NCBI GenBank assembly: GCA_001643675.2 | Contig: LSRY02000028.1 | Span: forward strand, 1,157,068 to 1,221,067 | Direction of reading: 5' to 3' | Source: Monocercomonoides exilis PA203 | Taxonomy: Eukaryota; Protista; Preaxostyla | Length of the DNA stretch: 64,000 bases | Shown: positions 1 through 64,000 of the stretch, in pieces | Numbering within the stretch: position 1 is the first letter of the stretch | How the letters are laid out: each line of letters begins with the position of its first letter | Program-made: the position numbers and the translations under genes | The notes under the pieces: generated by a model | Databases searched by the model: none | What the model saw: only the letters and a program-made list of their open reading frames with translations | What the model was told of the DNA's origin: nothing

Positions 1-3000
1 AGAGCAAACAATATGACATCAAAAATACTTGCTCTTTTTGCTAGATCAGTTGGCTTTCGATATTTGCAAACATCACTTCTTCCATCTGTGCTTTCAATAA
101 TCAACGACAGGCATTTAAATTTGACTTTTGATTTTTCATATATTACGGATCCTGAACAAAAAAAGCAAGCTGTTAATAAAGGTCTTTCGGTATGTCACTT
201 TGTTCTATAATAATAATTATTATTTATACAAAAATATCATTTCGACGCATTCATTTTATAGGATTTCGAAAAATATGCATCAATGATTCTGGATAATTTG
301 GAGAATCCAGTTAATTTCAAAGAAATACCTCGTGAAATAAGGCTTGTTTTTATACGTTTAGTGAATACTTTTAATATTTATTCTGAAACATTTAGAGGAC
401 TTTCATCATTTTTATATTATCTTGCAAATCAAAAAGTGATTGATGATAGCGATGAAAATAACAAGACGTTTTTGGAAAACAGAAAAGATGCCAAAAGTCA
501 AAAATGCGTTGAGGATAATAAAGCGAATGAAATAACATCTGGCACTGAAATTGAACATCAACCAAAGGATGAATCATTTGGCTTAAAAAATGAAACTCAA
601 CAAGAAAGCAATAAGACTTCTGAAAACATTGAACAGCCATCCACTCAGACAGAAGCGAGCAGCACAAGTTGCTCTCCTCAATTGTCTGCAGGCGCATCAG
701 TTCAACTGCAGTCTCATTCACCTGAGGAAGTGCAGTCTCCATCATCATCCTCATCCTCATCTTCACAGCAATCTGTCCACCCTTCAATTGCAGAAGAGGA
801 TCAGAACACTCAAAAGACAGTGAATTTGGAATCTTCTCCTTCTCCTTCCTCTTCCTCTTCCTCTTCCTCTTCCTCTTCTTCCACCCTTTTCACTCCTCTT
901 TCGCTTGTCAGTGGCCTGTTTTTCCTCCGTTTCGTGTGCCCCACAATATTCTCACCTCAAAGTTTGCATCTTTTTCCTCTGTCAATTCTCCTCCCAACAC
1001 ACACAACTTCTTCCTCTTCTTCCTCTTCCTCCACACTTCACTCAAACACTTCAATGATTTCTTCTTCTTCTTCCTCTTCCTCTTCCTCCTCTTCCACACC
1101 TTCATTTGCCTCGTCGCTTCCCCAGCGCAATCTCATCACTGTCACAAAATGCATTCAGCAGCTGGCAAATGACGTGGAGTTCGGCAAAAAGGAACCAAAA
1201 ATGGCTGTTCTGAATGAATGGATCAGAAAGACAAGAGCAAAGAAAGATGCACTTTTGATGAAGCTGGTGACTGAAGATGAAGATTCCTCTCCATCCAACA
1301 AAAGTTCACCTTCTTTTATGGACAGCCCCTCTGCTCATCTCGATGGAAGCTATTTGTTTGCTGCATCTTCTTCTTCTTCTTCTTTTGCATTTAGTTCTAT
1401 TTGCCAACAGAATTCTTCATCTGCTGAACAGACAGACCATCCAAACATCCCCTTTGCCGATGTGCTGTTTCCACACATTCCAATTCCCTCTCGTTTTCTG
1501 TCTTCTTCTTCTGACTCAAAGAAAGAATACAACAGCTCATCTTCCACATCCACAAATACATCCAATCAAAATGACGACATCCAACTTCTCAGTCGCTATC
1601 TGCCTGACTCCTCCACACTCTCTTTGTTTCAGTCACTCCACTCCTTCTTCTGTGCCCACCGCAATGCCATCGTCCAGAAAGTGTGCCAGTTCTCTCTCCA
1701 AACACCAGACAGCCCAAACAGCAACAGCAATAATACCTTTAATACCTTTAATACCATTAATACTATTAATGGCAGTCATAGTCTAAATAGCAATCATACT
1801 TTCAATAGCATCAATAGTTATCATTCAATGAAGCCATTTTCTTCCTCATCCACTCTCTCCTCTGCCCATCGCTTTCTTCGAATGAAAAGCGATGTGGCCG
1901 AGGTGAAAATGGCACAAGAATTCGTCTCGCTCATTTTGGGCCTTCCTCCTCCGATGTTTGCGATGGCACAGGGCGAATCTGCTGGAAGAAAGGAAAGTGT
2001 GAATGGCTCTATTTCATCAATAAAAGTGATAATATTATTTCTTTTTTATTGTATTATTGTTATTATTATTATTCATTTATCCTTTTATTTGATCTAACTA
2101 TTTGAATGATATGTATATTTATTTATGTTCTATTCAGTTATGCACTACATTCAGCTGCGTCATAAGGTCTCTCTTGTTGTTCCGCCTGTTCTGAAGTTCT
2201 ATTCATTCAACACAATGTCACCCTCCTCCCCTCAACAAGACTGCAATTCTCCTTCCAAACAAAACAACTCTTCCACAATCATCTCATCTTCCTCTTCCTC
2301 TTCATCATCATCATCATCTTCTTCTTCTTCTTCTTCTTTCCGTCCCAATGTCTTCCTCTCCTCCATTCCCATCCAATCTTTCCTCATTTCTCGTGTTCCT
2401 TCTGCCGACTGGAAACTTCTCTCTGATCTCCAATTTCTTGTTGTGTGTGGCATTCCTTGTTCCTCTTCCTCCTCCTCCTCTTCTTCTTCTTCTGCGATTC
2501 AGTCTGCTTCTGGTTCAACTCCTTCAATTTCATCCTCTTCTTCTTCACCTTCCTCCTCCTCCTCCTCTTCTTCTTCTTCTTCTTCTTCTTCTCCCTCTTC
2601 TTTTCCTTCCTCTTCTTTCCAGCAATTCACTGCATCGTCTGCTTTTCTGTTGTTTCTGCCTGGCCGTCTGTTGCATCCAAAAGTCGTCACAAAAATGAAT
2701 CCTCACTCCATTCACCACTTCTGCGCTAAAGTTTGAGACTTTTTCTTATTTTTTATTTATTTATTTGTTTGTTTATTATTCTTTCATCATTTGCTGTTTT
2801 ATTTATTGGAATTAATTAAACATTCCCAATCTCCCTCACAAACATCAGGTGCTGTTTTCTCTGCCCACACTCGATGTCACTCTTGTTGTCGATATGGCCT
2901 CTCTTCCTCCTTCTTTCTATCTTCCTCGCCCTCCTTCTGCCTCCTCCTCTTCCCTCTCCACACATTCATCTCAGCCAGCCAGCCACCTCATCTACTCCTT

Positions 3001-6000
3001 CCACACCCTTCTCCTTCAGCTCTTGCTCGCCTTCAATGGCTGGGTAGAAGACAAACAAAGAGACGACCTCATACAAAATGCACAGAAAAACAAGAATATC
3101 CTTCTTCAGACACAAAAAGAGCAGGCAATACAACAAAAGCCATCACTCGCACGTTCTCCTCGCCTCTCAGCCAGTCTGCCTGCTGTCGACATCACAAAAA
3201 CAGAACAATCCAAAGAAAAAGAAGAGAAAACAGACAATTCACAGGCTGCTTCTGTTGCTTCTTCTCCTTCATCATCCAATTCATCAACAGCTTCCTCTCC
3301 AAAAATGGAGTTTTCTTCGCTTTTCTCTTCTTCTCTCTCATTCACCCCCACTCACACAGACAACAACGCAACACACACACAATTGACAACACATGAGAAG
3401 AATCAGCCAGCCAGTTCACCAAAAGCATCTTCTCCTCCTCCTCTTTCATCATCATCATCATCTACTACTACAACTACTTCTTCTTCTTCTTCCCCTTCTT
3501 CTTCTTCTTCTTCTTCTTCTCTTTCGTCTTCTCCCTCTCAAACTATTCTGACTAATACCCCCAACACATCCAGTGCCAATACCCTTCCTCTTCCTCCTTC
3601 CCACAAAAAGCCACAAAAGCTTCTTCCTCTTCCCTTCACACGCCCAAAGGCATCGTGGCGGAGAGTGGAAATAACAGGCTCCAAGCGCTTCAACTCCTTC
3701 TTCACTCAAAACGACGCGAAGATTCTGTTGAAAGAGATGAAAGACGCGTCAATTGGAGGAAAAGAGCCGAAAGCTGTCCAAACACAGACAGAAAAAGACT
3801 CCTCTTCTGAAGGCACTTCAAAAGAAGACAAGAAAACTGGCTTGTCAAACAACTCTTCAACATCCTCCAAACTTGCTTCATCTGAATCTTCGCAAAATAC
3901 AACACTTGTTGTTTCCTCTGCCCATCCATCGCCTCTTTCATCTCCTATTCCATCGTCATCTCCTCAAATTCATTCAAAACAGCATCAAACAAACTCTTCT
4001 GCTGCTTCTCCTTCTGACTCCTATCAAACACTCCCTGCTTCTCTTACAAAGACCCCTCCTCCGATTCAGCAGCAGCAGTCAACAGAAAGTTTTGTCTCCC
4101 ACACTCTTCCTCTTCCTTCCTCTTCCTCTTCTCCTCCTCCTTTCCTTTCTCCAAATGCTCATGCTGTCACATCCTCTTCAAACAGACACACAGAAATCCC
4201 TCGTCTTCGCCGCCTTGTCTTCTACAGGCCATCCATCAACACGCCATTCTTAGCCATGTTCCTCACTTCTCTCTGCCCGTCCATCTGCTACAATCTTCCA
4301 ACACATTCATCCAACTTTACTCTTTCTTCAAGCTCATCTTATTCCCCTGCTTCAACAACAATCACTCCTACTTCTCCAACATCACCTTGTTCCTCCTCTT
4401 CCTCTTCCTCTTCCTCATCTTCTTCTTTTTCTTCTTCTTCTTCCTTCACCACCTCTCCCACCCACTACACCCAGCCACCCGAACAGCCAGCTCTTCCTCT
4501 CTTCTCCTGCGACTTCATCAGCTCTGATGAAGCACTCTGCCGTGTCGTGTCTGCCAAGTCTATTGCATCTTCTCTCTTGAAACCTTCCACCCGCCCCAAA
4601 ACTTCCCAAGCGCCGTCTGTCCTCTCCACCTTCGACGTGCCCAGCTCCTCTTCTTCTGCCTCCTTCTCCTCTCAAAGCACCAACAGCACTTCCACATTCC
4701 CTCCTCTCCCTCCGCCTCTTCCTCTCTCCTCGTCTGCCCTCATCTTCCCCTGCCAGCGCGAGTCGAGATACAAAACAAGACTCGGAAGATATCTTCTGTT
4801 CACTCTGTCTTCGGTGATTGTGCTCGATGAGAAGTCGCTGATTGTCAAGGAAGAGCTGCCGCTGGCGATGCTTGTGGCATTCCACTACAGCGAAAAGGAC
4901 AGAGAGAAGGCAAAGGCGAAGGAGCTGCAGAGGCAGAAAGAGGCAGAAATCGAAATGGAGCGAAGGAAAGAGAAGATAAGGAGGAAGATGATGGGCTCAG
5001 AAGAATGGAGCAAAGGTGACTCGGCTGGTGTGTATGATGAATATGATGAAAATGGAGACAATTCTGTTGGCTCTTCTTCTTTTCGCAGAGCTACTTCTCG
5101 TTCGCCTGTTAATTCTTCATACTCTTCAGAAGCACGTGTTTCAGTGGCTGACAAAGTGGCAATGTACAACAGAAGAGCAACTGAATCATCATCATCATCA
5201 TCTTCTTCTTCTTCTTCTTCTTCTTCTTCTTCTTCCAAACAGACAGAATCCACATCAGACAAAGCAGATGCTGTCACACAACCAAAGTCTCCTCTGCCGA
5301 CATCGCCGAGTGCATCTGACGAGACGAATGATTTGATGGCCCAGTCTCCTTCTCCATTTCAGTCAGCCACAGCAGCCCCTACATCGACAAGAGGAATATC
5401 TCCTCTGCCTCAAATGAACAGCTCTGCCACAAGTCCCTCACATGACGCATCTCAACAGGCACTGAATGGCATTTCTGACTCGTCTGCTGAGCAGAAAGAG
5501 CGAACTGTGTCGACTTCTGAACCAGACAGCGAGTCAGAAAAAGACGAAGTTGAAGAGCCAGAAAAGGAGAGTGAAGACAGACGTAATGCGCTCTTCTTGT
5601 ACTTCCAGTGGAGACCAAAGACATCGTCTCCTGAATGTTATGCTCAGCCTTCCTTTTCACAGACCATCCCATCTCCACCAGCAGATGTGTCTTCTTTGTC
5701 ATCTTCTGTTGCTCGCCCATCATCAACGCTCCTTCTGCCAGAGCAGCTGAAGGAGCCCTTCAAAGAATACAGTCGCATCTTCTTCTTCCCTTCGCATGCT
5801 GTCAGAGAGTCCTTTGTGGAGTGCTTGCTGTCACTCACACAGCAGCTGATGGTTAGAGACGCTGAATTCTCGAAGATGAGAGAGAAAGCAGCTGAACTCG
5901 AAGAAAAAGTGAATGCAAATGCAAATACGAATGAAAAAGAAAAAGAAAGAGAAAAATGTGAGCAAAAACAGACTCTTCCAACTGCAATGAAACATGGAAT

Positions 6001-7612
6001 GAGCGAAGAAGAAGCAGCTGAATGGGAACTTTATGATCCTCTTTGTGAAACAGCTAATCCTCTTTCTTCTCCTTCGACACTTTCCTATTCATCCGCCTCT
6101 CTCTCATTTGTAATCTCAGATTTCACATCATCTCTATCCTCTTCCTCCTCTTCCTCTTCCTCTTCCTCTTCATCCACTTCACCAAAGAACCCCAAAAATA
6201 CTTCTTCCACACTTCCGCTGGCTGCATCGCGCAGAAAGTCCACCGCTGGCTTCCATCGCGATGCCATCTCTCCGTTTGGACAGGCACTGGAGGCTCTTCT
6301 GGCGACACCTCACTCTTCACGCCGCATTCTGAAAGTGACACCGACTTCTGTTCTGGTGCTGTCAATCGAAAAGGAAGCGAAATCTGACAACAAAATCGGG
6401 AGGAGTGCTGTTGTGTGTTCAGATATACCGTTTCTGTCGCTGCAACTGGCGTCGCTTATGCCTGGTTGTGACTACAAGTTCCGAATAAAAGACAGACGAG
6501 ACATCACATCACATACATTCATCTGGGACTGCAGAATGGACAATGCATCACCCCCAGTCATTCAGCACACGAAGACAGAAACAGAAGAGAAGAAGGAGAA
6601 GAATGGGATGAAAGCTGCTCAGAATGCAAGCGGAATAACAAGCTCTTCTCTTCAAGCAGACAAAGCTATTCATCCATCGTCTCAGATTTCAGAAGACCCG
6701 CAATCAGCACAAGAGCCTTCATCGACTGTGTTTGTGGCGTATGCGAAGTGGATCGTTGCACAGATTCAGCACGAAACACGGCGGTACTTCAGCAGTCTGT
6801 TTGACTCGTTTCTGTATCTCCGCCAGACATCGCCTCCGCTCCTCCATTCTGAGCTGTCTCTCCTCCGCCCTTGCCACGAAGAGGTCACCTCTTGTCTTGC
6901 CAGCAGCACACACCCTGCTCTCCTCCTCTCCCACTTCAAGGCGCTCTTTCCAGTCGCCTTCGAGAAGTCGCTCCTGGCTTCCTCTGAAACTTATTTCGGT
7001 TCTCATTTTCTATCAGCTTCTATGCATAATTATGCCTCTAATTCTTTTGCTCCTTCTTCGTCACCATCTTCTTCGGAATCAAAAACACGTTTTTCAACTT
7101 TGACACCATCTTGTTCTGTTTCTCCATTGCAGCCAACATCATCTTCTCCTTCTCATCAACATATGCCTTTGCCTTCTTATTCACCAACTTCTTCTCCTCC
7201 ACCCGCATCCTCTCCTCCGTCTAACATTCATCTCACTCTCTCTTCTAAACAGCCACTTTCACTCAGCTCGCAAACTCTCCCTCATCCAACTGCATCCCCA
7301 CCAAGCAAAAAGCTTTCCCTTCGGCCAATATTTATATTCACATCAAAGACACCGCAGGTACACCCACAAGATGGTAGTCAGCTGTTTTCTCCTTCCAGAA
7401 ACTCATTTGATCACTTTGTTACTCCGCTGTCTCCACTCTCAAGCGCTGAACAAATACACACAGAAAGACCAGATGGAGAAGGTAATGGCACCATTCAACA
7501 GAATGCGTGTCAGAACACTGAAAAATCCTTACCTTCGTCTGTTCCTAGCAATCATGTTCATCACAAATCTTCATCGTTTTCGTTTTCGTTAGACTTTCTT
7601 CCTCATTGTTAA
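1..7612 (+). CDS. RasGAP-domain protein, multi-exon and 5'-truncated by the window. Approximate exons: <1-190, ~262-2025, ~2140-2730, ~2850-7612. Long Ser-rich low-complexity regions.
   Basis: RasGAP signature SGLFFLRFVCPTIFSP plus RNLITVTKCIQQLANDVEFGKKEPKMAVLNEWI. GT..AG AT-rich gaps separate consecutive + strand ORFs. That the 2849-7612 ORF belongs to the same gene is inferred. Confidence 0.75.
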
Positions 7613-8981
7613 ACGGTTTCTTTAAGAAGTTAGTTCAGAGAGTATTTTTTTTTTTTACACTTTTTTGTTTTCTTTATTTGACATTAAAAATATTGTTTTG
7701 TTCATTTGTGAATTTTGAAAAGGTAAATTTTAATTATTATTATAACTTAAAGTGTGGGTTTTAATTATTTTTCTTGAAAAATACCCAAGATTATAAATGG
7801 TTTGCGCATTTTTTTATTTGTTTATTAACAAAATTGTGTGACCAGTTTGGAAACTCGTAGTTTATTCTTTCTTATTTCTTTTAATTATTCGTTTTTTATT
7901 CATTAAAAAAAATATTTTATTTTTTCACAAAAAAGAAAGAGCGCTAAACAATTATAAAAAATTATAAGTGGATTTTTTTCATTTTAAAATGACAAATTGC
8001 CAAAACTTCTGAATGCACCGCACACATTAATTTATCCGTTTTGCAAAAAGAAAGAAATGACAATTCATAAAAACAATTTTTTCTGTCAATCACAACAAAT
8101 ATGTTTTTCTTTATATTTGATGAAGTTCTTATAAATGATTAGTTGGTGGAAAAAATATTCATAAAAACTTTTCTTGCACAAAGAGCGTTTGCATTGCAAT
8201 TCTCAAAAACTGTGTCGAACTTTATCAGATTACGAAATAAATAGAATTTTCACATTTATGAATTTGTATCATTGATATAACAGCCTAATTTTGTGTGTCA
8301 CAACTTGATAACGAAAAAATAAACCAATCACATTAAAATATTTTGATCACAAAATATTCATCAACAGTTCTTTATAATTTTCATGGAAATGAGTGAAGTG
8401 TTTTTCTTCATGACTTAATGACTATTATTTAATAACGATAAAGAAAAAAGAATTAAAAAAATGAACTTGTTTTTTTTTTTATAATTCATCAGCCTTTTTT
8501 TCAAAAGGAATGCGAGAATGAAAGAGAGTTTTTTTTTCCACCAAAAAAAAAAGAAAGAAAGAAAAGATAAAATAAAAGAAAAAAAAAAGAAAAAGAAAAA
8601 AAAAATAAAATACAAATTTTCTAGAGCCTTGCCAAATATTTCAAATTTGCACAAATTATTCGATGTGTTTTCATATGTTTCTTTTTTTTCTGGTTTTATT
8701 CATTAAATCAAAAATAAATTGTGTGATTATTTTTGATACACAATTTTTCCATTCAGTAATTTCGTTTTTAAAATTTCCCTTGAATAATTACAAAAGAACT
8801 ATGCAAAATTAAAATGCCTATTGGTAACATCTTCGTCTTTTTTGAGCAAAAATATTTGTTTTTGAAACAGTTGATATTAATAGATATATTGAATACAAAA
8901 TTTCTCCCATTGACAAGAAACCTTAGAAAAAGTCTATTTACATAAAAAAGTTCTGGTTTCAAAAATAATCACCAATAATAT

Positions 8982-9221
8982 GGGTAATTCTTTTTGAAAA
9001 GTCGCAAATGTTTAATTTTCAAATTAATCAAAAATATCATATTTTGCTCATATTTCTGTTTTCACTCACGAATCTTCTTTGGAACGAATGAAATAGCATT
9101 ATCAAGAAATATATTCCATATTGGTGAAGTTTGGTTTGTGAAAACAGAAATATGAGCAACATATGATATTTTTGATTTATTTGAAAATTAAACATTAGCG
9201 ACTTTTCAAAAAGAATTACCC
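8982..9221. mobile_element. Foldback MITE (~240 bp) with ~84-bp inverted arms
   Basis: 8982-9065 (GGGTAATTCTTTTTGAAAAGTCGC...GTTTTCAC) is the reverse complement of 9138-9221 with about 3 mismatches. GGG/CCC termini, ATAT on both flanks, no coding capacity. Confidence 0.75.
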
Positions 9222-10060
9222 ATATGTATTATTCTTTATGAAAAGTTGCACATTTTTAACATCGGGGTTAAAAATTGAACCTTCTTTGATAATTTTAGGT
9301 GATGAATTCAACAAATTTCTCCACTGTGAACACATTCTCACTTTAAATAGGTTAGAATATTCATATGGGGAAAAATACGGTCTTTCAAGCTTTTTATGCA
9401 CAAAGCATGAAAAAATTGTTTCACTCATAACTTTGTTTCGCTTTCTCAGATTTCAAAACAAATATGATATTCATCTCTATAAACAGGCATCTTTGAAATC
9501 AAAACATGAGGAATAGAAAAATTTATTGAATTTCAAAAAATGGACCCATTTTTATTGTTATTTTTAATCTCAAAAAGTCAATGAAAAGTTCATAATTTTT
9601 CAATGAAAATGCCTGAAGTGAAATATTCTTCCCCATTTAAAAAAAATGATAAAAAATGATAAATCTGTAACAAAAAAGTGATCATTTAATGTTCAATTTA
9701 AGAAAACTCAGATTGTTAACATTTGTGGCTTCACAAAAAGAATAAACCAAATATTTGTCTTAACTGTTTTCCATTTTTGAAGATTGAATATCTATAGAAT
9801 TGAAATCTTTATACAATGTTCGTTAATGAAAATTAATCTTTTCAATTAAAGATGTTGTAATAATCAATTCTTTCTTTGTTTGTTGACAGTTTCTGAAATA
9901 ATTTTTGTTTGGTATATTTTTATTTGTTGAAAACAATGAGTTTCACCACAATTATAAAAGTTTTAACATTTCAATTCGAAAAACAATACAATTCAAAAAA
10001 TTATGGTTAATATTGATCAAGATAGTTTAAATTTTTATTCAAAATATTTTTTGATTTTCG

Positions 10061-12338
10061 ATGCAGTGGTCTGTGAATCAACCAAATTCACAAGCAAGAC
10101 AGCCGGGGACGACTCATTCTCGAACCCCAAAGGCTGTAACTGTGCGTCCGTTTCAGACAGGTCCAATAACAATTCGTTCAATTCCAACTGCCCAAACTAC
10201 TCCGTTACCACAACCTCAAATAGAAGCTGATCAAGAAGATTCAGAAGTTTTCACACAGAAATTTATTTCAAATCTACAGGGGCAAATTCATTTGTTGGAA
10301 TTGGAGTCAAAACTATTAAAAGAAAGACTTTCTGGGGATCAGGAGAAAAAAGGTCCTGACTTGGACGAAGTTGATACATCAGATGTTGATCCAGCATTGC
10401 GAGAACTCAGAAAAATGTATCATGAATTGGAGCAAGAGGGGAAAAATGAAAAGGAGGTATTGAGATTATTCTTTTTTTCTTTTTTTTTTATTTATTCATT
10501 TATTATTTGAAGAGACTTCTTGATCTGATTAATAAATTGCTAAATGATCGAGCAATTCTTCTTTCAGCGCAAGAGCGCTTGACAAATGAGGCTCAGGAAG
10601 CCAAAAATGAAACACAAAAAGTGATGGAAGAGACTGAATCCATGAAAAAACCATTTTCGAAACAGATTGCAGCACTTAAACAACAAATACAAGCAACCGA
10701 TGAAGAACTTAAGAGAGCTTCCGATGAGAAAGATCGCCTGAAAGAAGAGTTGGAATTTGCTGTTACTAGATCGAGCCAATTAAAGAACTTAATAGATGAT
10801 CAAAAAAAATCGTTAAGAGATAAAGACGTTTGTGATGATAGTTATATTTTTATATAAAGATGCTAACATAATTCTTCTACGTGTTATTTTAAAAATCTTA
10901 TGAAATTACAATTTCACAAAAGTCGCAATTAGCACCTTTGAAAGACTTAGTTGCAGAACTTGCCGAAGAAGAAGAACGGCTCCGTGCCCAGTTGAATGAA
11001 TGCAAAGAAGGAAGAAAAGAAGACGAAGATATAATCCGTGATGCAAAGGAGAAATTATCTCAGCTTCAACATATAGATGGAGAAGGAGTAGCTGCAGTGA
11101 GACAAAAAGAGATGGAAGCGGAATCGCTTCGTACAACAAAGGACAGAATAGACGAGGAGAATAGAAAGATAATGGTTTGATTGCGAAAAAAAAAAAAAAA
11201 AGAAAGATAAGCATTTTTTTGTAGAATAAATAATGAAAATTAATAAAGAGGGAATAAGAAAAGAGATAATAATATTTTCAAAAAAAACTTCATTTTTCTT
11301 GAAAATTTGATTGAATTATTTGCAAATTACAATTTTACAATTCATTTGTTTTCCAATGTTTATTTTTTCTTTCAGAAGGAAAATGGAGACCTGCGAAGAG
11401 AAATTGCTGTGGCGAAGGAAAATATTGCTTCATTAAGTGCAGAAACAGCGCAGATGAAAAAGCAAACAGCACAATTGGAAGCAAACGGAGCAACAGAAGA
11501 AAAAGAAGCCAGACAAGAGTCAGAAAAGGCAAACGAATGCAGAAACAAAGCAGCAGCTATTGAAAGAGAATGTGGAGTGCTCCGTTCAAAGATTGATGCA
11601 ATCCATCGAGATATTGATAATACAAAAGATAAGGTTTGTATTTATTACTTCTTCTTTGTCAAAACAAAATTCTTTGATATGCCATTTTTAAATGAAATTG
11701 CATTGATTGAAATTGTTTCGCTATTTATTAATGTTTTTTAATTTCCAACAAATCTTTTCTTTTCTACATTTCATGACAATTTCCTCATTTAAAATCAATA
11801 GATTGACGATTTGCTTTCCGATGATGAATCAAAGCAAGCTGAAATGGCTCATCTCACTGCGACTGTGCGCCTTCAAAAAAGTGACCTTGATGCTCTTCAA
11901 CGGTCTGCGTCTTCACTTCGCGAACAGCTGGCAGCAATGGTGGACGACAACACGATGCTGCAGAAGGAGAATGATCGTCTAGCTAAACGTGCTGCATTCC
12001 TTGCTTCACTTGAACTTGGCAAAGCGCCGGAGCTTGTTGAGCTGCGCGAGACAAATCAGAAGATGGAGCGAACGTTGGCAGCTTTGAAAAAGAAGATTGC
12101 AGAAGGCGAAGAAGAGAGAGATGCGGAAGAGCAGATGCTGACAATGAATGGAGGACGAGGTTCAGACACAGGCGGGAAAAGCATATCTCCTGGAACTCGC
12201 AGCTATTTGAGCTCGTTCACAAGTGCAACTATGAAGTCTCCACTGAGCGTGGGAGAACAAAGAAAAAAGAGAAACGAAGAACTGAAGAAAAAAATTCAGT
12301 CAAAGCAATCAGAAGAGGGAACAAAATCAAGGGGATGA
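10061..12338 (+). CDS. Multi-exon long coiled-coil protein (cytoskeletal/flagellar-type, function unknown)
   Basis: Five successive E/K/Q/A-rich heptad ORFs (10061, 10507, 10938, ~11376, ~11801) separated by T-rich GT..AG introns. Starts at ATG 10061 and ends TGA 12338. Confidence 0.7.
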
Positions 12339-12953
12339 GTTTTTTATTTTGCATCTTATATTTCTCGTACATTTGCCATTTCACATTTTTCTTGCTGTGT
12401 TAATTGTTTTTTTAGTTTCACTTCATCTTTTGTAACGATCAATTTTCGTTTTTGGTGATTGTTAACCATTTCATTTTTTTTTAGAATTAACAAATAGATG
12501 AATTTCATGCTGTTTTCCGTTCAATTAATTTTTATGTATTGACAAAAAATTGGATTCATCGATACATAGCGCTATCAGTTATTTGTGTTCTTATTTTTCA
12601 ATTTCCGTTTCTTCAAATAAGATGAAGCTTTTCCAAAAAAGAAAAAAAAAAACAATATTTGGATTTTAATTTCACGAAATGAAACGTAATAAGGAATATT
12701 ATCTTTTTTCGAAATCAAACATATATTTCTTCCATGCACAATTACACAATAAGTGATAATCAAACTTTCGATATAATCCAAAAACAAAAATTCCCATTTG
12801 TGATTCAAAAATTTCATGTCAATAGAATATTTTATTTTTCAGTTGATAAATATCATATTTGTGGAAATACTATGTCTATATCAGATTTCATAAATCGTTC
12901 AATGTCATTGCAAATATTGAAATCACCATCTCAAATTACAAATAATTGATTCT

Positions 12954-15900
12954 TCACATCTCAGTATCAATAATTTTCTCCGAAATATGAATAATCTGAT
13001 CAAACGAATTCATCAATGATTCTACAACGCAACAATTTGAAGACGAAGACTGAGATGCAGAGGAAGGAAGTGTACGTATCAAAGCTAGAGCATTTTCCAG
13101 GCAATCAAACAGACATAAAACTATTGATAATAATTAGACCGATAAGCGTTTCATCGTTTTTTTTGAAATAGAAAGTTTTTTGAAAGTTTATTTTTAAAAA
13201 TATCAATGGAAAAAAATAATTCAAAGAATTACACACCGATTGCACCAAGATGATTCCAGCATTTTCCAGTTGAAGGAGGCTTCGGAGGAGGAGGACGGCC
13301 GCCAGGTGGCTCTGGAAGACCTTTTGCTTGCCGATCCGCAACTTCTAAATTATATCTGATGGGTTAATCATTGCAAGTTTATTCACAGGAAATAAGAAAA
13401 AAAAGAGAAATACAAAATTGAAACAATGTGTATTTTTTTAAAAAAAAATTATTCAAGAATTAAAATATCTAAACACACTTCTTTCGAGATGTCTCTTCAA
13501 TATTCGTTAGCATTGCGTCAAATCTCTGCAATTGGTTAGAAATTAACAACTGCGTTCTTTTCAGGCCAACCGCAGCAGTTTCCACATTTCTCGGAGAAAG
13601 CGCTTCTTCCATCAGTGCTACCAGTGTTGACACTTCATTCACATGCTTTGGCATCAACTTTTGAGGAAAGGCATCCTTTGAATTTGCATCGCTTTGCGAA
13701 GAAGAACTCGATGAAACAGCAGAAAGCGGAGACGACGAAATCCCACCAAATTTTATTGGGGACATTGTCAGACCAAGATTCGCTGGCTTTAATGGAGTGT
13801 TTTGTCTTGCAATACAGTTTTGATTGGACGAAGGAGATGCTGTTGAATTTACTGCTTCCTTTTTCATTTGGCGAACAGAAGTCGTGTGATGATGTAATCT
13901 TCTTGTCAACACGAGCAAAAACTCTGCATTTGCTTGATCACAAGGAGTTGAAATTCTAAGTGTTTGAATGCACCGAGATCGTCTTTTTATTCCAGGGAGT
14001 GGAGTCTCAGTCACAACAACCATCCGAACAACAGGCGGATCTGGAGGCTCGATATGCTCGTCTCCTTTTGTCTTTCCAACAAGTTGTTCGAATTCCTTTA
14101 CTCTGCGCATCACATACTCGCGCTCTGTTTGATGATCTGTTCTCTCGTAAAAATAGAACATTGATGTTTCAGCTGCTTGCGATGATAGAGGTTGCGTTGC
14201 TAAATCCCACATTTTTGGCTGAGGAGACAGATGAGAACGGGAAGTTGATGAAGTTGAGCTTCCCATTCGAGAATATGATGCATCTAACGGACAGGCAATG
14301 AACTCTGAGCACGAAAAAGCTGGAAAGCATATTTTATTACGCATATAGTATTTTCAACACACACAAAAAAATGCAAGTGCTTAAAACAAAAATTTAAGGC
14401 TCAAACCTTGTACCAGCCTGATCGCAGCCCCAGGAAAAGTTCGTGGCAACTCGTCTGATGGGAAAAACACCGCAACACCCGGATGCCACACGGCTAGCTT
14501 CCTTCTGAATGAGTCCAATGTATCGTCTGGTTCTCCTATGTATATGAACCGCTCAGACTGTTCTTGAGGTCCGTATTTTTCTCCACAGAACTGAACCATA
14601 AAGAAAGTCTGCGGAGGAAGCGTGGTAACAGAGTCGTTCGAAAGGCCTGTAACTTGTAATGCTCTGTTTGTCAATGCGCTCAAAAGAGGTTGAATGACAT
14701 TGGTTGGAATGTTCTTTGTAATTGTGAAGCACGAAGAGAGAAGCCATTGACTCCTGCATTTAATACATCATTCAAAAGAAATATTTATTAATGTAGAGCA
14801 CCCAGCAAGAAACAAGAAGGAAACATTTATGTATAAGCACAATTAAGAACATTTAACAAAAATGAAATGAAATAGAAAAAAGCAAACCTATTCCAAAGAC
14901 CAGCTTCGCAGAATAATTCAGATGCTGCAACAAGAAGCTTCACCAACTCAAAATATGTAAGTCCATTTCCAGGAGGCGTCATTTCATTTGCAGGAGAGAA
15001 AGGAACGATCCCTTCCATTTCTGAGATGTTAGAAATTGGAGAAGTTGGTGAGGATAACATTGGCAAAGTATGAGGAGAGGAAGAATCTTCAAAGTGCATT
15101 GCTGTCTGAAACGGAATCAATGGGTCCGTATCGACCGACCCCAGAAGCTCTGGAGGTAGAACAAGAACCGTGTAACCTTTTCTCTCAAGCGTCTTTGCCC
15201 AACTCATAGCATCAGATGATTTTTCGAACCAACCATCCCTCCAATCAGCTTCGCAATTCTCTTCCCACATCCACATAGTTGTTTGCTTTTCACTGTCACT
15301 TTGCTCTTTGTGCATCACAAGCTGTGCCTCATCATTTGACAACGCTGAATTATAAGCTGATAATAACGAAAAAGGTGAATTCGGATGAATGTCTGATGAT
15401 TTTGTCCATCTTCCAAAACGTTGAATTAAATCAATCCTTTTCAGCATAGTAAAAGCAGCCTCTTTGACACGCTTTTTTTTCCGATAAAAGTAAAGCAAAG
15501 CTGACGAATACGGAACGCATCTACGATCTTTGATGTGCGTAGCATAGACAATGAGAGTCCAGATGGCTTCGACGATACTGTCTTCGTTTGTGGTGAGCAT
15601 ATTTTCTGCAGATGGCTGTGAAAGAAGTGTTGCAAAGCTTTGTGAAACAGTTTCAAATGAGCGATTGATTTCAAAGCACTCATTCAGAAACGAGGAATCT
15701 CCGATGAGAGAAAAGGGAAGCAAAGGCAAAGGCTGCGTTTGCAAACATCCATTTCCATTATCAACTATTTCTTCAAAAGTTTTATCTGATGACTTTTTCC
15801 GACTCATTCTCGAACTGTGCGCCGATTGTAATTTTTCTGAATGAGGTGAAGAAAACAATGGCTGGCCTTCATCATCTGCTTGAATTGCATCATCGTTGTA

Positions 15901-18900
15901 TTCCCCTTCTTCTCCATTTCCATCAGTGTCGATGCTGTCATACTCATCATCTTCTGTGTCTGATTTCGTCAGAGTGTAATCACTTGCATCATTGCCATCT
16001 TCATCTTCATCACTGCCAGAGACATCAATATACAAATCACCATAATCCGTTTGACTGTCCTGTTCAGTAGATGAAGTACTTTGTTCACTTGAATTATCAT
16101 CAGTCGAAGAACTTTCGCTACCCTCTTCAAAGCCAGATGTTTTTAATGTCATTATTGTATTTCTCCGCAAACCGAACGGCTTCTCTGCCTGCTCTTCATT
16201 CAAAAGAGGAGCTGGTGCAATTTCTGCAAATCCCATTAATTCACCTTCAGCATCAGAATCAAAATCGCCTTGCTGATCATCCAAATCAGCCACGTTCTCT
16301 TTCGCCTTTGAACTCCAATGAGAATTCTTCGATGGAGTTCTGCTGTGCCTTGCAGTTCCAGTATCTGTTCTAATCCCAGATCGTTTTGCTCTTGTTATCC
16401 ATTTATTTCTTGGATGATTTGCGCACATTATGTTTTTGTTACTTTGTGACTGCTGCTGGGCGTATCCTCGCTGCAACTCAGGAATAACCGAAAGATAAGC
16501 AGACAAGTGAACGAGAACTCTGGAAATTGTGCGTGTCATTTCTCGCAGCGCTGCCACACCGCTTGTCATTGCAACGTGCGAAGCAAGCGAAAACAGATCT
16601 CTTTCAGAACGTAGACAGCTACCAAAGCTGCGATGCTCCACAAGAAGTGCAATACAAAGACACTCAGATAGTCGTTCAGTGTGGCGCTTGTCTGTTTCGT
16701 GAATCAAAAGTTGGAGCAAAGGTGATACTACAAGGCGTGCAGCAGCTGTTGTGGCTGGAGCTGTGTTTAGGATTATTATCTTCAGAAAGCGTATGGCTTG
16801 CACTTGAATTAAACTGTCGTTCTCAGCAACAAGCAGAGCACGAATGAATGGCGTGGATCCTTGCGAAGAAAAAGAGGAAGGGAATTGCGCAGAATTCGAT
16901 GTGAGACGACCAGCAGAAGTGGAAGAATGAGGTGGCTGAAGTGTCGATTGCTTTGAATGATGAGATCCAGGAAGAAAAGATGAATTCTGCAAAGTACTCG
17001 AAGACGGTTGCGCATCTGAGGACATAACAAATGTTGGCACAAGAGTTGTGTCGAATTCTTCTTCTTTTTTGTCTTCCTTAGCTGAGAGTTGTTGCGTTCT
17101 CGATGAAATGAAGCGACTGTTGCTTATACTTCGCCCTCCTCTCTGAACTGTTTTTCCCTTCTGTTGATTAGCTGAAGAAGCAGCAGTTGAAGAAGACGAT
17201 GCAGAATAAGAAGAAGTTGTAAGAGAGGAACTGTTGTATTTCCCTTGTTTTGGTGAAGAAGTCTCTGAAATTGATGCACTAGCAATGACTCCAGACATCG
17301 ATGATGAGTGGTTCGAGTGCTGAGATTGCTTGACGCTCAATGGTTTTGAAGGAGACAATGCTTCCTTTTGCCCGTGGATCATCAATGCGCTCACAGCCAG
17401 TGAAGTTGCCGAAGCCCAAAGAGTGTTGAACTTCTCGGCATTGCGAAACACATCGCCAATCAGAGTTGTCAGCTGACACGATGTGTCAAGAAGGCTTTTC
17501 ACAATGCGGAGTGTCAAGCTGCGTGATTGGCGCCAAAGTGAATGGGAATGTACAACAATAAGACGGAATGTGTCGAATATTTGTGTGACAAGATGCACAA
17601 GACGATCAGTGGTGGGTGCAAAAGTGCGAAGAATACTTGCAAATATCGAAATATCTGAGCAAATTCCAGTGAAGAAGCTGCCCAGACATAAAAGAGAGGG
17701 AAAAGGAACCAAAGACGGGCTGTCACGAAAGAGGCGAAGAACGAAGTTGATTAGAGTAAACAGCCAGCACCCAATCCGATGAATGAACGACTGCTGCATC
17801 CCACGAGACAGAAGAAGTCCCTGGTTGTGCATAATCAATGGAGGATATGAAGCAAACAAAGAGAACAGCAGCTGCTGCACATCGAACGATCGCAGTGCTG
17901 ATATAGAGTATTCGTTAAACGCACGCCTAATTAGCAAGCATGTTGCTGGGAACACACTTGTCTGTACAACTGTATGTTTGAGAGGCGTCTGGCTCTGCTG
18001 AAATACAAGAGACGCAAAACGAGCACCAGGTGCGATTAGGCAACTGTGCTGGGAACATATGCCAATGATCCAAGCGATTGAAAGCTTAAAACGCTTTCTG
18101 TGGAAATGTACAGACTCAGCAGCAGGATACAACACAGTCAGCGAATGAATTATCGACTGTAAAAGCATCCGTCCATCAGCACAACGGTAAAGCCAGTCTG
18201 TTGCAAGAGCGCGACAAAGAGCCGAGAGGAAGCGGAGTGAAAGAAGGATCCATGGATTGGGAAGTGCAGATGAAGTGGATTGAGGAGAAGTGGAAACAGC
18301 TGAGCGAAGTGGTGATGAGTGCTGAAGCGAAAGAGGAGGAACAGAGCGAACACCAAGACGAACATTTTGGAGGAAAGGCGATGAAGAAGGATCTGGAGAT
18401 GAAGAAGACGATGAAGTGTAGGAAAACAGGTGGCGGTGTTGAGCAAGGACAGAAGATGAGGTGTGCGTGAGTGATGAAGTGAGAGAGACATTTCGTGCAT
18501 GTTGTGCATCGAGTGTCACGCGCTGAGTCTCCTTTAGTGATTGAGGTGCCTTTTCGCTTTGTCTGAAGTGGAGGGCAGCCGCTGACAAACAAATTGAAAC
18601 AATGCCTGCACTTGCTGGCACGTAAAGCAATGCAAGTTCACTCATGTTTGAGCAGCCATCTTCGATATCTGCAATGCATTTCTCTACCAATCCTTCAACA
18701 AACACTGCTGGAAGAGAGGCAAGTGAATGTCTAAAGGGAATTGAGAAGACAGGATCGATGTAGCATTCGAAGTGGATGTTGAAGAGTGCAGCAAGAAGCA
18801 ACAAAAAGCAGTCGCGAATGGTTCTGCCGCTCTCGTCGCACAATTCGAGAAGCAAAGAAGGATTATGAAGTGTTTCGTTGTGAATTGATAGCATTCTATT

Positions 18901-21900
18901 GATCAGCTCAGCAGAGAAGCAGTACAACTGCCTCCTGAGAGATGGCTCAAATGAATGAGAGATGATGTAGTTGAGTGAAGGCATAAGCCGATCGAGAGGG
19001 CAATCTGCTGAGATGAAATCTTTAAGAACAGCATCTGTGAAGATTTCAGAGCTGACACATCGGAATGAAATCGGAAGAGAAACATCAGAGAATGGCAGTG
19101 AAGATCGATCAGAAACAGGCGAACGGGAAAGATAAGACGGAAGTGCTGAAGAAGTGCTGATATCAAATTCTGAACTTGACACTGAAGAAGACGGAAGTAT
19201 TTTGTACTTATTTAGCTGAACAAGTTTTGATGGGAATGACTTTGATTCATCATCAGCATTTTCGCCATGTTTGCATATTGCTTTATTATTCAATATGATT
19301 TCATTAGTCGAATCAGTTTGCCTCTGAAGAGAAAAAATAGAGTGTGCAATTTCTGATTCAATTGAATTGCTATTGCTCTGTTCAATAAGAGTTAAAACAG
19401 AAATGTTTTCTTCAGATTTTGCTGAATTTGATTCAAATTCCACAGAAAATGGAAAAGCATCTGATTCGAAACATGCTTTCGTATGATTCTTAAGTTTGTC
19501 TTTTAGCAATCTTTCACATGAAGGTGTGAGGTCTTTCCTCATTCCACTCAATTGAACCTCTTTCAGTGCCATAATAGAAGATGGAGAAGTTTCTGTAAAA
19601 GCCGGAGAGTTGAGATTTTGGCCAGAAGAAGAAGAAGAGGATAATTGGGGAGATTTTTGTCGAATGCTTGCCTGTTTTGTTTGAGAGAAAGAGAGAGATT
19701 CTGGAGGATTAATGAAAGAAGGTATGCTTTGGTGCATTGGAGGTGGCGGAGGGCCAGGATAGATCAGAAGTTTGTAGTTACCATCAGGTCTAAGCAGCTG
19801 AGGTTGAGAGTGGAGAATGAAAAATGAATGAGCAAACGCTCTCGAAGGAGAAGGAATGCTTCGATCCGAAGAGCCCAAAGAAGAACCTCCAGCCGGAGAA
19901 GTGTTGGAGAAGGGACAGTGAGAAGGAAGATGCGAATGAAAGCAGAAGAGGATGTGTATGCTATTGTCGTGAAGAGTGGAAGAGGAAAGTGAGATGCGCC
20001 TAATTTGTGCAGAAAGATCAGAAATAGCAGATGAAATGCAGACAAATGAAGATGATTCGTGAGCTAAGTCCATCGAAGGCTCAGATGTTGACTCAAAAAG
20101 AAGAGAGTGGGTTGAAGAAGAAAAAAGATTAGTACCTGATCGTAATGCGTCACGTGCAGAAATCTCTTCAAAAGTTGAAGATTCAAATGGAGAAGAAGAA
20201 GAAGCCGTCGAAGAAGAAGATGATGTGGATGAAGACGAAGATTGAGAGGATGAAAAATGTTCAGCTGGTGTTAAAAGAGGTGAATGATGAAAAGATGACG
20301 GAGAAAGGAGCGAAGCTTCAGGAGAAATAGGAGCAGAAGATGAGGAAGAATTTGGAGAAGTTCCAACAACATTCGAACTGGGGGTCTTATTTGAAGCTGA
20401 AGAAACAACAGAATGTGCCATAAGGTGTGACTCAGCACCTGTGGAAAAGCATTGGTGGCTACACACAACCACCGAAGAAGAGCCTGAAAGTGGCACTCCA
20501 TCTTCACTCACAACATGCATGCAAACAACAAACGGTTCTGAAAAACGAGATTTTATGTCAGAAGACCCAAGACGCTGAAAGCTTTCATTTCCTTTTTTCG
20601 AGTCGTCATTCTTTGAACCTGCTGAATAACAGTTTAACGAGGCGAATATTGACTGCTTCAGTGCTCGAGAATCGACAGATACACAAACATCATTTCGCGT
20701 AGAGAGACCAGGAATTGTGTGAGAAACAGATGCAGTGGCGAAGTCAAGAGACGATAGTACAACAGGACCTGCTATGTGCAATTGAGAAAGAGGTGCAATT
20801 AACGATGTCTGCTGATGAGTGTGAAGTTGAGGCACAGCACCGTGTTGCCTCATCGAAGTACCAAGTTGGCGTTGGGTAGAAAGGCGAGGCTGAGCAACAA
20901 AAGATAGTGACTGTTGAAGTGTAGGCGTTTGCAATGGAAGTGAAGGCAAAGCCCATGGAGGAATGAATGGTGAACTGTCATGTGGCTTAGCTTGCGGCTG
21001 AGCTGTTGTCGGAACAAGTGAACGAGAAATAATTGAAGGAAAAGAAGAAGATTGCAGAATAGGAATAGGAATTTTCCTGTGAATGGAAAAAATCAATGGC
21101 AGGAAGTCCAAGCACTCTGGTATGGCGTTGAGAGTCATAGACGATGGCAAAGGCTGGCACGAACCATCAGCTAAAGAAGATGAAGATGAGTGCTGTGTAG
21201 GGATTTGCGATTCCATACGAGAAAGAGGAGTCGCGTTGAAAAATGGAGGTACTGCTTTATGAGGCTGAGAAAGCGAACGCTGCTTTTTCAGTTGAGGGCG
21301 AGGTGCAATTGGAACAGTTGTAGCAGCAGACGAAAGTGTTGCATGAGCCTTCACTGATTCAAACCCTCTATCTGTTGTTGATTTCAAGCGATGAGAAGAG
21401 TTCTGTTGCGGTTGCTGTCTTGCTTCGTTTGATGAGTTGTTGCGATTCAATTGTGTTGTAAATCCACAAAACACTGGACATGTAATTCTGTGTGATTCAC
21501 CAACACACGTTGGAAATGGAGTTTGAATGTATTGTGGCATAAAGTACTTCCACTTAGTGCTATCATGAAAAGGAAACAAGCTCGGGGTTAATGGAAGTTG
21601 ATGAATCTTTGGAGGGCCTTGGCATCTTGAATGATCCTCATCCATTCCAATTACTACAAAAGGAAAACTCCCCACAGCAAGTGGACAATCACATTCCAAA
21701 GAAGACGATTTAAAAGATACAACGATGCAAAGTGTTTTTTGCTCCATTTCTTTTAAAATTTCATCTTCATTTTTGAATTTGGAATTTGAAATATCAACAG
21801 AAAACTGTTCCAACATAAGTTCAATAAAAATTAAAGTTCGAGGTTGTGAATGACCCATTCCTTTTTTTAAAGAATATGTTATAACATTTGATATCGGACT

Positions 21901-22242
21901 GTTGTTATGCCAGATTGAAACAGAAACAGATAATTTTGAAATAAATGGATGCAAAGTCCAAATTGGGGAAGATACATCTGGATCATAGATTTGACAAATT
22001 AAACAAGACGTATTATTGCGTGTGAATGAAACAGCTTGTTTTGGATTTTTCTCCAATGAATAGTCCAACCATCGAGGAGGATTATCAAACGTAAATTCCT
22101 TGTAATATGTGAGCCATGAATCGTATCCGATTGCTGTATCAGGAGGATTAACTAAATTTTCGAAAATGTCGTCTTCGGGAATCCATGTTCTATCTTCATC
22201 TGTTATGAAATCTTGTGGTTTAAATCTGTGTGAGATACTCAT
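12954..22242 (-). CDS. Very large divergent DOCK-family (DHR-2) guanine nucleotide exchange factor-like protein, multi-exon
   Basis: A 2471-aa first ORF is followed by exons with DHR-2-like segments: ASELFCEAGLW, FFMVQFCGEKYG..RFIYIGEPDDTLDSFRRKL and VVRMVVVTETPLPGIKRRSR..ISTPCDQA. Two further small exons read by hand (~13345-13237 EVADRQAKGLPEPPGGRPPPPKPP; ~13108-12954 ending IIDTEM-stop). The 3' exons are inferred. Confidence 0.6.
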
Positions 22243-22484
22243 TTTTTATAATGGGTTGAAAATACAAAAAAAAAAAAAAAAAAAAAAAAGAATGAGTTAA
22301 ATGAACAAAAAAAGTGGTTTTTGAATTGTTAATAAAAGTTTTATCCAACCTTTCATCACTTTATATTTTTAATTACAAAGAATCACAACTTTTTTAAAAA
22401 TATTGAAAAATAATGTTTTTCTCAAAAATGTTAATTAAACCTAAAACAGAAATTTTCATTATTATTATAAAACAATTGAAATTT

Positions 22485-24844
22485 TTATTCTCTAATCCAC
22501 AATGCAAAACGTTTATCATCTGCAGTGACAATAGTCCTTCCATCATTTGACCAAGCTGTTCCCAGAATATTTCGTCCCATTCCGTGCTCTCGTGTGGGAA
22601 AGAACATAATTTGATTGTCTGTAATATCTCCAATCACCATTCCTCCATTTTTCGACCCTACACACACAAATTTGGGGGTTGGACTGACGCTTCCTTCTGT
22701 TGGACTGCAAAGAACAAAAACACAAAAATGTTTGGAATGATTCAATGGAGGAAATTGATCAACCAAAAAAAAGGCTTATTCAAAACAAACCTCCAACAAC
22801 CAGTTGTATTCTGAGTCGACGGCATAAATGACCCAAACTTCCATTTGCACATCGGAGTGAGCATTCGAAAGTCAGCCACAGATAAAGACCCGTCTCTTGC
22901 AACAGACAAGAGATATCTGTCATCAGGAGAGACAGTTAGGCCAGTGATGGTTGAATGCTCGTGGCAGTTCTGAATCTCTCCTGTTGACGATGGAGCACCA
23001 CGATCCCAAATTTTGATTGCTGAATGATTTCAACGAACACAGACAAACAGAATGAATTATGAATCATTCAAAATCGAATTAGTTCCAGGACAATGATCAA
23101 CAAAATAGATAAGAATTCAGAAAAAAATAGAAAAAAACAAAGCTCTTATTCTAATTTTCATGAAAATGAACAGCATCTCTCTCTTTCGCTCTCTTCATCA
23201 AAATACCTCCTTCGGTGTGCCCTGAATATATTGTGCCATGTCCTGTTGCAGATAGCGCATAGCATCCAGATGGACCATAAAATGAAACTTGTGGCTCAGC
23301 CTTGTTGTAATCCCAAATGATAATTCTTTTGTCAGTTGAGCCAGAAACAACGGTTGGATAAGAGCGTATGTTTGGAAAAGCGACAGCAGTAACTGGCTTT
23401 GAATGTGAATTGAGAGATGTCTTGTGAGTTAGGCTGGATGACACGATGAGCTGCAAAGCACCAGAATACTCTCCCACAACAAGAAAGCTGTCATCACATG
23501 AATATGCCAGTGAAAAAGGAGAAGAGGTGAAAATGGGAATTGTATGAGTGGATTGTCCTAAACGAGAAAGAGAATGAGGCAATAAAATATCACAAGCAGC
23601 AAAACAAAATAAAATATCAAAATAAATATGATAAAAAATGATTCACGCAAAACATATGAAGGTTCATAAAAAAATGAACAGAAAGCGCAACACACATATG
23701 CGCATTCAAAAAATAAGAAAGAATGAAAAATATTTCTCAATAATTCAAATACCATCAGCAACTCTCCATATTTTAACTGTTTTATCTGAAGAAGCTGTAG
23801 CAAAAAGATCTCCAGTGTTTGTCATCCGAATGGAATTGATTGTATCTGAGTGTGCATCCTTTTGCAAACAAAAAAGAAAAACATCAGAAATTCAGTAATT
23901 GTTATAAATGTGGTCAAGACATTTGTATTTGTTGATTTCAAAGAAATATCATAATTATCATAATGTAATTCAAATAAAATAATTGAATATCTTCAAAAAT
24001 TCGATGAAATCAAAATGATCAAACAATCATCTTTTTAAATTTTGGCATAGGCTTTTTATTGAACGTTACTTCCCTATAGTAAAGTGAAAATTTGACAGAA
24101 AGTATTTAAAGAAAAGAAAATAAAAAATTGACATATCAAAGAATAAACACATTGCCTTCTCTCCAACAAAAGTTAAAAGCAACACGGAAAGACAATGCAA
24201 CATTCAAAATTGACTCAAAAAAAGACAAAAAGAGCAAAATTGTTATCAAAAAGCACACTCTCGCCTTTTCATAAATTGTTCCATTGATTTTTCTATTTCT
24301 GGATGAGATTCGTGAGCAATCTTCGTTTTGCATAAAAAGAAAAAAATAAATAACAGTATTTATATCCCAAACATGAACACAAAGAAATTATAAATATTTT
24401 CGAAACAATATAAAATCAGCTTTACAGCAAAAACATAGCAATAGAAATACAAAAATGCAAATTTGAATTTCATTTTTGATTATAATTTGTGATAACAGTT
24501 TGATTCTTTATCAAGCACACCTTCTCAGCTCTTTTTTTTTCCAATAATTTATGCAGTCTTTCAATTTCTTCTTTCATTTCAAATATCTCTCTTTTTTGTT
24601 GATGCTCTTTGTCCGTATATTGAGTTACGATTTCATTCATTTTTTGAAATACAAATTCCATCGACTTTCTAGTATCCTAGTTTCAGCAAAGATAGCATTT
24701 TGAAAAAGTTATTTTTCGAAAAAAAGAATTGCGTTACAAACCCTTGACTCATTCAGATTTACTTCCAATTCCTTCGTTTCCTTTTCAAGTTTCTCAATCT
24801 CCGCCACTTTTTTATTTATTAAATCCTTATCTGCTATTATTCTA

Positions 24845-24876
<32 letters not shown>

Positions 24877-25409
24877 ACTTATGATAAATATATAAATACT
24901 TTTGTTTTATACTTGTTAATGCATTCTTCTTTTTTTTGCACATCGTATTTGCGTAAATTGCGCAAAATTTCAATTTGCTGCTTTGTTTCTTCAATTTTCT
25001 CTTTTGATTGTTGGAAATCAGACTTCAATTTGTTCAATAATTCTAATTGTTTGTTTCTCTTATTTTTTAAAGCGAAGTATCCATTTCTAAGAAAAATAAA
25101 ATTATTAATCTCAAATAATAGAATCCAAACGGTCCATCTTCTATTTTACTCAACTGCGAAAATAATTCACAATTTTCTGAATGAAGCAGCCTTGCATGCG
25201 TTTCAGTTTCTATAAGTCTTCGAATTGAATCTGTAATTTTTGTCGGCTTTTCATTTTTTATCACTTTTTGGTATTATAAATATGAAACAAATTTATTCCA
25301 ATCAAATTTTCAAACTGTCATCTTTATCTGGGAGATTGTGTGCTCTTTGTATTTCATTTCTGAGTAGTAAGCGCCATTGAAGTGAGTTAAGCCAATGAGG
25401 CTTGAGCAT
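22485..25409 (-). CDS. ATG16: ATG16L-like autophagy protein (ATG5-binding motif, coiled coil, C-terminal WD40 propeller), multi-exon
   Basis: First exon read by hand, MLKPHWLNSLQWRLLLRNEIQ, fits the ATG5-interacting motif W-x3-I/L-x3-L-x2-R-x3-Q. Coiled-coil exons lie at 24.5-25.3 kb. WD40 repeats: FATASSDKTVKIW, VVSGSTDKRIIIWD, IYSGHTEGG, LLSVARDGSLSVADFR, AWSNDGRTIVTADDKRFALW. Confidence 0.7.
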
Positions 25410-25538
25410 TTATTATTTTGAAATTTTAATTATGGTGTTTTCAAATTGATAGAAAAATTCGTTTCATTACCCCACAATACATATATTCATCGTTATGCTA
25501 ATCAAGAAAAATAATAATGCAATTAATTGCCGAAGAGA

Positions 25539-27354
25539 TTATGCCCTTACATTTTCAGAAGCAATAAAGATCATTGAACAATCTGAAGGAATAATCTGAG
25601 AATGAGAAGGATTGAAAGATTCCGAAGAAGGTGAGGAAGATGAAGACATTTGAGAATGAGAAGGATCAGCAACGGATAAAATCAGTTGAGTTCCCGGCTG
25701 TATCAGAAGTGCAGTTCCCTCTTCAGCGAAAAGCTTCATCAACGGATTGAACTTTCTCGGATTCTCTTTCTCTTTTTCATCTTCTTTCTTTGTATGTTCT
25801 TGCTTGATTTCTTCGTCATGTGAAGTCTCCTGGCTTTTTGATGACTTTGAGACATGCACAGCTTCGATCATACACGGTCTACCTAAAACAAGGAGGATAC
25901 GAGGAACATTCATCATTGGAATAATGACAGGAGATGAAGAAGTATTGCTTGCAGAGACACAAGCCCTTTGTAGGCAAAAATCAGATATCGAGGGAATGAA
26001 AAACGTTGTGACGGATCCATCAGGTGAAGATGTTGGAAGTTGAGGGATCATCTTATTTGAAATATCAGAAAACAATCGAAATTTTTATTTCATCACGTTT
26101 TCATCCAAATTTAATTTTTTAAAAAAAAGATTCATTAAGATTTTTAATTAAATGGTCACACTTTCATTTGCTCAACTCCGCAATCGTCTAACATTGATGA
26201 AAGAATAACTGGATCACAGTGCTTTGGAGTCAGCCCTGCACGAACAACATTATCTGATGTTGCCATAATTTCAACACAGTCGCCGCTAAGATAAGCATGA
26301 GGAACATTTGCCGAAAGAAATATCGCATCACATGGAGAAAGTTTCCTATGGCAAAGGAAGAATGCAGCCAAAACGGGACCTGTATCCGTTGGAGAAGAAG
26401 TTGCACTACACAAAGAAACAAAAAGTTGAAGGGACATTGTCACATTTGGACTTATTGTTGTTTTGTCTTTTGCTTCCACGAGGATTTGCTGTGCTTTGTC
26501 AACAAGTTGTTTCATGCTCACCACAAACTTCGCTTTGATCTCATCGGATGATGCAGTCAACATACGACAAGCTTCTCTCGAAAGTGAATATTCATCTCCT
26601 CCTTTGGCTAATATGTCCTCTGAACAAAATCCAATTGTTTTCATTAACTCCTGAAGTTGTTGTCAATGATGTCAAATTCAAGTGATAATATGTTATAATA
26701 TAAACAGCGTTTATGATTAGAAAAACAAACAAACAAAAAAAAAGAGAAATTGCAGACAGATAATGATTCAAAACTCGATAAGCGTTCGATTGCAATGGAA
26801 TTTATCTCAAGGCCTGCCAAAGCTGAAAAAGGTGTCAAAGCAAATGTTAATTCTGGCTTGTGATTGTCATCTGGAAAATGTTGGGGTTGCTCTCTTTGAA
26901 ATATCAATTTAAAACATTTGAAATAAGAAAAGACAAAAATCAGACTTGTGAAGTTTAACAGCAAGTTGTTTGTTTGGATGCGCTTGAATTGACAGTGGCT
27001 GGGCAACAGACAAAACCTTCAATAAAAACGGAAGTTGTCCAGTCAATTCTTGACTTCCTGACACTTTATTCCATGTTGGATTTTCTTTCAAAAAGTTAAT
27101 TAAATCAATCTTATCTCCTGCATCATTCAAATGAACTGTAGCACATCCATCTTTGTGCGTACCAAGCCACATTTCAGCATAAGGTTTTTGCTCAATAACT
27201 CTTTGAAAAGAACAAAATCATTTACCAAAAATATTATCTTTATTTTAGAAAATTTAATGCGTTGCTCAAACCCCTTTGATAGTAAGGCCACTTTGGAGTC
27301 AGTGCCAACAACTCCCCAAGCATAGTTTTTTATTGCTGGCGATAATTTCAACAT
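25539..27354 (-). CDS. MPI: Mannose-6-phosphate isomerase (type I PMI), multi-exon
   Basis: Motifs [41 protein letters not shown] and [30 protein letters not shown]. Confidence 0.95.
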
Positions 27355-27521
27355 AAGAAAAAAAATTATGCCAATAATTCTTTTGGTGAATTTAATGAGA
27401 CTTAATAAACACAGATGTTCCTTTCTAACAACATGTTTTCAATTTGGAATGAAAAACAAATATAGATTAATTTGGGAAAAGATCTAAATTGTGAATAAAA
27501 AATCTCCAAATTTGAAGATTA

Positions 27522-30500
27522 ATGCCAAAACAAGCAGATAAAAAGAACAAAAACCATCCCAAGAAGACAGATGCTCCTAGAGTACGTCCACCATTGCATT
27601 TGAAGAAGAAGAAGAAAACAAAGAGTTATTTGTCCACTATTCTCATCTCTGCTGCTGTAATTGGTGGATTAATTGTTTTTCCTACATTGTCAAAAAAATA
27701 TAATAGTAAAAAGGATGATGATTTAGATGATTTTGTTCCTCAGGGACCATCTAGAAATGGAGACGACATATTTCAAAAAGCCATGAACAATATGCAATCT
27801 GGAAACAATTTTGATTTATACTTCGATGGAAAACAATTGGCAAGAGTGGAACGCAATTCATCTCGATCTTTATTTGTCCAATTTCAAAGCAATTTTGCTG
27901 CAGATGATCTTAATTCAGCGTATGTTTTTGCCAAAATAATGGAAAGAGAACTTCATGGCGAACTTCCAGTGGATGAAATTATCGCAGATGTTAAAATGCA
28001 AATGAAATCAAAACAAAAACGTAATGAAAATCTCTGTCGTTACTTTTCAAGTTATCCAAAATCGGAAGTAATTCGAGATTATGATGGAGTTCTTCCACTG
28101 AATGCGATGACCGAGTTATCTTTTGACAATCAAAAGCTAAAAGAGCAACAAGATAAAGTTGATGCGTTGATTCACACACTTATAAATGAAGACCATAACG
28201 AAAGAAATCGATTGAGGAGCCCACTTAAAGACATGCAGAAAAGCATATTGCCTCACCGTAGTTCGCTCGGAGGAGATATAAAAAATTTATTAAACACGAA
28301 TGAGATCAACGAAATGGAGAAACAGCAGAGAGAATGGACAAAGATAAACATGAAGGAGTTTGTGGAGATGACTCTGATCCCAACACCAGAAAATGCTGGG
28401 TTCACAAAATGGGCACAATGGCGCGACAGACGAAATGGAAAGGAAATCGAAGTGGACGACGAGTTCCACTTGCGTTTTGTGCATTTTGATGACGAAGATA
28501 ACATGCTGAATGCAACTGAAGAACTTGACGGGATTGTCGGGCTTCCGCGCTTCGGGAAGAAAGAGCCATCGGAGATGCAGCGCTGGCTGGTGGCGCAGAC
28601 TGCAGTGGAGATGAGCACGACGATGGCGATGATTGGGCCACTGGAGGGCAGCACGAAGGAACTGGTGACGCAGTGGCTGATGAAGCTGGGAAGCAGCAAA
28701 AACACGACACAGAGACGATTTTCTGCGAGCCAGATGGAACTGTTGATTGAGTCCGCTGTTTCAAAGGAGGCAGAAATAGCAGAGAAGGAAAGAGAAAGAA
28801 GGTTTGAAGAGATGCTCAGCAGGCAGGACGACTATGATGCTCGCTGGAAAACACTGAGAGAAAAGGAAATTGACGCGGAAAAGACGAAAGAGAAAAAAGA
28901 ATACAAAACGAATAACAAAAAAGAAATGGAAGAAGAAGAAATCGACGAAGACATATCCATGAAAGGAAACGACGAAGATGAACAACAAGAAGAAAATAAA
29001 TTAAATAGAACAGTTGAGCAGTTCACAAATGCTGAACTGGATGTCGAAGAAAACATTACACCCGAAATAATCTCAGAGCGAAACAAGCGAGTGATGACAG
29101 CTGAAGAAAGAGCAAAGGAAGATTTGATTCAAACAGAGCGACGAAAAACAGAGCTTCTGCAGAGACACCGTCTGTTGATGCTATTGGAGCCACGATTTGT
29201 GGTGGATGAGCTGATTGATTGCTACAATGCAATTGTGATGGCTGTTAATGAAGTGTCAGTAAGATCCGTGGAAGTTGAAGAAGAAACAGATAAAACTTGG
29301 GAGGAATGGAAGGCAAAAGAAAGAAAAAGAGACAACGGAATACCGCCATCACCAGAAAAGATATCGAAACTTCTGTTTAAAAAGGCTGTGAGAGACGGAA
29401 AGATAAGTGAGCCTTTGCCAGAGAAGCAGGAGTTTAATGCTGAAAGCAAAACAAAAGAATTGACTGAACAACAAACAGAATCGACAGAACAGATGATGAG
29501 TAATGCGAATCATCAAAAACATGAGCAAGATGCTGAAAAAGGAAAAGACGACGAATTAAAGGAGGAAACATTTGTTGATGAAGAAGAGCTCAAAGCGACT
29601 GAGAAAGAAAAGAAAGAGAAAGAGAAAGAAGAAGACGAAGAATTGTTCAGCCAGTTTATGGTAGATGCACCAAATGCAGAGGATCCTTCCATTGACTCTA
29701 TTTTGATTCACGAGCCATATCCAAAGGAAGAGCCAAAGGGACTGAATAGAGTATTGACCAAATCGTTTATGATTGATGTGCACAATGTTCTGACTCGTAC
29801 ATCGCTGTTTGCAAATGAATATGATCCAGCAAGCAACGAGTCAGGAATATTCAAAGTGGATCGTGGTAGATGGAAATCCAGCTGCAATGACGTCTTTGTA
29901 GATTTTGACGAAGTTCTGAAAGAAGAGAAAGGCCACCCGAGTTTACAAAACAGTGAAAAGATGCTGAAACTGAAGAGGAGCTGCCCTCCTCAGAATGTGG
30001 ACGAAGCAGTTGGAACTCTTTTGAAAGAAACAAGGAAAATGCTGCATGCTCTAAAATCTGGAAGCGATTCTTCGCTTTCTGCATCAGCTGTTGCAGCGTG
30101 GTTTGTTGATCGTTTTCTGCTCATCCGCCCCTTCCATACGCACAACGAAGCAGTGTGCCAAGTGATTGTCTCTGCCATTTTGATGCATTGTGGACTTCTT
30201 CCATTTTCTCCCAGCGATCCTTCACTTCCACTCTATTCAAACACAACATGCCCCACCATTTCATTTCACCTAAATCGTGCTTTGCTTGCAGCTGATACTA
30301 CTCATTCCCTTCTGCCTCTCTGCTCACTTATAATGGTGTGCCAGCAAAGACTTGCTGTCTCTGCTCTTTCTGCAGAAGATTCTCCACTAATGCTTGCATC
30401 TGCTCCAGTTCGAAAATTTGAGTTTTCAGATGAAGAAAAGTCACTAATAAAGGAAATGCAACAATACAGAGATCAAATGCAGTCAATTGCAGCAAATGAA

Positions 30501-31037
30501 ATCGATTCATTTTTATTACGTCACAATAGCATCGAAAGGAATGAAGAATGCTTTTATTCAAAGGAATTCGACGAAATACAAATTGACTCAAAAACAGGGA
30601 AACATGTGGAATTAGCTGAACAACTAAAGAAAAGCCAATTTCCGTCTCCATTTTACAAGACCCATTCTTCCAATGAAGAAAATGCAAAGAAAAACAATCA
30701 AACATTTGAAGAAGATTCAATCGGATGGAGTTACGCTGCTGTTCATTGCAAGTTTAATTCAGATAACAATATGAAGTCAAATTCTAGTTCTTTGTCTTCA
30801 AGCCAAAATGTTTCGTATTCTCTTGTATTCCAAACAAATCTTCCAATGCCACTTTTAAAACAAAGATGCTTAATAGCACGGGCTTCTATTTGTTCTGAAG
30901 GGAATCCGAGCAAACTACGTGAGATTTCAAACCCTTTTGTTTACAGACATTCATCAAAAGAAAATGAAATGAGCAATCAAATAGAAAAATACAAAAAATG
31001 GATTAAAAATGCGTTTGCTGATGTCTTTGGAGAGTAA
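27522..31037 (+). CDS. 1171-aa single-exon protein with an N-terminal transmembrane segment and a degenerate Fic/Fido-like domain
   Basis: Basic N-terminus followed by hydrophobic ILISAAVIGGLIVFPTL. Fic-like segments LTKSFMIDVHNVL, CPPQNVDEAVGTLL and AAWFVDRFLLIRPFHTHNEAVCQVIVSAIL (canonical motif HPFxDGNGR). Confidence 0.65.
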   Translation: MPKQADKKNKNHPKKTDAPRVRPPLHLKKKKKTKSYLSTILISAAVIGGLIVFPTLSKKYNSKKDDDLDDFVPQGPSRNGDDIFQKAMNNMQSGNNFDLYFDGKQLARVERNSSRSLFVQFQSNFAADDLNSAYVFAKIMERELHGELPVDEIIADVKMQMKSKQKRNENLCRYFSSYPKSEVIRDYDGVLPLNAMTELSFDNQKLKEQQDKVDALIHTLINEDHNERNRLRSPLKDMQKSILPHRSSLGGDIKNLLNTNEINEMEKQQREWTKINMKEFVEMTLIPTPENAGFTKWAQWRDRRNGKEIEVDDEFHLRFVHFDDEDNMLNATEELDGIVGLPRFGKKEPSEMQRWLVAQTAVEMSTTMAMIGPLEGSTKELVTQWLMKLGSSKNTTQRRFSASQMELLIESAVSKEAEIAEKERERRFEEMLSRQDDYDARWKTLREKEIDAEKTKEKKEYKTNNKKEMEEEEIDEDISMKGNDEDEQQEENKLNRTVEQFTNAELDVEENITPEIISERNKRVMTAEERAKEDLIQTERRKTELLQRHRLLMLLEPRFVVDELIDCYNAIVMAVNEVSVRSVEVEEETDKTWEEWKAKERKRDNGIPPSPEKISKLLFKKAVRDGKISEPLPEKQEFNAESKTKELTEQQTESTEQMMSNANHQKHEQDAEKGKDDELKEETFVDEEELKATEKEKKEKEKEEDEELFSQFMVDAPNAEDPSIDSILIHEPYPKEEPKGLNRVLTKSFMIDVHNVLTRTSLFANEYDPASNESGIFKVDRGRWKSSCNDVFVDFDEVLKEEKGHPSLQNSEKMLKLKRSCPPQNVDEAVGTLLKETRKMLHALKSGSDSSLSASAVAAWFVDRFLLIRPFHTHNEAVCQVIVSAILMHCGLLPFSPSDPSLPLYSNTTCPTISFHLNRALLAADTTHSLLPLCSLIMVCQQRLAVSALSAEDSPLMLASAPVRKFEFSDEEKSLIKEMQQYRDQMQSIAANEIDSFLLRHNSIERNEECFYSKEFDEIQIDSKTGKHVELAEQLKKSQFPSPFYKTHSSNEENAKKNNQTFEEDSIGWSYAAVHCKFNSDNNMKSNSSSLSSSQNVSYSLVFQTNLPMPLLKQRCLIARASICSEGNPSKLREISNPFVYRHSSKENEMSNQIEKYKKWIKNAFADVFGE

Positions 31038-31266
31038 TTTTATTTTCATTTCCAATATATTTTTTATGAAATTCATTTGATTACAAATGTTTTTATGTTT
31101 GAAATGAACGCAGATTATTGAGATGAAGTAAGGGTTTAAAGTTTTTTTTTATAATTTCAATTTTTGCTACGTTTCAAGGAGATATTTATTCAAACAAAAT
31201 TTGATAGAGATCAATTTATTTATTGTAATGTTCTCTTTAAATGAAAATAAAAATTTAGAACCGTCA

Positions 31267-33679
31267 ATGTCCCGTTATGATGAAGAAGTATTATGACTTT
31301 CATAAAATTTTAATTAAAGCGTTTTTGATGTATTTAATACGAAACGAGAATGTAAAGAAAAAGTTTCAAGGGAAATCTATATCTCAAAGTACCCAAGACC
31401 TTGACCAAGAAAAAAGAACACAATATGAAACAGAACATGCTCTTTTGCGTCAGAAAATTCGAGTATGCGAAGTTTATGTTTTTGTTGGATTTTAAGTTTT
31501 CTATTTTAATCATAGGAAAATCAACTTCTTCGAAAAGAAAGAAAAGATGCACAATTTCAACAGTATTTTAATGACTTAATTAATGAGCGCTCTTCGTTTA
31601 TTCCACACGTAATTCGTTGTGTTGGAGGAAAAGATTTGACAACGGTGCAGCGAGAATCAGTTTACGTTATTTTATTTGTTTTTATTAAAGTTTTTAAATT
31701 AATTTTTTTTTATAAAAACAGTCTCTTCTGCAGGAGTGGGAATCACAAGTTTTTCAACGGACAACAAGCAACATTGAAAAGGCCATCGAAAAGAACATTT
31801 CGGATCTGAAACGTAAAAAAAGAGAAGCATATGAAAATTTTTTAATTTCTTCTACAACCCTTCGCGGAAGCAGTCAATTTGACAGATCTTCATCTGCTCT
31901 TTCCAACACATCATTTGGTCGTTCAGATTTAACTGATTCAGAAAAAAGAAGAAGTCCTACCGCAGCGAGCATGATGTCATATTCTCTGTCCCCATTTTCT
32001 TCCACACCTGCTCCTTCCTCATCGACTTTTCATGTTAGATGCCGTTCTCCAATCACAACTTCTGTAACTCGGGCAACCGCAGCGAGACCTTTGGATCCTC
32101 TTTCGATAGAAGCAGATGAATGCAGAGAACTTTCTGAGCAGCTGTTTTCTAAAAAACAGGAGCCATTTCGTTTGTCTTATCCTCTCGTTAACCCAAAAAC
32201 ACCAGGTGCTTCTTCACGAATCAAAAAAAAGACAGATTCAAGTTCCTCACCGTTGGTCTTCAAAGGCTCAACAGATGCTCGACCAACACTCATCAATTTT
32301 GATGACAGTAGAAAAAGTTCGAGTTCTTTACAATCAACAGACGATTCACATTTTGTAACTGGTTCTGAACCAGGCGTTTCATCATCATCTTCTAGTCATT
32401 CTCGTTCTGCATCGCTTTCTTCTCAAGCAATACTCGGAAAGACAACTTCCTCTTCTTCAGAATCAGCTTTTTCAGCATCAGCATCAATGCCAATCCACCG
32501 AATGCATTCAAAATATATTCCTGTTTCTCCTTCATCCCCTCTCTTCTCTGCCATCCCATCTACTGTCCCTGGCCTTCGTCGCTCGTTTGTTCTTCCCCCA
32601 TTGATTGCATTGCCAACAAACGAAGAAACGCTTGTCAGACAGAGACAGAAACAGCGAAAAATTGCAAGAGAAAGCAAAAAATGGAGCGCTGCAAGTAATC
32701 AGGTTGCGGCTGAAGAGAAACTAGAAAATAATCAACATGACGAAACGGTGGGAGCGTTTGAAAGAAAGAAAGAAGATGATTTTAAGCCAATTAGGATGGA
32801 AGACGAATGGGAAAAGGAATTTTTCAAATCTCGCAGCGCAGACCACATTCAAAAGAAACGACAGAATCAAAATGTGTCTTCACTTTCACTGGATAAGTCA
32901 GCTCTTCTTTCTTCACCAGCTGCACTTTCCAGAACAGTGAAAAGCCAATCATCAATGAGCAGATCATTCGAGCAAGTGCAGAGATCAGCTTCTCCTGTAC
33001 TGTCGCTTCCTCTGAATGCTGCGAAGGAGACTTCAGTGCGCGTACCAGAGACTTCCCAGTATGGTTCATCACCAATTCCTTCAACAACACTCGTGTCAAC
33101 AGCTGCTCTTGTACTTACACCTTCACAAATCCGCTCGTCTTTTTCATATAAATCCCCATCCTCTCTACGTTCTTCATCAGCTTTTAGTTCAGGCTCTTCT
33201 GTTTCTTCCTCATCTACTTTTTCGCATTCAGCAGTTAATGAAACAAGAACTACCTCTTCTGCATTATCTCCCTCACGTTCAAGCTCTCCATTCAGACAAA
33301 CAATTGACCATCGGCTTTGGGATAAACTTGCGGATACACCATCATTTCGTTCTGATAATCCTCCAATGAGAAGAGGCGCTCAGCCAAAGTTCAACAGGCA
33401 TGCGAGAGTAGTATTTGAACAATGCATTTCATTATATTTGCATCAATTTTCTTAAATCTTTGGTTTTTCGCAATTCATTCATCTTTGCTATTTCTCTCTT
33501 GAATTTTTATGGCTGATCTTTTTTTATTCAGTGATTCATGTGTTCAAAATACACTGGACGAGTTGCACGCTCCTTCAAACATCGAAGCTTCTTCGACTTT
33601 CTGGGGGAAGCAAGGGGTGCACACATACGGAGATTTAGCTTGCAGAAAAGATCATCTTGCATCTATTCAACCAGATTGA
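31267..33679 (+). CDS. Multi-exon Ser-rich protein of unknown function
   Basis: ATG at 31267, short exons, a long open exon from ~31720 to 33408 and a final exon ending ...LASIQPD-TGA at 33679. Exon boundaries are approximate. Confidence 0.5.
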
Positions 33680-34384
33680 AGACTAATTTCATAAAAAAAA
33701 TGAAATTAAGATTATGTAATGTTTGTTTTAATAAAGTTTTTTTTTTTTTTTTGAAAACGTATCAGATTCAAGCTGAAAGAAATTTATATAAAATATAAAA
33801 GCGATTGAAATATTATAGTATTAAAAATTTCAATTTTCTGTTGTTTAATGTTTATTTTTGAACTTTTTAATTTTATTTTATTTCGAATTGTTTCGTTTCG
33901 TCTGAATTTTTAAAAGTTAATAAAATGGTTAAAACAATTTTTTATTCTGAATATTTCGTTGAAAAAAAATCTTCCTAAAATATTTTAAATGCTGAAATCT
34001 TTTTGCGCATCAAAACGCATTGTATTGTTATATTCAAATCGATAGAAATTTCTTTCTTGTCTCAACAGTTAATTATCGCTGTGATAATTAATAATTTGAC
34101 TGCAATTATGATTGCTTGAAAGAAGATACGTGCTTTTTCATTTGTCAGTTTCATCTATTATTCAAATAAATGTCAGAATAATTTTTATTTCATTGTGTTA
34201 GAAATTACTGACGTTTTTAGAAATGACAATTATTCTGAAAATGAGAAATAATTTTTTGCAATTAGATGATGTTGGAGTTTGAGTCAAATAAATACATGTT
34301 AAAAATAATCTCAGAAGCAAACGTGAGAAATAATGAAAAAGAGGAGAAAAATTAATGTTACAAAATTCTTTGCATATAATATAC

Positions 34385-35905
34385 TTAAATGTTCACAAAA
34401 TAATCCACAATATTTGTTGAAAAAGACATATAAAATTTATTGTTAAAAAATTCAAATGTTTCATGAAAGCTGGTGATGATATCTTCATATCCTTCTTCTT
34501 CGATCCGATCAAAAACCTCCTTTTTTATTGTCTTCCTTTCCACCTCGTCAATTTCACAATCCTCATCTTCTTCCAATCTTCTGAATTGCCAGTAACAGAT
34601 TATTGAGCAATTCCATGCAACTACATCTTCTAATGTTGATTGCTGAATTTCTTCCAAAATCAGACCAAAAACACCTCCTTTCGTAAAGCAATCAGTGCTA
34701 ACAGTTGTAAGAGATGCCATGTCATGAAAAAGAGAAATGCAATTCCTGAATGTTTCTCTTACATTCTCTCTTGCAGACTTGCACACCGTCACAAGGGAAT
34801 GAATCAGTTCAACACATTCCTCTCTCCAATTTCCGAAATACACAAATAACTCTTTAATTGTCCGGATCCACTTCTCTATCGCAATAACTTCTTTCATTCT
34901 TTTCGTCTCTTCAGCTTTCCTTCTCCAATTTGCACGCTTTGACAACTCTTCCAACTCTCTCGCTGCCTCTCGCACAAAATGTAGCTCATTCACGATCACT
35001 TCTTCCAAACTTCTTTCAAAGATAAATCTGATTATCAGAAACTGCCAAGCTGATTGATATGCAAATTGCGTCAGATTTCTATGCTCCTGATGATATTTGA
35101 TTATTTCTTCAATATCTTTCAAAAACAATTCTTTTTCAACATGCTTTTAAAATAAAATAAAAATGAAAACAATAAATTAAAAAAATTATCCAAAAAAGCT
35201 CGTACCACGTCAACACTTATTTCACCCAAAGCTAATAACGCCATTTCCACTTCTTTTTGCGTTTCTTCCGTTTCAATTTTGTTCAACGCAACTTTCAACA
35301 GGCAAGATACGCATATTGAAGTCATTTCCTTTGACAATTTGCAGTAATAATGACGAAGAAAAAGATAGCTTTCGCAAAGATCGACAAAAAACTTTTCTCT
35401 CTCTCTTTCTTTTTTCCGATCTTCCTCAAGGATCAGTTTCTCAAATCTTTTGCCCAGTGAAGAATTATCGAAACTGTAATTCTGAATTTCTTTCATAACT
35501 TTACAGTACCCAATGTGCTTCAGAAGCACAAGAGTATTTTCAAGTGACATTTTCTGTTTTTCAATCGTTTCGTTCAGTTCATTGAACAGTTCTGTTGAGA
35601 AAAATGAATCATATTCTTTTCTTTCCATTTCTTCCATAACTCCTTTCATTTCTTCAATTACATTCCTCTGCTCAGCTTCTATGCATTTAATTAGTTTATG
35701 GAACAAAACTTCAACAAACGTAATAAAAATTAAGCTCAACAAATTTATTTTTATGGAAAGTGAAAATATTCAAACAATAAAACTTTTCTGTCAAGGAAGC
35801 ATCTCCAAGTTCATCAGCAGATTTACGATCCAATAAGGCTTTCATTCTGTTTGTTAAGGAATGTATTTTGTACATTTGAAATTGTCCCAGAAAAAGCAAA
35901 ATCAT
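34385..35905 (-). CDS. Member of a lineage-specific multicopy alpha-helical E/K-rich protein family, about 3 exons
   Basis: ORFs 35119-35742 and 34385-35128 are joined by a T-rich intron and carry KEVEMALLAL and RIEEEGYEDIITSFHE. From memory these resemble an expanded Monocercomonoides hypothetical family (not verified). Confidence 0.55.
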
Positions 35906-36229
35906 TCAAATTGCAAACATCGTTGATGCAAAACAATATGAAAAATAAACTTCAAACCCAATAACTTTGCGAAATAAAATGAAATTCTAAAGATACTTTT
36001 TCAAATCCACGCAATTTGGACAAACAAGGCCAGAAGCACGATAATGTGGCTTTCTGATCGAACCATCAATTATTCAAATTAATATTCGATTTTTTATTTT
36101 CCAATTCGTTCCGAAACATAATGCAGATTTCTACTTGCTTTTAGAATTTTCATTTATTTTATCATCGAAAAACAGCTTTGCAGAAGTGAAAATGAAACCA
36201 ATGAGAAAAGAATTGAATAGTTAGAATTT

Positions 36230-37640
36230 ATCCCCTTCTTGCAAAGCGAACTCAAACTGCAAGCAAGGATTTGTAAAGTTTGAATGCTTGATATTTTTCA
36301 AAGTTAATTATTCTTTTGAGCATGATTTTTTTTTTTTTTTGAATTGTTTGAAAAGGATTGAGGGGCTTTTGAAGATGAAAGAAATGACAATCAGAGAATC
36401 AAAAAGCATAAAGTTAGCAAACTCATTTATGCCTCAATATTAAAGAATGTGATTCTAAAAAAAGGTGAATGACTGAAAGTCAAGCTCAAATGCCTCCTCT
36501 GTGAAAATGGAGTGAAAAGTTATGAAATGGATTTCTTGAAGATTGCGCGAGAGGATTATCTCCAATAAACAAGCAGCTGTGTTTCATGCTCAGTGGTGCA
36601 GCATCCTTCGAAGTTTATTTTTCTTTTCTTTGCGAAATTGCAACATCTTTACCTTCGAAGATTTCTTGCTTGCTGTTGAAAAATAATTGGAAATGAAAAA
36701 TGGCAAAGACTGTTTTGTTGCTTTGAATAAGCAGGAAACACATCGACATACCGCCTTCTGCTGAAGAAAGCAGTAATACGATTCATACGATTGTATTTAT
36801 TATTAATCCAGATATTGCTCCATCAGAAAGATGAGTGTGACAAATGCTCCGAGAATTCTTTTGAGCAGGCCCAATCTTTTTTGGGAGCCAAGAAACTCTT
36901 CGTTCAGCTTCAATGACATTCAATCAATATAATGGCTCAAGAACACAAAAGAGCACTCTTTCAACAGTTTCGCAATCTTTCATTCTTCAGCTTTCTAAGC
37001 CATATTCAAAAGAAAACTTAATTTTTTTCGCGTTATTGAACTGAAGCCACTTCGAACTGTTTGCATCATTACATTCACTGAGCACACATCCATTCACATT
37101 TTCTGCAGAAATAGCTGTTGAATTTAAAGAAAAATATCTTCTCCACATTTACCGTTCAAATTCTGAACATACATAAATTGGATTTATTATCTCTGAACTA
37201 TTCTTCTTTTTCTTCGAACACCCAATAAAAATGCCTTTTGTTTCAGTTCTGCTTTAATTAGATCATCTTTCCAACATCAGCGTTCATCTAATTTGCAATG
37301 ACTATTCATCCTTTTTGACAGAAAGAAAGAGAGAAATTGGAAGAGAAAATTGAGGCTACACCCGATCAAAGAGAGTAATTATATCAAAGGTTGTGATATA
37401 CATAGAAAAGCCAACTTCTTTCAAATCGCATATGCATTCATTATTTTTTGTTGTAATAGAACTATTTAAAGCAAAGAGAATTCACTTCTTCTTCAGTTTG
37501 TATTTTCAATTTTAGTTATTTTCCAACATCTTCTGATTATCCTTAGTGCTTGTTTCTCCGTCTGAATTAAAAATCTTCATCCCCTTTGACTCCACCACTT
37601 ATTAAAATACTTTTCTCAACTTCTTGTTGAACAAATGAAA
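36230..37640 (-). pseudogene. Probable degraded remnants of the same multicopy helical family
   Basis: Coding-like composition without a long ORF. A minus-strand fragment near 36.75 kb reads like MCFLLIQ/CVSCLLKVA, as in the neighbouring gene. Weak support. Confidence 0.3.
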
Positions 37641-38105
37641 ATGGAAAAAAAGATTAGTCACTAACGTTTGGTGTACCATCCAATGAGAAATAATTGATAA
37701 TTGAGGAAGGGATTTCATACAATTTTCAGTGGATACAATAATTATTATGATTAAAATTTATGTGTATAATAAAAGAATTTCAATTAAAACTATATTGCTC
37801 GAAAATTTACAATATATTTTCATTTGTTCAGAAATTAATTTATGGTATTAATTGATCAAAAATTTAAAAACATTGAAGAAGTTATGGGTTCAAATATATT
37901 TTAATGTGATTTCAAAATCGAAACAACTATTATGATGAGATCAAAAAGCTCAGAACAAAGACAAAAAAGCTGAAAATTGAAATTTAATAATACTCGTCTT
38001 TATTAGGTGAGAGGAAAATGGAGAAAGATTCTCTTGAACCAATGTTTTGATTTATAAACAAAAATTGAAAAAATTTAATCAAAAATATTTCTCAAGTGAA
38101 AATCA

Positions 38106-39559
38106 GGCAAAACCTGAAGATATGGGAACGCCTGGAATAAGTTTATTTCTGTTAATAATGTTTAATTATTTATTATTATGCAATTATAATCTCCAAAAAA
38201 CGTGCGGAAACTGGTCAAAAATATAATTTTTATTTTTTGAAAAAAGGTCATTTTCAAGTATTTATGGGTTTGATCAAACATTCATCAAATGTCTTTGTTT
38301 CACAGAATGTTCACAAAAACACCTATTTGTGAACTCAACGATATATTTTCGGATGAAATGGGTGCTTGGAAATGGTATTTCGGAAATGTGCTGGAAGGAG
38401 AAGCTCCAGAATGCAGACATGATAAATGCAAAATGATATTCACATCCGGAGGCAAATATTACAAATATTGGAGATGCGGAAAATGTGGCAAAAAACATTC
38501 AGTTTTTAAAAACACATCTTTGGAAAATTCAAAAATACCGCTGAGAAAGTTTTTGATGATTGTTTTGTATTATTACATTGGTATATCAGCCGCACACATT
38601 TGCGAACTGCTAGGAATAAGTGAAAACACAATACATTATTGGACGAGTGTTATCAGAGTCAGATGCACATCTATTTGGAACAAAAATCAAGCTGTCATAG
38701 GAGGGCCGGGAAGAATTGTGGAGATCGACGAAGCTGTTTGGAGGCGCAGAAAGTATGGGCGAGGGAAAAAGAAGAGACAAATTTGGATATTTGGAGCTGT
38801 GGAAAGGAAACCAGAGGGAGGTGCGGGGAAGAACTTCGTGATGATCGTGCCAAATATGAAGGCTGAGACATTGGTTCCAACAATGCGAGACAAAATTCTT
38901 CCTGGTACTCGGATTATGAGCGATGAATGGAAGGCTTATGCCAGATTGAAAGATTATGGTTACGCTCATGATACTGTCTGTCACAAGCGAGAATTCAAAA
39001 ACAAAATTACACATGCATGTACAAACACTGTCGAAGGTCTGTGGATGAATTTACGGAAATTTTTTCCAAGAACTGGATGCAGAGAAAAGTATCTTGGGGA
39101 CTATTTATCTATGTGGCTGGTCAGAAGAAATTTGCAAATTCAATTTGAGGAATTAATAAAGGAAATCGTCTTCGATTTAACGGAAAAAGAAAACGAATTG
39201 GATGAATCTGAAAGTGAAGAAAGTGACTCGACAGAATCAGAGCTAGAATCTGATATATAAGATGAAAATGACATTCTTCAAATGACAGAATTTGAAGAAT
39301 CAGATTCACTTGGAGCTGGGGACGGTGCAAGTGCATCAGAATTTGACCCCATGGAAGTTGATTAATTATTTATTATAAAAAATTATAATTTTTGAAAATT
39401 CATTCACCCATTTTTTCCTCAATTTTTCAATTTTTGTTTTTGACTTTTTTGTCAACTTCCGCACATCTCAGATGCATGAAAACATGATATATATTATTAA
39501 CATTCCTCATATATTATTTTCACCGAAAATAGGCCATTCCCATATAATGCGGTCTTGCC
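38106..39559 (+). mobile_element. Complete Merlin (IS1595/ISXO2-like) DNA transposon, 1454 bp
   Basis: Imperfect TIRs GGCAAAACCTGAAGATATGGGAA and (reverse complement) GGCAAGACCGCATTATATGGGAA, 18/23 identical. Perfect 8-bp TSD GAAAATCA at 38098-38105 and 39560-39567. Internal transposase ORF. Confidence 0.9.
38289..39260 (+). CDS. Merlin/IS1595-family DDE transposase
   Basis: N-terminal Cys-rich zinc ribbon (CRHDKC..WRCGKC), helix-turn-helix (AHICELLGISENTIHYW), VEIDE, WIFGAVER, IMSDEW, HDTVCH, TNTVEGLW. Confidence 0.92.
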   Translation: MSLFHRMFTKTPICELNDIFSDEMGAWKWYFGNVLEGEAPECRHDKCKMIFTSGGKYYKYWRCGKCGKKHSVFKNTSLENSKIPLRKFLMIVLYYYIGISAAHICELLGISENTIHYWTSVIRVRCTSIWNKNQAVIGGPGRIVEIDEAVWRRRKYGRGKKKRQIWIFGAVERKPEGGAGKNFVMIVPNMKAETLVPTMRDKILPGTRIMSDEWKAYARLKDYGYAHDTVCHKREFKNKITHACTNTVEGLWMNLRKFFPRTGCREKYLGDYLSMWLVRRNLQIQFEELIKEIVFDLTEKENELDESESEESDSTESELESDI

Positions 39560-40088
39560 GAAAATCACTACGCTTGCATTCAAACCAAGAAGTTTTTGAG
39601 GAATGCCAATTAATAATTAATCCATTTGGGTGATTATTTTTGAAATCATAACTTTTTTCAGGATATTTGTTTTTCAATAGTTGGTTGGCATTGGGAAGAG
39701 ATTTTTCATTCAAATAAAAGATTATCCCAACTGCTTTACAATAAATAAAATTGTTCAAATAAAGATGAAGAAATCTTTTCAACAAGCCTTTTTATTTTTC
39801 ATTGTTCTGTTGTTGTTAAAAAAGGAAAATTTTCGAACCGAAATATTTGAAAGAAAAAAATTTGATATCAAAAATAATTTGCCATTTATATTCAGAAAGA
39901 TAAAAAAAAATGAATTATCAAAATATTAGCAATTTATTTTTGAACCAATAATTTTTTTCAAAAATAGTTTTTTTGTAAATATTCTTATGACATAAGGTTT
40001 TTCCATTGAAAATTTACTAGCTTTTCCTTTCCATATACTGGCGCATCATAACTTTCACATCCCAAAAAATTCATTTTAAACATATATA

Positions 40089-40540
40089 CAGTCTAAACCG
40101 GATATAATCACGTCGAATATAATCACATTCGTATATAGTCACATTTTTCAATGCACAGACATTTTTAGCCTATTTTTCATTCATTTTCCATCACATATAA
40201 TCACAGGGCTGAAAATATATAATCACATTTTATATTATTATGGGTGCTTTTTTCAATGAAAAATCGATTTTTTGATCAAAACTTTCAATTTTTCGCTTTT
40301 TCAAAATTATGTTAAAATAAGTCTAAATAACATAATAAAATCCAAAAAAATGTTTTTTCTATTGAAAAATGCGTTTTTTATGAAGAATTTTCAAAAATAA
40401 AAAATTTGACCCAAAATTAATTATTTCGAAAATTTATTTTTTTTATTTTTCTGTGTTAAGCAGCATCGTATATTATCACAATCGGATATAGTCACAAAAA
40501 GTTGTGCAAAAACCGATGTGATTATATCCGGTTTTGACTG
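40089..40540. mobile_element. Non-autonomous Tc1/mariner-pogo-type MITE, 452 bp
   Basis: 27-bp TIRs CAGTCTAAACCGGATATAATCACGTCG and (reverse complement) CAGTCAAAACCGGATATAATCACATCG, 25/27 identical. TA on both flanks. Internal repeats of ATAT(A/T)(A/G)TCAC. Confidence 0.88.
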
Positions 40541-41139
40541 TATAATACAACATCTGTTTTAAAAATATAACAATTGATTCCTGGTGAATACGCAATGATC
40601 TTCATTCAAATCTCTTCCTCACCTAACCCCACTCCTGTGATCATCCTGTCCATGCCTATTATACTACATCCAAATCTGACATAGCCGTATGTGAAACATA
40701 TATATTATTCTTTTTGAAAAATCGCATCCATTTAATAACAGCATTTAACAAAATTGAATTTTTTTTTATCTTTTTTTGAAGTGAATCCATGATATTTCTC
40801 CACAACGCACTTATTTTCACATCAAATAGGTACGAATATTCTAATGTGCCAAGTGATAGCATTTGATGGATTACCAACAAATAAATGACAAAAAAGATTC
40901 AATTTTATTCAACCTTGATTTTTCACATTTGCGATTTTTCAAAAAGAATGACCCATTTTTATATATTTCTATCAAATATCTGTTCTCATTTTCGAAACTT
41001 CACTCAAATGGAAATATTAATGCTGTTTTGGTTCTGTTTCCATTTCAGAATAGTTTTATTTGTTGGAACAGCAATTTAATCGAAGAATGAAATTTTTTCT
41101 TTATTTGAAAGTTAAACAAAAGGAACTTTTCAAATAAAT

Positions 41140-41325
41140 TTAGACATATGCTTCCTCAATTGCATCCAAATATTCAATCATCAATTCATTTTGTTTATCT
41201 CGAGCTGCAGTGCCATATGGCAACCAATATCCTGTAAGTTTACTAATAACTTCAGCCTCCGTAAATGGAACAACATTCCTAGTAGTCCAATTAGCATCAA
41301 TCATTAAATTAATAATGGTTATCAT
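41140..41325 (-). CDS. Small ORF (~61 aa from the ATG at 41325) in the ORF3 position of virus A
   Basis: Reads away from origin A on the minus strand, as ORF3 does from origin B. No visible similarity to B ORF3. Confidence 0.35.
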   Translation of the reverse strand: MITIINLMIDANWTTRNVVPFTEAEVISKLTGYWLPYGTAARDKQNELMIEYLDAIEEAYV

Positions 41326-41367
41326 GACACAGAAGTTGGGGCGTAGTATTACCACAACTTCTGTGTC
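41326..41367 (+). promoter_or_regulatory. Virus A rolling-circle origin stem-loop
   Basis: Perfect 13-bp stem GACACAGAAGTTG / CAACTTCTGTGTC with TAGTATTAC at 41344-41352 on the + (Rep) strand. Confidence 0.93.
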
Positions 41368-41435
41368 TCACACTTTATGGGTTAGCTAATTTAGGCAGTC
41401 ATCATAACACATAAATCACATTTTTAATTGTGCAC

Positions 41436-42408
41436 ATGTCACAGTTGACACTCCAAAGCAGAACTTTCAGAAGTAGAGGATGGGCATTCACACAAAATAA
41501 CTACACGGAAGCAGAAGAACAGGAAATAAAAAGAATAGAATGCACATACAAAGTTGTAGGTAAAGAAGTTGGGGAGATGGGAACACCACATCTACAAGGA
41601 TACATGTACTTCAAGAACGGCAGAGGATTCAGCAGCATTAAGAGAGAGCTTCCCGAACGATGCCATATCGAAGCTACAAAAGGTAGTCCCCAACAGAATA
41701 GAAAATATTGTACAAAAGATAACAACTATTATGAGGAAGGAGAATGCCCAATTCAGGGAAAAAGAACTGATATCGAGAGTGCAGCTGAACTATTAAAAGA
41801 GGGAAAACCTCTTTTAGCCCTAGAAAAGGATCACCGACCAACTTTGATACATTATTGGAGCGGGTTTGAAAAATATAGAAAAGCTATAATAAGAAAGAAA
41901 AAAGGGAAGAAGATTATATGAAAGAGCAACCTTCTGGATTTGGGGGCCTGCAAGAAAATGAAAGACAAACAAAGCTATGGACATAGTTAAAGAAAACCTA
42001 TTGCCAGACGAAGATTACTACGAATGGGTGCCAACAAGCGGATTCATTGACGGGTATGACGGGGAAAGAATCGCTGTGTTTGATGATTTCAAAGCTGAAT
42101 TAATGAATTTCGAAGTTTGGCTGCAAATATGTGACCCATGGCATAATCCAGCTTTTAATGTTAAAGGTGGAACAACTGCATTCACAGCTGACATAGTTTT
42201 ATTTACTTCAATTCAAAGAGCTGAAGACATATGGAAACAAGCTATAGACTTAACAAAAGTGGTTGATGACAATCAAATCACTGACAGAGTAAATCAAATA
42301 AATTTAATAAAACCTAATCCAATGGAAACCGAAGAAACTGAAATTGATATGGATCACCCTACTACTAGATCAACTTTTGAAGAAGATTTAATTTCAAATC
42401 AACTTTAA
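41436..42408 (+). pseudogene. rep: Virus A Rep, disrupted (HUH domain open; frameshift plus nonsense codon in Walker A)
   Basis: Motif I WAFTQNN, motif II PHLQG, motif III YCTK. A +1 frameshift occurs near the A-run at 41898-41903. The second frame reads ATFWIWGPARK*KT (TGA at 41959-41961), then Walker B VFDDF and motif C VLFTSI. Confidence 0.9.
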
Positions 42409-42496
42409 TTTTTTCTTTTAATTTTTTTGTATAGTCACTGTACAGTTCTAACATGCGTATTATTTATTTAATGAATTGTTTCTAAAAAAATAATAA

Positions 42497-43693
42497 TTAT
42501 TCATCATCATGCAAAATATTAAAAGAAGAGGAGGGCCCAGTAGTCGAACCGGAGGCGCCGTCTATACCACGTGGTTCTTTACCGGATGAGCCACTGACCT
42601 CCTCAACAGAATGAGGTTCGATAGACGAACCACAAGCATTACCTGATACTAAATATTTTTCATATTGACCACTTTGCAATGGCATTCCATTAACAAATTT
42701 CCAGTAATTAGTTACATTCCTATTAATACTAACATTCATTGTTTTAATTAAACTGTTTAATGAAGTATGATGATACTTATCCATCACCCCATGACCACCT
42801 AAAAATATAACCCAATAATACCAATGATCTGAATCTTGATAAGCGTTATATCTTGTATGTATATTAGGATAAACACTAAATTTGAACTGTGTTACCCAAT
42901 TAGTTTCTTCGCTAATACGCAAAAGCTTATCCATATATAACTGACAGCCAAACTCTTTTAACCAACGACGTTTAAAACCTTTCACATATCCGGAAGTAAT
43001 CAACCATGGGTATTTAAACATGCTCCAAATATTTAACTGCATATTAGAAACATTACTTATACCCCATTCACGAAACACTAATACTCGTACATATCCACAA
43101 ACTAAATCAGTAATATCACTAGAAGCTGGTGATAAATGAATAGTCAAATTCCACGACTGTTTATATAGTATATAATCAGCTTGTTGTGTAGATACTTCAG
43201 AAGGTGCATCTGCAGAACAATTAAATGCATACCGAGAATCGGAAGGATAGCTCAAACTTGATCCTCCATCTTGATATATAGGTGGATTATATATATTAAA
43301 TGAAAATAAAGAATTAGTAAATGAACAATAAATATGTGGTCTATTTTTATACACCCATCTATTATATCTATACAATCCACGTCTAAACCTAAGCTTTCTT
43401 CTCGTTCTCATAATAACCCGAGCTCTTCTACCCCTACGATGTATTTTTTTTCCTGTACCTGTTTGTCTAGGCTGTTTCCAATTAGGAACACGTCCTTGTC
43501 CTGCACTCTTAATAGCTTTAAACAATTTATGTCTATTATACCATTGCCTAGCCATTTGTATCCCTTTTCTTGCTCCTTTCCATAAATAATAATCACCTGT
43601 AAACTTACCAATTCTAGTAACTACAGGCTTAGCCCTATTCATAAATCTCATTATTGATGCTGCTCTAGATGCGTACGGTACAATCGCTTGCAT
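42497..43693 (-). CDS. cap: Chimeric capsid protein, 398 aa (first 38 aa from virus B, remainder from virus A)
   Basis: Arg-rich arm and intact ORF. Shares YVRVLVFR.WG, LY.DKLLR.SE.TNWVTQFKF and the C-terminal tail with B Cap. The N-terminal 38 aa are identical to B Cap. Confidence 0.85.
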   Translation of the reverse strand: MQAIVPYASRAASIMRFMNRAKPVVTRIGKFTGDYYLWKGARKGIQMARQWYNRHKLFKAIKSAGQGRVPNWKQPRQTGTGKKIHRRGRRARVIMRTRRKLRFRRGLYRYNRWVYKNRPHIYCSFTNSLFSFNIYNPPIYQDGGSSLSYPSDSRYAFNCSADAPSEVSTQQADYILYKQSWNLTIHLSPASSDITDLVCGYVRVLVFREWGISNVSNMQLNIWSMFKYPWLITSGYVKGFKRRWLKEFGCQLYMDKLLRISEETNWVTQFKFSVYPNIHTRYNAYQDSDHWYYWVIFLGGHGVMDKYHHTSLNSLIKTMNVSINRNVTNYWKFVNGMPLQSGQYEKYLVSGNACGSSIEPHSVEEVSGSSGKEPRGIDGASGSTTGPSSSFNILHDDE

Positions 43694-43751
43694 CTTTATG
43701 AAGTGTCAAAAACGGAAATAAAAGATCAATATCTAGACATATGAAATAAAA

Positions 43752-44204
43752 TTATGGCATAAATTGTTCCAATCTTTGCCTAGCATATCTAGGCCTTCCA
43801 TAATACTCCTGAAACAAAGCAACATGATTATTAATTGCTTTATCAAATAATGGCCTAATTCTTTTCATTAACATTCTAGTTCGTGCAGTTTTTTGTCTTT
43901 CTTCACTACCAACAACCCTAAGAAACCTAGGTCTCCTTCTATTCTTAATTCTCATAATTCGCCATATACTATTAAACTGTTCTATAACCTTTTCCCAAAC
44001 ACGGTCAACCTCATTCAAGTACCACCACATATTATTATACTGATGTTGCCAACACCTTGAACCCTCCGGAGCCCAGCTATAATTAACCTCTTCTTGATAC
44101 GTCCATGCATCTATAGGATATATAAATCCAGCCCACCATCCTCGATGTTTCCAATCAACAAGTGTAACTGACCTTGGCATATAGTTAGATCTAACCCTTA
44201 ACAT
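43752..44204 (-). CDS. Virus B ORF3, 150-aa Trp/Arg-rich protein of unknown function (full-length allele)
   Basis: ATG just outside the origin and stop 58 nt before the Cap ATG, so it fills the origin-to-Cap gap. Confidence 0.75.
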   Translation of the reverse strand: MLRVRSNYMPRSVTLVDWKHRGWWAGFIYPIDAWTYQEEVNYSWAPEGSRCWQHQYNNMWWYLNEVDRVWEKVIEQFNSIWRIMRIKNRRRPRFLRVVGSEERQKTARTRMLMKRIRPLFDKAINNHVALFQEYYGRPRYARQRLEQFMP

Positions 44205-44210
44205 TAACCA

Positions 44211-44262
44211 TGACTCAGAAGTTGACTCAGAAGTTGCCGGTAATACTAGGCGGCAACTTCTG
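44211..44262 (-). promoter_or_regulatory. Virus B origin, copy 1: tandem iteron plus stem-loop
   Basis: TGACTCAGAAGT repeated twice (44211-44234). 12-bp stem CAGAAGTTGCCG/CGGCAACTTCTG (44228-44262). Loop GTAATACTA is TAGTATTAC on the - strand (44240-44248). Confidence 0.95.
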
Positions 44263-44314
44263 GGACGTCATGGGATTTTTGATCAAACCCATAATAAAAA
44301 TTATAATTTCCGAG

Positions 44315-45268
44315 ATGTCACAAATAAATAACACACGTTCAAGATGTTGGTGCTTCACAATTAACAACTACACACCAGACGAATATCAGCATGTAACAAA
44401 CATAGAATGCGAATACTTGGTGGTAGGAAAAGAAAAAGGTGCTTTAGGAACGGATCATCTACAAGGTTATATATACTTTAAAAACCAAAGAAGATTCAAT
44501 GCAGTAAAAACATTAATAAGCAACAGGTGCCATTTAGAAACAGCTATAGGAACACCAGAACAAAATAGAACATATTGCACAAAAGAAGGTGATTATTTCG
44601 AGAAGGGAACATTACCTAAACAAGGTAAACGTTCTGATCTAGAAGAAGCAGCAGACCTAATCCTAAAAGGAAAGAAAGTATACGATTTAGCAATGGATCA
44701 TCCGGGATTGGTAGCAAGAAATTTTAAAGGATTACAATATTTAGAGGACCAAACAATTGTTCACAACCCCATCAGAAGAACAACTCCAAGACAAACATAT
44801 TGGATATACGGTGATTCAGAAAAAGGTAAAACCAGACTAGCAATTGATAGACTTCTACAATTAGAAACAGCAATGATGACATCAATATATGACTGGCCAA
44901 AATCTAAGGATTTCATAGATAACTATCACGGCGAAAAACTTGCTATATTCGATGACTTCAGACCGTCAGGATCAATGGACTTTGACATATTCCTAAGAAT
45001 AACTGACCCATGGATAAATCCAACGATAAACGTCAAAGGTGGAACTTCAAGATGGATAGTTGATGTTATATATTTTACTTCTATATCACAGCCTGTCCCG
45101 CTATGGTTAAACGCTAAACCTAACCTAGCTGGTGAACAACAACGACAAATTAAACGACGAATAACCGAAATTAACATCCTAGATGCTATGCATACTGTTA
45201 ATCCAGATAATGACGATGAAACTCAACCTACTCAAGACGAAACATCACATTTTTCTTTACAACTTTAA
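44315..45268 (+). CDS. rep: Virus B Rep, copy 1 (HUH endonuclease plus SF3 helicase, 317 aa from MSQ)
   Basis: Motif I WCFTINN, motif II DHLQG, motif III YCTK, Walker A GDSEKGKT, Walker B IFDDF, motif C IYFTSI, Arg finger QIKRRI. The MSQ start matches virus A Rep. Confidence 0.96.
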   Translation: MSQINNTRSRCWCFTINNYTPDEYQHVTNIECEYLVVGKEKGALGTDHLQGYIYFKNQRRFNAVKTLISNRCHLETAIGTPEQNRTYCTKEGDYFEKGTLPKQGKRSDLEEAADLILKGKKVYDLAMDHPGLVARNFKGLQYLEDQTIVHNPIRRTTPRQTYWIYGDSEKGKTRLAIDRLLQLETAMMTSIYDWPKSKDFIDNYHGEKLAIFDDFRPSGSMDFDIFLRITDPWINPTINVKGGTSRWIVDVIYFTSISQPVPLWLNAKPNLAGEQQRQIKRRITEINILDAMHTVNPDNDDETQPTQDETSHFSLQL

Positions 45269-45377
45269 TTTATATTTTATTTCCATTTAAATTTTTATAC
45301 AATTCATTTAAGTCCCAATAGGGTGCAAGAATGCGTATTTAATATAAATCGATATGTTTTCTAAAAAAAAAAAATTA

Positions 45378-46586
45378 TTAATCATCATGTAAAATAGTAA
45401 AAGAAGAGGAGGGCCCAGGAATAGAACCGGAGGCGCCATCACTACCACGTGGTTCATTACCGGTTCCACCACTGACCTCCTCGTTATCTTCTTCCATTGA
45501 AATTGAAGTAGGTAAAGGACCTGCAGGTCCAGGTTCTCCAACAGGTTGGTAAAGTTTACTATCAGCATCTGTCAAATTCATACCTGTAGTATATCTATAA
45601 TAACCTATTTGATCGTACTTAACCCTAACAGTTAAATTCGGATCAGCACCACCAGATTCCCAAAGGTTATGAAACTTGTCTTCTGCACCAAAACCACCTA
45701 TTAAATAGATAGTATAAAACCACCTATTAGTTTCTACATCATTAGTATATCTATTCTCTAAATGCGGATAAATATTAAACTTAAACTGCGTAACCCAATT
45801 AGTATCCTCACTTACTCTTAACAATTTATCCAGATATAGCTGAACATTGTAGTTTGCACACCACATTCTTTTAAATCTCTTAACATAACCCGAAGTCAAA
45901 AGATAAGGTCTATTAAACATAGACCATAAATAATTACTAATAGTAGGATTACTACCCCATTTCCTAAATACTAGAACTCTCACATATGCATGCGTATATG
46001 AACTAGGTTCTAATCCAGTAGATCCATATTTAGTAAATGCAAATAAAAAGTTATAATTTATCTTATAACACATATAATTAGTCTTAACATTATCTAACAT
46101 AGAAGGCATAGACGAACTTACAGTTATAGTTGTAATAGAATTACTAGGATATGTAATTTGTAACGTAGGTAGCATAGGCATATTATACACATAAAACACA
46201 TCTGTTGAACTATAAACCTTACGATAATCAACAGGTCTATTCTTGTACAACCAAGACAAATATCTATACTTCCTACGTCTATATCTACGTCTTCTCCTAA
46301 TACGATTCTTTCTTCCTCCTCTCCTACGACGCCTAATTTTTAATCCAGTTCCTGTCTGCTTTATCTGTTTCCAATTTTGAACTCGTCCCTGACCACTAGC
46401 TCGAATAGCTTTATATAACTTATTCCTATGATACATTCCTCTTAACATATTAATACCAGCTTTAGCCCCTCTCCATAAATAATAATCACCTGTAAACTTA
46501 CCAATTCTAGTAACTACAGGCTTAGCCCTATTCATAAATCTCATTATTGATGCTGCTCTAGATGCGTACGGTACAATCGCTTGCAT
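45378..46586 (-). CDS. cap: Virus B capsid protein, copy 1 (402 aa)
   Basis: Arg-rich arm RRRRRGGRKNRIRRRRRYRRRKY, then a beta-strand-like Y/T/V-rich core. Convergent with Rep. Confidence 0.9.
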   Translation of the reverse strand: MQAIVPYASRAASIMRFMNRAKPVVTRIGKFTGDYYLWRGAKAGINMLRGMYHRNKLYKAIRASGQGRVQNWKQIKQTGTGLKIRRRRRGGRKNRIRRRRRYRRRKYRYLSWLYKNRPVDYRKVYSSTDVFYVYNMPMLPTLQITYPSNSITTITVSSSMPSMLDNVKTNYMCYKINYNFLFAFTKYGSTGLEPSSYTHAYVRVLVFRKWGSNPTISNYLWSMFNRPYLLTSGYVKRFKRMWCANYNVQLYLDKLLRVSEDTNWVTQFKFNIYPHLENRYTNDVETNRWFYTIYLIGGFGAEDKFHNLWESGGADPNLTVRVKYDQIGYYRYTTGMNLTDADSKLYQPVGEPGPAGPLPTSISMEEDNEEVSGGTGNEPRGSDGASGSIPGPSSSFTILHDD

Positions 46587-46760
46587 CTTTATGAAGTGTC
46601 AAAAACGGAAATAAAAGATCAATATCTAGACATATGAAATAAAATTATGGCATAAATTGTTCCAATCTTTGCCTAGCATATCTAGGCCTTCCATAATACT
46701 CCTGAAACAAAGCAACATGATTATTAATTGCTTTATCAAATAATGGCCTAATTCTTTTCA

Positions 46761-47096
46761 TTAACATTCTAGTTCGTGCAGTTTTTGTCTTTCTTCACTA
46801 CCAACAACCCTAAGAAACCTAGGTCTCCTTCTATTCTTAATTCTCATAATTCGCCATATACTATTAAACTGTTCTATAACCTTTTCCCAAACACGGTCAA
46901 CCTCATTCAAGTACCACCACATATTATTATACTGATGTTGCCAACACCTTGAACCCTCCGGAGCCCAGCTATAATTAACCTCTTCTTGATACGTCCATGC
47001 ATCTATAGGATATATAAATCCAGCCCACCATCCTCGATGTTTCCAATCAACAAGTGTAACTGACCTTGGCATATAGTTAGATCTAACCCTTAACAT
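46761..47096 (-). CDS. Virus B ORF3, 111-aa frameshifted allele
   Basis: Identical to the 150-aa copy except a T5 run in place of T6. Confidence 0.65.
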   Translation of the reverse strand: MLRVRSNYMPRSVTLVDWKHRGWWAGFIYPIDAWTYQEEVNYSWAPEGSRCWQHQYNNMWWYLNEVDRVWEKVIEQFNSIWRIMRIKNRRRPRFLRVVGSEERQKLHELEC

Positions 47097-47119
47097 TAAC
47101 CATGACTCAGAAGTTGACT

Positions 47120-47154
47120 CAGAAGTTGCCGGTAATACTAGGCGGCAACTTCTG
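47120..47154 (-). promoter_or_regulatory. Virus B origin stem-loop, copy 2
   Basis: Identical stem; nonanucleotide at 47132-47140. Confidence 0.95.
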
Positions 47155-47206
47155 GGACGTCATGGGATTTTTGATCAAACCCATAATAAAAATTATAATT
47201 TCCGAG

Positions 47207-48160
47207 ATGTCACAAATAAATAACACACGTTCAAGATGTTGGTGCTTCACAATTAACAACTACACACCAGACGAATATCAGCATGTAACAAACATAGAAT
47301 GCGAATACTTGGTGGTAGGAAAAGAAAAAGGTGCTTTAGGAACGGATCATCTACAAGGTTATATATACTTTAAAAACCAAAGAAGATTCAATGCAGTAAA
47401 AACATTAATAAGCAACAGGTGCCATTTAGAAACAGCTATAGGAACACCAGAACAAAATAGAACATATTGCACAAAAGAAGGTGATTATTTCGAGAAGGGA
47501 ACATTACCTAAACAAGGTAAACGTTCTGATCTAGAAGAAGCAGCAGACCTAATCCTAAAAGGAAAGAAAGTATACGATTTAGCAATGGATCATCCGGGAT
47601 TGGTAGCAAGAAATTTTAAAGGATTACAATATTTAGAGGACCAAACAATTGTTCACAACCCCATCAGAAGAACAACTCCAAGACAAACATATTGGATATA
47701 CGGTGATTCAGAAAAAGGTAAAACCAGACTAGCAATTGATAGACTTCTACAATTAGAAACAGCAATGATGACATCAATATATGACTGGCCAAAATCTAAG
47801 GATTTCATAGATAACTATCACGGCGAAAAACTTGCTATATTCGATGACTTCAGACCGTCAGGATCAATGGACTTTGACATATTCCTAAGAATAACTGACC
47901 CATGGATAAATCCAACGATAAACGTCAAAGGTGGAACTTCAAGATGGATAGTTGATGTTATATATTTTACTTCTATATCACAGCCTGTCCCGCTATGGTT
48001 AAACGCTAAACCTAACCTAGCTGGTGAACAACAACGACAAATTAAACGACGAATAACCGAAATTAACATCCTAGATGCTATGCATACTGTTAATCCAGAT
48101 AATGACGATGAAACTCAACCTACTCAAGACGAAACATCACATTTTTCTTTACAACTTTAA
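47207..48160 (+). CDS. rep: Virus B Rep, copy 2
   Basis: Protein identical to copy 1. Confidence 0.96.
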   Translation: MSQINNTRSRCWCFTINNYTPDEYQHVTNIECEYLVVGKEKGALGTDHLQGYIYFKNQRRFNAVKTLISNRCHLETAIGTPEQNRTYCTKEGDYFEKGTLPKQGKRSDLEEAADLILKGKKVYDLAMDHPGLVARNFKGLQYLEDQTIVHNPIRRTTPRQTYWIYGDSEKGKTRLAIDRLLQLETAMMTSIYDWPKSKDFIDNYHGEKLAIFDDFRPSGSMDFDIFLRITDPWINPTINVKGGTSRWIVDVIYFTSISQPVPLWLNAKPNLAGEQQRQIKRRITEINILDAMHTVNPDNDDETQPTQDETSHFSLQL

Positions 48161-48269
48161 TTTATATTTTATTTCCATTTAAATTTTTATACAATTCATT
48201 TAAGTCCCAATAGGGTGCAAGAATGCGTATTTAATATAAATCGATATGTTTTCTAAAAAAAAAAAATTA

Positions 48270-49478
48270 TTAATCATCATGTAAAATAGTAAAAGAAGAG
48301 GAGGGCCCAGGAATAGAACCGGAGGCGCCATCACTACCACGTGGTTCATTACCGGTTCCACCACTGACCTCCTCGTTATCTTCTTCCATTGAAATTGAAG
48401 TAGGTAAAGGACCTGCAGGTCCAGGTTCTCCAACAGGTTGGTAAAGTTTACTATCAGCATCTGTCAAATTCATACCTGTAGTATATCTATAATAACCTAT
48501 TTGATCGTACTTAACCCTAACAGTTAAATTCGGATCAGCACCACCAGATTCCCAAAGGTTATGAAACTTGTCTTCTGCACCAAAACCACCTATTAAATAG
48601 ATAGTATAAAACCACCTATTAGTTTCTACATCATTAGTATATCTATTCTCTAAATGCGGATAAATATTAAACTTAAACTGCGTAACCCAATTAGTATCCT
48701 CACTTACTCTTAACAATTTATCCAGATATAGCTGAACATTGTAGTTTGCACACCACATTCTTTTAAATCTCTTAACATAACCCGAAGTCAAAAGATAAGG
48801 TCTATTAAACATAGACCATAAATAATTACTAATAGTAGGATTACTACCCCATTTCCTAAATACTAGAACTCTCACATATGCATGCGTATATGAACTAGGT
48901 TCTAATCCAGTAGATCCATATTTAGTAAATGCAAATAAAAAGTTATAATTTATCTTATAACACATATAATTAGTCTTAACATTATCTAACATAGAAGGCA
49001 TAGACGAACTTACAGTTATAGTTGTAATAGAATTACTAGGATATGTAATTTGTAACGTAGGTAGCATAGGCATATTATACACATAAAACACATCTGTTGA
49101 ACTATAAACCTTACGATAATCAACAGGTCTATTCTTGTACAACCAAGACAAATATCTATACTTCCTACGTCTATATCTACGTCTTCTCCTAATACGATTC
49201 TTTCTTCCTCCTCTCCTACGACGCCTAATTTTTAATCCAGTTCCTGTCTGCTTTATCTGTTTCCAATTTTGAACTCGTCCCTGACCACTAGCTCGAATAG
49301 CTTTATATAACTTATTCCTATGATACATTCCTCTTAACATATTAATACCAGCTTTAGCCCCTCTCCATAAATAATAATCACCTGTAAACTTACCAATTCT
49401 AGTAACTACAGGCTTAGCCCTATTCATAAATCTCATTATTGATGCTGCTCTAGATGCGTACGGTACAATCGCTTGCAT
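48270..49478 (-). CDS. cap: Virus B capsid protein, copy 2
   Basis: Protein identical to copy 1. Confidence 0.9.
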   Translation of the reverse strand: MQAIVPYASRAASIMRFMNRAKPVVTRIGKFTGDYYLWRGAKAGINMLRGMYHRNKLYKAIRASGQGRVQNWKQIKQTGTGLKIRRRRRGGRKNRIRRRRRYRRRKYRYLSWLYKNRPVDYRKVYSSTDVFYVYNMPMLPTLQITYPSNSITTITVSSSMPSMLDNVKTNYMCYKINYNFLFAFTKYGSTGLEPSSYTHAYVRVLVFRKWGSNPTISNYLWSMFNRPYLLTSGYVKRFKRMWCANYNVQLYLDKLLRVSEDTNWVTQFKFNIYPHLENRYTNDVETNRWFYTIYLIGGFGAEDKFHNLWESGGADPNLTVRVKYDQIGYYRYTTGMNLTDADSKLYQPVGEPGPAGPLPTSISMEEDNEEVSGGTGNEPRGSDGASGSIPGPSSSFTILHDD

Positions 49479-49652
49479 CTTTATGAAGTGTCAAAAACGG
49501 AAATAAAAGATCAATATCTAGACATATGAAATAAAATTATGGCATAAATTGTTCCAATCTTTGCCTAGCATATCTAGGCCTTCCATAATACTCCTGAAAC
49601 AAAGCAACATGATTATTAATTGCTTTATCAAATAATGGCCTAATTCTTTTCA

Positions 49653-49988
49653 TTAACATTCTAGTTCGTGCAGTTTTTGTCTTTCTTCACTACCAACAAC
49701 CCTAAGAAACCTAGGTCTCCTTCTATTCTTAATTCTCATAATTCGCCATATACTATTAAACTGTTCTATAACCTTTTCCCAAACACGGTCAACCTCATTC
49801 AAGTACCACCACATATTATTATACTGATGTTGCCAACACCTTGAACCCTCCGGAGCCCAGCTATAATTAACCTCTTCTTGATACGTCCATGCATCTATAG
49901 GATATATAAATCCAGCCCACCATCCTCGATGTTTCCAATCAACAAGTGTAACTGACCTTGGCATATAGTTAGATCTAACCCTTAACAT
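49653..49988 (-). CDS. Virus B ORF3, 111-aa allele
   Basis: T5 allele. Confidence 0.65.
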   Translation of the reverse strand: MLRVRSNYMPRSVTLVDWKHRGWWAGFIYPIDAWTYQEEVNYSWAPEGSRCWQHQYNNMWWYLNEVDRVWEKVIEQFNSIWRIMRIKNRRRPRFLRVVGSEERQKLHELEC

Positions 49989-50011
49989 TAACCATGACTC
50001 AGAAGTTGACT

Positions 50012-50046
50012 CAGAAGTTGCCGGTAATACTAGGCGGCAACTTCTG
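50012..50046 (-). promoter_or_regulatory. Virus B origin stem-loop, copy 3
   Basis: Identical stem; nonanucleotide at 50024-50032. Confidence 0.95.
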
Positions 50047-50098
50047 GGACGTCATGGGATTTTTGATCAAACCCATAATAAAAATTATAATTTCCGAG

Positions 50099-51052
50099 AT
50101 GTCACAAATAAATAACACACGTTCAAGATGTTGGTGCTTCACAATTAACAACTACACACCAGACGAATATCAGCATGTAACAAACATAGAATGCGAATAC
50201 TTGGTGGTAGGAAAAGAAAAAGGTGCTTTAGGAACGGATCATCTACAAGGTTATATATACTTTAAAAACCAAAGAAGATTCAATGCAGTAAAAACATTAA
50301 TAAGCAACAGGTGCCATTTAGAAACAGCTATAGGAACACCAGAACAAAATAGAACATATTGCACAAAAGAAGGTGATTATTTCGAGAAGGGAACATTACC
50401 TAAACAAGGTAAACGTTCTGATCTAGAAGAAGCAGCAGACCTAATCCTAAAAGGAAAGAAAGTATACGATTTAGCAATGGATCATCCGGGATTGGTAGCA
50501 AGAAATTTTAAAGGATTACAATATTTAGAGGACCAAACAATTGTTCACAACCCCATCAGAAGAACAACTCCAAGACAAACATATTGGATATACGGTGATT
50601 CAGAAAAAGGTAAAACCAGACTAGCAATTGATAGACTTCTACAATTAGAAACAGCAATGATGACATCAATATATGACTGGCCAAAATCTAAGGATTTCAT
50701 AGATAACTATCACGGCGAAAAACTTGCTATATTCGATGACTTCAGACCGTCAGGATCAATGGACTTTGACATATTCCTAAGAATAACTGACCCATGGATA
50801 AATCCAACGATAAACGTCAAAGGTGGAACTTCAAGATGGATAGTTGATGTTATATATTTTACTTCTATATCACAGCCTGTCCCGCTATGGTTAAACGCTA
50901 AACCTAACCTAGCTGGTGAACAACAACGACAAATTAAACGACGAATAACCGAAATTAACATCCTAGATGCTATGCATACTGTTAATCCAGATAATGACGA
51001 TGAAACTCAACCTACTCAAGACGAAACATCACATTTTTCTTTACAACTTTAA
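50099..51052 (+). CDS. rep: Virus B Rep, copy 3
   Basis: Protein identical to copy 1. Confidence 0.96.
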   Translation: MSQINNTRSRCWCFTINNYTPDEYQHVTNIECEYLVVGKEKGALGTDHLQGYIYFKNQRRFNAVKTLISNRCHLETAIGTPEQNRTYCTKEGDYFEKGTLPKQGKRSDLEEAADLILKGKKVYDLAMDHPGLVARNFKGLQYLEDQTIVHNPIRRTTPRQTYWIYGDSEKGKTRLAIDRLLQLETAMMTSIYDWPKSKDFIDNYHGEKLAIFDDFRPSGSMDFDIFLRITDPWINPTINVKGGTSRWIVDVIYFTSISQPVPLWLNAKPNLAGEQQRQIKRRITEINILDAMHTVNPDNDDETQPTQDETSHFSLQL

Positions 51053-51162
51053 TTTATATTTTATTTCCATTTAAATTTTTATACAATTCATTTAAGTCCC
51101 AATAGGGTGCAAGAATGCGTATTTAATATAAATCGATATGTTTTCTAAAAAAAAAAAAATTA

Positions 51163-52371
51163 TTAATCATCATGTAAAATAGTAAAAGAAGAGGAGGGCC
51201 CAGGAATAGAACCGGAGGCGCCATCACTACCACGTGGTTCATTACCGGTTCCACCACTGACCTCCTCGTTATCTTCTTCCATTGAAATTGAAGTAGGTAA
51301 AGGACCTGCAGGTCCAGGTTCTCCAACAGGTTGGTAAAGTTTACTATCAGCATCTGTCAAATTCATACCTGTAGTATATCTATAATAACCTATTTGATCG
51401 TACTTAACCCTAACAGTTAAATTCGGATCAGCACCACCAGATTCCCAAAGGTTATGAAACTTGTCTTCTGCACCAAAACCACCTATTAAATAGATAGTAT
51501 AAAACCACCTATTAGTTTCTACATCATTAGTATATCTATTCTCTAAATGCGGATAAATATTAAACTTAAACTGCGTAACCCAATTAGTATCCTCACTTAC
51601 TCTTAACAATTTATCCAGATATAGCTGAACATTGTAGTTTGCACACCACATTCTTTTAAATCTCTTAACATAACCCGAAGTCAAAAGATAAGGTCTATTA
51701 AACATAGACCATAAATAATTACTAATAGTAGGATTACTACCCCATTTCCTAAATACTAGAACTCTCACATATGCATGCGTATATGAACTAGGTTCTAATC
51801 CAGTAGATCCATATTTAGTAAATGCAAATAAAAAGTTATAATTTATCTTATAACACATATAATTAGTCTTAACATTATCTAACATAGAAGGCATAGACGA
51901 ACTTACAGTTATAGTTGTAATAGAATTACTAGGATATGTAATTTGTAACGTAGGTAGCATAGGCATATTATACACATAAAACACATCTGTTGAACTATAA
52001 ACCTTACGATAATCAACAGGTCTATTCTTGTACAACCAAGACAAATATCTATACTTCCTACGTCTATATCTACGTCTTCTCCTAATACGATTCTTTCTTC
52101 CTCCTCTCCTACGACGCCTAATTTTTAATCCAGTTCCTGTCTGCTTTATCTGTTTCCAATTTTGAACTCGTCCCTGACCACTAGCTCGAATAGCTTTATA
52201 TAACTTATTCCTATGATACATTCCTCTTAACATATTAATACCAGCTTTAGCCCCTCTCCATAAATAATAATCACCTGTAAACTTACCAATTCTAGTAACT
52301 ACAGGCTTAGCCCTATTCATAAATCTCATTATTGATGCTGCTCTAGATGCGTACGGTACAATCGCTTGCAT
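51163..52371 (-). CDS. cap: Virus B capsid protein, copy 3
   Basis: Protein identical to copy 1. Confidence 0.9.
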   Translation of the reverse strand: MQAIVPYASRAASIMRFMNRAKPVVTRIGKFTGDYYLWRGAKAGINMLRGMYHRNKLYKAIRASGQGRVQNWKQIKQTGTGLKIRRRRRGGRKNRIRRRRRYRRRKYRYLSWLYKNRPVDYRKVYSSTDVFYVYNMPMLPTLQITYPSNSITTITVSSSMPSMLDNVKTNYMCYKINYNFLFAFTKYGSTGLEPSSYTHAYVRVLVFRKWGSNPTISNYLWSMFNRPYLLTSGYVKRFKRMWCANYNVQLYLDKLLRVSEDTNWVTQFKFNIYPHLENRYTNDVETNRWFYTIYLIGGFGAEDKFHNLWESGGADPNLTVRVKYDQIGYYRYTTGMNLTDADSKLYQPVGEPGPAGPLPTSISMEEDNEEVSGGTGNEPRGSDGASGSIPGPSSSFTILHDD

Positions 52372-52545
52372 CTTTATGAAGTGTCAAAAACGGAAATAAA
52401 AGATCAATATCTAGACATATGAAATAAAATTATGGCATAAATTGTTCCAATCTTTGCCTAGCATATCTAGGCCTTCCATAATACTCCTGAAACAAAGCAA
52501 CATGATTATTAATTGCTTTATCAAATAATGGCCTAATTCTTTTCA

Positions 52546-52881
52546 TTAACATTCTAGTTCGTGCAGTTTTTGTCTTTCTTCACTACCAACAACCCTAAGA
52601 AACCTAGGTCTCCTTCTATTCTTAATTCTCATAATTCGCCATATACTATTAAACTGTTCTATAACCTTTTCCCAAACACGGTCAACCTCATTCAAGTACC
52701 ACCACATATTATTATACTGATGTTGCCAACACCTTGAACCCTCCGGAGCCCAGCTATAATTAACCTCTTCTTGATACGTCCATGCATCTATAGGATATAT
52801 AAATCCAGCCCACCATCCTCGATGTTTCCAATCAACAAGTGTAACTGACCTTGGCATATAGTTAGATCTAACCCTTAACAT
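52546..52881 (-). CDS. Virus B ORF3, 111-aa allele
   Basis: T5 allele. Confidence 0.65.
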   Translation of the reverse strand: MLRVRSNYMPRSVTLVDWKHRGWWAGFIYPIDAWTYQEEVNYSWAPEGSRCWQHQYNNMWWYLNEVDRVWEKVIEQFNSIWRIMRIKNRRRPRFLRVVGSEERQKLHELEC

Positions 52882-52904
52882 TAACCATGACTCAGAAGTT
52901 GACT

Positions 52905-52939
52905 CAGAAGTTGCCGGTAATACTAGGCGGCAACTTCTG
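52905..52939 (-). promoter_or_regulatory. Virus B origin stem-loop, copy 4
   Basis: Identical stem; nonanucleotide at 52917-52925. Confidence 0.95.
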
Positions 52940-52991
52940 GGACGTCATGGGATTTTTGATCAAACCCATAATAAAAATTATAATTTCCGAG

Positions 52992-53945
52992 ATGTCACAA
53001 ATAAATAACACACGTTCAAGATGTTGGTGCTTCACAATTAACAACTACACACCAGACGAATATCAGCATGTAACAAACATAGAATGCGAATACTTGGTGG
53101 TAGGAAAAGAAAAAGGTGCTTTAGGAACGGATCATCTACAAGGTTATATATACTTTAAAAACCAAAGAAGATTCAATGCAGTAAAAACATTAATAAGCAA
53201 CAGGTGCCATTTAGAAACAGCTATAGGAACACCAGAACAAAATAGAACATATTGCACAAAAGAAGGTGATTATTTCGAGAAGGGAACATTACCTAAACAA
53301 GGTAAACGTTCTGATCTAGAAGAAGCAGCAGACCTAATCCTAAAAGGAAAGAAAGTATACGATTTAGCAATGGATCATCCGGGATTGGTAGCAAGAAATT
53401 TTAAAGGATTACAATATTTAGAGGACCAAACAATTGTTCACAACCCCATCAGAAGAACAACTCCAAGACAAACATATTGGATATACGGTGATTCAGAAAA
53501 AGGTAAAACCAGACTAGCAATTGATAGACTTCTACAATTAGAAACAGCAATGATGACATCAATATATGACTGGCCAAAATCTAAGGATTTCATAGATAAC
53601 TATCACGGCGAAAAACTTGCTATATTCGATGACTTCAGACCGTCAGGATCAATGGACTTTGACATATTCCTAAGAATAACTGACCCATGGATAAATCCAA
53701 CGATAAACGTCAAAGGTGGAACTTCAAGATGGATAGTTGATGTTATATATTTTACTTCTATATCACAGCCTGTCCCGCTATGGTTAAACGCTAAACCTAA
53801 CCTAGCTGGTGAACAACAACGACAAATTAAACGACGAATAACCGAAATTAACATCCTAGATGCTATGCATACTGTTAATCCAGATAATGACGATGAAACT
53901 CAACCTACTCAAGACGAAACATCACATTTTTCTTTACAACTTTAA
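52992..53945 (+). CDS. rep: Virus B Rep, copy 4
   Basis: Protein identical to copy 1. Confidence 0.96.
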   Translation: MSQINNTRSRCWCFTINNYTPDEYQHVTNIECEYLVVGKEKGALGTDHLQGYIYFKNQRRFNAVKTLISNRCHLETAIGTPEQNRTYCTKEGDYFEKGTLPKQGKRSDLEEAADLILKGKKVYDLAMDHPGLVARNFKGLQYLEDQTIVHNPIRRTTPRQTYWIYGDSEKGKTRLAIDRLLQLETAMMTSIYDWPKSKDFIDNYHGEKLAIFDDFRPSGSMDFDIFLRITDPWINPTINVKGGTSRWIVDVIYFTSISQPVPLWLNAKPNLAGEQQRQIKRRITEINILDAMHTVNPDNDDETQPTQDETSHFSLQL

Positions 53946-54055
53946 TTTATATTTTATTTCCATTTAAATTTTTATACAATTCATTTAAGTCCCAATAGGG
54001 TGCAAGAATGCGTATTTAATATAAATCGATATGTTTTCTAAAAAAAAAAAAATTA

Positions 54056-55264
54056 TTAATCATCATGTAAAATAGTAAAAGAAGAGGAGGGCCCAGGAAT
54101 AGAACCGGAGGCGCCATCACTACCACGTGGTTCATTACCGGTTCCACCACTGACCTCCTCGTTATCTTCTTCCATTGAAATTGAAGTAGGTAAAGGACCT
54201 GCAGGTCCAGGTTCTCCAACAGGTTGGTAAAGTTTACTATCAGCATCTGTCAAATTCATACCTGTAGTATATCTATAATAACCTATTTGATCGTACTTAA
54301 CCCTAACAGTTAAATTCGGATCAGCACCACCAGATTCCCAAAGGTTATGAAACTTGTCTTCTGCACCAAAACCACCTATTAAATAGATAGTATAAAACCA
54401 CCTATTAGTTTCTACATCATTAGTATATCTATTCTCTAAATGCGGATAAATATTAAACTTAAACTGCGTAACCCAATTAGTATCCTCACTTACTCTTAAC
54501 AATTTATCCAGATATAGCTGAACATTGTAGTTTGCACACCACATTCTTTTAAATCTCTTAACATAACCCGAAGTCAAAAGATAAGGTCTATTAAACATAG
54601 ACCATAAATAATTACTAATAGTAGGATTACTACCCCATTTCCTAAATACTAGAACTCTCACATATGCATGCGTATATGAACTAGGTTCTAATCCAGTAGA
54701 TCCATATTTAGTAAATGCAAATAAAAAGTTATAATTTATCTTATAACACATATAATTAGTCTTAACATTATCTAACATAGAAGGCATAGACGAACTTACA
54801 GTTATAGTTGTAATAGAATTACTAGGATATGTAATTTGTAACGTAGGTAGCATAGGCATATTATACACATAAAACACATCTGTTGAACTATAAACCTTAC
54901 GATAATCAACAGGTCTATTCTTGTACAACCAAGACAAATATCTATACTTCCTACGTCTATATCTACGTCTTCTCCTAATACGATTCTTTCTTCCTCCTCT
55001 CCTACGACGCCTAATTTTTAATCCAGTTCCTGTCTGCTTTATCTGTTTCCAATTTTGAACTCGTCCCTGACCACTAGCTCGAATAGCTTTATATAACTTA
55101 TTCCTATGATACATTCCTCTTAACATATTAATACCAGCTTTAGCCCCTCTCCATAAATAATAATCACCTGTAAACTTACCAATTCTAGTAACTACAGGCT
55201 TAGCCCTATTCATAAATCTCATTATTGATGCTGCTCTAGATGCGTACGGTACAATCGCTTGCAT
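54056..55264 (-). CDS. cap: Virus B capsid protein, copy 4
   Basis: Protein identical to copy 1. Confidence 0.9.
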   Translation of the reverse strand: MQAIVPYASRAASIMRFMNRAKPVVTRIGKFTGDYYLWRGAKAGINMLRGMYHRNKLYKAIRASGQGRVQNWKQIKQTGTGLKIRRRRRGGRKNRIRRRRRYRRRKYRYLSWLYKNRPVDYRKVYSSTDVFYVYNMPMLPTLQITYPSNSITTITVSSSMPSMLDNVKTNYMCYKINYNFLFAFTKYGSTGLEPSSYTHAYVRVLVFRKWGSNPTISNYLWSMFNRPYLLTSGYVKRFKRMWCANYNVQLYLDKLLRVSEDTNWVTQFKFNIYPHLENRYTNDVETNRWFYTIYLIGGFGAEDKFHNLWESGGADPNLTVRVKYDQIGYYRYTTGMNLTDADSKLYQPVGEPGPAGPLPTSISMEEDNEEVSGGTGNEPRGSDGASGSIPGPSSSFTILHDD

Positions 55265-55438
55265 CTTTATGAAGTGTCAAAAACGGAAATAAAAGATCAA
55301 TATCTAGACATATGAAATAAAATTATGGCATAAATTGTTCCAATCTTTGCCTAGCATATCTAGGCCTTCCATAATACTCCTGAAACAAAGCAACATGATT
55401 ATTAATTGCTTTATCAAATAATGGCCTAATTCTTTTCA

Positions 55439-55774
55439 TTAACATTCTAGTTCGTGCAGTTTTTGTCTTTCTTCACTACCAACAACCCTAAGAAACCTAG
55501 GTCTCCTTCTATTCTTAATTCTCATAATTCGCCATATACTATTAAACTGTTCTATAACCTTTTCCCAAACACGGTCAACCTCATTCAAGTACCACCACAT
55601 ATTATTATACTGATGTTGCCAACACCTTGAACCCTCCGGAGCCCAGCTATAATTAACCTCTTCTTGATACGTCCATGCATCTATAGGATATATAAATCCA
55701 GCCCACCATCCTCGATGTTTCCAATCAACAAGTGTAACTGACCTTGGCATATAGTTAGATCTAACCCTTAACAT
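55439..55774 (-). CDS. Virus B ORF3, 111-aa allele
   Basis: T5 allele. Confidence 0.65.
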   Translation of the reverse strand: MLRVRSNYMPRSVTLVDWKHRGWWAGFIYPIDAWTYQEEVNYSWAPEGSRCWQHQYNNMWWYLNEVDRVWEKVIEQFNSIWRIMRIKNRRRPRFLRVVGSEERQKLHELEC

Positions 55775-55797
55775 TAACCATGACTCAGAAGTTGACT

Positions 55798-55832
55798 CAG
55801 AAGTTGCCGGTAATACTAGGCGGCAACTTCTG
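55798..55832 (-). promoter_or_regulatory. Virus B origin stem-loop, copy 5
   Basis: Identical stem; nonanucleotide at 55810-55818. Confidence 0.95.
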
Positions 55833-55883
55833 GGACGTCATGGGATTTTGATCAAACCCATAATAAAAATTATAATTTCCGAG

Positions 55884-56837
55884 ATGTCACAAATAAATAA
55901 CACACGTTCAAGATGTTGGTGCTTCACAATTAACAACTACACACCAGACGAATATCAGCATGTAACAAACATAGAATGCGAATACTTGGTGGTAGGAAAA
56001 GAAAAAGGTGCTTTAGGAACGGATCATCTACAAGGTTATATATACTTTAAAAACCAAAGAAGATTCAATGCAGTAAAAACATTAATAAGCAACAGGTGCC
56101 ATTTAGAAACAGCTATAGGAACACCAGAACAAAATAGAACATATTGCACAAAAGAAGGTGATTATTTCGAGAAGGGAACATTACCTAAACAAGGTAAACG
56201 TTCTGATCTAGAAGAAGCAGCAGACCTAATCCTAAAAGGAAAGAAAGTATACGATTTAGCAATGGATCATCCGGGATTGGTAGCAAGAAATTTTAAAGGA
56301 TTACAATATTTAGAGGACCAAACAATTGTTCACAACCCCATCAGAAGAACAACTCCAAGACAAACATATTGGATATACGGTGATTCAGAAAAAGGTAAAA
56401 CCAGACTAGCAATTGATAGACTTCTACAATTAGAAACAGCAATGATGACATCAATATATGACTGGCCAAAATCTAAGGATTTCATAGATAACTATCACGG
56501 CGAAAAACTTGCTATATTCGATGACTTCAGACCGTCAGGATCAATGGACTTTGACATATTCCTAAGAATAACTGACCCATGGATAAATCCAACGATAAAC
56601 GTCAAAGGTGGAACTTCAAGATGGATAGTTGATGTTATATATTTTACTTCTATATCACAGCCTGTCCCGCTATGGTTAAACGCTAAACCTAACCTAGCTG
56701 GTGAACAACAACGACAAATTAAACGACGAATAACCGAAATTAACATCCTAGATGCTATGCATACTGTTAATCCAGATAATGACGATGAAACTCAACCTAC
56801 TCAAGACGAAACATCACATTTTTCTTTACAACTTTAA
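55884..56837 (+). CDS. rep: Virus B Rep, copy 5
   Basis: Identical from the MSQ start. A 1-nt deletion upstream affects only the doubtful N-terminal extension. Confidence 0.95.
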   Translation: MSQINNTRSRCWCFTINNYTPDEYQHVTNIECEYLVVGKEKGALGTDHLQGYIYFKNQRRFNAVKTLISNRCHLETAIGTPEQNRTYCTKEGDYFEKGTLPKQGKRSDLEEAADLILKGKKVYDLAMDHPGLVARNFKGLQYLEDQTIVHNPIRRTTPRQTYWIYGDSEKGKTRLAIDRLLQLETAMMTSIYDWPKSKDFIDNYHGEKLAIFDDFRPSGSMDFDIFLRITDPWINPTINVKGGTSRWIVDVIYFTSISQPVPLWLNAKPNLAGEQQRQIKRRITEINILDAMHTVNPDNDDETQPTQDETSHFSLQL

Positions 56838-56947
56838 TTTATATTTTATTTCCATTTAAATTTTTATACAATTCATTTAAGTCCCAATAGGGTGCAAGAA
56901 TGCGTATTTAATATAAATCGATATGTTTTCTAAAAAAAAAAAAATTA

Positions 56948-58157
56948 TTAATCATCATGTAAAATAGTAAAAGAAGAGGAGGGCCCAGGAATAGAACCGG
57001 AGGCGCCATCACTACCACGTGGTTCATTACCGGTTCCACCACTGACCTCCTCGTTATCTTCTTCCATTGAAATTGAAGTAGGTAAAGGACCTGCAGGTCC
57101 AGGTTCTCCAACAGGTTGGTAAAGTTTACTATCAGCATCTGTCAAATTCATACCTGTAGTATATCTATAATAACCTATTTGATCGTACTTAACCCTAACA
57201 GTTAAATTCGGATCAGCACCACCAGATTCCCAAAGGTTATGAAACTTGTCTTCTGCACCAAAACCACCTATTAAATAGATAGTATAAAACCACCTATTAG
57301 TTTCTACATCATTAGTATATCTATTCTCTAAATGCGGATAAATATTAAACTTAAACTGCGTAACCCAATTAGTATCCTCACTTACTCTTAACAATTTATC
57401 CAGATATAGCTGAACATTGTAGTTTGCACACCACATTCTTTTAAATCTCTTAACATAACCCGAAGTCAAAAGATAAGGTCTATTAAACATAGACCATAAA
57501 TAATTACTAATAGTAGGATTACTACCCCATTTCCTAAATACTAGAACTCTCACATATGCATGCGTATATGAACTAGGTTCTAATCCAGTAGATCCATATT
57601 TAGTAAATGCAAATAAAAAGTTATAATTTATCTTATAACACATATAATTAGTCTTAACATTATCTAACATAGAAGGCATAGACGAACTTACAGTTATAGT
57701 TGTAATAGAATTACTAGGATATGTAATTTGTAACGTAGGTAGCATAGGCATATTATACACATAAAACACATCTGTTGAACTATAAACCTTACGATAATCA
57801 ACAGGTCTATTCTTGTACAACCAAGACAAATATCTATACTTCCTACGTCTATATCTACGTCTTCTCCTAATACGATTCTTTCTTCCTCCCTCTCCTACGA
57901 CGCCTAATTTTTAATCCAGTTCCTGTCTGCTTTATCTGTTTCCAATTTTGAACTCGTCCCTGACCACTAGCTCGAATAGCTTTATATAACTTATTCCTAT
58001 GATACATTCCTCTTAACATATTAATACCAGCTTTAGCCCCTCTCCATAAATAATAATCACCTGTAAACTTACCAATTCTAGTAACTACAGGCTTAGCCCT
58101 ATTCATAAATCTCATTATTGATGCTGCTCTAGATGCGTACGGTACAATCGCTTGCAT
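56948..58157 (-). CDS. cap: Virus B capsid, copy 5, split by a 1-nt insertion (real frameshift or consensus error)
   Basis: An extra C near 57890 (CTTCCTCCCTCTCC versus CTTCCTCCTCTCC) splits the ORF into 96 and 293 aa. Confidence 0.8.
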
Positions 58158-58331
58158 CTTTATGAAGTGTCAAAAACGGAAATAAAAGATCAATATCTAG
58201 ACATATGAAATAAAATTATGGCATAAATTGTTCCAATCTTTGCCTAGCATATCTAGGCCTTCCATAATACTCCTGAAACAAAGCAACATGATTATTAATT
58301 GCTTTATCAAATAATGGCCTAATTCTTTTCA

Positions 58332-58667
58332 TTAACATTCTAGTTCGTGCAGTTTTTGTCTTTCTTCACTACCAACAACCCTAAGAAACCTAGGTCTCCT
58401 TCTATTCTTAATTCTCATAATTCGCCATATACTATTAAACTGTTCTATAACCTTTTCCCAAACACGGTCAACCTCATTCAAGTACCACCACATATTATTA
58501 TACTGATGTTGCCAACACCTTGAACCCTCCGGAGCCCAGCTATAATTAACCTCTTCTTGATACGTCCATGCATCTATAGGATATATAAATCCAGCCCACC
58601 ATCCTCGATGTTTCCAATCAACAAGTGTAACTGACCTTGGCATATAGTTAGATCTAACCCTTAACAT
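58332..58667 (-). CDS. Virus B ORF3, 111-aa allele
   Basis: T5 allele. Confidence 0.65.
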   Translation of the reverse strand: MLRVRSNYMPRSVTLVDWKHRGWWAGFIYPIDAWTYQEEVNYSWAPEGSRCWQHQYNNMWWYLNEVDRVWEKVIEQFNSIWRIMRIKNRRRPRFLRVVGSEERQKLHELEC

Positions 58668-58690
58668 TAACCATGACTCAGAAGTTGACT

Positions 58691-58725
58691 CAGAAGTTGC
58701 CGGTAATACTAGGCGGCAACTTCTG
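58691..58725 (-). promoter_or_regulatory. Virus B origin stem-loop, copy 6
   Basis: Identical stem; nonanucleotide at 58703-58711. Confidence 0.95.
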
Positions 58726-58777
58726 GGACGTCATGGGATTTTTGATCAAACCCATAATAAAAATTATAATTTCCGAG

Positions 58778-59731
58778 ATGTCACAAATAAATAACACACG
58801 TTCAAGATGTTGGTGCTTCACAATTAACAACTACACACCAGACGAATATCAGCATGTAACAAACATAGAATGCGAATACTTGGTGGTAGGAAAAGAAAAA
58901 GGTGCTTTAGGAACGGATCATCTACAAGGTTATATATACTTTAAAAACCAAAGAAGATTCAATGCAGTAAAAACATTAATAAGCAACAGGTGCCATTTAG
59001 AAACAGCTATAGGAACACCAGAACAAAATAGAACATATTGCACAAAAGAAGGTGATTATTTCGAGAAGGGAACATTACCTAAACAAGGTAAACGTTCTGA
59101 TCTAGAAGAAGCAGCAGACCTAATCCTAAAAGGAAAGAAAGTATACGATTTAGCAATGGATCATCCGGGATTGGTAGCAAGAAATTTTAAAGGATTACAA
59201 TATTTAGAGGACCAAACAATTGTTCACAACCCCATCAGAAGAACAACTCCAAGACAAACATATTGGATATACGGTGATTCAGAAAAAGGTAAAACCAGAC
59301 TAGCAATTGATAGACTTCTACAATTAGAAACAGCAATGATGACATCAATATATGACTGGCCAAAATCTAAGGATTTCATAGATAACTATCACGGCGAAAA
59401 ACTTGCTATATTCGATGACTTCAGACCGTCAGGATCAATGGACTTTGACATATTCCTAAGAATAACTGACCCATGGATAAATCCAACGATAAACGTCAAA
59501 GGTGGAACTTCAAGATGGATAGTTGATGTTATATATTTTACTTCTATATCACAGCCTGTCCCGCTATGGTTAAACGCTAAACCTAACCTAGCTGGTGAAC
59601 AACAACGACAAATTAAACGACGAATAACCGAAATTAACATCCTAGATGCTATGCATACTGTTAATCCAGATAATGACGATGAAACTCAACCTACTCAAGA
59701 CGAAACATCACATTTTTCTTTACAACTTTAA
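58778..59731 (+). CDS. rep: Virus B Rep, copy 6
   Basis: Protein identical to copy 1. Confidence 0.96.
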   Translation: MSQINNTRSRCWCFTINNYTPDEYQHVTNIECEYLVVGKEKGALGTDHLQGYIYFKNQRRFNAVKTLISNRCHLETAIGTPEQNRTYCTKEGDYFEKGTLPKQGKRSDLEEAADLILKGKKVYDLAMDHPGLVARNFKGLQYLEDQTIVHNPIRRTTPRQTYWIYGDSEKGKTRLAIDRLLQLETAMMTSIYDWPKSKDFIDNYHGEKLAIFDDFRPSGSMDFDIFLRITDPWINPTINVKGGTSRWIVDVIYFTSISQPVPLWLNAKPNLAGEQQRQIKRRITEINILDAMHTVNPDNDDETQPTQDETSHFSLQL

Positions 59732-59823
59732 TTTATATTTTATTTCCATTTAAATTTTTATACAATTCATTTAAGTCCCAATAGGGTGCAAGAATGCGTA
59801 TTTAATATAAATCGATATGTTTT

Positions 59824-61047
59824 CTAAAAAAAAAAATTATTAATCATCATGTAAAATAGTAAAAGAAGAGGAGGGCCCAGGAATAGAACCGGAGGCGCCA
59901 TCACTACCACGTGGTTCATTACCGGTTCCACCACTGACCTCCTCGTTATCTTCTTCCATTGAAATTGAGTAGGTAAAGGACCTGCAGGTCCAGGTTCTCC
60001 AACAGGTTGGTAAAGTTTACTATCAGCATCTGTCAAATTCATACCTGTAGTATATCTATAATAACCTATTTGATCGTACTTAACCCTAACAGTTAAATTC
60101 GGATCAGCACCACCAGATTCCCAAAGGTTATGAAACTTGTCTTCTGCACCAAAACCACCTATTAAATAGATAGTATAAAACCACCTATTAGTTTCTACAT
60201 CATTAGTATATCTATTCTCTAAATGCGGATAAATATTAAACTTAAACTGCGTAACCCAATTAGTATCCTCACTTACTCTTAACAATTTATCCAGATATAG
60301 CTGAACATTGTAGTTTGCACACCACATTCTTTTAAATCTCTTAACATAACCCGAAGTCAAAAGATAAGGTCTATTAAACATAGACCATAAATAATTACTA
60401 ATAGTAGGATTACTACCCCATTTCCTAAATACTAGAACTCTCACATATGCATGCGTATATGAACTAGGTTCTAATCCAGTAGATCCATATTTAGTAAATG
60501 CAAATAAAAAGTTATAATTTATCTTATAACACATATAATTAGTCTTAACATTATCTAACATAGAAGGCATAGACGAACTTACAGTTATAGTTGTAATAGA
60601 ATTACTAGGATATGTAATTTGTAACGTAGGTAGCATAGGCATATTATACACATAAAACACATCTGTTGAACTATAAACCTTACGATAATCAACAGGTCTA
60701 TTCTTGTACAACCAAGACAAATATCTATACTTCCTACGTCTATATCTACGTCTTCTCCTAATACGATTCTTTCTTCCTCCTCTCCTACGACGCCTAATTT
60801 TTAATCCAGTTCCTGTCTGCTTTATCTGTTTCCAATTTTGAACTCGTCCCTGACCACTAGCTCGAATAGCTTTATATAACTTATTCCTATGATACATTCC
60901 TCTTAACATATTAATACCAGCTTTAGCCCCTCTCCATAAATAATAATCACCTGTAAACTTACCAATTCTAGTAACTACAGGCTTAGCCCTATTCATAAAT
61001 CTCATTATTGATGCTGCTCTAGATGCGTACGGTACAATCGCTTGCAT
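59824..61047 (-). CDS. cap: Virus B capsid, copy 6, with a frameshifted C-terminus (1-nt deletion near 59968)
   Basis: GAAATTGAGT versus GAAATTGAAGT in the other copies. The tail changes after PAGPLPT. Confidence 0.8.
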   Translation of the reverse strand: MQAIVPYASRAASIMRFMNRAKPVVTRIGKFTGDYYLWRGAKAGINMLRGMYHRNKLYKAIRASGQGRVQNWKQIKQTGTGLKIRRRRRGGRKNRIRRRRRYRRRKYRYLSWLYKNRPVDYRKVYSSTDVFYVYNMPMLPTLQITYPSNSITTITVSSSMPSMLDNVKTNYMCYKINYNFLFAFTKYGSTGLEPSSYTHAYVRVLVFRKWGSNPTISNYLWSMFNRPYLLTSGYVKRFKRMWCANYNVQLYLDKLLRVSEDTNWVTQFKFNIYPHLENRYTNDVETNRWFYTIYLIGGFGAEDKFHNLWESGGADPNLTVRVKYDQIGYYRYTTGMNLTDADSKLYQPVGEPGPAGPLPTQFQWKKITRRSVVEPVMNHVVVMAPPVLFLGPPLLLLFYMMINNFFF

Positions 61048-61105
61048 CTTTATGAAGTGTCAAAAACGGAAATAAAAGATCAATATCTAGACATATGAAA
61101 TAAAA

Positions 61106-61558
61106 TTATGGCATAAATTGTTCCAATCTTTGCCTAGCATATCTAGGCCTTCCATAATACTCCTGAAACAAAGCAACATGATTATTAATTGCTTTATCAA
61201 ATAATGGCCTAATTCTTTTCATTAACATTCTAGTTCGTGCAGTTTTTTGTCTTTCTTCACTACCAACAACCCTAAGAAACCTAGGTCTCCTTCTATTCTT
61301 AATTCTCATAATTCGCCATATACTATTAAACTGTTCTATAACCTTTTCCCAAACACGGTCAACCTCATTCAAGTACCACCACATATTATTATACTGATGT
61401 TGCCAACACCTTGAACCCTCCGGAGCCCAGCTATAATTAACCTCTTCTTGATACGTCCATGCATCTATAGGATATATAAATCCAGCCCACCATCCTCGAT
61501 GTTTCCAATCAACAAGTGTAACTGACCTTGGCATATAGTTAGATCTAACCCTTAACAT
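61106..61558 (-). CDS. Virus B ORF3, 150-aa full-length allele (terminal copy)
   Basis: T6 allele; protein identical to 43752-44204. Confidence 0.75.
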   Translation of the reverse strand: MLRVRSNYMPRSVTLVDWKHRGWWAGFIYPIDAWTYQEEVNYSWAPEGSRCWQHQYNNMWWYLNEVDRVWEKVIEQFNSIWRIMRIKNRRRPRFLRVVGSEERQKTARTRMLMKRIRPLFDKAINNHVALFQEYYGRPRYARQRLEQFMP

Positions 61559-61564
61559 TAACCA

Positions 61565-61592
61565 TGACTCAGAAGTTGACTCAGAAGTTGCC
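61565..61592 (-). promoter_or_regulatory. Truncated seventh virus B origin (iterons and left stem arm only) abutting the telomere
   Basis: TGACTCAGAAGTTGACTCAGAAGTTGCC is followed by AGGTTAGGG instead of GGTAATACTA. Confidence 0.93.
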
Positions 61593-64000
61593 AGGTTAGG
61601 GTTAGGGTTAGGTTAGGGTTAGGGTTAGGGTTAGGGTTAGGGTTAGGGTTAGGGTTAGGTTAGGGTTAGGGTTAGGTTAGGGTTAGGTTAGGGTTAGGGT
61701 TAGGGTTAGGGTTAGGGTTAGGGTTAGGGTTAGGGTTAGGGTTAGGGTTAGGGTTAGGGTTAGGGTTAGGGTTAGGGTTAGGGTTAGGGTTAGGGTTAGG
61801 GTTAGGGTTAGGGTTAGGGTTAGGGTTAGGGTTAGGGTTAGGGGTTAGGGTTAGGGTTAGGGTTAGGGTTAGGGTTAGGGTTAGGTTAGGGTTAGGGTTA
61901 GGGTTAGGGTTAGGGTTAGGGTTAGGTTAGGGTTAGGGTTAGGGTTAGGTTAGGGTTAGGGTTAGGGTTAGGGTTAGGGTTAGGGTTAGGGTTAGGGTTA
62001 GGGTTAGGGTTAGGGTTAGGGTTAGGGTTAGGGTTAGGGTTAGGGTTAGGGTTAGGGTTAGGGTTAGGGTTAGGGTTAGGGTTAGGGTTAGGGTTAGGGT
62101 TAGGGTTAGGGTTAGGGTTAGGGTTAGGGTTAGGGTTAGGGTTAGGGTTAGGGTTAGGGTTAGGGTTAGGGTTAGGGTTAGGGTTAGGGTTAGGGTTAGG
62201 GGTTAGGGTTAGGGTTAGGGTTAGGGTTAGGTTAGGGTTAGGGTTAGGGTTAGGGTTAGGGTTAGGGGTTAGGGTTAGGGTTAGGGTTAGGGTTAGGGTT
62301 AGGGTTAGGGTTAGGGTTAGGGGTTAGGGTTAGGGTTAGGGTTAGGGTTAGGGTTAGGGTTAGGGTTAGGGTTAGGGTTAGGGTTAGGGTTAGGGTTAGG
62401 GTTAGGGTTAGGGTTAGGGTTAGGGTTAGGGTTAGGGTTAGGGTTAGGGTTAGGGTTAGGGTTAGGGTTAGGGTTAGGGTTAGGGTTAGGGTTAGGGTTA
62501 GGGTTAGGGTTAGGGTTAGGGTTAGGGTTAGGGTTAGGGTTAGGGTTAGGGTTAGGGTTAGGGTTAGGGTTAGGGTTAGGGTTAGGGTTAGGGTTAGGGT
62601 TAGGGTTAGGGTTAGGGTTAGGGTTAGGGTTAGGGTTAGGGTTAGGGTTAGGGTTAGGGTTAGGGTTAGGGTTAGGGTTAGGGTTAGGGGTTAGGGTTAG
62701 GGTTAGGGTTAGGGTTAGGGTTAGGGTTAGGGTTAGGGTTAGGGTTAGGGTTAGGGTTAGGGTTAGGGTTAGGGTTAGGGTTAGGGTTAGGGTTAGGGTT
62801 AGGGTTAGGGTTAGGTTAGGGTTAGGGTTAGGGTTAGGGTTAGGGTTAGGGTTAGGGTTAGGGTTAGGGTTAGGGTTAGGTTAGGGTTAGGGTTAGGGTT
62901 AGGGTTAGGGTTAGGGTTAGGGTTAGGGTTAGGGTTAGGGTTAGGGTTAGGGTTAGGGTTAGGGTTAGGGTTAGGGTTAGGGTTAGGGTTAGGGTTAGGG
63001 TTAGGGTTAGGGTTAGGGTTAGGGTTAGGGTTAGGGTTAGGGTTAGGGTTAGGGTTAGGGTTAGGGTTAGGGTTAGGGTTAGGGTTAGGGTTAGGGTTAG
63101 GGTTAGGGTTAGGGTTAGGGTTAGGGTTAGGGTTAGGGTTAGGGTTAGGGTTAGGGTTAGGGTTAGGGTTAGGGTTAGGGTTAGGGTTAGGGTTAGGGTT
63201 AGGGTTAGGGTTAGGGTTAGGGTTAGGGTTAGGGTTAGGGTTAGGGTTAGGGTTAGGGTTAGGGTTAGGGTTAGGGTTAGGGTTAGGGTTAGGGTTAGGG
63301 TTAGGGTTAGGGTTAGGGTTAGGGTTAGGGTTAGGGTTAGGGTTAGGGTTAGGGTTAGGGTTAGGGTTAGGGTTAGGGTTAGGGTTAGGGTTAGGGTTAG
63401 GGTTAGGGTTAGGGTTAGGGTTAGGGTTAGGGTTAGGGTTAGGGTTAGGGTTAGGGTTAGGGTTAGGGTTAGGGTTAGGGTTAGGGTTAGGGTTAGGGTT
63501 AGGGGTTAGGGTTAGGGTTAGGGTTAGGGTTAGGGTTAGGGTTAGGGTTAGGGTTAGGGTTAGGGTTAGGGTTAGGGTTAGGGTTAGGGTTAGGGTTAGG
63601 GTTAGGGTTAGGGTTAGGGTTAGGGTTAGGGTTAGGGTTAGGGTTAGGGGTTAGGGTTAGGGTTAGGGTTAGGAGGGTTAGGGTTAGGGTTAGGGTTAAG
63701 TGGGGTTAGGTTAGGGTTAGGGTTAGGGTTAGGGTTAGGGTTAGGGGTTAGGGTTAGGGTTAGGGTTAGTTAGGGTTAGGGTTAGGGTTAAGGGTTAGGG
63801 TTAGGTTAAGGTTAGGGTTAGGGTTAGGAAGGGTTAGGGTTAGGGTTAGGGTTAGGGGTTAGGGTTAGGGTTAGGGTTCAGGGTTAGGGTTAGGGTTAGG
63901 TTAGGGTTAAGGTTAGGTTAGTTAGGGTTAAGGTTAGATGTGGTTAGGGTTAGGGTTGGAGGCGAGGGTTGAAGGGCAAGGTTAGGGTTAGGTTAGGGTA
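61593..64000 (+). repeat. Telomeric (TTAGGG)n tract, ~2.4 kb, chromosome end
   Basis: G-rich strand runs 5'->3' toward the window end. Occasional TTAGG/TTAGGGG variants and a noisy last ~350 bp. Confidence 0.99.

What the first reader, a model, noticed from the sequence alone, without database searches (positions are those of the whole stretch)
41140..64000. Telomere-capped tandem CRESS-DNA provirus: a chromosome arm ends in ~6 intact ssDNA virus genomes
Seen: the terminal ~20 kb before the telomere is entirely viral. Six origin-to-origin units of 2891-2893 bp carry identical Rep proteins, Cap is intact in at least four, and every origin is intact. The differences I could find between copies are single-base indels, mostly in homopolymers. 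Established: head-to-tail multimers of circovirus and geminivirus genomes act as infectious clones, because Rep nicks one origin and releases a unit circle at the next. Endogenous CRESS elements are usually decayed Rep fragments. Inference: this is a very recent or actively homogenised provirus that could reactivate, parked in subtelomeric chromatin. The closest analogy I know is telomere-integrated HHV-6; I know of no described CRESS equivalent.
Basis: partly seen in the sequence, partly recalled or inferred. Interest (0 to 1): 0.95.

Follow-up and report, generated by a model that had tools for sequence, protein, structure and literature searches.

The report
Virus array capped by a telomere
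As assembled, a gut protist's chromosome ends in six nearly identical copies of a small DNA virus joined straight to the telomere, within three bases of where the virus's own enzyme is predicted to cut, likely because the cell sealed a viral replication product onto the chromosome end.

Summary
Observation confirmed, with corrections. The last 20.4 kb before the telomere hold two different unclassified cressdnaviruses. Virus A is one broken copy (41142-43579). It joins in frame, inside cap, to 6.2 head-to-tail copies of virus B (43580-61592), which differ by no substitution. The telomere starts 0-3 nt from the predicted Rep nick in a seventh origin (chance about 0.2%). The host is the oxymonad Monocercomonoides exilis. 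Contigs from four runs of one sample give B about 6 times single-copy depth, join A to B and A to a host repeat; none shown reaches the telomere. Six further M. exilis contigs carry related capsid genes, five in multiple copies, interleaved in a tree with faecal Banfec and Sigmofec viruses. Best model: a rolling-circle concatemer recombined into the older element and its Rep-cut end was healed by telomerase, in a host reported to lack end joining. Tandem CRESS proviruses (Giardia) and a subtelomeric one (BdDV-1) are published; direct telomere capping at the nick and an oxymonad host were not found in ten searches. Reactivation is untested; depth shows no excess free double-stranded copies.

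The parts
39620..41141 (.). Host flank: cluster of very high-copy non-coding repeats, one with 31-nt terminal inverted repeats (40085-40544); virus A abuts the last one
   Evidence: depth 100-200 times single copy; inverted repeats
41142..43579 (.). Virus A: single, broken copy of a second cressdnavirus, Rep closest to Banfec virus 4 type
   Evidence: single-copy depth 105.5 and 0 differences in contig 41121-43608 of X1
41142..41325 (-). ORF3 of virus A, cut off by the host repeat
   Evidence: weak tblastn match (E 0.19) to the ORF3-like N-terminus of P0118, and position; inference
41327..41366 (+). Origin stem-loop of virus A, nonamer at 41344 on the Rep-coding strand
   Evidence: fold z -6.8
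41436..42408 (+). rep of virus A, broken by a frame change near 41860-41915 and a stop at 41959-41961 in Walker A
   Evidence: sequence matched letter for letter by contigs
42497..43693 (-). Chimeric cap, open 398 aa: first 38 codons identical to virus B, remainder from virus A
43579..43580 (.). In-register A-to-B crossover inside cap (62% ungapped identity on the A side, 100% on the B side)
   Evidence: crossed by a single-copy contig in X1
43580..61592 (.). Virus B array, 6.23 head-to-tail units of 2892-2893 bp
   Evidence: head-to-tail joint in 4 of 4 runs
43752..44204 (-). ORF3 of virus B, 150 aa (also 61106-61558; 111 aa in the five copies between); conserved in the family, predicted all-helical, function unknown
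   Evidence: no fold match
44228..44262 (-). Origin stem-loop of virus B with a 12-bp direct repeat beside it; repeated at 47120, 50012, 52905, 55798, 58691; predicted nick between 44241 and 44242
   Evidence: nick position recalled from other cressdnaviruses
44315..45268 (+). rep of virus B, 317 aa, HUH endonuclease plus SF3 helicase; identical copies at 47207, 50099, 52992, 55884, 58778
   Evidence: Pfam Viral_Rep E 2e-22, RNA_helicase E 2e-7
45378..46586 (-). cap of virus B, 402 aa, arginine-rich N-terminus, predicted single jelly roll; intact also at 48270, 51163, 54056
56948..58157 (-). cap of unit 5, frameshifted near 57888 in the assembly (real or read error, not resolved)
59824..61047 (-). 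cap of unit 6, C-terminus altered by an indel near 59968 in the assembly (real or read error, not resolved)
61578..61595 (.). Truncated seventh origin and telomere junction: viral identity ends at 61592, one unassigned base, then telomere; projected nick after 61595
61594..64000 (+). Telomere, about 403 TTAGGG units, 360 perfect

Best explanation
The assembled chromosome end of this oxymonad carries 6.2 head-to-tail copies of one cressdnavirus behind a broken copy of another, likely formed when a rolling-circle product of virus B recombined into the older element A and the end cut by the viral Rep was likely healed by telomerase. Shown: the two viruses, the in-frame crossover in cap, the head-to-tail units, copy number about 6, the junction 0-3 nt from the projected nick. 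Inferred: B's nonamer strand runs from telomere to centromere, so a rolling-circle tail has its Rep-bound 5' end at the nick; copying that tail (or a fork running off a nick in an already integrated array) leaves a plus-strand 3' end at the nick whose last three bases are in phase with the telomere repeat. A host without end joining can keep such DNA only by recombination at one end and telomerase at the other, which puts the virus at a chromosome end with no integrase and no viral telomeric repeat. The array then seems to be inherited mostly quietly.
For: Junction position: 7 of 2893 positions lie within 3 nt of the nick, 0.24%. No substitutions between units, as from one round of copying. 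Crossover in register and in frame between homologous caps. Contig depth 6.06x for the part present 6 times and 6.54x for the contig that includes the extra partial unit (6.36 expected). A single-copy contig runs from 21-30 bases of host repeat through A into B. M. exilis is reported to lack non-homologous end joining and to have homologous recombination (PMC6759080, passage). The same layout, one distinct virus then a run of another, is suggested by protein accession order on a 789,622 bp contig. Endogenous caps are interleaved with faecal viruses in a tree, so several viruses were captured separately.
Against: All four runs are one sample and X1 may be the source of the window. One junction only, and noticed after the fact; a 12-bp hairpin could also be cut by host nucleases. 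One base at the junction fits neither virus nor a perfect repeat. Virus A has its nonamer on the opposite strand, so it does not fit the same polarity (56 of 57 Rep-bearing loci with this origin type share A's polarity). Whether the other six contigs carry their viruses at chromosome ends could not be tested. The nick position is recalled, not measured for this Rep.
Confidence: 0.6

Rival explanations
1. Host-only route: one copy of B integrated near the end, host recombination (unequal crossover or break-induced copying of an excised circle) amplified it, and the origin hairpin broke as a fragile site and was healed, with no role for Rep.
For: The junction is also at the top of the hairpin's left arm; the host has homologous recombination; subtelomeres amplify repeats readily (own knowledge).
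Against: Needs more steps; zero substitutions and exact unit length fit one copying event; several unrelated viruses show multi-copy runs while single-copy A does not.
Confidence: 0.15
2. Assembly artefact at the end: the array is chromosomal but the telomere (or the host arm) was mis-joined, or a chimeric read created the junction.
For: No contig shown spans the telomere junction or the host repeat cluster; the assembly has demonstrable homopolymer errors in the array.
Against: Depth matches the assembled copy number and the extra partial unit; the array has one single-copy entry and no listed exit into other unique DNA, which suits an exit into a filtered simple repeat; a mis-join would not favour the nick; telomere length 2.4 kb matches the reported mean of about 2.1 kb.
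Confidence: 0.1
3. Regulated latency: terminal arrays are part of the viral life cycle, and Rep releases unit circles from them under stress (not exclusive of the best explanation).
For: Six intact rep genes and origins, at least four intact caps; multi-copy runs of at least four other viruses at 4.7-9.2 times single-copy depth or by accession runs; multimers act as infectious clones in other CRESS families (own knowledge).
Against: Depth leaves no room for more than a fraction of a free double-stranded copy per genome in three runs; copy ratio is similar in runs dated 2016 and 2022, whereas an active Rep would be expected to shorten the array; A is decayed.
Confidence: 0.15

Closest known systems
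Tandem integrated Vilyaviridae genomes in Giardia duodenalis (contig VSRU01000012.1; PMC7493932, passages and one supplementary legend seen)
   Same: Whole CRESS genomes in a 10 kb tandem inside the genome of a gut metamonad, resolved by long reads
   Different: Described with neighbouring host sequence; 'telomer' has 0 hits in main text and the searchable supplements; different virus lineage and host
BdDV-1 of Batrachochytrium dendrobatidis (10.1101/2023.03.16.532857, passages and Discussion seen)
   Same: Intact, expressed rep and cap integrated in a subtelomere of a microbial eukaryote
   Different: One 4.4 kb locus 21.2 kb from the telomere, no tandem, authors report it lacks rolling-circle motifs; here six intact origins and direct telomere contact
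Banfec virus 4 and 5, Sigmofec virus UA08Rod_11492, Dipodfec viruses (unclassified Cressdnaviricota)
   Same: Rep B 43-48% and Rep A 57-73% identical to Banfec 4/5-type Reps, one clade at SH-aLRT 99; same Cap family and ORF3-like sequence
   Different: Deposited as free viruses with no known host; in Banfec 4 and 5 the ORF3-like part is annotated as the N-terminus of the capsid
Telomere-integrated herpesviruses HHV-6 and Marek's disease virus (recalled)
   Same: A whole virus genome forms the chromosome end and is inherited
   Different: They carry their own telomeric repeat arrays and integrate by homology with the telomere; this unit has none
Rolling-circle copying of DNA circles at yeast telomeres ('roll and spread', recalled; look-up failed)
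   Same: A circle copied repeatedly yields a head-to-tail array at a chromosome end
   Different: There the circle carries telomeric repeats; here the homology is an older viral element and the end is set by a viral nick site

Membership tests
Cressdnaviricota | Rep with HUH endonuclease motifs I-III | tested here: met
   Pfam Viral_Rep E 2e-22; motifs in alignment; solved Reps E 2e-54
Cressdnaviricota | Superfamily 3 helicase domain | tested here: met
   Pfam RNA_helicase E 2e-7; Walker A, B and arginine finger visible
Cressdnaviricota | Nonamer at the apex of a stem-loop | tested here: met
   z -6.8 against shuffles; the same origin pattern lies beside a Rep in 57 of 67 public loci
Cressdnaviricota | Single jelly-roll capsid protein | tested here: met
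   predicted only: model pLDDT 67, best matches STNV and geminivirus capsids, CRESS capsids in BFVD
Cressdnaviricota | Encapsidated circular single-stranded genome | not testable with these tools
   head-to-tail continuity implies a circular template; no virion data
Circoviridae | Circovirus-type capsid family and genome of about 1.7-2.1 kb (size recalled) | tested here: not met
   0 of 11 caps match any capsid Pfam; unit is 2.9 kb with a third gene
Vilyaviridae, Naryaviridae, Nenyaviridae, Kirkoviridae, Redondoviridae | Capsid homologous to family members | tested here: not met
   profile search of 1.84 billion representatives gives 13 hits: 10 M. exilis, 1 Sigmofec, 2 unnamed
Vilyaviridae, Naryaviridae, Nenyaviridae, Kirkoviridae, Redondoviridae | Rep falls inside the family clade | not tested
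   the tree held no classified members of these families
Telomere-integrating herpesvirus type | Viral telomeric repeat arrays that pair with the host telomere | tested here: not met
   one 6-mer in telomere phase on the plus strand of a unit, no tract
Reactivatable provirus | Release of unit circles and transcription | tested here: inconclusive
   no depth excess; contigs cannot show RNA or single-stranded DNA

The most novel reading that the evidence does not exclude
Oxymonad cressdnaviruses integrate by a route without integrase: Rep-cut rolling-circle concatemers are captured by recombination with older viral copies and capped by telomerase, so several chromosome ends of M. exilis are stacks of successive viruses, the outermost array intact and able to release circles. 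This would be a telomere-based latency for single-stranded DNA viruses and the first virus lineage of oxymonads.
Probability: 0.3. Interest if true: 0.92.

Novelty: new variant of a known kind. Interest (0 to 1): 0.78.

Why it matters
How CRESS viruses integrate is usually called accidental (BdDV-1 Discussion). A junction that sits on the Rep nick and a crossover that sits in frame in an older element give a concrete, testable route, and the same genome appears to hold six more loci on which to test it at once. It also assigns a probable host (oxymonads) to orphan faecal viruses, and offers an intact virus in a cultured amitochondriate eukaryote for which no virus was found described in the papers searched.

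Tried and rejected
No whole genome was held, so other chromosome ends could not be read. Cap-profile scans of viral and metagenome contigs found no relative (12 and 190 pattern hits, none confirmed). The origin-pattern scans gave 67 loci, 57 with a distant Rep, none with this Cap or ORF3. No RNA holder listed. No telomere loose end among the rows shown: uninformative. The culture study that reports no viral genomes removed host-mapping DNA reads first, so it cannot see this virus (PMC12308965, passages). ORF3: no Pfam, atlas or fold match. No viral remnant left of the host repeats, so A is truncated, not merely interrupted within the window. Earlier scan notes: nothing. Rejected: amplification concatemer (depth equals assembled copy number); contaminant virus (single-copy A joined to a host repeat, many M. 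exilis loci); one element spread by the host (eight distinct caps); telomere-homology integration. The Rep tree is the quick version only. Gene identifiers were absent from four supplements of PMC8767320; the supplement of PMC6759080, which lists genes possibly derived from integrated viruses, could not be read and may already flag some of these genes.
Full report
What is in the sequence. The window ends in about 403 TTAGGG repeats (61594-64000) in chromosome-end orientation. Upstream lie six origins 2892-2893 bp apart; aligned to unit 1, the other five units differ by 0, 1, 1, 3 and 3 single-base indels and no internal substitution. Each unit has rep on the plus strand (317 aa in 6 of 6), cap on the minus strand (402 aa in 4 of 6) and a third minus-strand gene, ORF3. 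Rep matches Pfam Viral_Rep and an SF3 helicase and solved Reps. Cap matches no Pfam family (0 of 11 family members) but folds, at modest confidence (pLDDT 67), as a jelly roll nearest to STNV, geminivirus and CRESS capsids. The origin folds far better than shuffles (z -6.8), and the same pattern lies beside a Rep in 57 of 67 public loci.

Two viruses, not one. Identity to the repeat begins abruptly at 43580. From 41142 to 43579 lies virus A, with its own origin, a rep broken by a frame change and by a stop in Walker A, and a cap 48% identical to that of B. The cap frame is open across the switch: the first 38 codons are identical to B, the rest is A, with 62% ungapped identity just on the A side. 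This is an in-register crossover between homologous genes. A's left end abuts a very high-copy host repeat and no viral remnant lies further left.

The telomere junction. Viral identity ends at 61592, at the top of the left arm of a seventh origin; one unassigned base follows, then the telomere. With the nick placed as in other cressdnaviruses (recalled), the cut projects to after 61595. The junction is therefore 3 nt short of the nick, or exactly on it if the single extra base is a read error, since the three viral bases before the nick are in phase with the telomere repeat. About 0.24% of positions in a unit lie this close. This is one junction, noticed after the fact.

Host. The window's Rep record lies on a 1,221,067 bp contig; a named M. 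exilis gene model on a contig of the same length matches two stretches of Rep A letter for letter, and other named models on it match Cap B pieces. The host is thus the oxymonad Monocercomonoides exilis. A paper on this species reports TTAGGG telomeres of mean length about 2.1 kb, loss of non-homologous end joining and presence of homologous recombination (PMC6759080, passages).

Read evidence. Four runs hold the stretch, all one sample, kept as contigs; X1 may be the source of the window. In X1, single-copy host contigs have depth 97-105, the contig over A 105.5, and the contigs over B 639.6 and 690: 6.06 and 6.54 times A, against 6.0 and 6.36 expected from the assembly. X2 and X3 give 5.6 and 6.0 (from the longer listed contigs only); X4 is too fragmented. 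The tool warns that contig depth is a rough measure. The head-to-tail joint appears in 4 of 4 runs. One X1 contig runs 41121-43608 with no difference, so A's lesions are real, A joins B, and A joins a host repeat by 21 bases (30 in X3, just under the tool's 31-base rule). At two homopolymers the contigs disagree with several assembled copies, so the copies may be fully identical.

A family of loci. Cap homologues are rare: 14 hits and 13 by profile among 1.84 billion representatives, 10 of them M. exilis. They lie on six further contigs. Listed accessions form runs: 7 plus 1 distinct virus in front on 789,622 bp; 7 on 1,025,343; at least 5 on 98,982; 4 on 433,378; 2 on 233,226; 1 on 1,346,700 (lists are cut at four accessions per protein). 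In X1, four other virus-like contigs have 9.2, 6.5, 4.7 and 1.1 times single-copy depth. In a quick tree the endogenous caps are interleaved with Banfec 4, Banfec 5 and Sigmofec capsids; Rep B groups with Banfec 4/5-type Reps at SH-aLRT 99, sister to Dipodfec viruses (70 rows, quick tree). All are unclassified Cressdnaviricota. One passage gives a coyote faecal origin for banfec virus 3 (PMC11281440); the rodent faecal origin of Sigmofec and Dipodfec viruses is recalled. Whether these loci are terminal could not be tested.

How it most likely works. B's nonamer strand runs from telomere to centromere. A rolling-circle tail of B has its Rep-bound 5' end at the nick; once copied, the plus strand ends at the nick with a free 3' end, a telomerase substrate. 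The other end recombined in register with resident A, replacing whatever was distal. A fork running off a nick in an already integrated, longer array gives the same end, and the two cannot be told apart here. Without end joining, this pair of events is the plain way to keep such DNA, and it yields a terminal array with no integrase and no viral telomeric tract. Confidence 0.6. Against generality, A has the opposite origin polarity, as do 56 of 57 comparable loci. Rivals: host-only amplification and hairpin breakage (0.15), mis-joined end (0.1), regulated latency with release of circles (0.15, compatible with the best model). Depth gives no sign of free double-stranded copies; expression and single-stranded DNA are untested.

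Comparison with what is known. Whole and tandem CRESS integrations are published for Giardia and Entamoeba (PMC7493932, passages and one supplementary legend) and a subtelomeric one for Batrachochytrium. Ten searches found no paper on a telomere-capped CRESS array or on CRESS viruses of oxymonads; four of them returned nothing at all, and most subscription journals are not searched. Term look-ups found 0 hits for virus or viral in PMC8767320 and PMC10703272, one generic mention of genes from integrated viruses in PMC6759080 whose supplement could not be read, and no mention of Monocercomonoides or telomeres in PMC9615429 or of telomeres or tandems in PMC3198968.

Verdict. The array is real and chromosomal (about 0.9); its direct telomere contact is probably real (about 0.85). 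It is a new variant of a known kind. What lifts it is the nick-centred junction, the crossover into an older virus, and six sister loci that make the model testable from existing data. Interest 0.78.

Noticed in passing
window 38289-39260 (+): Open 323-aa IS1595/Merlin-type transposase (Pfam E 3.5e-22), about 15-20 related copies by summed depth, 1.9 kb proximal to virus A.
   Followed up: partly
window 41327-41366 and 44228-44262: Viruses A and B share origin stem arms but have the nonamer on opposite strands relative to rep; B is the unusual one (1 of 57 comparable loci).
   Followed up: partly
window 43752-44204 (-): ORF3 is a conserved helical protein of this virus family; in Banfec 4 and 5 and in several M. 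exilis gene models it forms the N-terminus of the capsid, so a spliced or fused long capsid form is possible.
   Followed up: partly
L005 871-930 and L027 1185-1244: Two public CRESS-like contigs with the same origin pattern carry ten perfect telomere-type repeats between their genes; not of this Cap family.
   Followed up: partly
window 44226-44260, contigs of X1-X3: Another element elsewhere in the sample, about single copy, shares the B-type origin stem-loop but has different flanks (table 7).
   Followed up: no
cluster of P0235 and of P0234: Eight unnamed 56-aa ENA proteins cluster with a Cap B fragment, and a 48-aa Methanogenium protein with another cap; probably clustering noise, unexplained.
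   Followed up: no
window 34385-35769 (-): Member of a multi-copy host gene family (summed depth 10-20 times single copy), no clear Pfam match.
   Followed up: no

What the first reader, a model, noticed from the sequence alone, without database searches (positions are those of the whole stretch)
61565..61610. The telomere joins the virus at the Rep nick site
Seen: intact origins read CAGAAGTTGCC-GGT-AATACTA, while the terminal one reads CAGAAGTTGCC-A-GGT-TAGGG. Established: Rep cleaves TAGTATT^AC, which on the + strand maps to ...GCCGGT^AATACTA. The junction is therefore 3 nt from the nick, or exactly at it if the single extra A is an insertion or error. Landing within a few nt of the nick in a 2.9-kb unit is unlikely by chance. 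Inference, two models. (1) + strand synthesis ran off at the nick, or a fork collapsed there, leaving a 3'-GGT end that matches the telomere repeat and seeded telomerase. (2) Rep joined its covalently held 5'-AC end to the telomeric C-strand, where CCCTA^AC loosely mimics TATT^AC; this would be HUH-mediated telomere targeting.
Basis: partly seen in the sequence, partly recalled or inferred. Interest (0 to 1): 0.93.

Follow-up and report, generated by a model that had tools for sequence, protein, structure and literature searches.

The report
Telomere starts at viral nick site
At one chromosome end of a gut protist, six near-identical head-to-tail copies of a small circular DNA virus run straight into the telomere three bases short of where the viral enzyme is predicted to cut, which likely means the DNA ended at that cut and the cell built a new telomere on the broken end.

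Summary
Observation confirmed in the assembly; the junction itself could not be checked in reads. A 6.2-copy array of an intact-looking 2.89-kb CRESS-DNA virus (no substitutions between copies) ends at 61592 and is followed by 2.4 kb of TTAGGG. Viral identity stops 3 nt before the predicted Rep nick; every one-change reading puts the join 0-3 nt before it (chance 0.1-0.4%, 1.2% for the whole stem-loop; n=1). The nick lies on the strand that templates synthesis towards the telomere, and 3 nt short is where leading strands stop at a nick in Xenopus extracts. Best reading: polymerase run-off at a Rep nick, then de novo telomere addition, in a host reported to lack NHEJ. The extra A is more simply the first telomere base than an insertion. 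Rep strand transfer into the telomere is not favoured: no telomere repeats on the inner side, where the array joins an older related provirus by a homeologous crossover; the donor end is not preserved; CCCTA^AC misses both preferred T positions. A host gene matches Monocercomonoides exilis; short-read contigs support the inner junction and roughly six copies.

The parts
61593..64000 (+). Telomere tract (TTAGGG)n, G-rich strand running towards the end; starts with AGG; short (two-G) units enriched in the first 100 nt
   Evidence: 5 of 17 short G-runs in the first 100 nt vs 3 of 265 at 400-2000, Fisher p 2e-5
61564..61592 (+). Terminal half-origin: two 12-nt direct repeats (iteron-like) and 11 of the 12 bases of one stem arm; ends 3 nt before the predicted nick
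43579..61592 (.). Tandem array of CRESS virus A, 6.23 units of 2891-2893 bp, no substitutions between copies
   Evidence: short-read contig depth about 6-7 times single copy (weak)
58691..58725 (-). Last intact origin of virus A (12-bp stem, 11-nt loop, nonamer TAGTATTAC on the - strand, predicted nick between + 58704 and 58705); five more at 44228, 47120, 50012, 52905, 55798
58778..59731 (+). Rep of virus A (317 aa; HUH nickase + SF3 helicase), open in all six units
   Evidence: PDB 7lar Rep, E 1.7e-34
45378..46586 (-). Capsid of virus A (402 aa), predicted single jelly roll; one per unit (two copies carry single-base frameshifts in homopolymers, likely assembly errors)
61106..61558 (-). Third ORF of virus A (150 aa; also 43752-44204), homologous to the N-terminal extension of the Banfec virus 5 capsid annotation
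   Evidence: 40% over 88 aa, E 8e-17
43560..43600 (.). Inner junction: sharp in-frame crossover at 43579 between the 5' capsid regions of old virus B (left) and virus A (right)
   Evidence: bridged by a single-copy-depth short-read contig 41121-43608 with no differences
41151..43578 (.). Older, single-copy provirus B: remnant of third ORF, origin, Rep split into two ORFs (41436-41921, 41977-42408), capsid ORF 42497-43693 whose first codons come from virus A
41326..41367 (+). Origin of virus B: same stem core as A but nonamer TAGTATTAC (41344-41352) on the + (Rep) strand, opposite to A
38289..39260 (+). Host ISXO2/Merlin-like transposase in a cluster of high-copy repeats that ends at about 41150 and cuts off provirus B on the left
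31971..33455 (+). Host gene identical to the protein named MONOS_1169 of Monocercomonoides exilis

Best explanation
A recently acquired tandem array of a CRESS-DNA virus forms the end of this chromosome arm, and the telomere was likely built de novo on a DNA end made when synthesis of the + strand ran off at a nick that the viral Rep would cut in the origin's - strand. Shown by sequence: the array, its crossover into older provirus B, the nonamer on the - strand, the stop 3 nt before the nick site, the telomere polarity. Inferred: Rep nicks TAGTATT^AC and stays bound to the 5'-ACC end, which is the centromere-side piece; a polymerase copying the - strand towards the chromosome end stops about 3 nt short, at ...GTTGCC-3'; the blocked 5' strand is trimmed; with no NHEJ the 3' end gets telomere repeats (telomerase most likely; copying from another telomere not excluded). 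Two routes give the same end and cannot be told apart here: (a) a chromosomal fork collapsed at a nicked origin in an already integrated, longer array and the distal arm was lost; (b) a broken end in provirus B's capsid gene paired with a virus A circle, copied round it 6.2 times and ran off when the template was nicked.
For: Join 0-3 nt before the nick under all 8 one-edit parses, chance 0.1-1.2%. Origin and strand are well founded: fold; the same 10-mer TAGTATTACC is the PCV2 Rep substrate and cleavage is between -1 and +1 (PMC7826260); 8 of 58 IMG/VR loci with the same stem core have TATTAC in the loop, all 8 with a Rep, and in 5 of the 8 an arm repeat follows 3' of the stem on the nonamer strand, as on A's - strand. 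Rep motifs are intact. A rightward fork meeting a bottom-strand nick gives a one-ended break whose leading strand mostly stops 3 nt from the end (bioRxiv 10.1101/2020.08.17.254235): same geometry, same offset. NHEJ is reported missing in M. exilis (PMC6759080). No TTAGGG on the + strand in 1-61590, so this is not an insertion into an existing telomere. Copies have no substitutions, so the event is recent. Contig depth fits 6 copies plus a partial one covering the capsid-start-to-origin segment (ratio 1.079 seen, 1.058 expected; weak).
Against: One junction only. The join is not seen in the short-read contigs of 4 of 4 runs, all one sample and possibly the source of the assembly. Nicking by this Rep, its expression and telomerase in this host were not tested. 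A literal -3 end (GCC) has no complementarity to a telomerase template, and a recessed 3' end under a protein-blocked overhang must first be processed (inference). The -3 offset was measured in Xenopus extracts, not in an oxymonad. The stem-loop could break without Rep. Provirus B's own left end lies about 200 nt from its nick site, and another single-copy element with an A-like origin sits intact in non-telomeric sequence, so ending at the nick is not a rule for these elements.
Confidence: 0.64

Rival explanations
1. Rep-independent break at the origin hairpin: the 12-bp stem-loop forms on single-stranded DNA at a fork, is cut by a host structure-specific nuclease or stalls the polymerase, and the end is healed.
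For: The join is at the top of one stem arm (11 of 12 bases kept); the hairpin is stable on both strands.
Against: A 12-bp stem with an 11-nt loop is a modest fragile site (own knowledge); it does not predict the match to nick strand and -3 offset; an intact-looking Rep is encoded six times beside it.
Confidence: 0.11
2. Assembly or long-read artefact: a linear viral replication intermediate ending at the nick was chimerically joined to a telomere fragment, or the array belongs to a separate telomere-capped linear episome.
For: Join absent from Logan contigs; nanopore chimeras are frequent enough to mimic integrations, and plasmid arrays capped by telomeres occur in Acanthamoeba (PMC11995660); linear viral molecules would end at the nick.
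Against: Depth shows about 6-7 copies and no large surplus of free virus (weak); the inner junction is bridged at single-copy depth; no second branch from the unit into long unique DNA was listed, although a branch inside the shared motif at 45374-45420 cannot be excluded; polarity is correct and the 2.4-kb tract fits the reported mean of about 2.1 kb (PMC6759080); contigs like human DNA are filtered by the tool.
Confidence: 0.11
3. HUH strand transfer: Rep joins its covalently held 5'-AC end to a 3'-OH on the telomeric C-strand (one-ended transposition into a telomere); the inner end later recombines with provirus B.
For: [quoted passage not shown]
Against: The - strand reads CCCTAACC-T-GGCAAC, not ...ACCGGCAAC; a lone insertion between two runs is unlike the 7 of 7 homopolymer differences seen here; no telomere repeats on the inner side, whereas Helitron copies have them on both sides; best C-strand registers match 4 of 9 nonamer bases and the one with A+1 C+2 lacks T-4 and T-1.
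Confidence: 0.08
4. Coincidence: an ordinary terminal break in the array healed at a random place that happens to be next to the nick.
For: n = 1 and the target was chosen after seeing the data.
Against: 0.14% uniform, up to 1.2% for the whole stem-loop; seven sites with 5-6 nt of telomere match in the unit were not used.
Confidence: 0.04

Closest known systems
Leading-strand fork collapse at a nick (Vrtis et al., bioRxiv 10.1101/2020.08.17.254235; passages read) followed by de novo telomere addition (review PMC8012806; passages)
   Same: Nick on the template of the strand made towards the end; nascent strand stops 3 nt short; new telomere on non-telomeric sequence.
   Different: There the nick is engineered (Tet-protected nick, Cas9 nickase) or the break is made by HO; here the nicking enzyme would be a natural viral Rep encoded in the chromosome end itself.
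Telomere-inserted Helitrons of Paramecium aurelia (PMC13085455; passages)
   Same: HUH element at chromosome ends, abutting telomere repeats at the nicked end.
   Different: Many copies, telomere repeats on both sides, fixed orientation; here one array, repeats on the outer side only, inner end made by recombination with a related provirus, and the element has a capsid.
HHV-6A/B telomere integration and U94 (review PMC7762089; passages)
   Same: Whole viral genome at a chromosome end; a Rep-derived protein is present.
   Different: HHV-6 carries its own telomere repeats and integrates by homology; a cited title says U94 is dispensable. Virus A has no telomere repeats (best + strand match 6 nt).
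Telomere-capped plasmid arrays in Acanthamoeba castellanii (PMC11995660; abstract and passages)
   Same: Circular foreign DNA becomes a head-to-tail array of 5-11 copies with TTAGGG added de novo.
   Different: Artificial plasmid, mostly episomal, no nicking enzyme, no defined end point reported in the passages read.
CRESS endogenous elements of gut protists: Blastocystis, Histomonas, Entamoeba, Giardia (PMC9615429; passages)
   Same: Rep- and Cap-like viral fossils in a gut protist genome that point to the host.
   Different: That paper has 0 mentions of Monocercomonoides, oxymonad, tandem or telomere; here a whole genome is arrayed with open ORFs.
Banfec virus 5 and Sigmofec virus UA08Rod_11492 (names); PCV2 Rep (PDB 7lar)
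   Same: Capsid 44% and 38% identical; Rep has the circovirus-type nickase and helicase.
   Different: Unclassified free viruses with no host known to me; virus A's Rep groups (99/98) only with two unnamed proteins, P0004 and P0005.

Membership tests
CRESS-DNA virus (Cressdnaviricota) | Rep with HUH nickase motifs I-III and SF3 helicase | tested here: met
   PF02407 E 2.6e-22 and PF00910; FTINN, HLQG, YCTK, GxxxxGKT, DDF, RRI (motif names recalled; motif C reads TSI, shared with P0004 and B as TST/TSI); 7lar E 1.7e-34
CRESS-DNA virus (Cressdnaviricota) | Single jelly-roll capsid | tested here: met
   Model pLDDT 67.9; best matches STNV, geminivirus and CRESS capsids; named capsid homologues
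CRESS-DNA virus (Cressdnaviricota) | Stem-loop origin with NANTATTAC nonamer | tested here: met
CRESS-DNA virus (Cressdnaviricota) | Circular ssDNA genome packaged in virions | not testable with these tools
   A circular-looking contig also arises from a tandem array
Circoviridae | Circovirus capsid family, two-ORF genome of about 2 kb (definition recalled) | tested here: not met
   No Pfam family on either capsid scanned; 2.89 kb with a third ORF
De novo telomere healing at a nick-derived break | Abrupt switch to G-rich repeats in 5'-3' polarity with no subtelomeric or internal telomere repeats | tested here: met
De novo telomere healing at a nick-derived break | End within 0-3 nt of a nick on the template of the outward-running strand | tested here: met
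   the nick is predicted, not measured
De novo telomere healing at a nick-derived break | Junction present in independent reads | tested here: inconclusive
   Only contigs served; join not listed
De novo telomere healing at a nick-derived break | Host telomerase acts on the end | not testable with these tools
   No host genome held; supplement of PMC6759080 unreadable
HUH insertion into telomere repeats (Paramecium Helitron type) | Telomere repeats on both sides of the element | tested here: not met
   0 TTAGGG on + strand in 1-61590; inner end is a capsid-gene crossover
HUH insertion into telomere repeats (Paramecium Helitron type) | Donor 5' end kept exactly from the nick | tested here: not met
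   ACCTGGCAAC against ACCGGCAAC; holds only as far as the assembly base is right
HUH insertion into telomere repeats (Paramecium Helitron type) | Many independent copies with the same end and orientation | not testable with these tools
   Other loci of this genome could not be fetched
Telomere-repeat-mediated herpesvirus integration (HHV-6 type) | Virus carries its own telomere repeat arrays | tested here: not met
   Longest telomere-like run 6 nt on +, 10 nt on - strand

The most novel reading that the evidence does not exclude
The viral origin works as a repeatable chromosome-breakage-and-healing site: this virus lineage lodges at oxymonad chromosome ends by recombining with older proviruses, its Rep keeps nicking the array, releasing unit-length circles and shortening the end origin by origin, and each new end is capped at the nick (by telomerase, or by Rep joining to the C-strand). 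That would be a telomere-anchored latent state for a small ssDNA virus with no telomere repeats of its own.
Probability: 0.15. Interest if true: 0.9.

Novelty: new variant of a known kind. Interest (0 to 1): 0.63.

Why it matters
If reads confirm it, this is a natural, base-resolution record of a viral HUH nick being turned into a chromosome end, with the offset predicted from replication biochemistry. It gives a route by which small ssDNA viruses truncate host chromosomes and persist as whole multi-origin arrays in a cultivable protist reported to lack NHEJ, and it makes that route testable with existing long reads. As a by-product, the array, provirus B and nine further capsid-like proteins named from M. 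exilis point to oxymonads as hosts of a faecal CRESS lineage (Banfec virus 5, Sigmofec virus); I found no paper holding both 'Monocercomonoides' and 'CRESS' in the library searched.

Tried and rejected
No whole genome held, so other virus-telomere joins could not be collected. Sequencing runs: 4 listed, all contigs, one sample, possibly the source; no RNA holder listed, which says nothing on expression. Contigs did not show the telomere join or any loose end with telomere letters; the tool filters human-like contigs and contigs drop branches, so this is no evidence of absence. No relatives of the capsid alignment in viral contigs (0 of 10 candidates) or metagenome contigs (0 of 88). 48 of 58 stem-pattern loci have no Rep hit and were treated as chance. 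Five look-ups of earlier findings gave nothing relevant. Apparent lack of TTAGGG in host DNA vanishes under higher-order Markov models (0 seen, 1.3-3.3 expected): rejected. CpG deamination as source of the A (virus GG + telomere, then G>A) is a valid one-edit parse but CpG depletion is only mild (o/e 0.6-0.9): kept as possible, not preferred. Rfam: 0 matches in 1-47200. Protein atlas: no usable hit for the third ORF; the capsid query did not complete. Rep tree (46 rows: 45 of 109 hits plus B's N-terminal piece) has no family references and leaves B unplaced. Two papers were not held; one was read as its preprint. The supplement of PMC6759080, which lists 196 genes from transposons or integrated viruses (table S11) and repair genes (S4), could not be read and may already name these Rep or capsid genes.

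Full report
What is there. The window is the end of a eukaryotic chromosome. A host ORF at 31971-33455 is 100% identical to a protein that the sources name MONOS_1169 of Monocercomonoides exilis, on a contig of 1.22 Mb. Host genes run to about 38 kb, then a Merlin-like transposase (PF12762) and high-copy repeats to about 41150. From 41151 to 43578 lies one copy of a degraded CRESS virus (B): a remnant of a third ORF (weak match, E 0.012 pairwise), a stem-loop with TAGTATTAC on the + strand at 41344, a Rep split into two ORFs and most of a capsid gene. At 43579 the sequence switches sharply, in frame and inside the 5' part of the capsid gene, to a second virus (A). Virus A then repeats head to tail for 18,014 bp, 6.23 units, up to 61592. 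(TTAGGG)n fills 61593-64000.

Virus A looks whole and recent. The six complete units are 2891-2893 bp; their alignment has 6 variable columns of 2895, all single-base gaps in homopolymer runs, and no substitution; the first partial unit adds one more run-length difference. Short-read contigs list no other letters over the unit. Rep (317 aa) has PF02407 and PF00910 and matches PCV2 Rep in the PDB at E 1.7e-34; the catalytic motifs (names recalled) are present. The 402-aa capsid folds as a jelly roll like STNV, geminivirus and CRESS capsids. Its 14 homologues include Banfec virus 5, Sigmofec virus UA08Rod_11492 and 9 proteins named from M. exilis on five other contigs. The third ORF matches the N-terminal extension of the Banfec virus 5 capsid annotation.

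The origin and the nick. Each intact origin is a 12-bp stem with an 11-nt loop; the nonamer TAGTATTAC is on the - (capsid-sense) strand, followed on that strand by two 12-nt direct repeats. PMC7826260 (passages) gives cleavage between positions -1 and +1 of the nonamer, a covalently held 5' end, and a PCV2 Rep structure with the same 10-mer TAGTATTACC. An independent check: 58 IMG/VR loci hold the stem core; 10 have a Rep, 8 have TATTAC in the loop (all 8 with a Rep; 7 on the Rep strand, 1 opposite as in A), and by my reading of the printed flanks 5 of the 8 repeat part of the arm 3' of the stem on the nonamer strand, as A does. The nick is therefore predicted between + 58704/58705 and equivalents. 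It is not measured for this Rep.

The junction. The last copy stops at GTTGCC (61592), 3 nt before the nick. Scoring all break positions from -10 to +10 in all six telomere phases, 8 parses need one edit and all lie at -3 to 0. They reduce to: end at -3 with a short first repeat (AGG); end at -2 or -1 on GG microhomology with a G>A change at a CpG; end at 0 with an inserted A. I prefer the first: all 7 differences among viral copies are run-length changes, and 5 of 17 G-runs in the first 100 nt of the tract have two Gs against 3 of 265 further out. Chance of landing at -3 to 0 is 0.14% (uniform), 0.13-0.39% with 1-3 nt microhomology required, 1.2% for the whole stem-loop; seven better telomere-like seeds of 5-6 nt in the unit were passed over. 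This is one event, picked after the fact.

Read evidence. Four runs hold the unit, all as contigs, one sample, possibly the source. In X3 the unit lies in contigs of depth 639.6 and 690 against 105.5 (provirus B) and 97.2 (host), that is 6.1-7.1 copies against 6.23 assembled; the ratio of the two contigs (1.079) is near that expected (1.058) if one extra partial copy covers the capsid-start-to-origin segment. The tool warns that depth is no copy number, so this is weak support. A contig with no differences spans 41121-43608 and so bridges host repeat, provirus B and the crossover. The telomere join is not listed in any of the 4 runs; nor is a branch from the unit into long unique DNA, apart from other elements that share short motifs. 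The junction and the A remain unverified.

How it likely works. The piece kept is the one that would carry Rep on its 5' end, and the strand that ends in telomere repeats is the one copied from the nicked strand towards the chromosome end. In Xenopus extracts a rightward fork that meets a bottom-strand nick gives a one-ended break, and leading-strand synthesis mostly stops 3 nt from the end (bioRxiv 10.1101/2020.08.17.254235, passages). That is this geometry and this offset. NHEJ is reported missing and homologous recombination present in M. exilis (PMC6759080, section 8 and passages; PMC8516963, passages), and telomerase can act on non-telomeric ends (PMC8012806, passages). I infer run-off at a Rep nick, trimming of the blocked strand and de novo telomere addition (0.64). 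Either a chromosomal fork collapsed in a longer integrated array, or a broken end in B's capsid gene primed rolling-circle copying of an A circle until the template was nicked; the second explains the crossover, the identical copies and the end in one event, but nothing here separates them. That forks near chromosome ends run outwards, and that tandem origins allow release of unit circles (geminivirus work, not retrievable), is recalled.

Against my reading. Telomerase was not shown in this host. A GCC end offers no pairing to a template. B's left end is about 200 nt from its own nick site and is cut by a host repeat. A further single-copy element carries an A-like origin intact in non-telomeric flanks in 4 of 4 runs. 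So ending at the nick is not general.

Rivals. [quoted passage not shown] Here the inner side has no repeat, the donor end is not preserved, and CCCTA^AC lacks T-4 and T-1, the most preferred positions of the Reps tested: 0.08. Hairpin fragility without Rep: 0.11. Read chimera or separate linear episome, as discussed for Acanthamoeba plasmid arrays (PMC11995660): 0.11. Coincidence: 0.04.

Novelty. Each step is known; the combination in a natural genome was not found in my searches: 'Monocercomonoides' with 'CRESS' gave 0 papers; CRESS/telomere/tandem searches and the HUH/telomere-healing search listed no such case (listings only); the M. exilis long-read paper has 0 mentions of virus or viral in its main text (PMC8767320, passages); PMC6759080 mentions integrated viruses once and refers to a supplement that I could not read. 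The library lacks most subscription papers. Verdict: a real feature of the assembly, a new variant of nick-induced telomere healing, interest 0.63; 0.9 if joins recur at the origin.

Noticed in passing
window 41326-41367 against 44228-44262: Viruses A and B share the stem core but the loop is flipped: B has the nonamer on the Rep strand, A on the capsid strand. Among 8 IMG/VR viruses with this stem and nonamer, 7 are like B and 1 like A.
   Followed up: partly
window 42497-43693: The capsid ORF across the B/A crossover stays open (398 aa): a chimera with the first 38 codons from A and the rest from B; B's capsid is intact although its Rep is split.
   Followed up: partly
other contigs of the same organism: Nine capsid-like proteins named MONOS_ on five other contigs, three of them on one 1.03-Mb contig with close locus numbers; with Banfec virus 5 and Sigmofec virus as free relatives this points to oxymonads as hosts of the lineage.
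   Followed up: partly
window 44226-44261 (loose ends): A third element, single copy, shares A's origin with 2 differences and lies in non-telomeric flanks in 4 of 4 runs.
   Followed up: no
window 45374-45420: A short motif at the capsid 3' end has contig depth up to 1883 in X3 against about 100 for single copy, suggesting many more related elements in the genome.
   Followed up: no
window 61593-61700: Two-G telomere units cluster in the first 100 nt of the tract (5 of 17 against 3 of 265 further out): possibly early imprecise telomerase cycles, a captured variant region, or sequencing error.
   Followed up: partly
window 38106-39559 and 40085-40544: A Merlin/ISXO2-like transposase with candidate 23-nt inverted ends, and a 460-nt MITE-like element with 31-nt inverted ends, both high copy.
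   Followed up: no
L011, L015, L017, L022, L039, L049, L053, L056, L010, L031: The stem core CAGAAGTTG...CAACTTCTG is shared by distant Rep-encoding viruses in IMG/VR (Rep about 25-30% identical to A's), an unusually conserved origin arm.
   Followed up: partly
window 43752-44204: The third ORF is separate in virus A but its homologue is annotated as fused to the capsid in Banfec virus 5; function not known, no atlas hit.
   Followed up: partly
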